The translations under genes and the position numbers were made by a program. Under the pieces are notes generated by a model. The model worked only from the letters and a program-made list of their open reading frames with translations, made no database searches and was not told where the DNA came from. 50,000 nucleotides of DNA, taken from contig NW_025214743.1 of NCBI RefSeq assembly GCF_004010195.1, positions 1 to 50,000 on the forward strand, written 5' to 3'. Source of the stretch: Chiloscyllium plagiosum. Taxonomy: Eukaryota. Shown piece by piece: positions 1 to 50,000 of the stretch. The stretch's first letter is position 1. Each line of letters starts with the position of its first letter.

Positions 1-484
1 TGGGAAAACCAATGGAATTTATCAGTTATTAAGCTAACCCACACATGTTCCAAGCTCTGAGTCAAAAGAAGCTGAGCGTGGGCAGGAAAGGAGTCACTGC
101 TGTTTTAAACTCATTAAACAGGATTGTGTCTGGTCTGTGAGAAGAGCATGGTGCTGTGTTGCAGATCAGAGTCCAAATCACTGTCAATACATGCAGTTGT
201 TTACATACTGTAGAAGGGACTATGATAGTAAAGGCTCCAGTTCCCTGTATATTTCATGCTGACCAGACTGAGACCCCCCCCCCCACCTCCCACTCCCATT
301 TCCACTCCCACTCTTACTACCCACCATGGGCATGGTATGGAAGGTTTTGCAAGTTGATGGTCAATCGGTTTGGCCACGTTACGAGAACATTGTCCTTGGC
401 CATCAGGACTTCAACCAGGTACTTCTGGTTCAGAGGCATGGATGTTTCCAACTGTGTCACAAGACTTCCTCAGAGTAGTAGATA

Positions 485-698
485 CAGGTCGTTCTGCTAT
501 AATGTCACTGTTGTGTTCCTCTGCAATCTTGGGCTATGGAAACCCGCTATACAAAATCACGCTATAGAAGATTGCTTATAGCCAATTGCTATACCTGTTC
601 AGTAGAAAGTTGTGTTATGCAAACAACATCCACAATTCATCAATCACATTATAGCCAATTCGCGCTGACTAAATGTGCATTTATAGCAGAATGACCTG
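485..698. mobile_element. MITE, Tc1/mariner-pogo (Tigger-like), 214 bp
   Basis: Terminal inverted repeats (TIRs) caggtcgttctgctataa / ttatagcagaatgacctg (17/18), flanked by TA at 483-484 and 699-700. Confidence 0.85.
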
Positions 699-1126
699 TA
701 ATGAAACTACCATGAGCCTCTCCAGCAGAGAACCAACACAAAGGTGTGAATCTCTATCTATGCCATAAGTTTTTGGGGGGGGTTGAAGATTTGATTTTGG
801 TCAAGACCAATCTCGGTTGGTGCAGGTCTGCTAATATTCCAGCTCAGGTTTGCCATTTTCCAGTGCTGGGAGCGAGCGAAGGTGTGGATGCCTTGGGTAA
901 GGCCTTGATTTACCTGATTAAAACTGTTTCTTTATCAAAGCCAAAATGTATTTTTCAAAGTTTTAGGAAAATGGGCTTCTTCAGAAAGAACACTTTGCAT
1001 AACTCTTGTAGTATTTTCTCAAAACGTAGGCAAGACTGTAACCACTTGCTTCCAACTAGCCCTCGTTCTTGACACCGTCAACATCATGACAATGTTTCTA
1101 TTGGAAAATCTGAATCATAAAATTCC

Positions 1127-1430
1127 TTCAGTGTAGAAAGTGAACAGTGTGGAAGAAGTTTCCATTGGTAGGAGAGACTGGGACCTGAGGGCACAGCCTT
1201 TGAGTAAAGGGAAGATCTTTTAGAACTGCCATAAGGAGAAACTTCTTCAGCCAGAGAGTGGCGAATCTAAGGAATTCACTGCCACAGAAGGCTGTGGAGG
1301 CCAGGTCATTGAATACATTTAAGACTGAGTTGGGGATCAAGGGTTACAGGGAGAAAGCAGGAGAATGGGGTTTAAAAACTTATCAACCATGATTTGAATA
1401 GTGGATCAGACTCGATGGGCTGAAAGGAGT
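1127..1430 (+). mobile_element. CR1-like LINE 3' fragment
   Basis: Highly similar to the LINE 3' end at 35620-35920 (tttccattggtagg..gagact..ggaattcactgccacagaaggctgtgg). Confidence 0.8.
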
Positions 1431-2800
1431 CTTCCATTTAACATGAGTCTTCCATTTGGTTGTAATTTCTTGAACGTCTTGGATGACAGCTGGTGATTTC
1501 TCCATGTTTCTTAAGAGCCCCTTAAGTGGCCAACAGTGATCAAGGATCCCAGGAGGCAGTAATTTCCTACCCAAAACCCCCATTTTGAGTACTGGGGTCC
1601 AATCAAAGGCAATGTATTCACCAGAGCCCCAGGATCCACTCAGGCTGCACGAGTGAGGTTGGGACGTGTCAATAATATAAAAGATCATGTAGCACCTAAG
1701 CTTGGGTCAAGTTTGTTCTCTGGTACATCCCAGCTTGAGCTGGTCTTTGCAGTTTTTGTGGTTTCATAAGCAAGTCTCGTACTTTAACTTCAACCCCTCC
1801 TGTATTTTGTTGCGTGATATAGTTTGCTTTAGGAAGAAGTGCAACTGGATAGGGACTGCCCAATGAGCAGTAGTCAAGGATTACTGGAGGGGAACTGAAA
1901 TCTGAGAAATATCGAAAGCAAGAACTATTTATATATTCAGTTGACAAAACAGATCTCCTGGATGTTCAGTATTAGAAGAACCCTGTTGCATTTTCATATC
2001 ATCTCTTGGTGAGGAGCCGATCCTGTAACATATGGAGACAGATGTGGTTTACTTAAGACAGTCTATTATGAAGTTGCTGGATGTGAAGTCATACCTCTGT
2101 CACTACCCCAAGCATGTTTCATCAGCTTTTACCAAACTGCCAATTACAGACCGAGAATAGAGGACATTCCCTGAGGGAGAACACTACAAGTTCCTGAGAT
2201 TAATGTCAACATTGATCAGATTTGCTGTTTGCGTGTGTGTCTTTGCATGTGGTTTCTTTAGTCCCATGGCCAACTAAAAAATGGTGAAGTATTACACCTC
2301 ACAGATAAGGTACCACAATATCTTGAGTAAAGCATGTTGAATGAAAAGTGACCGTAACCGCAGCGGGGCTTGATGTCCTCCCCTGTTAAGAGATAAGTGG
2401 GTAGCATTTAATGAGGAAGGAGTTTGACCGGTGGGTATTGCACTGCGTTTTCCTCGCAATCCTCTTTGGACCATTCGACCATAAGGAACAGGAAAATGAC
2501 TGGCCTAACCAGTTATTCAACAGGATTATGGCTGATCTGACACTTGAAGAATTATAGAATTTTACAATACAGAAGGAGACCATTCGCTCCATGGTCTCTA
2601 CTGGCTTCCAAAAGAGACCTGACATTATTCCCTATCTCCTGTAAAAATTCATCTTTTTAAATATGTATCCAGCTCTCTTTTGAATCCTTCAATGGAATCC
2701 ACCTCCACCACACTCTCAAGCAGCGCATTCCATTTCCTAACAATTCTGAGGAAAGAAGTTTCTCCTCATCTTTTCTCCCAGCTGTCTTGCTGATGATCTT

Positions 2801-2983
2801 AGTTACAAATTGCACAATATCAGGTTATAGTCCAACAGGTTTATTTGGAAACATTAGCTTTCGGGGATGAAGGAGCAGCACTATGAAAGCTAATGCTTCC
2901 AAATAAACCTGTTCAACTATAACCTGGTGGTGTGATTTTTAAGTTTGTACACCCCAGTCGAACACTGGCTCCTGCACATCATG
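2801..2983 (+). mobile_element. Short fold-back PLE-terminus-like element (family B) with hammerhead remnant
   Basis: 42-bp imperfect inverted repeat 2821-2862 / 2885-2926. Centre reads gatgaaggagcagcactatGAAAGCTA. Flanks gctgatgatct / gctgaggatct are TSD-like. Confidence 0.65.
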
Positions 2984-3093
2984 GCTGAGGATCTCGAAAT
3001 TGTGATCCCTAGTTACTGACACATCAACGTGGAAATGGAATATCCTCCGTTACCCTGTCAAAATTGTTCCTAATTTTGAACACCCCTTAATCC

Positions 3094-3367
3094 TTGTTGT
3101 GGTTCTGTTCGCTGAGCTGGGAATTTATATTGCAGACGTTTCGTCCCCTGTCTAGGAGTGCTTGGGAGCCTCCTGTGAAATTTCCTCTGGCATTTATACC
3201 ACTATAAATGCCGGAGGAAACATCACAGAAGCGCTTCACAGGAGGCTCCCAAGCACTGAGGATGTCACCTAGACAGGGGACGAAACGTCTGCAACACAAA
3301 TTCCCAGCTCGGCGAACAGAACCACAACAACGAGCACCCGAGCTACCAATCTTCTCTCAAACTTTGA
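3094..3367 (+). mobile_element. Fold-back PLE-terminus-like element (family C)
   Basis: Inverted arms 3094-3198 / 3203-3330 around a 4-nt loop, with a 37-nt unpaired tail. TSD accccttaatcc (3082-3093) / acctcttaatcc (3368-3379). Confidence 0.8.
3253..3292 (+). ncRNA. Minimal type I hammerhead ribozyme motif (family C)
   Basis: gca-CTGAGGA-t-GTCaCCT-agac-AGGgGAC-GAAAC-GTC-tgc. All core nucleotides present, stem II, 3-bp stem I, palindromic ACGT stem III. Confidence 0.75.
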
Positions 3368-3544
3368 ACCTCTTAATCCTCTTGGAGCAGAGAGGATTAA
3401 GCCCAATTTATTTTCTCTCTTTCCTTGTTTTTAAAATCCCTCATTCCTGACATCATTCTAGTAAACCTCCCTTGCACATTCTCCAGGGCTTTAATCTGCT
3501 TCCTTAAATAAGGTACCGCAAACTGAACACAATACAAAAAAGGG

Positions 3545-6500
3545 GCAGTCACCCACATGGCGGGAAGTTAATCAATGGAGAAAGAAACCTACACTGCTGT
3601 CTGACCCAGCAGTGAACCTTCACAGCTACTTCCTTTTGCCATTTGATTTCAAGTATCTCTGGATATCGGAGTTCATCTAAGAAAAATAAACAGTGAAATT
3701 CACAGCTGACTTAAAGAAACCTGTGTGGAGAGATTGTGGCAGGGGAGCAGCTCAGTGGCTAGTGTTTTTTTGGTTAATCTGCAATAGTGAGTAGAGTGGA
3801 TTCTTTTTGACTTGTGTTTTAATCAAGCGGCAGATCTCAAATTTAAAAATGTAAAACATAGGTACTAAGTTAGCTGGGAGCAGTGTTTATAGAGCAGTAA
3901 AACTGTGCTATTTTCTGGGTCTGCAGATTAAGATGCAAAGGTGGCCTTTTAGTAGAGTGATGTGCTCTTCCTGTTGGGTGTGCGAGATTAGGGAGAGTTT
4001 CCATGTTAGTGAAATTTATGTTTGCAGTAAGTATACTTGGTTGCAAATCCTATTGGATCGCACGGATCGTTTGGAGCAGTACTTGGAGGCAATGAGGAAT
4101 TTACAGGAGCTAGGGGGTGTGATAGATGGCAGTTATAGAAAGGGAGAAAAACCACAGATATAGTCAGGTAGATGGGTTACCTCCAGGAGTCTCCTGTGGC
4201 TATCCCCATCTCAAACAAGTGTGCTGTTATGGAAAATGTAGGGAGTGATGGAATCTCAGGAGAATGTAGCAAGGACAGCCAGGTTCCTGGTACTGAGACT
4301 GGCTCTAATGAGGGGTACATCAGGTTCCAAGTGGTCAACTTATGATTGGGGACTCTCTAGTCAGAGGCACAGACGGGCGTTTCTGCAACTGATGGTGAGA
4401 CATCAGAATGGTGTGTTGCCTCCCTGGTGCCAGGATCAAGGATATCTCAGGGGTGCAGAATGCTCACCAAGGAGAGAGAGGGACCAGCAGGATGTCATTG
4501 TACACATTGGAACTAATGACATAGGTAGGAAAGAGGATGAGATTCTGAAGAGAGAATATAGGAAGTTAGGCAGAATTTAAAAGAGAGGTCTTTGACGGTA
4601 GTAATATCTGTATTACTCTGCAACGATGTAGTGAGGGGAAGAATAGGAGGGTAGAGCAGATGAATGTGTGGCTGAGGAGTTGGTGCAGGGAAGAAGGATT
4701 CACATTTTTGGATCATTGGAATCTTTTCTGGTGTAGAAGTAATCTGTATAAGAAGGAAGAAATGTACCTAAATTGAAAGGAAACTAATTTACTGGCAGGG
4801 AGATTTGCTAGAGCTGCTCGGGAGGATTTTAAACCAGTAAATGGTGAGAGGGTTTGGGACAGAGACAGGAATGGGAGCAGTCTCAGAATGATATCAGTGG
4901 GAAAAGGAATAATTCCAACAGTCAAGGTAGACAGGAACAAAGCTGAGAATGCGATAGGACTGATACATTTAACTGCATTAATTTCAAAGCAAGAAACCTC
5001 AGGAAAGGCAGATGAACTGAGGGCATAGTTGGTAACATGGGACTGGGATATCATTGCAATTACAGAGACCTGGCTCAGGGATGGATAGGGCTGGCAGTTT
5101 AATGTTTTAGGATATAGGTCCTATAGGAAAGATTTAAAAAACATGGAGGGGGAATGGTGTTTTTGATTAAGGATTACATTGCTGTATTAGGGAAGATATT
5201 CCTTGGAATGCATGCAGATCAGTTATTGGGTGGAACTGAGAATTAAGAAAGGGATAATCATCTTATTGGGATTGTACTATAGACCCTGACAATAGTCATC
5301 AAGAAATTGAGAAACAAAATTTGTAAGGAGATCTGTTATCTGGAAGGAGATCTGTTATCTGGAAGAAGAAGGTGATTGTGGTAGGGGGTTTTAGCTTTCC
5401 AAACATAGACTGGGCCTGCCATTGTATTAACAGCTTGGATGGAGAGGTGTTTAAGGAGTTAAGGAGTTAAGGAGAATCCAAAGGGATTCTGCTAATACAT
5501 TAACCCAAATGAGTAACTAGGGAGAGAATAGGGCCCCTTAAAAATCAGCAAGGCAGCTCACCTGTGAGATACTAAACGAGTATTTTGCATTAGTGTTTAC
5601 TTTGGAGAAGGATATGGAAGATATAGAATGTGGAGAAGTAAGTAGTGACATCTTGAAAAATGTTCATATTACAAAGGAGGTGGTACTGGATGTCTTAAAG
5701 CACATAACGGTGGATAAAGCCCTCTGATCTGATCAAGTGTACCCTAGAACACTGGGAAGCAAGAGAAGAGAATACTGGGCCCCTCGCTGGGGTATTTGTA
5801 TCATCAATAGCCACACGTGAGGTGCCAGAAGACTGGAGGTTGGCTAACATTGGGCCACTATTTTGGAAAGATGGTAAGGAAAAGAGAGGGAACTATAAAC
5901 CGGTGAGCCTGATATCTGTGGTGGGCACGTTGTTGGAGGGAATCATGAGGAATAGGTTTTACATCTATTTGGAAAGGCAGTGAGTAATTAGGGATAGTCA
6001 ACATGGCATTTTGCATGGGAAATCCTGTCTCACTAACTTGTTTGAGTTTTTGGAAAAAGTAAGAGGATTGATGAGGGTAGTATTGCGGATGTGATCTATA
6101 TGGACTTCAGTCTGTCATTTGACAGAGTTACGAATAGCAGACTGGTTAGCAAAGTTAGGTCACGTGGAATAGAGGGAGAACTAGCTATTTGGATACCGAA
6201 CTGGCTCAAAGGTAGAAGACAGAGCGTGATGGTGGAGGGTTGCTTTTCAGACTGGAAGCCTGTGACCAGTGGTGTGCCACAGGGATCAGTGCTTTTTGTC
6301 ATTTATATAAATTATTTGGGTATGAACATAGCAGGTTAGTAAATTTCCAGATGACACTAAAATTAGAAGTGTAGTGGTTAGTGAATAAGGTTACCCCGGA
6401 GTACAATGGGACTTTGATCCGATGGGCCGAGGAATGGTAGATAGGGTTCAGTTTAGATAAATATGAAGTACTGCATTTTGGAAAGGCAAATCAAAGCAGG

Positions 6501-7255
6501 GCTTTTACACTTAATGATAAAATCCTGGGATGGGTTGCTGAATAAAGAGACATTGGAGTGCACGTTCATAGTTCGTGTATGTGGAGTCACGGGTGGATAG
6601 GAGAGTGAAAGAGACATTTGGTATGCTTTCCTTTATTGGCCAGAGCATTGAGAGTAGGAGTTAGAAGGTCATGTTCCGTATAGCTGCAACATTAGTTCAG
6701 CCACTTTTGCAGTGCTGTGTGCAATTCTGGTCTCCCTCCTATAAGAATTACGTTGTGAAGCTTGAACAGGTTTAGAAGCAATCAATAAGGATGTTGCCAG
6801 GGTTGGTGGGTTTGAGCTATGGGACAAGGCTGAATCGACTGCGGCTTTTTTCCCTGAAGTGTCAGAGGCTGAGGGGTGACTTTGTAGAGGTTTACAAAAT
6901 CATGAGGGGCATGATTAGGATAAACCGGTAAGGTCTTTTCCCCAGGGCAGGGGACTCAAAAACTAGAAAGCAAACATTTAAGGTGAGAGTGGAAAGATAT
7001 AAAAGAGAACTAAGGGGCAAGTTCTTCATGCAGAGGGTCATGCATGTATGGAATGAACTGCCAGAGGAAGTGGTTGAGGCTGGGAAAATTAGAACATTTT
7101 TAAAAAGCATCTGGATGGATATACGAATCGGAAGGATTTAGAGGGATCTGGGCCAAGTGCTGGCAAATGGGACTAGATTAATTTAGGATATCTGGTTGGC
7201 ATGGACAAGTTGGACTGAAGGGTCTGTTTCCGTGCTGTACAGCTTTATGACTCTA
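3545..7255 (+). mobile_element. Long decayed CR1/HER1-like LINE with ORF1 (Zn finger plus SGNH esterase) and ORF2 (APE endonuclease plus RT), internally deleted
   Basis: ORF1 CSSC..CSK at 3960-4030, IGDSLVRG at ~4343, VIVHIGTND at ~4495. ORF2 WDIIAITETWL at ~5044, YMDFS at ~6097, GVPQGSVL at ~6271. Ends tatgactcta. Many stops and frameshifts. Confidence 0.92.
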
Positions 7256-7356
7256 AATGTGGTCTAATCATTAATTTGCATAACTTGTTTGCTTTTACAA
7301 CTCCCTTCCTCTATTTATAAGCTACTTTAACAACTGTTTCAACAAAAGAGGATTGC

Positions 7357-7679
7357 AGAATCCCTACGGGGCAGGTAGCACCCATTTGGCACGTTGATTC
7401 TGCACCAAACCTCAGCACCCCACCCCAGCCATATGGGGTTTTTAACCATAATTAATCCACCTAACCTACACATCCCTGGACACTCAGAAATTTAGCATGG
7501 CCAATCCACCTAACCTGCATATCTTTGGATTGTGGGAGGAAACCAGAGCACATGAAGGAAACCCATGCTGACATTGAGAGAACATGCAAACTCCACGTAC
7601 ACAGTCACCCAAAGCTGGAATCAAACTCTGGTCTTTGGTGCTGTGAGGCAGCAGTGCTAACCACAGAGCCACATGCTGC
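7357..7679 (-). mobile_element. HE1-like tRNA-derived SINE
   Basis: Reverse complement shows an A-box-like head (tggctctgtggttagcactgctgcctcacag) and a body shared with 22483, 32121, 33617 and 49865. Confidence 0.85.
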
Positions 7680-8300
7680 TTGTGACCACATTCTGAGAAT
7701 TATGCACATGAATCTTGAGGCCCTTCTGTACTCTCCATTAAAGTTGTACGTTTGAGCCTGTAATATCTGTTTCTTTAATCAAAATACATTATCTCACTCA
7801 AATAACTCAGCAGAGGCTGGTGCCTGCATCAGCAAATCACCCCTTATTTACATGTGGAAATTCCTTGACACTGATTCATCTCTCTGAGCGGGATGTGTGA
7901 CACTCCTGTTTCGTTCTGTCAGTCAGGGCTCCTTGACTGGATGTCTAAACCTGGTCTGATCAGGGAACTCCTATTCTATGAGGTCCACCTAGCTGACTTT
8001 GTTACAATCATTACACTGTCATTTCTGTGCATTGAAATTCATCTGCCAGGTATCTGTCCATTTGGCTAACTTGTCAGTGTCTCTGAAATCGCTCCATGCC
8101 AGTCTCACAATTCACTGTTGCTCCTCGCTTAGTATTGCCTGCAAATTCAGAGACTTTGCCCTCAAACCCATCTCCAAATTATGCATATAAATCAGAAAAT
8201 GCAAGGCTCTCAACATCACTTTTAATTTATCTCCAATTGAAGCAAGATCTATCCAGACTTAATTTCTGTTCCTATCTTTTAGCCAATTTCTAATCCATTC

Positions 8301-8424
8301 ATTCCTGATGAACAGCTTATGCTCAAAACATTTACTCTCTTGCATCTCGGATGTTGCCCGACTGGCTGATTCCAGTGCCACACTCTTCAACTCTGGTCTC
8401 CAGCATCTGCAGTCCTCACTTCCT
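8301..8424 (+). mobile_element. PLE terminus fragment (family A), degenerate hammerhead
   Basis: attcctgatgaacagcttatgctcaaaac...ctccagcatctgcagtcctcactt, homologous to 44074-44200. Confidence 0.8.
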
Positions 8425-8454
8425 TCCTTCTAAACCATGCTACTAAAGACCCAT

Positions 8455-8790
8455 CAAACTTGTCTATCTCTGCCTGAACTGTACACAAGGCCTTTACCCC
8501 CTGCAGCGCTCTGTGGAAGGAGTTTCAAAGGAACTCGACTCTCAGAATTTCTTCCTCATGTCAGCTTTAAATTGCCCCTCACCATTAATTCTGAAACGAT
8601 ACCCTCTGGTCCTAGACTCTGCCAAGCGGGAAGCATCCACTCAAAATTTACCACCCCAAGACCCTTTGGGAACATATGTTTCAATGAGAGGACCTCTCGT
8701 TCATCTAAATTCCAATATGTAGAGTCCCAATCCTGTTTAATCTTTGCTCATAAGGCACTCTCTCCATCGAGTGAATCATCCTTGTGAACT
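8455..8790 (-). mobile_element. CR1/L2-like LINE 3' fragment
   Basis: Degenerate reverse-complement LINE 3' motifs shared with other copies in the window. Confidence 0.55.
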
Positions 8791-9310
8791 CCCTGGTTGT
8801 CAGTTCAGAACAGGGGGCTTTGTTTTAAAATCAAGGGTTGCTCTTTCAGGATAGGGATGAGTAATTTTTGAGGTTTCTTGACTGGGCCTGGGGCCCGACA
8901 GGGTTGATAGTTGTAAAGGAAAACCACTACTGAGTCTTAATGAGATGATGCTCATGTTTTATATGTTATGCATTTTATTGCACCTTGGTTATTGGCTACA
9001 AGTTACATTAGCAAGTTTTAGATATTGTTACTAAATATATTGGGAGACACTTGAAGAATGGGTAGGCTGGAGTATGATGCAATCTCTGACAAAACTACTG
9101 TACATGACACAAAACAGACCACACCTAGAATACTGAGAACAAGTTTGGATCCCTTATCTAAAGAAGATAGACTGACATTAGAGGCACTCCAGAAAAAGTT
9201 AACTCGGGGGAATCAGCTGCACAGACTCTCTAATGATGAGAAATTGAGCAGGTTGGCTTCTGTACTCGATGGAGGTCAAAAGATGGGCTACTTTACCCAA
9301 ATATACTTGG

Positions 9311-9507
9311 TTGAAACTTTATTGCTGGAACAGCACAGCAGGTCAGGCAGCATCCAGGGAACAGGAGATTCGACGTTTCAGTCCTGAAGAAGGGCCTGTG
9401 CCCGAAACGTCGAATCTCCTGTTCCCTGGATGCTGCCTGACCTGCTGTGCTGTTCCAGCAATAAAGTTTCAACTTTGATCTCCAGCATCTGCAGACCTCA
9501 CTTTCTC
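9311..9507 (+). mobile_element. Young fold-back PLE-terminus element (family A)
   Basis: Perfect 69-bp inverted repeat 9311-9379 / 9404-9472, ~35-nt tail, perfect TSD cccaaatatacttgg (9296-9310 / 9508-9522). Confidence 0.92.
9382..9414 (+). ncRNA. Minimal type I hammerhead ribozyme motif (family A)
   Basis: CTGAAGA-a-GGGC-ctgt-GCCC-GAAAC-GTC at 9384-9411. Stem I is weak. Confidence 0.7.
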
Positions 9508-10759
9508 CCCAAATATACTTGGGGTGGCTTGATAGAGATGTGCTTCCCCCTTGTGGGAAAGCCTAGCACCAGCGAACATCAATTCAAAGTAAGTGGTTGC
9601 ACAGCCAGGATAGTCATTTTCTCAAACAGTGAATCTGTGAAATTTTGTACCTCTTAGATCTGTCGAGGCTGGTTGTTGAGTATACTCAAGGCTAAGATGA
9701 TCAAATTTTCAATCCAGAGAGAATTGAGGGTTATGTGGAAAAGGCAGGAAATTGGATTTGAGGATCATCAGATCAGCCATGATCTCATTGAATGGTGAAG
9801 CAGATTCAATGGAATGAATTGCCTCATTCTGCTCCTACCACTTATGGTCCTATGACTGTACTTTGTACTTTGTAATTCATTAGGAAAGTCATGTTGTTAA
9901 CCAATAAATCACAACCGTGTAGTCTGGGCTCTAAGTTATAATGTACATTTGTGCATAAATCTTTTGATATTTGCCCTCAATTTAAAATAAACCCTTTCTC
10001 TCTGCATTTTTGCTACTAGATCTGACATAGGCTGAGAGAATACATCACTTAGAGGATTTTTTGTTCCTGACTGGCATTTCTTTTTCCACCCAGCATCTGT
10101 GTAAGTCAAGGCTGGCTGATTGATGGATTACTTTCACTTTGTGCTGGATTTTTGGACAATGAAAGTATTGGATTACATTTCAGAGCTGATATGAGTCTTA
10201 AATGACCCAAATGTAACCACACATCCACCCCCACACCCCATCTAATGAGGGCGCACTTTCATTGTGTAGCACAGATAGAGCAATCTTCGAGGACTAATAT
10301 GTGAATTAACTCTTTGCTGAAGAATACTTTGACAGCATTTGTATTGCTTGGGATAAGCTTCTGTCAACTTTCATTTTATATATGCCAGGCACAGATGTCA
10401 GTCTTTGTGACTAGGATATGGTGGCTCGCTGCACTGAGCATCTAGATGGAAAGTGATAGCAGCCCTGAGTAAATTTGACTTATGCTTGCATTCTGGCCTC
10501 CCTTTATATAACACTGTTGCATTGCAAATCACATTGTCATATTTTGTTTCCTCTTTCTGAATGACCCTGGAGTCTAGAGGGATGGAACATTAATTGCCCG
10601 AACAATGCTACATGCAAAACCTTATGCCTTTGTTCCTTTTCTATGAACAACCCTTAACTCTTGACAAAAATAGAAGAAATACTGTGAAGGAAAGGCTATT
10701 TGACAGGTGGGGACATTGAAGGGTCATATGATGAAATTTCCAGTAATGCATCTGACATT

Positions 10760-11010
10760 GGTTGCCTCAATTTCTCTGCCTGTCACCCATTCGAACCTAT
10801 CTCCCTCTGAACTGACTGCACACTCTGCTCTCAGATTCAACCCTAACTTTGTAATTAAGCCTGCTGACCAGGATGGTGCTGTTGTTTGTCTGTCTGGTGT
10901 GCTGACCTCTACACTGCAGAGGCTGAATGCGCACTCTAGGATACCACTCCCTCTTATTCTCCTCTCAACCATGATCCTTTCATTGAACAAAAGGTTACCG
11001 TGCCCATAAT
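10760..11010 (+). mobile_element. Decayed Penelope-like RT fragment
   Basis: SNLSPSEL...FVIKPADQDGAVV resembles the PLE IKPADKGGAVV motif. Confidence 0.75.
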
Positions 11011-11026
11011 TGTTATCAATCTCTGA

Positions 11027-11506
11027 AAATAGACCCTTCGGTCCAACTCATCCATGCCAACCAGATATCTAAACCTAAAGTAGTCCCATTTGCCAGCATT
11101 CAACCCATATCCCTCTCAACCCTTCCTTTTCATTATACCCATCCAGATGCATTTTAAACGCTGCAATTGTACCAGCCTCCACCACTTCCTCTGGCAGCTC
11201 ATTCCATACACGCACCACCCTCTGTGTGAAAAATTTGCTCCTTGGGTCTCTTTTTTTGTCTTTCCCATCTCACCCTAAACCTACGCCCTCTAGTTCTGGA
11301 CTCCCACACCCTAGGGAAAAGACACTGGTTATTTACACTTTTCATGACCCTCATGATTTTATAAACCTCTGAGATCACCCCTCAGCCTCCGACACTCCAG
11401 AGAAAGCAGCCCCAGTATATTCAGCCTCTTTATAGCTCAAATCCTCCAACCCTCGCAACATCCTTGTAAATCCTTTCTGAACTCTTTCAAGTTTCACAAC
11501 ATCCTT
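11027..11506 (-). mobile_element. CR1-like LINE 3' fragment
   Basis: Reverse complement of the 6750-7230 region. Confidence 0.85.
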
Positions 11507-13274
11507 CCTTCCGATCTGCCACTTTTTTTTTTGTCAGTTTCGTAATATGTGCTTCCTGAATGGAAGTTGTCATGAGTTGGTTCCTTGAAAAATGCTCCCA
11601 ATTGACAGGCGAATGTTAACTTTTAAATCTGATGCGTACAAAGTGGTTTTCAGTATTTACCCTGGACCAGGTAACAATGCTTTGCCCTCTAGCACATGCT
11701 TTGTCCTCTTATAATAATTGTGCCAATGCCATGTATCTCAACAAATCTAGTGTGATTTTTAACATTGGGTAACTGTTTAACATTTGTCCTACCTGAAGTT
11801 TTTTTTAAATCACGCGTCTTCTCTTATTTGTGAAGTATTTGAGCTTTTGATCTTAAGCTGTGCTCCAGATTTTTGTTTTGTCTTTCTGGTACGATGGAGC
11901 AAAATAATTAATTGTTGCCAGGAAAGAATGGGCACAATAAGCTAGCAACATCTGAGGCCGGACAATGTTTCCTGAATGTAACTGGAATATTGTCTTGGCT
12001 ACTGTGGGAAAGAGATGGAGAAGACGAGAGATTTTGTTTTCTCACCACAGAAAGCTGTTAGACCCAGTTCCCTGGATATTCTCAAGAGGGAGCTGGACAT
12101 GGCCCTTCTGGCTAAAGGGATCAAGGGGATTTGGAGAGTTTGCGAGAATGGGATAGTGAAATTCATGATCAGCCATGATATTATTGAATGGTGGGATAGG
12201 CTTGAAGGGCTGAATGGCCTACTTTCTAAAATTTCAATGAAAAATGACCATTTTGCAGCAAAAAACACCTCCTGGATATGATAAACATTGTAACTGTACA
12301 GTCAATGCTGATATGTAGTGACGTTAGCCCTTTCTCTATCCAGAACCAGACCTATGAACAATTCTGTTTGTTGTAACTCTAAGATAACATATTAATTTGG
12401 CCAAAAGCTCTCTAGTTACAATGTCATAAATAGAGGGCACGATGGTACAGAATCCAACAACTAGGTCTTTGGTTATACCGCACAAAAACAAGTTGCTTGT
12501 TGTCTGTTGTCCTGCTGTCAATAGGAGGCTAGGAATAAAAAACAAGGTTCAGATGGTTTTAGTTTATCCCAGGCTTTTAGGTGTACACTTGATTGATAAT
12601 GTCTTTATTGGTTTTGACAGGAACAAAGCTAGATATTGAATATTTTACGCAATGAATGTTTGAGCAGCCTGAGACTTCCATCTGTCAGACCAGAGTTTAT
12701 CAGCTATTTCCCTCCTCTTGGGTCAGTATCATTTTATGCAGGAAGCTAGCCAATATGACAGGGTTATTTTTCATCACTTGATGTGGAAACAAAAACAACC
12801 AATGATTCTATGCTGATGGATTCATTTTAAATTTGCTATTGAGTTGGCCAGATAGTGGTGAAACATGTTTCCCAAACAAATCCACAAAATGAATGCAGAA
12901 CAGGAAGTGGCCATGTGGCCTGTTGTTTGTGCTGCCACCATGGAAGAATAATTCACCCACTCTCACTCCCTTGTCCTTTCGTTACAACCCTCCAAATGTT
13001 TTCTATGCATGCATTTTTTCCAGCTCTCTCTTTTTGGAAGCCACGATTCTATTGACCTTACCTGACATGTCTCGATCAGTGCAATCCAAATTCTAACTAC
13101 TACTTGAAGTTGTTCTTTATTTGCTTCTCCCACTGGCGGGGGGAATAAAATAAGAAAGTTCTAGAGTTTTCCAGCTTCTAAAATAGCATTTATTTTAAAT
13201 TCTATGCTTCTTTCTGACCCTCCAGTATGAGTTTTCTCTCTACCTGTAAGTGCTCTCTCCTACCATTTTTTTTT

Positions 13275-13620
13275 TCATTCATTCATGGGATAAGGGATTG
13301 CTGGCAAGGCCAGTATTTATTGCTCATCTCTAATTGTCCAGAGGATAGCTCCGAGTCAGACATATTGCTGAGAATCTGGAACCAAATGTAAGCCAGACCA
13401 AGTAAGGATGACAGTTTTCTTCCTTAAAGGACATTAGTGAGCCAGATGGTTTGTTTATTTATTTTTTGGCAATCAATAATGGCCATCATTAGACACTTGA
13501 GTTTTTTAAAAAATCGAAGTCAAATTTCACCATCTGCCACAGCCGGATTCAAACCCAGGTCCTTTTACCTGAGTCTTTGGATTAATAGTCTAGCAATAAT
13601 ACCACTAGGCCATCACCTTG
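13275..13620 (-). mobile_element. Second SINE-like family (other copies at ~19291-19555 +, ~39190-39720 -, 43285-44370 +, 44900-45310 -, 48930-49257 -)
   Basis: Shared blocks ggccagcatttattgcccatccctaattg and gccagaccaggtaaggatggcag. Head resembles tggcctagtggtaat. Family name not assigned. Confidence 0.7.
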
Positions 13621-14004
13621 CCTGAAATGTTGAAGAGCTTTACCATTGTTTCTGTTGGAAGTGATAATGCAAAGGGCCCCATTTACCACTCCTTGTGTCG
13701 CTCCCTTGCTTCCCCTGTGGTCAATAAACCATGCCTCAGTGTCCTTTCCCTTCCTGATAATTTAGCAAGGGTTGTTGATGGGTTTAGTGGAAAGAAGGAC
13801 TGCGAGTGAACAACTCAAAGCATTTCTGCCCAGGCGTAAGTGGAAAGAATATTGAATGGATAGAAGTATCTATCGTGAGCTGACTAATAATCATTTGTGC
13901 TGATGCGCCTTGCAGAGTGACATTGAGCTAAAACTAAAGCAATAACCTACACATGATGGAATCATTCATCACAGATGGAAACCATTCAGTCTATTTTTGC
14001 TGGA

Positions 14005-14140
14005 CTCTCGCACGCTCTCCCTCGTGCCCTCTCGCCCTCTCGCTCTCTTTCACGCTCGCACTCTCTCCTCACTCTCGCACGCTCTCACTCTCTCGCTCGC
14101 TCTCAAGCTCTCGCGCACTCTTTTCTCTCACTCTCTCACT
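14005..14140. repeat. Degenerate (TC)n / CTCG microsatellite
   Basis: ctctcgcacgctctccctcg...ctctcactctctcact. Confidence 0.9.
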
Positions 14141-16000
14141 AATAGGGCACAGTTTTTATAATACAATGTAGTGCTGAGGTAAATTAGTGATTCAAACACT
14201 TGCTTTTTAAACTGAATGGAAAATAGTGGTCTAAAGACAAAAATAGTTAGATGTTATGTACAGCTGTTGAGTTCCAGTGATCACTATCTGCCTGTCCCTG
14301 CTGATGTAGAGGGCTGACAATAATTCCCCTTCCCCACCCCCTGTCACTGACTTTTCAAGTTGGTTTTCCAGAGGGTTTACTCAGTGGGTGTGACTATTTG
14401 TACACATGTATTTGATTAACATTTTAACGTTCTTGCATAATGCACTTTTGCTCATCCGTACAAATGTCTAGGGCTGTTTTGTGTTGGCAGTCAAATCCAT
14501 TGTTATCTACGTGTATTAAACTTAGCCAAAAATAACAGACTAAGCTCCATTTTCTGAACATTATGCTTTTATCCCATGAATATCTTTTTCCAAGTTAGGC
14601 CTTTCTTTAAGAAACAATTATCCTGGCCTTTAGCAGTAAGCTGGGGAATATTACAATGAGCAGCAGTTGTATTATGTGGAGCAAGTATCGGAATTGTAAC
14701 TTTTTTTTGCTGTTTCTGTGTTGGCTGAGAATTGTTTATGTAGCATGGAAACGTTTGAGCTGTGCTCGGTTAGTCGATAGATGAGCATCTCTAAGGAAGC
14801 TGAACTGTTGGCAAATAGATTATAAAATTCTATCTTTATCTCTGTCAGGTGGTTTTACTGCTGCCAACAACCATAAGATCTAGAAACAGAGGTGGGCCAT
14901 TCAGCCCTTTTCACTGTGCTCTGCTATCCAATGAGCTCATGTCTGATCTTAAAAACTGCTTAATTCCCCTTTCCTGCCTTTTCCCCATTACTCTTTGGTT
15001 CTCTCACTGGCTAAAATTGTCTATCTCAGCCTTCAATATACTTACCTCCACAGTCTTCACAGCCTTCTTTATGATAAAGAGTTCCACAGATTCACCAGCC
15101 TCTGAGAGGCAAAAATCCTCATCTATGCTTGCCCTGCTATAGATTTTATTAAACTGGAAAAGTTGCAAAAAAGATTTGCAATGACATTACCAGGATTGGT
15201 GAGTTTGAGTTATAAGGAGAGGTTTGGACTTTAGAACGTTGGAGGCTGAGGGGTGACCTTGTAGAGGTTTATAAAATCATGAGAGCAAATAGGCAAGGTA
15301 TTTTCCACAGGGTGGGGTGTTCACAACTAAAGGGCACAGGTTTAAGGTGAGAGGGCAAAGTTTTAAGAGGGGATCTGAGGGGCAACTTTTCACATGCGTG
15401 TATAAAAATGAGCTGCCAGAGGAAGTGGTGGAGGCTGGTACATTTACAACATTTAAAAGGCACTTGGCCAGGTAGATGAATAGGAAGGGTTTAGAGAGAG
15501 AGCGGGCAAGTGGGTACCAGTTCATTTTGGGAAACCAGGTCAACGTGGATGTGTTGGGCTGAAGGCCCTGTTTCCATGCTACAGGACTCTTCTGAAACGG
15601 TGACTCCCCCCAATTGAGCTTATGTCCTCTGATCTTCAACCCTCTCACAAGAGAGAACAATGTACCCTGTTAAGTCCGATAAAAATCTTTGTATGTTTCG
15701 CTTTTCTTACTTCTAAAGCCAATGCGTACAGTCCCAAGCAACTCAACCTCTCCTTATAAAGCAGTCCCGCCAGCCGAGTGAAAACCTTCTGTTCTATCTT
15801 CAATGCAACTGTGCCTTCATTAGATAAGGGGCCCAAAAGTCTTCATTGCAACTGTGGCTAGACTAGTGCCTTGCATAATTTTAGCAAATCCTCCCAAATT
15901 TTGTGCTCCTTTCCATTTGCAGTAAAGGTCATCTCCATCTCTCCAATCAAATAATAATCAACTCCTCTTGGAATCATAGAATCATACAGTGCAGAAGAGG

Positions 16001-16394
16001 CCATTTGGGCCATCATCTACCCCAAAAGGTGAGAAATGCCTGACCTTCAACCTAATACCATTTGCCAGCACTTGGCCCATAGCCTTGAATGTTACGGCGT
16101 GCCAAGTGCTCATTCAGGTACTTTTTGAAAGGATATGAGGTAACTCTCCTTTTGCCACCCTCCCAGAAAACACATTCCAGACTGTCACCACCCTTCTCCA
16201 TTTGGGCCATCATCTACCCCAACAGGTGAGAAATGCCTGACCTTCAACCTAATACCATTTGCCAGCACTTGGCCCATAGCCTTGAATGGTACGGCGTGCC
16301 AAGTGCTCATTCAGGTACTTTTTGAAAGGATATGAGGTAACTCTCCTTTTGCCACCCTCCCAGAAAACACATTCCAGACTGTCACCACCCTTCT
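16001..16394. repeat. 197-bp direct tandem duplication
   Basis: 16001-16197 versus 16198-16394, two substitutions seen. Confidence 0.95.
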
Positions 16395-16821
16395 GGGTAC
16401 AAAGCTTTTTCCTCATGTCTCGCCACTAAACTCCTTCCCCTCACCTTGAGCCAGTGTCTCTCATGACTGACCCTTTAATGAAAGGGAGCAGCTGCTCCTT
16501 ATCCACTCTATCCATGCTCCTCACGACTTTCTTAGATTAGATTAGATTACTTAGATTACTTAGTGTGGAAACAGGCCCTTCGGCCCAACAAGTCCACACC
16601 GCCCGCTGAAGCGCAACCCAGAGAAGACTCTGTGCACTTCAATCAGATCACCTCTCAGTCTTCTCTGCTCTAATGCAAACAGCCCAAACCTATTCAACCT
16701 TGCTTCAAGCTTAAATCTTCCATCCTAAGCAACATCCCACCAAAGCACACAACCTCACGTTTTCCCAAATTTTATTCCTTTTTTCCGTCCACATAATTAA
16801 TCTGTCTAATTCCTCTATAGA

Positions 16822-16944
16822 TGAAGGGGGCTTACGCCTGAACAGTGAGTCTCCTTCTTTTCGGACACTACCTGACCTGCTGTGCTTTGCTAGCGCCACA
16901 CTTTCCGACTCTAACTCTCCAGCATCTGCAATCCTCACTTTCTC
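16822..16944 (+). mobile_element. PLE terminus fragment (family A)
   Basis: Begins inside the hammerhead core (tgaagggggcttacgcc). TSD ctaattcctctataga / ctaattcctccataga (16806-16821 / 16945-16960). Confidence 0.85.
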
Positions 16945-17889
16945 CTAATTCCTCCATAGAGCCTGTTTCATCTCCAACACTTGTTTCCCATCTATTTCTG
17001 TGTCACCTTTCTTAACAGCAGTGAGAGAAGATTCATTCGGACCATTCAGTGGAATTTTTAAAAATGACTGGGAATCTCATTGAAATGTATAAAACTCAAA
17101 CAAGACTAGACAAAATAAATGAGGTGGGTGAGTCTAGAACTAGAAGGCATAGGTTAAGGGTGAGTGGGGAAAGACATAAGAGACCTAAGGGGCAACTTGT
17201 TCATGCAGGGGGTAGTACATGTATGAAATGAGCTGCCAGAGGAAGCGGTGAAGGCTGGTACAATTACAACATTTTAAAAGGCATCTGGATAGGTACATGA
17301 ATAGGAAAGGTTTGGAGGGATATGGGCCAAGTGCTAGCAAATGGGGCTAGATTAAATTAGCATATCTGGTCAGCATGGACGGGTGGACCAAAGAGTCACA
17401 GATGTACAGTATAGAAACAGACCCTATGACTAGGGAGCTCTGAACAAGGAATCACAGTTTAGGGACATGGGTTAGGTTCTTTAGAACTAAGCTAACAAGA
17501 ATTTTTTCACCCAGAGAGTGGTGAGCCTGTGCAATACTCTGCCATAGAAAGTGGTTGATGACAGAACATTGAATATTTTCAAGAAGGTGATAAATATAAT
17601 TCTTTTTAGAGCCAAAGGGATCAATGAGTATGCAGAGAGAACTGGGACTGAGTTAATGTTCAGCCGTTATCATGTTGTATGGCAGAGCAGGCTCAAAGGG
17701 TCAAATGGCCTATTTCTACTTTCTGACAATAAACGTAACTATTGTACATTCAGTTTCCTCTTCCTAGTCACTAACATACAGTAAATAATTGTGGCTGCAG
17801 CACTGATCCCACTGGCACTCCATTAATTAAAGGTTACCATCCTAAAATGTTCCCTCCTCACCTTATAACCAACTAGGCCAATCCTCTGA

Positions 17890-18020
17890 ACCAAAACAAA
17901 GAGCTACCGATGCTGAGATCTGAAACTGATGAAGGCTCGCCAGACTCGATCCATTAACTCTACTTTCTTCCTACAGATGCTACCAGACTGAATTTCTCCA
18001 GCAAATTCTGTTTTTGTGTT
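17890..18020 (+). mobile_element. Old PLE-terminus-like element (family D); other copies at ~23610-23800, ~26175-26402, ~30038-30137
   Basis: Shared ctgatgaagg..gactcgaaac..aactct..tccacagatgct..ctgctgagtttctccagc. The 23610 and 26175 copies are fold-backs. Confidence 0.6.
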
Positions 18021-18128
18021 GGTCAATCCTTGCTAGGCCCATGCTAATAAATTACGTCCAACATCCTGAGCTCTTATTGTGTAGCCTAACATGTGGTACT
18101 CTACCAATTACCTTTTAAAACTACAACA

Positions 18129-18205
18129 ACAGGGGAACCTCGATTATCCGAACGTGATGGGTGGGCACTATTTCATTCGGATAATCGATTTATTCGGTTA
18201 ATCAA
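18129..18205. mobile_element. Possible Tigger/pogo-like DNA transposon end
   Basis: caggggaacctcgattatccgaac...ttcggataatcga internal palindrome. The partner end was not found. Confidence 0.4.
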
Positions 18206-20216
18206 TTACATGTCTTTCCTCTGGGGCTTGGAGTTTTTAAAGTCTGCTCCCTATTCAGGAGACTGCAGCAGCACACAGCGTGCAAGCCCCCACCCCATCC
18301 AACACTGCCCCCCAACACCGCACCCCGCCCCCAACCCCATCCAACATTTTTTTGCCTATTCTGCACAACTGTTAAGGCGATCAGTGCCAGTTTCCGTTTT
18401 TACACAGCAATGTATATGGTGGTATGTACACCCACTTTTCGGGAGGGAATTAGATTTATTTTTGACTTGATGACTGTAAAAGAATGGCAATGTACTTCCA
18501 AACCAAGGTGGTTGTACATCTTGCATGCGCAGGAATCAGTGTTGCCTGTTGCCTTTGGCAATTTAGGTTTTAGCGATCACAGATTTTCAACATGCTTTCT
18601 ATCATGTTTAATGGTCCAATATTTAATCGCTCATCAGGAATTAATTAAATCAGTGGGCTTGTTTTCTCAAAGCAGAAAATGTCTGCTATGAAGCAGATAT
18701 TACAGCAACCAACTACACTTAAACCATTAAAGATATACTCTGTTAAAGGCAAGGTACAACTACAAGGCTTTCAAAGGAGTCCTCAAAACACAGTGCAGAA
18801 ACTTGTTAGCTGTACAAGCTGCCACCACAGTACATAGGTGATGAAGGAGTGAATGTTTAAGGTGGTGGATAGAATGACAATCACAGGCACCCTTTCATAA
18901 TCTGAGAATGTACTTTAATGTTAGTCAAGAAATCAAGAGCACCAGAAGAAACCTTCTGCTCTTCAGTGATTTTTCTTTCTAATGTCTAATTGAAAATGAT
19001 CAAATTAGCCCAAGGCTGATCCCACAGGCAGCACAGCACTCCTTCAATGCTGCAGTAAGCTATAAAATATCAGAATTCCCTTCAAATGTGATAGGGTCTG
19101 GTCCTACCCTTAAGTGATAGATGTAGAACTAGTAACTAAATTAAGTAGAAACCCTGGTCAATCCTTTGTTCCTGTTGGGCCCTGGAGTATCAGTTTGTAT
19201 GTGACTAAGGTTCAGTTCAGCAAACTCGACAAAGATTAGGAATTGAAATGTATTGGAGATCTTCTGGACTGGTTAAAGTTTCTAGTTTAGGAAAGGCAGT
19301 GGCGTAGTGATAATGTCACGGGACTTGCACTCCCACTCTGGGGACATGAGTTCAAATTACGCCCATGCAGATGGCAAAATTTGAATTCAACAAAATGTGC
19401 AATTAAAAGTCCGCTGTAACCATCATTGATTTTTGGAAAAATACAAGGCCTTTCTAAGAAGGAAATCTGCCAAACTTGCCTAGTCTGTTCTACATGAGAC
19501 TCTGGACTCACAATAAATGACTCAAATGCCCCATGGAATGGTCTGGCAAACACTATGGATTGTAAACAAAGGAGAGAAACTGGGCAGCTCTCCTGGTGTG
19601 GGCTTAGCCTTTTGAAACAGCCACGCCTGGTCATTGACTATGTACTGCAACAGATGGATTGGATGACCTAAAAATCATGGAGCAAGAATTCCTTAATTTG
19701 CCTTCATGTTTCTAAAGGCCTAGGGCCAGGGGAATGAAGATTAAACTGGAAAAGTTGGCTATTTAAGTAGAACGGAGCTGATACAGGAAATCCTTTGCCT
19801 CTGTCTCCTTTTCTCCATGCGTTCCCTTTCTGCCAAAGATGCCCATTCCTCCAGAAATGGTTTTCTCGGTCTCGTGCCCTCCCTCACCTTCATTTCCTCT
19901 TTCCCCTGTTGCCACCTACTGCTGAAGACTTGTTACAAGATCACTGCTGCCACCGACTCTGGCGAGGCTGTCCTGCTACTGGGCCATTACGTACCCAGAG
20001 ATGCTGATTTTGGTGTGAGGGACATTGCAACACTGTTTTGTTTAGTCAGACAACACCGTGAGACAGCTGTGACCAGCATTGTCATCCTCCCCCACCCCCA
20101 AACCCCAGATGCAAATGTGGACCTCTGGAAGGTTAACAAATCTGGGTGCATCAATGCTGCTTTGTTTGTAGAAACATTGACAATAGAAGCAGGAGTAGAC
20201 CATTCAACCCTTCAAG

Positions 20217-20353
20217 TGTTTAGGTTAGAGTGGTGCTGGAAAAGCACAGCAGGTCAGGCAGCATCCGAGGATCAGGAAAATTGACGTTTCTGGCAAAAGC
20301 CCTTCATCAGGAATGGAGGCAGGGAGCCTCCAGGGTGGAGAGATAAGTGGGGA
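20217..20353 (-). mobile_element. PLE terminus fragment (family A variant) inserted in a LINE 3' tail (~20175-20670)
   Basis: Perfect 16-bp TSD cattcaacccttcaag (20201-20216 / 20354-20369). Minus strand reads CTGATGAAGGGCTTTTGCCAGAAACGTC. Confidence 0.88.
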
Positions 20354-21932
20354 CATTCAACCCTTCAAGCCTGTTCCACCATTCAATGTGATTAACGTTG
20401 ACCATCTAACTCAGTGCCATCTTCCTGCTTTCTTCTCATACCCTTCTTCTCTTTAGCCCTAAGAACTATATTTATGTCTTTGTTGAAAAAACTCCAATGG
20501 TTTGGCCTCAACTGCTTGCCACGGCAGAGAATTTCACAGACTCACTACTCTGGATGAAGAAATTTCTCCTCGTCTCCGTCCTAAGAGGTCGCCTCTGTAT
20601 CCTTAAACTATGACCCCTGCTTCTGGGCATAGCGAACGTCCTTCCCACATTCACCCTGGTCTGTCCAGGTTTGGTCTTTGTGTGTGTCCTGTAAACAATA
20701 GATTTTATTAATATTCAATATCTGATTACATAATACTCCATATCCCTAACTTGTCCCTCTGAGTGTATAATAAACAGACCTCTGCAGAAATCATATTGAC
20801 TGCTGGAGATGGAAGTCAAATTTATTATGAATAGCACATGCAAACTTTGCTCCCGTATGAAAATTTATACTGTTGTATTCTGATGTTGGTTGTTACAACT
20901 ATCCCCTATTTGTTTTCTGCTACATGCAAATGACTTGTGCTATGTTATGTTAGCTTCAATATGGGTTCTTTTTGAGTAACTTATTGCCTAAGGACCTCTG
21001 TAAAATCATTGTTAACAATATTGTGGGTCTTAATTAGCATTGATAGAGATTACAGGAGTCTAAGCTATTGATAAACATTTATTGAACATTGTCTTTTAAT
21101 TATATCGTGGAAAAGCCTGAGCATGAGGCTTCACATAGAACCATCTCTCAGCAGAATCCTTCATCACATGACCATGTCACTGATACTGCCTACTTAACCC
21201 TTTAAATCAGAGTCCAGCAGGAATGGAGTTGGACCTTGTTTTGTCTATTTGTCGAACTCAATGGATTTGTAAGTTGGAAGAGATCTGGGGAGGATCAAAG
21301 AAGCACCACACACAGGAGATAAAATATCCCAACTTCAAAACGAAATACAGTTTTAACCAAGTTCCTAAGTTCCTTCTCTGCTAATTTTGGAATATTTTAT
21401 CATTTTTTAAGGCTGCTTCTTCACCCACCCAGCCTAGTTTGTGAAGATTGTCACTCAACATTTGGTACAATGGAAGGAAACAGAAATAATATAGTGTGGA
21501 TGCTGGAATCGCCCTGAAGTTTTATTCTTGAACATGTGGTTGATCTATAAAAATAGCAAAACAGATGAATGACCAGACCATTTCCTTCTGATACTATTGA
21601 TTCAGGAGAGAGTGTTGACCAGATACCTTTTCTGTAATACTCTGACCTCTCTCATCTGGTAAATCTAAATTTAGTTCAAAATCACATCATGCTATCACTA
21701 TCAATTACGAGGCTGTCTCTTGGAATTGGTCTAGAATCTAGATTACATTTTCCATTCCTGGAATTGGACCTGAACTGATAATGTTCAGGTTGTAAAGTGC
21801 CCAAAAGGGTCGAGCTGATGCAAATTTCTTTATCTAGACATGCTTTCTTGAGGACAAGGGTTTTATGAGATCTTAAAGGTTATCCTTGGTTTCTCTAGAC
21901 TGGCCATGTGCTCCAGCAAAGATACTTAAACA

Positions 21933-21960
21933 GACTGATTGATAGATTGATTGATTGATT
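21933..21960. repeat. (GATT)n microsatellite just upstream of the GYPC exon acceptor
   Basis: gactgattgatagattgattgattgatt. Confidence 0.85.
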
Positions 21961-21981
21961 CTCTGATGTGTTTTATTGCAG

Positions 21982-22044
21982 AGCCTTCTAAAGCAGGACA
22001 TACACCTGTCAGTAATGGTGGAATGGATTCTGCGCTCGTTGGAG
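21982..22044 (+). CDS. GYPC: Glycophorin C, penultimate coding exon (63 bp, phase 1/1): (E)PSKAGHTPVSNGGMDSALVG(G)
   Basis: Acceptor tgtgttttattgcag and donor GGAG|gtaaga. The frame is open and joins in phase to the exon at 36223. The peptide parallels human GYPC exon 3 as I recall it (EP...MDIVVIA|G). The first residue is E only if the upstream exon ends in G. Confidence 0.85.
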
Positions 22045-22482
22045 GTAAGATGCTCATCTTCAAATTTCAATGTTTAAGTTAGTTCATTTTAAAAGCAACT
22101 GAATCATGTTCAATCCATAATAACAGGAATGATCCCAACATAATGTGTCACTCTCGTCCCCATGGTATGTGATGGATTCTGAGCAAACTGTGATGGGTGT
22201 CTTGCACTCGTTACTGGACTAGTGGAGAGAAAGTGGAAACTGAGATTTATTTATTAGTTTACAGCAGGAATCAAAGGGAAATCTTACCAGTTACAATCCA
22301 GAACCTGGGCTGAACCTGGATCTCCGCCTTCCTGGATTGGACTCTAAGGGCATAACCCCATGCCACCATCACAGTAAGAGCAGTGTATTAACGAGGAAAA
22401 CACAAATAAAGCCCTAATGAGATCCTTCCATCTAAATGAAAATTACATTTTCATTAAAAGATCCCAATGAGTCTGGAATACC

Positions 22483-22837
22483 TAGAATCTAGAATCCCTA
22501 CGATGTGGAAACAAACCCTTTGGCACAACAAGTCCACATCAACCCTCCGAAGGGTAACCCACCTAGACTCATTCCCCTCCCCTATTAATGATATTTACCC
22601 CTAACTATTACACCCAACCTACACATCCCTGAACACTATGGGCAATTTAGCATTGCCAGTTCACCTAACCTGCACATCTTTGGACTGTGGGAGGAAAACT
22701 GAGCACCCAGAGGAAACCCATGTAGACATGGGGAGAATGTGCAAACTCCACGCACGCAGTTGCCTGAGGCTGGAATTGAACTCAGGTCCCTGGATCTGTG
22801 AGGTAGCAGTGCTAACCACTGAGCCACTGTGCTGCCC
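22483..22837 (-). mobile_element. HE1-like SINE, full length
   Basis: Reverse complement gggcagcacagtggctcagtggttagcact...gagttcaattcc (A and B boxes), tail gattctagattcta. Confidence 0.9.
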
Positions 22838-25800
22838 TGAATGCAAACCTCCACCTCCACCTCCACCAAAACCAGGAAGGTTTTGGTTCTGATTCACAGT
22901 ACCTACAGATTCATCTCAAACTAAGATGGAGTTGGCTGGATTAGGGAGAGAAAATAACCAGTGTCCCTACTTAGTGATTGCTATCTGGTGAGCCTCACTG
23001 GCACTACAGTTTGGTGATGAAGTTGACATGATGCTACCTGCAAATGATCAGCACCTGTTTCTAGCTAGCATGTGAAATGTACCTTTTAGGTAAGGTGGCA
23101 GAAATATCCCAATGTAGTTTAAAATGAGTCGATTTGGGACAGCAGGGTAGGAATTTTGTAAAGTAATGGGATACATTGTTTAGTGAATCAATGCTGTGCC
23201 CATTCTGATCTTGAGCTCTGAATAATGGTGATGCTAGAATAGTGAATCTCAGTGTTGTAAAGACTGTCTAATCACCGCATGACACTGGGGCAAGGAAGGG
23301 AATGGGATCCTGTTCTTAGTATCCAGCTAGGAAATGTTTGTGCTGGTCTTTGATGAATGGAGGGTGAGGCATGAGGCAGAGGTAGCTGGGGAGGAAATTG
23401 GTCCAAAAGGAAATAAAGATTATTAAGGAAAGCGTCAATTATTATGTTGTAACTGTGTAATTAGATTAACAGGGCATTTTGCCTAGTTGCAGTAGGATGT
23501 TTCTTGAGGCCAATTAGGAAGGTCGCTTCAGATTTATTGTGCATGATGTGCAGTGCCTCATGTTTACCAATCGCAGTGTTGAAAGAAAGCGATCAGCTGG
23601 TTCATAAACAAAAACTAAAGATCTGCAGATACTGGAAATCTGAAACAAAAATCAAAATTACTGGAGAAACTGAAGTTCTGGCAGGATCTGTGGAGACCAA
23701 GCAGAGTGAACATTTGAAGGGTTAATGGGCCTGAAATTTTGACTCTGCGGTTTCTCCACAGATGCTCAGTCCTGCTGAGTTTCTCCCAGCTATTTGTGTT
23801 TGAGCTGGTTCACAATGGTTTTCCCAATGCTGATATAATAGACACCCCTTACCCCCAATCCTTCCCCCAATTGGTCATGAAAACCAATTGAGGCAAGACA
23901 CACCTGGAAGTCTCCTCACTGACCCTCTTAAGTTCATCCATTTCTGATCTAGGAAACTAATTCCTTGATCACTTTCCTCTAAGTTTGTGTCCACAGTCTA
24001 CAAATAATGTTATGAAAAATACCTTGCCCATTGTTTAACTACATATCTGAGAGGATTTTTATACCAGAGAGCTGCCAATTAAGAGGAGTGTAATCCCAGC
24101 ATGAACTAATGTCATGAGGGAAGAAGTGATGGCAGTAATTGCATAAACAAATGAAAACACAAATCATTCTATTGCTCCTCTTAGCTGTGAGATTTTAAAA
24201 ACAAAACATGAATGGGCAACAACATTATTTCCATGTTGAGCAGAATTCTGATCTGACTGAAGATTGGAAATGATCAAAAGACAAGGGTGTTGATACCTCT
24301 GACCGTAGAAGGGGAGTTACTGGATGTCAAGTAGGACAGCTGGCAGTGAGTTACAAAGTAGGAATTCTATGATGTAACTCTGCCTTCATAAAAACAGACA
24401 CTGAAGATTGAATTACTGCCTTGGGTTATCCACCAGCTGGATAATTGGTGTGAAGCCCAATAGTTAGTTCATAGCCTCCAGTTTGCTTGTTTTTTTGGAC
24501 AGCAGGTAAACAGAATGCAGCTGGAAGCAAAATAGTGCTAATGGATTGGCGATGAATCCAATGCTGACTTAAACTGATTTTGACCTGTGCTGTGTAATAT
24601 TTCTTTGTTTTTGTTAACTATAACAAGTGCCATAAACTGAATTGCTAGAGAATTTTCAGGTTCCTTTTAACCATTGGAAATTTTCACTCCAGATGTCTGC
24701 CTCACCATTGTTATCGTCGTCCTTGCTCTGTTGCTTTTGGGTGGTACACCAGTTTGTGTGGTCAAGTTCTTTTGAAACCATCCTGAGATGCCCTGGGTAC
24801 AGGTACTAATGATCCTTATTGATGGAAGTCTAAGTTACTGAAACTGGGGGAAGAATGTCCATACACTGTCTTCAGTCGAAGAGAAGTTTAATCTCAATCA
24901 ACCATAAAGTTTAATTGCGAAGTTGTAATGGAAATAGATACTGAATACTGAAGTTATATCTTGTGAGGTATCAGGCTGAACTTGAATAAGCATGCATTAC
25001 TCCTTTAGCACTAGCTTAGCACAAGAACAACTGGATGGTCATTAAAGCTCCATTTAAACCTGGTTAGCACCTCTAATGAGCAGTCCCTTATATCCTGACA
25101 GGTAGAACTTATCTTGTGATGAATAAACCCTTTCAGGTATGAGCCGTTTGCTACAACATTGTCTGTGAGAGAAATCGGTGAGAGAAGGCTTTTGTTAGAC
25201 CATCTATAACCTTTGTTCTATATAGTTGCTCAGGCCTGTCATTTCATAGCATAATAATTTTTTTTAATCGTGAAGATCTTCCAATATAAATCTAAGATCG
25301 TAAGAAAGATCAGACAGACTGGGGCTGTTTTCCTTGAAGCAGAGGACGTTGAGAGGAGAGATGTTTCTGACTCTATAAAGTTGAGGGACTTAGACAGGAA
25401 GAGACTTCTCCCCTTGATGGGGAGATCAATGACCTGGGGATGTAGATTTAAGGTAAGCAACAGGTGGTGCAGACAGGATGTGGGGAAATGTTTTCATCCG
25501 GACAGTGGTGGGAATCTGTAACTTACCTGTCAGTTGGGATTGGCAGAAACCTTCAATGTTTTAATATGTTGATATGCAGTGATGTTGTCAAGGCATTGCC
25601 TTGTGCTGGAAAATGGAATTAGTATTGTTTAGTTGGTTTTGACTGGCACAGATGTAATGGGCCTAAGGGCCTGTTTTCTTTCTGAGCTTCTACACCTCTG
25701 TGCACCTGTCTTAGAATCTATACCTTGCTCTTGTGCTCTCCTTTCTATTTGTCACTCTGGATTGGCTTTTATGGCGTCTTGGGATAGATTGGCCACTCGA

Positions 25801-27861
25801 GGCTTTGCCCTGTCACTATTGGGTTGTGGTGGGAGAAACCTGCAGCATGTTTGTACCCTGGTATAGTTTGCTGGAGCAGCTAGTGGCCAGTTAAGGGGAG
25901 GGGTTCTTATCAAAAAAGGGTCTCCTGAGTCCATCGAAGGGCCGCTTGGCCTATCTGCCCTAGGCAGAGCCTCCAAGACCATCTACCCGAAGGCTTGGCT
26001 CCACAATTAGAGCGAGAGGGGGATTGGCCATTTGATTGTTTGTTTGAAAGTTCTCCGAGGTGGGACTTCCTCCCCAGATTTGGTGACAAGATGTGAGGTC
26101 ACTGTCAGGTGTCCCACCAGTGGGTGGAACGGTGGTCAGACAGATGACCCTGATTGTCACCAGCAACGCAAACACCCGGAGGAAACTGGATGTAAAATAT
26201 TGAAGGAGCTGAACTAAAAGCAGGAGAGGCTGGAAATGTGCCAGGTCTGGCAGCGTCTGTGGAGTGACATGTAGAGTTGCCATTCTCGGTCAATGACCTT
26301 TTTTATCAGAAGGTCACAGGCTTGAAACTTTAACTCTGTTGGTGTTTCTCCACAGATAACAACTCACCAGCTGAGCCTGAAAGTACAACATTTTCTGTTT
26401 TGATTCGAAGAACTGTTATAATGGGTTCTGACACGTATAGTGCTGCGCTTGTCTTTCTTTCTCTCTTGCTCTCAATCTCAATCACCACACGCACACTTTT
26501 ATCTATGCAAAGTAAATTTGACATTCTACCTGATCATGTAGGCTTCCTGACCCATCAACTCAGGGTTAAAGTTAAGCCCCATGTCTCTTTGTACCTGAAA
26601 GAACTCAACAATCCGACTGCAGCCTGGTGACATCTGGATTAAATAAATGTGGGGAGTCTGCAGGGAGGAGATTAGTGCAGTCATATTTTCACAAGGTCGC
26701 CAAGTATTCTTGGAAGGAAAGAAACAAAAATGTACTGTTTCATTCTAATTGAGTGAGTGTTTGATGGTGTTTTGTATGGGAGCACCCCACAAAATGAGCG
26801 AAGAAACATCTGGAACAGTTTTGATGTTTGTCTCTGGCTGTCATATTCCCTAAACTTGGTTTCTCGTTTCCTGTCTGCTTTTTGCCTCCTCAACAACAAG
26901 AGATAATTAATTAATTCTTTGGGCTGTGCCTCTTGCAGACAAATGTTTTGTTACCGATATGGGTTTTGTCAGTTGAGGGGCTGGCTGTAAATCTGATCTT
27001 GTTCCCTCACCAAGTGTCCACCCCCATACCACGTACATTGGATAGTGAGCAGAGTGTTTATCCAGTTTTAGACGCCCTTCTGAGAGAATGAAGCCAGGGC
27101 TGTATTGTTTGAGATCGCAGAATAGAATGTGAACCTTTTCATTGGTTTCAACAGGCAAAACCTAGAGGTAACATGATTGAATTGAATCTGTACTGAACCT
27201 CACCTCGAACACATTGGAGATCGATGCAGAGTTCTCATCTCCATGTCATGATAAAGGATGTAGAGAAAATGCATACATTTAAAAGAAGCAATGTAATTAT
27301 CAAGAAAGGGCTGGGCAGACTGGGACTTGTCTCTAGCATTAGGGAAGCTGAAGGATGACTTAATGGGAAGACTTAATTTTTATTCGGTAGCATTATTTAT
27401 GTTATTTCCATTTGTGGAAATATCATCAAAAAGTAGCAATCATGAATAGATTCTTACAAATAGAACCAGTCAGGAATTCAGAAGGAACATCCTTACCCAG
27501 AAAGGGATAAGAACGTGGAGTAGTGATGGTGAATGGCATAAATGAATCTTTGAGGAAGCTGGAGATCAGCTAATAAAGGCAGCAGTTGTGGTAGATTAGT
27601 TGATGGTTGGATAGAAAGGGAGGTTATATGAGGATCTTCTGGAGCATTGACCAATTGAGTCAAATTGTGTTATGTCAATTTGAATTTTTTCTTTTTGTTT
27701 TGATGAGGTTGACAGGAGAGAAACTATTTCCCTGAAATCAGTAATGGGTAGGCATGAATTCAAAATCATTCAAAGAATAAAGGAAGATATTTACAAAATT
27801 ATATAGTACAGTTGGAAGGCCAATCAGTTTGTCATGACTGTGCCAATTCTTTTGAAAGGGT

Positions 27862-30550
27862 CATAGAGTCCTACAGATTGTAGACAGGCCCTTTGGCCCA
27901 AACTGGTCCATGCTGACCAAAATGTCCATCCACGCTAACCCCATTTCCCTGCACTTGGCCCATATCCTTCTAAACCTTTCCTATCCATGTATTTGTCCAA
28001 AAGCTTTTTAAACACTGTTATTGGACCAACGCCAACTACTTCTGCTGGCAGTTCATTTCATATGCTTACCACCATCTGTGTAAATAATGTTGCCCCTGAG
28101 GTTCCCTTTTATTCTTTCCCATTTAACATTAAACTGATGCCCTCTAGTCCTCGACTCCCCAACCCTGGGAAAAAGATTTAGTGCATTCACCCTTCCCATT
28201 GTTATGAAGGTGGAGGTGTGTACTGTGCCTTTAAGAGAGTTGAAAAGCTGTCAAGGACTGATTGAAAGCACAGAGTGTCCTGAACAAAGTAAAAATGTAA
28301 CACTTGGTCGAAACAAGTAGCTGGAATTGTGTTGCAATGGATCAAAAACAAATTCAAATTCAGCCAATCGGTTTAAATTTTGCCCCAAGATACCAAACTC
28401 CAATTGAATTTGAAATATAATATTTTTGATGACATCAAAACCAATGAAATGATCCATTGATTTGGGGTATAAAACCAGACATTTTGAACAGTTAGGGGAA
28501 GAACTGCCAAGCGCCAACAAGTATAGATTGCTGGATGAATAGCTGTCTGAAAGGTACCTGTTAATATGGAAGATGTGTGGAGCAGAATACTGAAGAAAAG
28601 ACGACCGAGGAAAATCTGCAGGGAAGATACAAGAAGAGGATTTGACAGCTCGCTAGTTTTGAAAGTTGAATTTTTTTTTTGTAAATCTAATTCGGGGGTT
28701 TTATCAGACAGGTATTGTAGAGTAGGAGGTAAAAGATAAGTTTGAGAAAGGAGTTGTAAATAGTTGTTTAATGTTCTCTTTTGGACTTAAAGAATAAAAT
28801 TGTTAATTTTTACTTTAATGACCTCTGGAATAGTTCTTTGCCTCTCCAAAATTTAACAGATTACTGCATGAGGTAAGCTTCTCTGTGTTGGATTTAAATT
28901 AGCAGAGGAGTTTACCCAGTGTCATAACACCATGCCTTTCATGATCCTATACACTTCCATAAGATAACCTCATCAGTCTCCTACACTTGAAAGAAAAATG
29001 TCCCAGCTTGTCTAACCTCTCCCAATAACTCAGTCCCTTGAGTCCTGGCAACATCCTTGTAAATTTCTTCTGCGCGCTTTCTAGTTTAATAACATCCTTC
29101 CTATAGCAAGGTGACAAAAACTGAACACTGTACTCTGTGTGGCCTCACCAACTTCCCAACTTCAATACTCAATGCTCTGACTGATGAAGGCTGGTGTGTC
29201 AAATGCTTTCTTCACTTCCCTGTCTACCTGTGACTCCACTTTCAGAGAACCGTGCACCTGAACTCTCAAAGTCCCTTTTATTCCACTGCACTCCTTAAGG
29301 CTCTACCATTCACCATGAAATTCCTACCTTGATTTGACTTTCCAAAATGCAAAATCTCTCACTTATTTCTATTAAACTCCATTTGCCATTTCTCAGCCCA
29401 CTTCCCCAGCTGATCAAGATCCTGCTGCAATTTCTGACAACCTTTCTGTGTCCACAATACCAACTATTTTCGTGTCACCTGCAAACTTACTAATCATGCC
29501 TTGTACATTCTCATCCAAATCATTGATACAGATAATAAACAGTAATGAGCCCAGCACCAACCCCTGAGGCACTCCACTAGTCACAGGCCTCCAGTCCAAC
29601 AAGCATCCTTTCACTGTTACCCTCTGCTTCCTACCATCAAACAAATTGTGTATCTAATTTGCCAACTTGCTCTGGATTCCATGTAACCTAACCTTCCAGA
29701 GTAGCCTACCATGTGGAACCTTATCAAACGCCTTACTGAAATCCATATAGACCATGTCTACCGCCCTACCCTTATCAACCTTCCTGGTCACTTCATCAAA
29801 GAACTCTAACAAATTTGTGAGACATGATCTCCCATGCACAAAGCCCATGCTGACTACGTCCAATCAAATCCTGTCTTTCCAAATGCATGTATATCTTGTC
29901 CATCAGAATCTTCTCAATAACTCACCTACCACAGAGGCTTACTGGTCTACAGTTCCCAGGTTTTTCTTTGCAACTCTTCTTGAATAATGGCATAACATTC
30001 ATTATCCTCCAGTCTTCCAGGAACTTTCCATGGGCTTTGACAAAGGGTCAGTTAGACTCGAAACATCAGTTCTTTTCTCTCCTTACACATGCTGCCAGAT
30101 CTGCTGAGATTTTACAGCATTTTCTCTTTTGGTTCCAGGAACTTACCCTTCGCTAACAATGATGCGAAAGTATCAGCTAGGCCCCTGCAATTTCTTCTCT
30201 AGCCTCTTGGATATATTTGGTCAGGGCCAGCAGATTTATCCACCTTCGTACATTCTAATATGTCCAACATCACCTCTACTTTGATATGAACTGTCTCCAA
30301 GATATGACCACTAACTTCATGTCTTTCTCCACGGTAAACACCAGGGAGAAATATTCATTGATGACCTCCCCCATCTCCTGTGGTTCTACACATACATGTC
30401 CAATTGGGTCCTTGAGGGGCCCTATTCTCTCTCCAGCTATTCTTTTTTCTTTGAATATACTTGAAGAACCTCTTTGGATTCATCCTAATCTTCTCAGCCA
30501 AGGCTAACTCATGACCCCTTTTCTCCCTCCTGATTTCACTCTTCAGTAAA
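27862..30550 (-). mobile_element. CR1-like LINE ORF2/3' fragment interrupted by a solo LTR and a family D insert
   Basis: GFVHGRSCLTNLLEFF..VYMDFSKAFDKVPH (29654-29863) and GVPQGLVLG..SKFAGDTK (29414-29644). Confidence 0.92.
28200..28929 (+). mobile_element. Solo LTR, 730 bp (Gypsy- or ERV-type)
   Basis: Termini tgttatga...tcataaca, 4-bp TSD ccat (28196-28199 / 28930-28933). CCAAT at 28364 and 28441, TATAAAA at 28468, AATAAA at 28793. Host LINE is contiguous once it is removed. Confidence 0.88.
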
Positions 30551-32120
30551 CCCCTGTGCTATGTAATTGGTGCTGCAACCCTCCTCCCCACCATCGCACT
30601 TTCAACATAACCTTGTAATTTCTTTCTATCTTCAGAAGGATTTATATGATTCTATTCTTAAGAAGTCCTGATTTAATCTACTTTCACTTTTTCTGTGCAT
30701 TGTGGATTACAATAAAGTTAGGGAATTTCTTGTTCAGTTGATTGTTGGGACAAGGAATGCCCTTGCGAGAGAAAAGCTTGTTTTCAATATGATTTTTTTC
30801 AAATGAGAGATTTTGTGAAGTATCAAACTTGTTTAAAAAGAGCTAGCACATTCAGGATGGGCCAAGTGGCCAACTCCTGTGCTGTAAAAGCTCAGAAAGT
30901 GGAAAACTCTGAATTTACCTCGCATGACTTGAGCTAACTGTTGTCAGTGAATGTAATTTGCTGATTGCAGGCCCTGAATTGAATCTGTCCTCCCTATGGT
31001 TGACTCCTTCACAGAAGGCAAAATGGAAACTTTCAATTCATTCAGGTAGTGTTAGACTGCACAACTGTTTGTCTAGAATTAATGTCTTTGTGGTTTAAAT
31101 AAACATGCAAATCTCCTCCCTCCCCCAACTGCCTTACACACCAGAGGGTAAACCTCTTAGCAATGACATTTAATTTATTTAAAAGATTGGTTGCCGGTCT
31201 TTGCGCAAAAGATGAAAACAAAATGTTTTAAAGCTCACTGCCTCGCACATTGCAGATAAATGTTCACTTCTGGCTCTGAGCTGCATGTTATGAGTGGGGA
31301 CAAAAAGGAGTCCCATGTTAGCAGAGTGTTTTAGAATCCTTCCTCTTTGGTAGTGGTTAAACTGACTTTAACTCCTATGTCATAAGTCCTCCCATCTCTG
31401 GTTTGTTGACTGTCCTGCACAGATTATTTCTCTGGGGGTAAATTGCAGGGATTCAGAAGGCCAGATGCCCATCTTCGATCTTTGTTTGTCAATGGCCACT
31501 TTAAGCTAATTGTCAGAGGCCAATTGGAACTTTTTTGGCTAGCCTCTGGATGAACCATTTGTGACAAGTTTTATGCAAGTTTTCATATCAAGTGAGTTCA
31601 GTTTTATTGATTCAAAGTTGGTGAGGAATGTAAGATCCCATTCTGGCACACAGAGCATTTAAACTGTTTGGTGGAGTGGGCTAGAGGATGCTGCTTGGCT
31701 GAAGTTTTTTCAGGATGTGCTTCAAGGACAAAGGACGCTGGAAATTGAGATTATTTCAATGGGAAAGTTGAGTTTAACATCATTCAATCCAAATACCAAC
31801 AAAGTAATAATCACCCATTTCTCTCATTGGAATTTATAAGTGGAGAGCGATTTCAGTGGGTTGAGACAAATTGACTTGGAAGATCTATGTCTGGTGATTA
31901 TTTTCCAAGGCAGTAATTTAATCAAATGATTCAGAGAACATTACATGCTGTCACAATCAAGCAAAGCCATGCACGTTGCACCAGTGAGAGTCTGGAATTG
32001 AATTACTGGTTTATGGTCACTGCCAGGTAATTGGATTTGTCTTCAGTTTTCATTTGCTATGGAATTGGAGCCAGCTCTTGTGCTTTTCCCAAAAGAAGGT
32101 TTATCAAATCTGAGATATAT

Positions 32121-32431
32121 CATAGAATCCCAACAGTGTGGAAACAGGCTCTTTGGCCCAACAAGCCCACATTGACCCTCCGAAGAGCAATCCACACAGG
32201 CCCATTCCCTACCCTACTACTCTACATTTACCCCTGACTAATGCACCTAACCCACACATCCCTGGACACAATGGGCAATTTAGCATGGCCCATTCATCTA
32301 ACCTGCACATCTTTGGATTGTGGGAGGAAACCGGAGCACCCGGAGGAAACCCACGCAGACACGGGGAGAATATGCAAACTCCACACAGTCACCCAAGGTT
32401 GAAATCGAACCTAGGTCCTTGATGCTGTGAG
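32121..32431 (-). mobile_element. HE1-like SINE, head truncated
   Basis: Homologous to 22483-22837. Confidence 0.88.
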
Positions 32432-33314
32432 TGGGATAAGCGCCACAATGTTGTTTTTGTCAGACCTTGAAGGACTTTTCATTTCTTTCCACCCTTTCAG
32501 TCGAGTTAAATGTTGACACTTGCGAAAGGAGAGAGCCAAGATTTTAATCCTGCACCATCTTACTCACTGTTATTTACAAGCCTACAAACACTCTCCTTTG
32601 GTGGATCTTGCAGATGAGAGAATGGCATTGCTTTTGTATTGAATATGCGGTTGAAATGCCAAATTTATTTAGGGCTTTATTCCCATGACGCCTGCTTAAT
32701 TGAGACAATAAAGATGATTTTTTTTTTGTAAAACTGTTCTTTATTTTCGTTTGGCACTTCATCTCTGCTATTAAAACGAGTGAGTTCTAGTTTGCCTTTA
32801 GCCGAACATTAGAAGGATCAAAGTCAGCAGGGCCCTCCCTAGGCTGGGAATGGTTATGGTGGCACTAAAACCCCTACTGATGGCCAACATATCAATTTCC
32901 TGTATCCATTGTGCTGCCCCCAACCCCCCCAGACTATTTCCCTGGGAGTGCATTGCAGCTTTTGAGAAGGCCTCATGCCCATCCTCGATCTGTGTTTGTC
33001 CTTGGCCACTTAAGCTAATTGTCAGAGGCAGTTGGAATTTTCTCAGCTAGCCTTCAGACCAAACTATCAGCTTTTGAACTGGGCAGAGCTGGACACACTC
33101 CGTGCTTGGGGCAGCAATAGCTATGGCTGTCCTGCAACAGGATTCACATATTCCAGCTGTGAAGGCTGTCTTTAATTTGAGTTTTGAATGTTCAAGAATG
33201 CTCCTCCAGTTTTATGCTGATGCTTTCAGGCTGCAATATCCGTGATTGGTCCTCCAGCTGACAGCCCAGCCACTGCCCTTAATTGGGCTGAGCCTGTTTC
33301 CTTGCTATTGACAG

Positions 33315-33542
33315 TCGAAGAGTGTGGTGCTGGAAAAGCTCAGCTGGTCAAGCAGCATCCAAGAAGCAGGAGAGTCGACATTTCAAGCATAAGCCCTTCA
33401 TCAAGAAGCCTCATTCCTGTTGAAGCGCTAATGCTCGAAACGTTGATTCCCCTGCTCCACGGATGCTGTCTGACCAGCTGTACTTTTCCAGCACCACACT
33501 CTTCGACTCTGATCTCCAGCATCCGCAGTCCTCACTTTTTCC
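33315..33542 (+). mobile_element. Fold-back PLE-terminus element (family A)
   Basis: Inverted arms ~33313-33405 / ~33415-33509, with a tail. TSD tccttgctattgacag / tccttgctcttgacag (33299-33314 / 33543-33558). Confidence 0.88.
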
Positions 33543-33616
33543 TCCTTGCTCTTGACAGGCGATTGTAGAGAAAACTGCAGGGAGTGATTTGTTTCCCATG
33601 TGCTACAGGTTTTCAC

Positions 33617-33800
33617 TACGGGCAATTTAGCATGGCCAATTCACCTGACCTGCACATTTTTCGATTGTGTGGGAGGAAACCGGAGGAAACCCACGCAGAA
33701 CGTGCAAACTCCACACAGTCAGTCGCCTGAGGTGGGAATTGAACCCGGGTCTCTGGCGCTGAGAGGCAGCAGTGCTAACCACTGTGCCACCGTGCCACCC
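33617..33800 (-). mobile_element. HE1-like SINE, 5' half
   Basis: Reverse complement gggtggcacggtggcacagtggttagcactgctgcctc...gggttcaattcc. Confidence 0.88.
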
Positions 33801-34392
33801 ATGAGTCCTATTTGAGTTTCTGAGTCCTATTTGAGCCAGATGACAGGATGCGGATGTCCACAGGAGGCAATCCTGCCTGATAGTTTTAGTCTCTGCCATG
33901 GTCAATGTGCAGTTCCCTTTCGAAGTCAGGATCATCTTTTGTTCTTTTACCAGTCATCTCGAATCAGTGGCAGAAGGGTCAATGACCAGAGGACAACTTC
34001 ATGAATTTCACTTTGTCTTCGCTGTCCAGACCTCTCATGCTTTTAAGTACTTCCTTCAAATCTCTTTTGAATGTTCACCTTTTGTTTGTAAAGAAACCAG
34101 CACCACCTATCCATGAGCTCTGTCATCTGTCCATCTCTACAACCACTCAGATGAGGTTTGGAGTGTGGTGTGTGTGTGACAATGTGGATCTGTGAAGGTG
34201 GATACCAAAACAGACTCTTGAAATTATAACTGACGTGAACAGGACGAATAGAAAGCATTTATTCCCCTTAGTTGAAGACTCAATAACAAGAGGGGCAGAA
34301 TTTTAAAGTGAAAAGTGGGGGCTTAGAGGGGGAATTTGAGGAAATTAATTTGTACCCAAAGGGTGGTGGGTGTCTGGAAGGCAAGGAGGTGG

Positions 34393-34612
34393 AACAATTC
34401 ATCAACTAACACCTTCCGTTCTGACTTTTAAATTCACCTGGGCCATCTCTGACCCCTCCCTCCCCTTCCTGGTTTCTCCATCTCCACCTCCGGTAACCAA
34501 CTCTACATGGACATCTATTTCAAACCCACTGACTCCCACAGTTATTTGGGCTACACCTCCTCCCATTTTCCCCTCCTGTAAAAATGCAATCCTTTACTCT
34601 CAGTTCCTCCAT
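34393..34612 (+). mobile_element. Decayed Penelope-like RT C-terminal fragment
   Basis: FKFTWAISDPSLPFL, then frameshifted DIYFKPTDSHSYLGYTSSH, then CKNAILYSQFL. Confidence 0.8.
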
Positions 34613-35940
34613 GACTGGCATGGGTAAGATAAATAGAGAAGGTCTTTTCTCTGGGGTGATGGAGTCCAGAACTAGAGGGCATAGTTTAGGGTGAGGGGGG
34701 TAAAATTTGAAAGGGACCTAAGGGAGCAACTTTTTCACGCAGAGTGGTGCATGTACAGAATGAGCTGATGTGGAAGTGGTGGAGACTGGTGCAATTACAA
34801 CATTTAAAAGGCATCTGGATGGGTATATGAATAGGAAGGGGTTTAAAGGGATATGGGTCAAGTGCTGGCAAATAAGACTAGATGAGGTTAGGATATCTGG
34901 TCAGCGTGGATGAGTTGGCCTGAAGCATCTGTTCCTGTGCTGTATATTTCTATGACAAGTGGTGTTCTGCAAGGCTCAGTGTTGGCATCACAACTTTTCA
35001 GTCTATACATTAATGATCTAGATGAAGGAACTGAGGGCATTCTGCCTAAGATGATACAAAGCTAGATGAAGGTACTGGTAGCATTGAGGAGGTGGGTAGG
35101 CTGCAGAAGGATTTGGACAGGTTAGGAGAATGGGTAAAGAAGTGGCAGATGGACTACAGCCTAGGAAAGTGAGAGGTTATGCACTTTGGTAGGACGTATA
35201 GAGGCACGGGTTATGTTCTAAATGGGAAGATGTCTGAAGTGCAAAGAGATTTGGGAGTACTCGTCCAGAATTCATTCTCAAGGTAAACCTGCAGGTTGAG
35301 TCAGTAGTTAGAAAGGCAAATACAATGATGGCATTTAATTTGAGAGGACTTGAATATAAATGCAGGCGTGGACTTCTGAGGCTCTATAAGGCTCTCGTCA
35401 GGCTGCATTTGGAATATTGTGTACAGTTTTGGGCCCCACATCTCAGAAAGGATATACTGGCTCTGGAGCGTGTTCAGAGGAGGTTCATGAGAATGGTCCC
35501 AGGAATGAAAAGCTTAACTTATACGGAATGTTTGAGGACTCTGGGTCTATATTCTATTGAGTTTAGAAGGATGAGGGGATGATCTAAGAAACATACAAAA
35601 TACTGAATGGCCTAGACAGAGGAGATGTTGGGAAGATGTTTCCATTGGTAGGTGAGACTAGGACCAGAGGGCATAACCTTAGATTAAAAAGAAGATCTTT
35701 TAGAACGGAGCTAAGGAGAGATGTCTTCAGCCAGACAGTGGTGAATTTATGGAATTCACTGCCACAGAAGGCTGTGGCGGCCAGGTCGTTGAGTGTATTT
35801 AAGACTGAGATAGATAGGTTCTTGAGTATCAAGGGAATCAAGAGTTATGGGGAAAATGGGGTTGAGAAACTTATTACCCATGATTGAACGGTGGAGCAGA
35901 CCGATGGGCTGAATGGCCTGATTTTTGATCCTATGTCTTT
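34613..35940 (+). mobile_element. Two tandem CR1-like 3' fragments (34613-34955 and 34957-35940)
   Basis: LYKALVRLHLEYCVQFWAPHLRKDILALERVQRRF, typical of the CR1 ORF2 C-terminus. Confidence 0.9.
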
Positions 35941-36222
35941 TTGGTCTTGGGAAAGTGGGATTTATGCAGGTACAGACTCAATGGGCCAAAGGGCTTCTTC
36001 TATACTGTATGAATCTGCTTCCACGACCTTTTTCAGGCAGTACCTTTACAGATCATCATAACTGTGTAATTTTTTTCCCTTTCTTTAATTTATTGTTTTG
36101 TTATTGCAGCACTGTCCAAATTGTTTGTATGATTTTATAGCTCTTCAGTTCTGACCTGGTGAATAATGTTCTTGTGTTCCAGTTTTCTTGTCCCTTAAAC
36201 AAACTTTCCACTTTGCCAACAG

Positions 36223-36419
36223 GTGTCATAGCTGCGGTGATATTTGTGGTTATCTGCCTCCTTGTGGTTTTGATCCGATACCTCTACAGGCACAAAGGCA
36301 CATATCACACCAACGAAGCCAAAGGAACAGAATTTGCAGAGAATGCAGATGCTGCTTTGAAAAATGACCCCAACTTCCAAGATGCAGTGGACGAAAGCAA
36401 AAAAGAGTACTTCATCTGA
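36223..36419 (+). CDS. GYPC: Glycophorin C, terminal coding exon: transmembrane helix, protein 4.1-binding motif, PDZ-binding C-terminus
   Basis: Acceptor ctttccactttgccaacag. Translation is (G)[82 protein letters not shown] and terminal EYFI match GYPC better than CADM or CNTNAP tails. The ORF-track start at 36159 is intronic. Confidence 0.95.
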
Positions 36420-39095
36420 TGACTGGTGTCCCTGTTCGATATCGGGCAATCGTTAACACTACAACCAGGACTCTTTGTTCAGATCAATCCCAGTGAGGCA
36501 AAAAATAACAAGCGGACAAATTAATTTTTAACTCCTCACCACCATTCTGGGAGAAAGTCACAAGTTGCTGTTTTATTTACTAGTAAGGCAGCACATTCTC
36601 AGAAAAAACAACTTTAAACATCGCTATTATTTTCCTATATTGTATTTCTAAAGTACTGTTAAAGTGCCAGCATACGAATATTGTGCTCGTGTAAACCATT
36701 ACATTTAACAACCTGCGCTGTGGAAACAAGCCAAAATATCTATGTATAAAGCCACTAACAAATTACCCTTTTTTTGCACCTCCAGTTTTGTATCAAGAGC
36801 CACATACAATGCGGCTGCAATACATAACCTTTTTAAAATGTCATTATTAATTAATGCTTTTAATTTGCTTTCTGCACTTGGACCAGTTGTATCCCAAAAA
36901 ATTGTATGACCATGCATATTTACCAAAAATAGACCTCTGGTTCAAGGGAAGCATGTACTGTCAGCTGTGATACTTAATGATGCAGACCTGATCAAAGGAC
37001 CAAGGTTTCTTTACAGAATCCAGGCTGAGAGAATTATAAGCACCAAGAACAGTCACTAGATGACCCTCCTTTGGTCCATTTACACAACAAAGGAGGGGTA
37101 ATATCAACTTCCTCTGATAAATATACTTTTAAACCCCACGTTAAGTGCACTTATATCAATATATTGTGAAGATACAAAGTTTTAAGTATTTCTGAGATGT
37201 CCTACAGATGATATTTTAGAAAATAAAGCTTTCATTGCTCACTAACTCATTGTGTGAAGAACAGCCATTTAACCCAGACAGACTTATGGGTAAAGATTCA
37301 TTTGGAGAAAACTGACATTTCAGGAGAGTCGAGAGTGTGGTGCTGGAAAGACACATCAGGTCAGGTAGCATCTGAGGAATGGGAGAATCGACATTTCGGG
37401 CATAAGCCCTTCATTAGGAATTATTCCTGATGCCAAAACTGTTGATTCGTCTGCACCTCAGATGCTGCCTGACCTCCTGTGTCTTTCCAGCATCGCACTC
37501 TCGACTCTAATCTCCAGCACCTGCAGTCCTCACTTTCTCCTTTTTAAAGGAGAAAGGAGGAATGGACTACCCTCTGACCTCTCGTGTGCTCTTAAAACTT
37601 ATTATAATGACAGAATCGTTGTTTGGTAATGTAGAGCTTGTGTATTGCTTTAGAAAAAGAAACCTGCTGTCATTGTCTTGTGATTCTGTCCTCACAGGTG
37701 CAAGAACGCCAAATCTCAAATCAAACAACAATTCATATTGCTTTGAGATGTCCTTTGAGATTTTTGTATTCTTGCAATTCTGTCCTGATAAAGTGCAAGA
37801 CAAAAACTTTTGACAACAGGTCCTTTATTTCCGGAAATGAGAAAATACTAAAATAAAATCACTACTGAAGTCTGGCAATGATTCACAATGAAGTAAGTGA
37901 GTCTATAAGTGATGTGTTTTTACTTTTTTTTGTGTGTTACATGTAGACTTGATATATAATAGAATGACTTTATGTTCCTGGGTGTGTGTTAGATGTGCAC
38001 TGAATTGTTCCTTTATTCCTGAAATAATGCGTTAGTGTGCAAGTGCCTCAACATTAGATAAGTGAAGTCTTATTTTTCAGTTTTTTAAAAAAAAATACTG
38101 CATAAGTGTTTTTAAGGCTTGGATTTCTATTACAATTTTTAACATTTTACTGTGAGTCCTTGTGCCCTTTCTTATTGCGTTGTGAAAAAATGAAGGATGT
38201 TAGATTTTTTAAACGATTTTATATGTAATTATATTTCCACCTCTGGGTTGATATGCTAGATTATCTTCCTAGAGGAGTAATCACAATGCACTCTCCTCCC
38301 TTCCCCCTCCACCCCCAAACCACCCTGCCAAATCAAACAGCTCTTTCTCTTGTCTCCTTGGTAGATGAAAGTGCTTAAGGACAATGACTTTCTTCCTGAT
38401 TTTTCTACTGTGTTGCTTACCTCAATGTCTGGGAGATTAAGTTTCAATTTTTGGCGATTTCCAGAACAGTACAGGAGGATCAGAACTCTTCAAACCCATT
38501 GCCCATGACTGATCCTTGCAATGTTCCTTGATACATAGCAATCCTTGTGTGAAAAATAGACATCTAATCTAATTCTTCACTTCCTGTCTCTCTCACTTTC
38601 CTGAGAGAGATCTTTTGAAAGCCAAAGCATTGAAATCTCCGACTCTGATGCACCCCTCTGTATAAACAAGTTGCAAAGCCAAAACTAAATACCTGGCTGT
38701 GAATTTTGAAATTTAGTTTTTTTTTGTGTGAAGTGATTATTGTTTACCAACAAAAGCTTCCCATCAGGAATAAGGTCAGCTGTTTTGTTTCCTCTTCTCA
38801 CTTATTAAAAAGAAATCCAGCTGCTGCTAGATGACAGCTGGACAACTGTGAGCCTGTGCAGTAGAGGATGTGTGCACACGTTAATATTAAAGATATGACT
38901 TCTGTTTCTCAACCACTAGTAGTGAGCCTAGAGCCCATTCCTTAAGTATATATCCTCAACAGTAATCATATAATGCAATAAATGTAAAGTTTATTTCAAA
39001 CTAGTACCATTTTATATGAGACAATAAACCTGTCATAAATCTGAATTTCTGATTTTTAATCACAGTTATTAATAAACTGGCGTTTGGCTCCATTT
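36420..39095 (+). other. Probable GYPC 3'UTR
   Basis: AT-rich, largely transposon-poor stretch after the stop codon, ending at an AATAAA cluster. Earlier AATAAA at 37222 and 37852 could give shorter isoforms. Confidence 0.55.
37325..37540 (+). mobile_element. Fold-back PLE-terminus element (family A) within the probable GYPC 3'UTR
   Basis: agagtcgagagtgtggtgctggaaagacaca... pairs with ...tgtgtctttccagcatcgcactctcgactct, followed by the family tail. Confidence 0.85.
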
Positions 39096-39110
39096 GTGTT
39101 TCTTCTCATT
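38977..39110 (+). terminator. Candidate polyadenylation signal cluster
   Basis: AATAAA at 38977, 39023 and 39071, followed by a GT/T-rich tract (tttgtgtttcttctc). Repeats resume just downstream. Confidence 0.55.
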
Positions 39111-40499
39111 GATAGTTGAGTAGAAAATGAATCTTCATTTATGTAGCAGCTTACATGACATTCCCATGGGTTTTACAGCCAATATTTGTTATTCATTCAC
39201 AAACTGTTGGTTTTGCTGGCAAGGGCTAGTGTTTATAGCTAATCCCTACTTGACCAAGAGAAGGCAGTGTGCTCTCTTGCATACACCATAATGGTTTGGA
39301 CGATTTCACAAATTAACCACATGTCTACAGTTCGAGGTACATATAGGTTAAAAGATAAACTTGCCATAGTCCCAGATGACTGTAGAGCTAGTTTTATGTG
39401 ACAGTGAGACCAGTTGGAGGGTCACCATATCTAAGACAAGGAGTGTGGTTGCAAAGATGGACCGCGGCCATGCTGTGGTGTCACTCTGCATCACAGCCAA
39501 CTTGATCTAACTGCCACCCACACACGTTACTTAGGGCAAAGACAGCAGATTTCCTTCTATTTTAGAAGAAGGATATGAATTAGATTCATATCCATGATTG
39601 TTTTTGATTGTGACTAAGGCCATTTCTCCCTTCCAAATTGGTTTGATGAACTGAATTGAAATAGCACCAGCTATGATTCAATTGAACTCTGGCTCAGGAC
39701 TATTAGTTCAGTCGCTCTTAATTGGCAAATTCCTGAATCCTGTCACCCGCTGATGATCTCACATATGATCTTGGATATCTTATTGAATTTACTGTCATCA
39801 ATCCTCCTGGCTAGTATTTGGCCAACATACTGTTATCTATTGGAGAAGGATCGGCAGACCTAGGCTCAATCTTGCTGAAGCAGCAATTGGGGTTACTGAA
39901 TATTACTTAATAGCCAGTTATTCCATCAGATACATGTTTTTCTCTTGAAACATGGGGCTTAGCTCCCATCCACCGCCACCAACCTCATAGTCCCACTACC
40001 CCGCACCGCCCGTTTGTATCTCCTGCCCAAAATCCACAAACCTGACTGCCCCGGCCGACCCATTGTCTCAGCCTGCTCCTGCCCCACCGAACTCATCTCT
40101 GCGTACCTCGACACGGTCCTGTCCACCTTAATCCAAGAACTCACCACCTACGTTCGGGACACCACCTACGCCCTCCACCTCCTCCATGATTTTCGCTTCC
40201 CTGGTCCCCAACGCCTTATCTTCACCATGGACATCCAGTCCCTGTACACCTCCATCCCCCATCACAAAGGACTTGAAGTCCTCCGCTTCTTCCTTTCCTG
40301 CTGTCCCAACCAGTACCCTTCTACTGACACCCTCCTTTGACTGACTGAACTGGTCCTCACCCTGAACAACTTCTCTTTCCAATCCTCCCACTTCCTCCAA
40401 ACGAAAGGAGTAGCCATAGGCACCCGCATGGGCCCCAGCTATGCCTGCCTCTTCATAGGATATGTGGAACAGTCCATCTTCCGCAGCTACACTGGCACC

Positions 40500-41467
40500 N
40501 NNNNNNNNNNNNNNNNNNNNNNNNNNNNNNNNNNNNNNNNNNNNNNNNNNNNNNNNNNNNNNNNNNNNNNNNNNNNNNNNNNNNNNNNNNNNNNNNNNNN
40601 NNNNNNNNNNNNNNNNNNNNNNNNNNNNNNNNNNNNNNNNNNNNNNNNNNNNNNNNNNNNNNNNNNNNNNNNNNNNNNNNNNNNNNNNNNNNNNNNNNNN
40701 NNNNNNNNNNNNNNNNNNNNNNNNNNNNNNNNNNNNNNNNNNNNNNNNNNNNNNNNNNNNNNNNNNNNNNNNNNNNNNNNNNNNNNNNNNNNNNNNNNNN
40801 NNNNNNNNNNNNNNNNNNNNNNNNNNNNNNNNNNNNNNNNNNNNNNNNNNNNNNNNNNNNNNNNNNNNNNNNNNNNNNNNNNNNNNNNNNNNNNNNNNNN
40901 NNNNNNNNNNNNNNNNNNNNNNNNNNNNNNNNNNNNNNNNNNNNNNNNNNNNNNNNNNNNNNNNNNNNNNNNNNNNNNNNNNNNNNNNNNNNNNNNNNNN
41001 NNNNNNNNNNNNNNNNNNNNNNNNNNNNNNNNNNNNNNNNNNNNNNNNNNNNNNNNNNNNNNNNNNNNNNNNNNNNNNNNNNNNNNNNNNNNNNNNNNNN
41101 NNNNNNNNNNNNNNNNNNNNNNNNNNNNNNNNNNNNNNNNNNNNNNNNNNNNNNNNNNNNNNNNNNNNNNNNNNNNNNNNNNNNNNNNNNNNNNNNNNNN
41201 NNNNNNNNNNNNNNNNNNNNNNNNNNNNNNNNNNNNNNNNNNNNNNNNNNNNNNNNNNNNNNNNNNNNNNNNNNNNNNNNNNNNNNNNNNNNNNNNNNNN
41301 NNNNNNNNNNNNNNNNNNNNNNNNNNNNNNNNNNNNNNNNNNNNNNNNNNNNNNNNNNNNNNNNNNNNNNNNNNNNNNNNNNNNNNNNNNNNNNNNNNNN
41401 NNNNNNNNNNNNNNNNNNNNNNNNNNNNNNNNNNNNNNNNNNNNNNNNNNNNNNNNNNNNNNNNNNN
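40500..41467. other. Assembly gap (968 N)
   Basis: Run of N. Confidence 1.
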
Positions 41468-41580
41468 TCTGGCCTATCACCCTCACCTTGACCTCCTTCC
41501 ACCTATTGCATTTCCAATGCCCCTCCCCCAAGTCCCTCCTCCCTACCTTTTATCTTAGCCTGCTGGACACACTTTCCTCA

Positions 41581-41614
41581 TTCCTGAAGACGGGCTTATG
41601 CCCGAAACGTCGAT
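41581..41614 (+). ncRNA. Minimal type I hammerhead ribozyme motif (family A)
   Basis: CTGAAGA-c-GGGC-ttat-GCCC-GAAAC-GTC at 41584-41611. Confidence 0.7.
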
Positions 41615-42564
41615 TCTCCTGTTCCCTGGATGCTGCCTGACCTGCTGTGCTTTTCCAGCAACACATTTTCAGCTTAGCTTAATAGTACATTTGCATTTCA
41701 ATTGCTAGAACATTTTTACCGTATTAACTGCAAGCGCAGAGGTAGAATTGGTTCAGACACAGATGCACCTGTCTAGTTAGTGCCTGCCAGGAACAGTTCT
41801 TCAAATCCTGAGGGTCAAGCTGATCTTGTAATGTCTGTTCCAAAAACCTTGCCTTGTAATCTTATTTGTTACGCAAAAGAAATAAAGAAACCATGCTATG
41901 CATTTATATCTTGAAATTAGCAATGACTTGACTCATATAAAGTTTCAACCTGTTGCCCAATGCTATCCATGATTGAAACTCCTATCCAGAGAAGATATAC
42001 TCCTCACTCAGCTCTTTTAAGTTTTGAAATAAACAAATTTCTCGTGAAACTCTAGAGTCTGGTGACATTTGTGACAAGCAAAAGAAGTTTTGTTTGAAAC
42101 TGACTTCAAGTTTCTTTCTGTCTCAAGATGTATAGACATTGTTGAGACTCCTCGCCAAACTTGATGGCCAAAACCTTTCATGTGTGAAAACTCTTGGTTT
42201 GGGAACATCACAAGCTAGAGGAAAACACTGCCATTGTTGTGACTTGTATCTACTGAACTGAATCAAAAAGTGCGAGGAATGAAACAGAAATGTACTTTCA
42301 AACTCCACTCTCGATTTTTCTCAATTGCTTTTTGGATTATCTTCTTTGAAGTCAGAACTCAAAGTAATGGCTCAATGCATATTCCGAGATTATCCTATGT
42401 CAAGAATTATAAAGATTGATTCCATTTACACTCCAGGGATTCTCTCCAGACCCTGACGAAGTTTGTATGTATTTTTGAAACTGATACCGTTAGGTCACTT
42501 TTCAGGAATGAATTTCTTACCTTTCATAAAAAAAAATCGCAACACTAATCCATTGAATTTGTTG

Positions 42565-43025
42565 TATGCCTTTCTTCCCACTTATTAAAATATATTCAGT
42601 GGCCTGTCCTCCATTGCTTTTATGTCAGACAGAATTTCACAGATATGCCACTCTCTCCTTGCTCTTCATCTCAGTCCTAAATGGTCTACCCTGTAGCCTG
42701 AGATTATGGCCCATCTTTATAGAACCGCCTGCCAGTGGGAATACCATCCTGGATCCATCTGCATCCAGTTATGTCACAATTTTATATTTCAATGAGTTTC
42801 TCTCTCATTCTTTTGAACCACACTGAATACAGGCCTAACTGACAGAATTTCTCATCAAACGACAAACCTTCTATCCAGGAATTAGTCTGGTGAACCTTCA
42901 CTGAACTCTGTCTTTGGCAAATATATCTCCTATTAAGTGAGGAGCGCAAAACTATATGCAATACTGCATGTGTGGTCTCTGGATAGAAGGTTTGTCGTTC
43001 TAGTAGGATGCCGCAAGACATTCCT
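42565..43025 (-). mobile_element. CR1-like LINE 3' fragment
   Basis: Reverse-complement similarity to 35400-35850. Confidence 0.7.
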
Positions 43026-43503
43026 CCACTTGGGTAGAGGATATGTGATAGGTACCTAGAACAGCTAAATTCCAAATATGCTTCCGTATTAAACATTATA
43101 ACATTATTGGTTAAGGTTAATTTGTGTGAACCAAATGTATTACAAAACCAATAGGCAAACAAGGTCCAAATATGAGTAGGCAATTTATCCCTTCGAGCCC
43201 ATACCACAATTTTACATCATCATGGCTGATCTTCTCCCAAGCTTATCCAATTAATCTCTATTGATTTGGCTAAAGCAGATATGAGGTGAGGCAGTAGTAG
43301 CACAATAACTTTCCACACATCCCCTTCAGGTGAGGCACTGTTTACTGCTAATAGCACTTAACTACCCCACTCCAAAGCCCAAGGCCAACGTCTTTGAGAC
43401 AGGCGTTCAAATCTTAACATGGCAGTTGGTGAAATTTGAGTCCAATAAAAGCTGGAATAGAGAGCCAGTCTATTGACGATCATGAAACCATTATAGTTAA
43501 AAA

Positions 43504-44202
43504 GAGCTGGAAATGTGTTGCTGGAAAAGCGCAGCAGGTCAGGCAGCATCCAGGGAACAGGAGAATCGACGTTTCGGGCATAAGCCCTTCTTCAGGAATG
43601 GGGAAAGTTTGTCCAGCAGGCTAAGATAAAAGGTAGGGAGGAGGGACTTGGGAGAGGGGCGTCGGAAATGTGATAGGTGGAAAGAGGTCAAAGTGAGGGT
43701 GATAGGTCAGACTGGGGTGGGGACGGAGAGGTNNNNNNNNNNNNNNNNNNNNNNNNNNNNNNNNNNNNNNAAATGTGTTGCTGGAAAAGCGCAGCAGGTC
43801 AGGCAGCATCCAGGGAACAGGAGAATCGACGTTTCGGGCATAAGCCCTTCTTCAGGAATGAGGGAAGCTTTCCTAACCTGCACTGCCTTCCTAACCTGCG
43901 AATTCAGCACCGCCTTCCTAACCTGAGATCTTCTTCCCGACCTCTCCGCCCCCACCCCAGTCTGACCTATCACCCTCACCTTGACCTCTTTCAACCTATC
44001 ACATTTCCAATGCCCCTCTCCCAAGTCCCTCCTCCCTAACTTTTATCTTAGCCTGCTGGACAAACTTTCCCCATTCCTGAAGAAGGGCTTATGCCCGAAA
44101 CGTCCATTCTCCTGTTCCCTGGATGCTGCCTGACCTGCTGCGCTTTTCCAGCAACACATTTCCAGCTCTGATCTCCAGCATCTGCAGACCTCACTTTCTA
44201 CT
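43504..44202. mobile_element. Young inverted-repeat PLE terminus insertion (family A) with three hammerhead cores and a 38-N gap (43733-43770)
   Basis: Perfect 16-bp TSD ccattatagttaaaaa (43488-43503 / 44203-44218). Cores at 43568-43595 (-), 43828-43855 (-) and 44077-44104 (+). Interrupts a SINE. Confidence 0.88.
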
Positions 44203-46360
44203 CCATTATAGTTAAAAACCCAACTGTCCTCCAGGGAAGGCAATCTTTCAACCTTACCTGGTATGGCCTACATCTGACTCCAGACCCACCCAAAAATGTG
44301 GTTGGCAGCTGAAGGGATTGCCAAAAAGTGTTGGCACTGGTCAGTGATGCCCACATCCTATGTACATATATAAAATAAATTACTTTTCCTTCTAAGGATG
44401 CTCATTTCAAGAAGTTGGTGTTGGAGACCCAGAATTTATATCTTCTGAAATAAATTTATCTAAGGCATTCTTCTTTGATCTCCAACTCCAGCTGGGGGAC
44501 TGAGCTTGTGTTACATCTTGCCAGTGGGGAACATATGTTGTTACTCCAAGTTTTAATTAGTGCAGATGATGGTTCGAGACAACCGTGACATCCTCAAATG
44601 GCAGAGTGTGTGGAGCAGGTGTTGGGATATTCTTTCACAAAGATTGTTTGGTAACCTTGTTTTTAAAAAAAAAGCCTTCAAAAACCGAGACACTCCTACT
44701 CATAAGGCAAGACAGCAAAGTGATAGTAGGACACTGATAAGATTCAGAAAGCTGATCCATTTTAGCTGAAAACGATAACTACAATTAACATAGGATAAAT
44801 TGAGTAGCAAATGATCTAAAAATGATACATCAAGAGTCATTTGCATGTTTGTGTTCATCTCTTTTGAGCATCAAAACCCAGAAACTTAGTCAATTTTACT
44901 TTATTCATTCACAGGATGAGGGTGCTGCTGGCCAGGCCAGCATTTATTGCCCATCCCTAATTGCCCAGAGGGCAGTTATGAGTCACCCGCATTGTAGTGG
45001 GTCTGGAGTCACATGTCAGCCTGACCAGGTAAGGATGGCATTTTCCTTCACCAAAAGAAATTAGTGAACCAGATGCGACTTTACTGACAATCAACAATGG
45101 TTTCATGGTCATCATTAGACTCTTAATTCCAGGTTAGCATCCAACAAATGAGAGAACTCAGAATCGGGTATAATTTCTCCTCCTCAGAATATTTGGGCTA
45201 TATTTTTCATATTTTTGTGGGATGTATGCATTGCTGGCTAGGCCAGCATCTGTTACCCCTAATTCTTCATTGGAATGTAAAAGTGAGTCCACTCTTTGAA
45301 GCACTGCAGTTAATTTTTTTTTATTAAACAAATTACAAAACACAGTTTACAAAAAACATTGACAGCTGTACACAAAAGACAGCAGTTTTACAAGGGAGAG
45401 GAGCAGCAAAGCTAAGCACTGCAGTTAATAATGTCCTTCAATAGTGTTTCATTGGCAGTGAAGTGTTTTGGGGTATCCCGTAGTCATGAAAATCGTTATG
45501 CAAATGTAATTTCCTAGCTGAGCTTTTCCTTTTTTTTAAACCGTACCATATGAACCCAATTTTGTTTTCATTTCATGTAATGCCTCCTTCCGGCTGGAGT
45601 CACTGAATATCGATTTGACTAGGATCTCGGACTGATTTGTACAGCCTCTCACTCTGATCTAGCTCACAGGAAACCAACTGTGAACCTTATAGTCAATCTA
45701 ACTGGGAACAGCACCAGACCAAGGATTGAACTTGTCCAGAAGCACTTCATGAACCTTGGCTTCCTTGCATGAATGAACAATGTTAATTGACTGCTTATGC
45801 CTCTCTCTGTTTATCAGATGGAAAGACAGTGGAGGGCACAGTGAGATGATATAAATATTATGTGTGGTACTCAGATTGCTATCATTTCATTGGGCAGATT
45901 CCCAGTTATTTGATTCTCAGGTTTGATGCCGATGTTTTCGGTGAAAAGCCACATTTGAAGAAATTATCTGATAAGTCATTTTTTGTTATGATTGCTTTAG
46001 TCTCACATTTCTAGCTGCAATCTTTCATGGCTCGTTTTAACAAGTTTGTTCGAAATTGGTTGACAAATGACTCGAACTGACTCTTGCAGGGTTGTTGTCA
46101 AGTTTACTCCCACTCGAGATGTTTTCTACTGGAAGGCATACCCTGCAGCATTCAAATTCTCGAAGTTTATTGAAGTGCCTGTAATTACCTTTGTCAGGGG
46201 TCCACTTGAAACCAGAGTGGGAGCTGGTTCATTCCATCCCAGCAATGTGTCCAAGTACCTTGGGTGGACTGATAGGTGGTCTCTGATCATCCCAAAAGTG
46301 ACCTTTGTTGTAAATTAGACACATGGTACTCACTGTGTCAGGAGTTTCCATACTTTAAGT

Positions 46361-48496
46361 TAGGGATGGGAAACCTTTTTACATTGGAAGGCCATATTTT
46401 AGTTAACCAAAATCCTATTAGGCCACATGCTGAGAATTTAACATATACAACAAAATGTTATAGTTTTGTCAACATGTTTATTAATTTTAATTAAACCTGC
46501 TATTACATGAGGACTTTAAACAAAATAAAAATTCAGCAAAGATACATTTATTTGTTTGGCAAATTTGACAATGGAACTAATAAGTGAAAAACTATCTAAT
46601 GACCTTTTTGAGATTGCTTATAGTATTAATCTTCTCACAAATTTTAAAGATTGCTTATTGCGCGATAGGAATCGGATATTTGGTTCCAACATCATTGACT
46701 GCAGCTGGAGTTGGTCCTCCAGGTGAATATCCATCATCTGAGATCTTAAGCACATTTTAATTTGTGTCACACATGAAAGCGTTGATTCACAACAGTCGGT
46801 TGTGCCAAACAAGACAGCATTCAAAACAGACGTGGATATTCAACAGCATTTTTTCATATTTCAATGGGACCCTTCTTATCATCAAATAGAGACTTCACGA
46901 TATTATCTTCTGAGAGCTCAATCAATTCCATTCGTAAGTCATCAGGTGTTTGGAGGCATCAACCAGGTATGGTTGAAAAGCTAGTTTCTCAAAATCTTCA
47001 AACCTTTCATTAGATTCTTCAATCAGTGAGTCTAGAAGAGTTGTGTATTCTTTCACAGCGCATTTCCTTAATGATTTGCTTGTATCCTGCTCATTAATTA
47101 GCTTTGCCAGTTCAGGAAAGTGTTCGGTTGAAAGTTCCAGTCAGGTAAGGAGAGTTTTGAAAAAGGCCGAAATGCCTGGAATTTTAGCCACATATCGTAT
47201 ATAAAATTAGTTTTACCTTGCAAAAAAAATTCAGATCATTTTGCTTTGACATTATGTCACACAAAAATGTAACATTTCTGCAGGAATACTTTTTTGACAA
47301 TTCACATTTCATTCACTTCCTCAAAAAGAGTGGGTTTTTTTGCAGAAGTAAAAGTTTGAAAAGTATTTGTCCTTTTGACAGCCAGTGCACTTTTGAATGA
47401 TATGGCAGATCCATACTGAGCGTTTCATCATCAAGCTGAAGCAAGTTGCTAAATTAGTAATGCCGTGATGCATTTACTCGAACGTAGCTTACAATACCTA
47501 TAACTTTCTTTAATGTGTTGCTTAAAACAGTAGATTTGACACAGATTCTGTTGATGCAAAGGACAATGAAAGGAAAACAATGTATCTGAATCTGGCACTT
47601 CTTTTTGCAGTAGCAGATCAAATCCTTCACATTTTCCTCTAATAGAAGGTGCACTGTCTGTACATACACTTACTAAATTACATAAATTTAGTTTTGCTTT
47701 GTGACATTTTTCTTTGAAGACAGCGAAGATGTCAATTCCACATGTCCTCATCGTAAGGGTACCAAAGCTAGTAACTCATCGTGGCAATGAAAATCCGCAG
47801 TTATAACACGAACAAAAAATAACACCTGCGCTGAGTCAGTAATGTCAATGGATTCATCCAAGGCAATAGAATAATAAATGTCTTCGCTTCGGCATATTGT
47901 AACAAGTTGTTCTATTACATTGAGGACGAATTCATGTTACTGATCAGTTACGATCCTTCATGAAAGAGGTAGTTGTTTGTAATTATTAACCTTATCTGAA
48001 ACTAAGCATCTTACAACTTCCACATCGCTAAATGGCTGACCTCTTCTTCCAAGTACAGTATATATGCTACTTTATAAATTGCTTTCAATGATGTTAGTCC
48101 CTTTTCCTGACACCATTTTAAATACTTACTGCTGCTGATTTTGATTTTTCACTTCCTTAACTGCAAACTTTTGGGATTCTCCTTCCAGTTTAGCGTATTT
48201 GTGGGTTGCATAATGCTGATAAGCACTGTATTTCCTCACTGTTGCAGTTATGGTGTCACAGAGCAAACATGTCATTTTAGCTTTCACAGCAACTACGTAA
48301 TACTGCAATTCCCATTCTTCATTGAATACTCTGTTCTCTTAGTTTTTGACACGACTGGGTTACCAGTAAAAATTTTTAAAATGGTGCACAGATTTAAAAA
48401 GATGGATTTAGTATTTGCGGGCAAATAGGCAGAAGGCCGCAACTAGTACCCCAAAAGGCCGCATGAGGCCTTAAGGCTGTTAGTTCCCCATCCCTG
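46361..48496 (-). mobile_element. hAT DNA transposon, Buster/SPIN/Charlie-type, both ends present, transposase pseudogenised (~46620-48380)
   Basis: TIRs tagggatgggaaac / gttccccatccctg (12/14). Degenerate 8-bp TSD with central TA (ctttaagt / tcttaggt). Minus-strand motifs: BED finger CLLC..HYATH, SIALDESIDITDSAQ, VCTDSAP, FHC, HWLSKG, FGTTDCCESTLS. Confidence 0.92.
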
Positions 48497-49864
48497 TCTT
48501 AGGTATTTCGATGGAACTGCAATGTGGTTGCCAAACAAACCAGATCTTTTATTATCATCTGCTAAGTGAAACATATTTTCTATCGTACCTCACACAAACA
48601 TATTCTAGATAGGCTGTTTGTTGTACAAGTAGATAGCCTGAACTTAGAAGCTTAGCTTGTTACATGTTCAATATATACTAACAACGGTGGATGGAGTTAT
48701 ATGTTACGGACAGCACATGAATACACAATGAGGTGCTCAAATAGATGACCATAAGATACACATGATGTTATGGTGCCTGCAGACTCATGGGCTTACTATT
48801 AATGAAATGTGAATTTTCCTCGGAATGTACCTCTGCCTTCCTGGGATATATCATGGAAAAAGAGCGTAAGATAAGGTCTGACCTACAGAAGATATCAAAA
48901 TGTTTTCTATTCTAATATCATTACATCATATTGATGTGGGTGTAATTGGCTAGGTCAGCATTTACTGCCCAACCTATCCTGAGAGGTTAGTTAAGAGTCA
49001 ACCATATTGCTGGAGATTTGGAGTCACGTGTAGGCCAGACTAAGTAAGGATGGGAGGTCTCTTTCTCCAAAGGGCTTTAGTGACCCAGATGGGTTTTTAT
49101 TACAACTGACAATGGTTATGTAGTGACCATTAGACTAGCTGTTCATTCAATTCAAATTTCATCAACTGCCATGGTAGAATTTGCACAAATGCCCCAGAAG
49201 ATTATCTTGGTGTCCTAGATTACTAATTTAGTAATTTTACCACTACAACACCATTGCTCATTCATTGTGGTGGGTGTTGGGCTGTGTGGGGGCCTTGGGG
49301 GCGGGCAGCGGGGTTGCATATTCAGAGGGTGTGCAAAGGGATGGGCAGGCAACCTTAGACCTTTCATGCGCCATACACAGTTGGGAGTAGGTGGAGGGTT
49401 GGGTGAAAGCACACCGAAGGACTGTTACAGCCTCTCTTGTGAGCTGGGTTTACAAAATACTTCCCATAGATCTTTATGGTTGTGGTTGTATATTATGGAT
49501 GAATGTGATGAATGCATCTGGAAGCTGCTGCTGATTGACATGCTTCACTGCACACACACTATTGCTCTGCTGTCCATAATCTACAAATCTTTCTGACAAG
49601 AGTTAACAGAGGTTTAAATTATTGGTTTCACTTTCTTCTTGCAATTGTGTTAGAATAGTTTAATGAGATGGTTTTGTTTCATAGCAACTTATTTATTATT
49701 GCTGGATTTACCCAGACATACCTTTTAAAATTAAATTTCAAAGATTTCAGTCCTTTACTATCGGATACTAGTTTGGAATGCAGACACAGAAGCTTCACCA
49801 AGGTCCCATTTTATACTTGGATCTGCCTTTGAGAAGGGCTTACACTCATCAATCATGCAATGCA

Positions 49865-50000
49865 GGGGTGGCACGGTGGCTTAGTGGTTAGCACTAGGGA
49901 CCCAGATTCGATTCCAGCCTCAGTTGACTGCCTGTGTGGAGTTTGCACATTCTCCCTGTGTCTGTGTGAGTTTTCTCCCACAGTCCAAAGATATGCAGGT
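49865..50000 (+). mobile_element. HE1-like SINE, runs off the window end
   Basis: ggggtggcacggtggcttagtggttagcact...ttcgattcc...gtgtggagtttgcacattctcc. Confidence 0.85.

Follow-up and report, generated by a model that had tools for sequence, protein, structure and literature searches.

What are the short inserts carrying hammerhead ribozyme cores in this 50,000-nt stretch of Chiloscyllium plagiosum DNA (analysed whole, and hereafter called the window), and why do many of them begin only a few nucleotides before the core? The sequence-only reading had described them as several unrelated families that could form a distinct class of non-autonomous retroelements. Our analysis points, with good confidence, to another identity: the inserts are target-site duplication (TSD)-flanked, 5'-truncated, often head-to-head 3' ends of at least three protein-coding Penelope-like elements (PLEs).

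A descriptor scan confirmed that hammerhead cores with differing stem II sequences are present in the window, where the complete motif CTGANGA-N-stem II-GAAA-NN-TH occurs six times, in family C at 3256 and in family A at 9384, 41584, 44077, 43595-43568(-) and 43855-43828(-). Intact cores in the window are limited to these six, spread over five insertion events, and in the copy at 44077 the first stem I pair is broken by a base change. The decayed family A copies proposed earlier are likewise present, at 8305, ~16821, 20310(-), 33.3-33.5 kb and 37.3-37.5 kb. The family B remnant (2866-2892) and the family D copy (30037-30067) both exist, but with altered cores, B having lost C3-U4 and D having changed C3 and G8. 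A profile built from 72 natural A/D-type ends gave 17 matches in the window, D at 30038 among them (E=8.6e-10); together with B and C, the window holds 21 pieces. Counting one insertion per TSD-bounded event, these represent 14 insertion events, in agreement with the earlier figure of about 14 inserts. The 14 take in three further D-like remnants recovered by the profile search, namely decayed termini at 17925..18010 (a weak match, E=4e-4), 23716..23793 (E=3e-8) and 26218..26303(-) (E=7e-5).

Two fixed 3' ends, ~35 nt apart, were found in every family, distinguishing tailed from untailed copies. TSDs were recognisable in 10 of the 11 window events examined, the event at 37325 being unclear and the RT copy having only 8 nt. 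With positions on the plus strand unless marked (-), the family B insert (2801..2981) joins an untailed inverted arm, 2801-2862(-), to a tailed direct arm, 2866-2981, which opens with the core remnant, and is flanked by an imperfect 13-nt TSD. The family C insert (3091..3366) is built similarly, with an inverted arm at 3091-3179(-), a tailed direct arm at 3192-3366 and an imperfect TSD, and contains the intact core at 3256-3289. A palindromic family A insert with a CTGT loop (9310..9508) combines an untailed arm, 9310-9379(-), with a tailed arm, 9378-9508, an intact core at 9384-9411 and an exact 15-nt TSD. Two old family A pairs are also head-to-head: 33319..33547 (untailed 33319-33407(-), tailed 33409-33547; TSD-flanked) and 37325..37542 (untailed 37325-37421(-), tailed 37427-37542). 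In the inverted family A insert at 43503..44207, which contains an N gap and is bounded by a 16-nt TSD, the untailed arm 43503-43732(-) holds the core at 43595-43568, and the tailed direct arm, running to 44207, holds the core at 44077-44104. An extra piece of this insert, 43771-43870(-) with its core at 43855-43828, adjoins a gap of 38 N and could be a duplicate created by the assembly.

The remaining copies are stumps, apart from one longer element. Of the family A stumps, an old, tailed one at 8298..8432 starts a few nucleotides before C3 (8305) and has a decayed core, another old one at 16821..16946 is truncated at the core and TSD-flanked, and one with a TTTT loop at 20215..20351(-) has its core at 20310-20283 with the closing pair of stem II broken and is also TSD-flanked. 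The TSD-flanked family D stump (30032..30135) starts ~5 nt before its decayed core at 30037-30067. The longer element is a 5'-truncated, putatively Neptune-type PLE (39963..41675) comprising an RT fragment (39963-40499) with one stop at 40338-40340, a 968-N gap, an intact core at 41584-41611 and an untailed 3' end.

The suggestion of a very high copy number held genome-wide, where the descriptor matched 166,395 cores, compared with 289 in the reversed control. Nine stretches from seven contigs, 1.06 Mb in all, gave 117 matches, against 2 in the same sequence reversed. The core count is far above chance, and chance is excluded. Exact patterns for the family A subfamilies gave 28,555 matches for A1, 15,140 for A5 and 11,888 for A2; family C gave 12,054 and family B 19,898, showing intact B cores elsewhere in the genome, where D-type copies are old and variable.

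The proposal that family A forms the terminus of an RT-coding PLE was supported. The RT piece in the window returned 28,796 first-look candidates in the genome, and at one locus (L072) an open frame of 749 aa that includes RVT_1 (E=1e-8), a CX4CX2C linker and GIY-YIG (E=3e-4) ends 175 nt before a family A core. Families B and C have comparable neighbours. One family B copy has a same-strand blastx match to residues 95-812 of a PLE protein (E=1e-61), and at L119 a GIY-YIG end (E=7e-14) lies upstream of the B core; in family C, GIY-YIG (E=7e-8) lies directly upstream of the core, and at L087 an RT (E=7e-20) lies upstream of the core across an N gap. The B and C proteins share only about 30-44% identity with the A-like set. 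The nearest named homologs of the family A protein come from cartilaginous fishes. Family C, with an ATG position like that of PAc, the Poseidon element of Anolis carolinensis, is putatively of the Poseidon type. The CX4CX2C linker would make family A Neptune-type, a CX2-5CxxC linker between RT and EN being a Neptune mark common to Nematis (Craig et al. 2021, PMC8557442). Family D was not unrelated to the others as had been supposed: its 3' part is shared with A (84% over 31 nt; the A/D profile match given above), so that the families fall into three lineages and the notion of four unrelated ones is rejected, D being an older relative of A by sequence comparison. A complete pLTR-ORF-pLTR copy was not recovered, most long copies holding N gaps; the upstream walk toward a complete element was ended by N gaps and by a 72-nt coding minisatellite.

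These findings bear on the alternative of non-autonomous families, SINE- or retrozyme-like, in which the short inserts are transcribed from short masters and mobilised in trans by PLE proteins. This arrangement would explain many copies of 90-130 nt with a near-fixed 5' edge at the hammerhead; four loci share one common junction, short head-to-tail tandems with two hammerheads exist, and PLE-derived tandem retrozymes are described in vertebrates, one chondrichthyan included (bioRxiv 10.64898/2026.07.22.740005). Against a distinct class, PLE coding sequence for RT and/or GIY-YIG is found upstream of each of A, B and C, and the 5' ends and head-to-head junctions differ copy by copy, which fits de novo truncation rather than amplification from a short master. 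Junctions vary across 49 family A pairs, and the single recurrent one occurs in A1, A2 and A5, so it arose independently in these three subfamilies. Nothing pointed to a master lineage of their own with fixed ends or a fixed junction, and short and long coding copies carry the same subfamily-diagnostic loops. A search of 94 sampled A copies turned up no shared continuation beyond the tail, although the Anolis enzyme requires RNA that extends past its start site. The copies are dispersed rather than arrayed in tandem; in the window they are single or head-to-head, arrays with a hammerhead in each unit are absent, and elsewhere in the genome tandems are only occasional and of two units. We therefore regard short non-autonomous masters as improbable.

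The motif itself appears to be, as had been claimed, a PLE-type minimal type I hammerhead with palindromic stem III, a model supported in families A, B and C. Their haplotypes keep the core CUGANGA...GAAA...UH with one base between 9 and 10.1, and each of the 12 common haplotypes has a palindrome in the four bases from 15.1 to 16.1. Stem II, closed by G10.1-C11.1, has 4 bp in A, 5 bp in B and 6 bp with one mismatch in C, a pairing result biased by the inclusion of stem II in the descriptor. The stem I pairs and 15.2-16.2 were positions that the descriptor did not require, and there the covariation check found compensatory changes between families in the pairs of both stems I and III, sustaining the view that structure was kept while sequence changed. 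Stem I measures 2-4 bp in the 12 common haplotypes, with double changes between A, B and C: pair 1 is G-C in A (48/63) and B (9/13) and U-A in C (9/9), and pair 2 is A-U in A (57/63), U-A in B (11/13) and G-C in C (9/9). Similarly, families A and C have C-G at 15.2-16.2, where B has G-C (13/13). Departures within family A are mostly CpG decay.

Could the motif have ceased to be a working ribozyme and be kept as a protein-binding or promoter element? The inserted copies derive from uncleaved RNA, stem I is short, and the active fold lies above the predicted minimum. In five natural 54-mers, folding allowed the hammerhead dimer to be drawn but never as the minimum-energy state (half-dimer energies of -11 to -18 versus -24 to -31 kcal/mol). 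An Rfam scan returned five matches at E<=10, with the hammerhead family absent among them, and eight of nine Xenopus dimers assayed did not cleave (bioRxiv 10.64898/2026.07.22.740005). Conversely, the core bases, G10.1-C11.1, the palindromic stem III and the NUH triplet have been kept, the compensatory changes extend across proteins only about 30% identical, and the equivalent Anolis motif cleaves with its protein present (Frangieh et al. 2024, PMC11167929). Loss of ribozyme function thus seems unlikely to us, and the hammerheads are predicted to work only as a dimer.

The anatomy of the insertions suggested how such ends might be produced. Exact TSDs of at least 9 nt (9-17 nt) flanked 29/52 A1, 20/29 A2, 8/30 A5, 8/30 B and 13/30 C copies, compared with swapped-flank controls of 2, 1, 1, 0 and 0, respectively. 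In the sample, head-to-head pairs contained 90 of 249 family A pieces, 24 of 49 in B and 6 of 28 in C. These pairs nearly always joined one tailed and one untailed arm (45/49 in A, 12/13 in B, 3/4 in C), in contrast to the 53:50 ratio of tailed to untailed among unpaired A copies (binomial p=4e-10). The tailed end carries no sequence beyond the tail in stumps. A guessed tail-to-ATG pattern yielded no common continuation among the matches listed (100 of 448), and a later pattern found one. Copies running past the tail reach an ATG at +162, and the frame beginning there gives a weak alignment (E=0.91) that reaches residue 1 of one full-length homolog; the family A ORF thus likely starts ~160 nt downstream of the core. 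Four of the six copies that extend past the tail into the ORF start begin at ~0 to -4, and three of those four then carry a second tandem unit.

By analogy with the Anolis PLE, the element protein would nick both target strands and reverse transcription would start internally on uncleaved RNA, at two sites ~60 and ~100 nt past the cleavage site. If the short site served one strand and the long site its partner, inverted pairs of one tailed and one untailed arm would result, with the products primed from both target strands joining head-to-head. In family A, both start sites would fall inside the 5' leader, the ORF starting near +162, so the enzyme would copy only 90-130 nt. Copying would then probably run off the RNA 5' end just before the hammerhead. 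Long copies could come from read-through tandem RNAs, and the second tandem units from the enzyme jumping templates at 0 to -4. Stumps lacking sequence beyond the tail are likely dead ends.

In the first 100 A1 copies among the matches listed, anchored 3' of the cleavage site and with 5' ends read by eye, 52 ended at 0 to -6 before C3 and none at -7 to -18; 17 were long, 22 ended at +1 to +12, 5 at +20 to +27 and 4 at +28. A script applied to 30 of the same loci placed 17 at 0 to -6, none at -7 to -18 and 5 as long. When sets were anchored on the core, ends lay within 9 nt in 59/81 A1 and A2 copies, 10/30 A5 copies and 0/30 C copies; family B showed a broader pile-up (14/30 within 14 nt), and a looser count in a random sample gave 24/95 at -1 to -5. 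The four copies at +28 had suggested a peak at the cleavage site, which was rejected: 5' ends at that position numbered 144 among roughly 35,000 anchors genome-wide, ~0.9% after pattern correction, with many junction artefacts, a value close to the ~0.6% per base at neighbouring positions, the latter taken only from the matches listed. Cleaved RNA is therefore rarely copied.

RNA evidence came from the reads of one run (X19); 0 reads of a second (X20) aligned. The X19 reads lose alignment at 44073, equivalent to -4, where depth rises ~5-fold, and showed no position at which many molecules begin or end. They come from read-through of many genomic copies and repeat the genomic 5' pattern. At -4, A1, A2 and A5 share a hexamer that we take to be initiator-like, and that is absent in B and C. 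Several other origins of the edge were rejected. A splice acceptor does not fit, with AG at -27 (A1) and -17 (A5) rather than -4 and no common upstream exon; sequence inspection showed that the bases upstream of -5 are unable to form stem III for hammerhead cleavage there; and the spacing of a DPE-like match to the Drosophila Penelope promoter does not fit. In the D. virilis element, an internal promoter lies further 5' of the hammerhead (Schostak 2008).

In family A, the pile-up likely marks the start of the element RNA. A competing account concerns the run-off step alone and leaves the inserts as truncated PLEs: ends would accumulate before C3 through stalling, caused by structure or by a protein bound on the pyrimidine tract, or through capture by ATT microhomology. 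Pausing on the pyrimidine-rich stretch immediately upstream would pile up ends in the same way, and a block would be compatible with the 17 of the 100 listed copies that read through and then seldom end close by. The first 1-3 bases of the element are often shared with the TSD end, and ATT is where the Anolis enzyme cuts (Frangieh et al. 2024, PMC11167929). Capture has difficulty with the 11 of 34 non-inverted A1 copies that end at 0 to -3 without a full ATT, and with a second ATT at +29 to +31 that attracts ~1% of ends; template jumps at this point in the tandems would fit an RNA end better than a pause. Between run-off and stalling at the upstream pyrimidine tract we judge the chances about even, and stalling or capture taken together falls just short of an even chance.

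The run-off reading can be extended to a fuller proposal, which we put forward tentatively and hold to be somewhat less probable than not. The Neptune-type transcript would start ~4 nt before the core, making the hundreds of thousands of stumps a fossil map of the RNA and the ribozyme the opening 30 nt of the mRNA; cleavage would decap the transcript instead of making templates, and priming by both nicked strands, at two sites on a single uncleaved RNA, would yield strong-stop-like cDNAs and tailed-plus-untailed palindromes. Were the pile-up to mark where transcription begins, the ribozyme would make more sense as a 5'-leader switch than as a tool for making templates; failing that, the finding amounts to an annotation of shark PLE termini. 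The shark genome constitutes a very large natural archive of PLE integrations and supplies three countable constraints, namely that templates were almost never cleaved at the hammerhead, that 5' ends concentrate at the hammerhead's 5' edge and that inverted pairs use the two start sites asymmetrically. The pile-up makes the RNA start and the role of the ribozyme testable.

The novelty of the families as such is low, because multi-family minimal hammerheads (min-HHRs) on truncated PLEs are already in print: metazoan PLEs have many divergent families per genome, mostly on truncated elements (Cervera & de la Peña 2014, PMC4209133), and truncation and inverted pLTRs are standard for PLEs (Goubert 2022). 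Our literature searches returned nothing on shark PLE hammerheads or on a 5' pile-up; the families may already be named in Dfam or Repbase, or listed in the bioRxiv supplements. In the Cervera & de la Peña supplement file searched, no shark term occurs (PMC4209133). What is added here is the 5' pile-up before C3, the rarity of cleavage-site ends and the tailed/untailed asymmetry of inverted pairs.

The shark motifs share with the min-HHRs of Cervera & de la Peña the core, the extra base between 9 and 10.1, G10.1-C11.1 and the palindromic 15.2-16.2, as well as multiple families per genome, single motifs and opposite-strand pairs 100-700 bp apart (PMC4209133). They differ in number, with 166,395 strict cores in the shark against 2,000-9,000 per genome, and in stem length, Schistosoma min-HHRs having a stem II of 7-8 bp and a stem I of 4-5 bp, whereas family A has 4 bp and 2-4 bp (PMC4209133). 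Non-LTR retrozymes are likewise pLTR-derived and non-coding with a type I hammerhead, and include one chondrichthyan, but they are tandem repeats with a hammerhead in each unit, unlike the dispersed monomers and inverted pairs of the window (bioRxiv 10.64898/2026.07.22.740005). In PAc, the tail corresponds to the stretch between two internal start sites, extension takes place on both strands, and the RNA that serves as template is uncleaved (Frangieh et al. 2024, PMC11167929). The shark families resemble it in their two 3' ends and ~35-nt tail and, on our interpretation, in the extension of both strands from an uncleaved template, and family C also has its ATG at the start of stem II. Unlike PAc, family A is Neptune-type by its linker, with an ORF that apparently starts ~160 nt after the core, and its 5' pile-up at the hammerhead edge does not appear in the part of the PAc account consulted (PMC11167929). 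Finally, EN+ PLEs likewise carry an inverted 5' copy joined head-to-head, a tail of 30-40 nt on one side only and a TSD of ~8-16 bp (Arkhipova et al. 2013, PMC3846280; Craig et al. 2021, PMC8557442); where those papers propose self-priming or endonuclease resolution, the asymmetry has here been counted (45/49) and is read as probable two-site priming.

The cleavage triplets of two of the Penelope-like element (PLE) terminal families carrying predicted minimal hammerheads departed from GUC, being CUA in family B and, in 18 of 26 family C copies, representing the common C haplotypes, GUU. In family C, an ATG overlaps A9-N-G10.1, and the stop codon of the upstream ORF falls within stem II. A fifth hammerhead family, E, accounted for 6 of the 117 descriptor matches in the random genome sample (e.g., in the C1a, C2, C12, and C16 stretches), with a layout related to that of family C and stem I and stem II sequences of its own. 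The same sample contained additional small A/D-like families with stem II regions of 11–16 nt.

Many other dispersed repeats were found in the window (1151–1329, 6987–7251, 7430–7682, 17162–17584, 22502–22837, 32135–32460, and 34772–35809), and these seven stretches look like candidate LINE 3' ends and SINEs. A 197-nt direct tandem duplication with 99% identity, at window 16001–16394, is possibly an assembly duplicate.

Elsewhere in the genome, the proline-rich N-terminal region of the family A ORF has given rise to a 72-nt tandem repeat, which formed arrays of at least 20 units at G000:C15:4034399-4036230 (loci L241 and L247–L250) and was also present at C1:42154220-42154467. This repeat is a minisatellite that arose within a PLE coding region. 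The family A terminus, specifically the segment just downstream of the cleavage site, made up an approximately 47-nt tandem repeat at G000:C16:42817618-42818021.

Natural head-to-tail units with two hammerheads, spaced approximately 200–280 nt apart, were observed at loci L362, L363, and L377, where the predicted ribozymes could form dimers in cis. These units also resemble retrozyme precursors.

What the first reader, a model, noticed from the sequence alone, without database searches (positions are those of the whole stretch)
8301..37540. Truncation and inversion breakpoints cluster at the hammerhead core
Seen: the sense arm starts within a few nt of CTGANGA at 8301, 9382, 16822, 17927, ~23717, ~30038, ~33412 and ~37423, and also at 2866. 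The inverted arm turns at or beside the core. The family C copy (~50 nt upstream) and the 20217 and 43504 copies are exceptions. Inference: the folded ribozyme, or a transcript end set near it, fixes where reverse transcription stops or switches strand, giving a stereotyped 120-230 bp unit. Sense arms start ~25-30 nt 5' of the GUC site, so simple cleavage does not explain it.
Basis: partly seen in the sequence, partly recalled or inferred. Interest (0 to 1): 0.7.

Follow-up and report, generated by a model that had tools for sequence, protein, structure and literature searches.

The report
Penelope copies end at hammerhead edge
Most short copies of a known jumping-gene family in a shark-type genome stop at the front edge of the family's small self-cutting RNA motif, not at its cut site, which is a real pattern and a testable clue to what that motif does.

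Summary
The clustering is real. The window holds 14 insertions (24 arms) of Penelope-like element (PLE) ends carrying minimal hammerheads. With x=0 at the C of CUGA, 17 of 24 arms begin at -12..+22, 14 of these at -12..+5. None begins within 3 nt of the cut site (+28) or at +23..+90. The furthest-reaching arm of 10 of 14 insertions starts in an 18-nt window (scan P<=0.0014 under 8 smooth nulls). Reads and contigs of 4 public runs drop 4.4-12.8-fold across the core, partly confounded by subfamilies. Arms primed about 31 nt apart end at the same place, so a fixed copying length is excluded. One truncated master per family fits poorly. The architecture (target duplication, inverted arm, tail) is known. 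The pile-up was not in the papers I searched, but this scan noted it before on other DNA of this genome (e1-7858714). Most likely (0.45, inferred): twin-primed reverse transcription runs off an RNA whose 5' end lies just before the core. A stall or meeting point at a protein-held hammerhead is the main rival (0.28).

The parts
2800..2983 (.). Family D palindromic insertion: tail-less arm 2800-2864 (-), 5' end +19..+21; tail arm 2866-2983 (+), 5' end +2
   Evidence: 11-nt duplication with 1 mismatch (score 7.5; random 95th percentile 7.0)
3095..3362 (.). Family C palindrome (exception): junction at about -53/-57, at a TATA-like self-complementary word; core at 3256
   Evidence: 13-nt duplication with 1 mismatch
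8299..8427 (+). Family A solo copy with tail, 5' end -6
   Evidence: 11-nt duplication with 1 mismatch
9311..9507 (.). Family A palindrome: tail-less arm 9311-9379 (-), end +20; tail arm 9380-9507 (+), end -4; arms 100% identical
   Evidence: 15-nt exact duplication
16822..16944 (+). Family A solo copy with tail, 5' end +2..+4 inside the core
   Evidence: 16-nt duplication with 1 mismatch
17894..18019 (.). Family B: inverted tail-only arm 17894-17925 (-) abutting a tail-less arm from 17926 (+, x=0)
   Evidence: tail hit E=0.0005; duplication only 7 nt exact (chance level)
20217..20353 (-). Family A solo tail-less copy (exception), 5' end -43
   Evidence: 16-nt exact duplication
23605..23802 (.). 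Family B palindrome: tail arm (-) ending at +22, tail-less arm (+) from +4; arms not nested
   Evidence: 10-nt exact duplication
26208..26406 (.).
   Evidence: (E 4e-7 and 2e-5); no duplication found
30027..30132 (+). Family B solo tail-less copy, 5' end about -11
   Evidence: 12-nt exact duplication
33311..33542 (.). Family A palindrome: tail-less arm ending -3, tail arm from about -10
   Evidence: 20-nt duplication with 2 mismatches, overlapping the arm end
37325..37541 (.). Family A palindrome, both arms at about -4; stem II deleted in the right arm
   Evidence: duplication only 7 nt exact (chance level)
39963..41674 (+). Long 5'-truncated copy (exception): RT fragment 39963-40499 with one stop, N gap 40500-41467, tail-less pLTR 41468-41674; linkage across the gap inferred
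   Evidence: 8-nt duplication (score 8, near random 99th percentile 8.5)
43504..44202 (.). Young family A complex insertion: inverted arm 43503-43732, 38-N gap, inverted arm 43771-43870 (end -11), sense arm with tail from about 43900 (core at 44077)
   Evidence: 16-nt exact duplication

Best explanation
These are 5'-truncated insertions of Penelope-like elements made by target-primed reverse transcription from two fixed start sites about 31 nt apart (the tail). SHOWN: two fixed 3' ends; target duplications; 5' ends piled at -12..+22 of the core and not at the cut site; ends track the core, not the arm length. FROM THE LITERATURE (anole element in vitro): internal initiation at two sites that bound the tail, nicking of both strands, no need for ribozyme cleavage. 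INFERRED: both nicked strands prime, one at each site, giving one tail arm and one tail-less arm joined head to head through 0-3 nt of microhomology. INFERRED (the weak step): most templates have their 5' end just before the core, so RT runs off there, like a strong-stop product of the promoter-proximal pLTR. That end is either a transcription start at or near -4..-12 or 5'-to-3' trimming of the unstructured upstream RNA up to the first folded or protein-bound element, the hammerhead. Repair trims a few nt. A minority of arms (3 of 17) stop at the 3' foot of stem II.
For: 17 of 24 arms at -12..+22; 10 of 14 insertions within -12..+5, scan P<=0.0014 in all 8 nulls. Depth falls 6.4-fold (X21 raw reads), 4.4 (X1), 5.4 (X4) and 12.8 (X15, a second organism) across the core; per-nt loss is 5-21 times that of the 120 nt upstream. 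Tail arms (n=7) and tail-less arms (n=8) end at the same place (medians -4 and +2, P=0.45) but differ in length (123 vs 95.5 nt, P=0.0014). 14 of 17 core ends lie 5' of stem II; 40-nt windows starting at -177..-37 fold at 0 to -2.8 kcal/mol against -7.9 at the core. 8 of 8 resolved palindromes have one tail arm and one tail-less arm. PMC11167929: two RT start sites equal the tail; catalytic mutants still insert; no reads end at the cut site. An initiator-like word (consensus recalled) has its A at -4.
Against: No RNA 5' end was seen: the one raw RNA run shows no place where many molecules begin or end (table 6), and that library is a poor test. The initiator-like word is weak evidence: 5 matches in the 301-nt arm, 1.2 per 100 nt in the window; it also coincides with stem I, and family C lacks it there. 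By eye, no consistent extra G from cap copying. In D. virilis the start lies 46 nt plus a 75-nt intron upstream (PMC2377424), and that intron ends at helix I (PMC4209133), so the start is not at the core there. 7 of 24 arms lie outside the cluster, including both arms of the only family C copy. Short self-complementarity is highest at the core (1.94 vs 0.18-1.82 per position), which favours joining there regardless. Part of the depth step may come from subfamilies with different upstream sequence.
Confidence: 0.45

Rival explanations
1. Roadblock or meeting point: a protein-bound or dimeric hammerhead halts RT, or holds two templates together so that two converging RTs meet and join their cDNAs at the core; no RNA end is needed.
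For: 3 arms end at +19..+22, the 3' foot of stem II, all in palindromes. Minimal hammerheads are described as dimeric (PMC4209133) and protein-assisted (PMC11167929). The cores form short intermolecular helices in cofolding. In 6 of 8 resolved palindromes the tail arm reaches as far as or further than the tail-less arm.
Against: 14 of 17 core ends lie past stem II, where the template is unstructured. The folds are no better than shuffles. 3 solo copies (8299, 16822, 30027) end at the core with no partner arm. [quoted passage not shown]
Confidence: 0.28
2. Non-autonomous masters: a few short copies that start at the core are themselves transcribed and multiplied.
For: Stereotyped unit and very high abundance (67,205-73,217 contigs laid in X4 and X1). 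Non-autonomous hammerhead derivatives of PLEs are proposed in 10.64898/2026.07.22.740005.
Against: The 9 core-ended family A arms have 6 different ends and are 59-100% identical. The -11 arm at 43771 is 98-100% identical to long arms in the same duplication-bounded insertion (next to a gap). The cluster recurs in families A, B and D, so several masters would each have to be cut at the core.
Confidence: 0.12
3. DNA-level cause: endonuclease cutting of the intermediate at an ATT word, or microhomology joining favoured by the self-complementary core.
For: ATT lies at -4 and the anole endonuclease prefers ATT. Local complementarity is highest at 0..+16. Junctions show 0-3 nt microhomology (by eye).
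Against: ATT also occurs at -175, -74, +29 and +81 without comparable steps. Complementarity is nearly as high at +85..+101 (1.82). Solo copies join to target DNA, not to a sister arm.
Confidence: 0.08
4. Artefact: copies were recognised by their core, and subfamilies diverge upstream of it, so apparent ends pile up there.
For: The 20217 subfamily does differ upstream of -5. The laid copy has a private base at 44071 that clips alignments at 44072. Old-type alleles are 55-60% at two downstream sites against 28-35% upstream.
Against: Window ends were set by target duplications or by the opposite arm, not by loss of homology. The 3'-anchored search found no arm ending between core and tail. Reads matching the laid copy fall from 665 at +4 to about 153 at -18..-27, and the others from 304 to 81. 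Loose ends at 44072 agree only 0.33-0.36 in the DNA-type contigs, like the true 3' end (0.38).
Confidence: 0.07

Closest known systems
Canonical EN+ PLE insertion units: pLTR, adjacent inverted 5'-truncated copy, 30-40-bp tail (PMC8557442, PMC3846280; passages read)
   Same: Head-to-head inverted arms, optional tail on one arm, short target duplication, microhomology at 5' junctions, heavy 5' truncation.
   Different: The passages read describe truncation without a preferred position. Here most ends fall in a 35-nt window at the hammerhead.
PAc, Poseidon element of Anolis (PMC11167929; parts 1-2 of 4 read)
   Same: Two RT start sites bounding the tail; hammerhead about 100-120 nt upstream of them; cut site not used.
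   Different: Other clade (relatives of this RT carry the zinc-finger linker). The text read reports nothing on genomic 5' ends. Its Fig. S2 coverage plot is a picture that I could not see and may show the same step.
Minimal hammerheads of metazoan PLEs (PMC4209133; parts 1-2 of 4 read)
   Same: CUGANGA, one extra base, stem II, GAAA, no stem III loop; mostly single motifs; some pairs 100-700 bp apart on opposite strands.
   Different: That paper proposes cleavage and circularisation as the role; here no end maps to the cut site.
Non-LTR retrozymes (10.64898/2026.07.22.740005; parts 1-3 of 5 read)
   Same: Short, non-coding, hammerhead-bearing, derived from pLTRs; monomers dispersed.
   Different: Defined by head-to-tail tandem units with at least two hammerheads; those here are solo or head to head.
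L1 twin priming (recalled; the search gave no PLE-specific paper)
   Same: Two primings on staggered nicks, inversion, short microhomology; the 17894 copy has the classic non-overlapping form.
   Different: Here both arms usually copy the same stretch, and both priming sites are fixed.

Membership tests
EN+ Penelope-like elements | PLE-type RT | tested here: met
   39963-40337 is 52-83% identical to the 120 listed relatives (of 644 hits); Pfam alone is weak (E 0.027). The link to the pLTR crosses an N gap.
EN+ Penelope-like elements | C-terminal GIY-YIG endonuclease | tested here: inconclusive
   Not visible in the window (it would lie in the gap). 3 of 5 relatives scanned carry it, 2 above the curated cut-off.
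EN+ Penelope-like elements | pLTR, inverted 5'-truncated copy and 30-40-bp tail | tested here: met
   9 of 14 insertions are palindromic; 8 of 8 resolved ones have one tail arm; loose ends at 44157-61 and 44199.
EN+ Penelope-like elements | Target-site duplication | tested here: met
   6 of 14 score 12 or more, above the random maximum of 10; 5 score 7.5-10; 2 score 7 (chance level); 1 has none.
Neptune clade | CX2-5CxxC linker before the endonuclease; placement in an RT tree | tested here: inconclusive
   The linker is visible in the 3 full-length relatives printed (definition); not seen in the window; Nematis shares it; no tree built.
Minimal type I hammerhead | CUGANGA, stem II, GAAA, triplet, without stem III loop | tested here: met
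   5 copies pass a descriptor; older copies are decayed; Rfam has no hammerhead hit up to E 5.
Minimal type I hammerhead | Self-cleavage | not testable with these tools
   Needs an assay; no genomic end maps to the cut site.
Non-LTR retrozymes | Head-to-tail tandem units each with a hammerhead | tested here: not met
   No adjacent same-strand units among the family hits; the two minus-strand arms at 43503 and 43771 flank a gap and cannot be judged.

The most novel reading that the evidence does not exclude
The PLE hammerhead sets the 5' limit of the reverse-transcribed template without cutting. It acts as a protein-bound, possibly dimeric, structure that shields the RNA end or ties two templates together, so the element mass-produces a strong-stop-like 100-130-nt unit. 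That would give a non-catalytic role to a motif whose function in these elements is called unclear.
Probability: 0.3. Interest if true: 0.7.

Novelty: new variant of a known kind. Interest (0 to 1): 0.42.

Why it matters
What the hammerhead does in endonuclease-bearing PLEs is open: PMC8557442 calls it unclear, and PMC11167929 finds cleavage unnecessary in vitro. A sharp, countable boundary at the ribozyme's 5' edge, in a genome with very many copies, turns that into a direct test (5'-end mapping; mutants in the existing in vitro system). It also explains why such genomes are full of 100-230-bp hairpin repeats that look like separate families. The elements and their architecture are themselves ordinary.

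Tried and rejected
No whole genome is held, so the per-subfamily map was not possible. A 20-nt pattern scan gave 17 metagenome loci, all chance matches of 20-26 nt, and 0 viral loci. Rfam: no hammerhead match. PDB sequences: none. No RNA holder listed. The raw RNA run X21 is strand-symmetric and 94% of its laid reads run on into unlike sequence, so I used it as a sample of genomic copies, not of element transcripts. Joint tables were truncated (15 of 54 shown; 3 opposite-strand joints: 44073/44122, 44075/44107, 44093/44125), too few to count. Rejected: cleavage-set ends (0 of 24 at +28); fixed copying length; snap-back as sole origin (2 of 8 palindromes not nested); collapse of long palindromes after insertion (does not fix the position, nor explain solo copies; reasoning only). 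A candidate splice acceptor at about -26 does not match the ends, and no shown joint supports it. Look-ups of earlier notes by words and by sequence returned nothing. PMC5785218 is not held. Eight literature searches gave no report of this clustering; subscription papers and repeat-database entries were not searched.
Full report
WHAT IS THERE. The stretch holds short repeats of four families (A-D). Each has a minimal hammerhead core, about 65 nt of downstream sequence and an optional tail of about 31 nt. An RT fragment at 39963-40499 lies on the same strand as a family A end at 41468-41674, across a 968-N gap. Its first 125 residues are 52-83% identical to the 120 listed of 644 hits, the best named ones from sharks and rays. 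Three of five relatives scanned carry a C-terminal GIY-YIG domain, two above the cut-off. This fixes the sense strand and identifies the repeats as Penelope-like element (PLE) ends.

MAPPING. Positions are relative to the C of CUGA (x=0); in family A the cut site follows +27, the tail-less end is near +92 and the tail end near +123. I set 5' ends from target duplications or from the opposite arm, by eye, with midpoints where microhomology blurs them. The 24 arms of 14 insertions start at -1600, -175, -137 (censored by a gap), -57, -53, -43, -11, -11, -10, -6, -4, -4, -4, -3, -2, 0, +2, +3, +4, +5, +19, +20, +22 and +93. So 17 of 24 lie at -12..+22, 14 at -12..+5, none within 3 nt of +28, none at +23..+90. 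Two old internal RT pieces with no pLTR (10767-11023, 34427-34609) were left out; with them the share is 17 of 26.

CHANCE. Arms of one insertion are not independent, so I also took the furthest arm of each: 10 of 14 fall within 18 nt. Under eight smooth nulls the chance of such a cluster anywhere was at most 0.0014; for 23 arms (tail-only arm dropped), 17 in 35 nt, at most 0.0056. The window widths were chosen after seeing the data. A profile of the 3' part alone found 18 arms at E<1e-4, all reaching model positions 3-8, and a tail profile added only the tail-only arm. Short copies lacking the core are therefore not being missed.

BEYOND THE WINDOW. I laid 4 of the 24 listed runs on 43871-44215 at 80% likeness. 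Depth from bin +10..+21 to bin -26..-15 falls 6.4-fold in raw reads (X21; 6.5 and 6.3 by strand), and 4.4, 5.4 and 12.8-fold in contigs of X1, X4 and X15 (a second organism). The largest single step is at the -2 bin boundary in all four, and loss per base is 5-21 times that of the 120 nt upstream. Caveats: contig depths are not copy numbers; X21 samples copies inside host transcripts; a private base at 44071 clips alignments at 44072; and subfamilies that differ upstream inflate the step (old-type alleles are 55-60% at two downstream sites, 28-35% upstream). In X21, reads matching the laid copy fall from 665 at +4 to about 153 upstream, and the others from 304 to 81. Loose ends before 44072 (293 and 241 contigs) agree only 0.36 and 0.33, and the two runs share only the nearest 9 letters, as at the true 3' end. 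Loose ends behind 44157-61 and 44199 confirm the two 3' ends.

WHAT SETS THE END. Not length: among core-ended arms, 7 with tail and 8 without end at medians -4 and +2 (P=0.45), while lengths are 123 and 95.5 nt (P=0.0014). Two core-ended arms (26210 left, tail state unclear; 43771, cut by a gap) were left out of that test. Not one master: family A arms are 59-100% identical with six different core ends among nine arms, and the -11 arm is 98-100% identical to long arms of the same insertion, though it borders a gap. Not cleavage: no end at +28, in line with the anole element, where catalytic mutants insert normally and no RNA reads end at the cut site (PMC11167929). Not only snap-back: in 2 of 8 resolved palindromes (17894, 23605) neither arm contains the other, and the tail-less end also bounds solo copies (20217, 30132, 41674). 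All 8 have one tail arm and one tail-less arm, which fits two primings at the two start sites shown in vitro. PMC3846280 proposed self-priming for such junctions; the non-nested cases argue against it as the only route.

RUN-OFF OR STALL. A stalled RT should stop 3' of a helix (general knowledge). Three arms do (+19..+22); fourteen stop beyond stem II, at the border of a region with almost no structure (0 to -2.8 kcal/mol per 40 nt against -7.9 at the core). The six regions folded are no more stable than shuffles. This points to a template that ends there. An initiator-like word sits at -4 but is common. In D. virilis the start is well upstream and the intron ends at helix I. The RNA run shows no pile of ends but is unsuited to show one. 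I give run-off 0.45, stall or dimer meeting point 0.28, self-propagating short masters 0.12, DNA-level causes 0.08, artefact 0.07. That the cluster is real I put at about 0.9.

KNOWN OR NEW. The architecture is described (PMC8557442 and PMC3846280, passages; PMC4209133, parts 1-2 of 4; PMC6765202, passages; PMC2377424, passages). The copies are not retrozymes by the tandem criterion (preprint 10.64898/2026.07.22.740005, parts 1-3 of 5). Eight searches found no report of ends clustering at the hammerhead; the anole paper's supplementary coverage figure could not be read. Earlier notes of this scan report the same pattern on other pieces of this genome (e1-7858714, e1-7858806); they are unchecked and not counted as support. 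Verdict: a real, quantifiable feature of a known element class, with an unproven cause; interest 0.42.

Noticed in passing
window 10767-11023 and 34427-34609 (+): Two decayed internal PLE RT fragments without a pLTR, each followed by an abundant repeat that looks like a LINE 3' region.
   Followed up: partly
window 43871-43900: Junction filler with a 13-nt word repeated three times; almost no reads or contigs lie on it, so it is copy-specific, possibly a templated insertion made during repair.
   Followed up: no
window 3192-3209: The family C junction sits on a TATA-like self-complementary word, as described for pLTR palindromes of a rotifer.
   Followed up: no
window 37427-37435: Stem II is deleted from the right arm, apparently through a 3-nt direct repeat.
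   Followed up: no
window 41560-41674 and 44055-44200: A predicted long-range helix pairs about -22..-17 with a repeated pyrimidine-CCAGC word near the 3' start sites; not tested for covariation.
   Followed up: no
window 44140-44190, 17990-18015, 23612-23660 (-): Families A and B share branch-point-like, pyrimidine-rich, AG-ending stretches just before or at the tail, resembling 3' splice sites.
   Followed up: no
window 44091-44199 (+): A stop-free frame of about 36 codons starts at an ATG in loop II of family A and runs through the tail (read by eye); not conserved in family B.
   Followed up: no
window 16001-16394: Two tandem 197-nt copies, 99% identical; recent duplication or assembly artefact.
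   Followed up: no
window 7430-7682, 22502-22837, 32135-32460, 33614-33800: Another abundant repeat family with an internal 49-51-nt duplication, probably a SINE.
   Followed up: no
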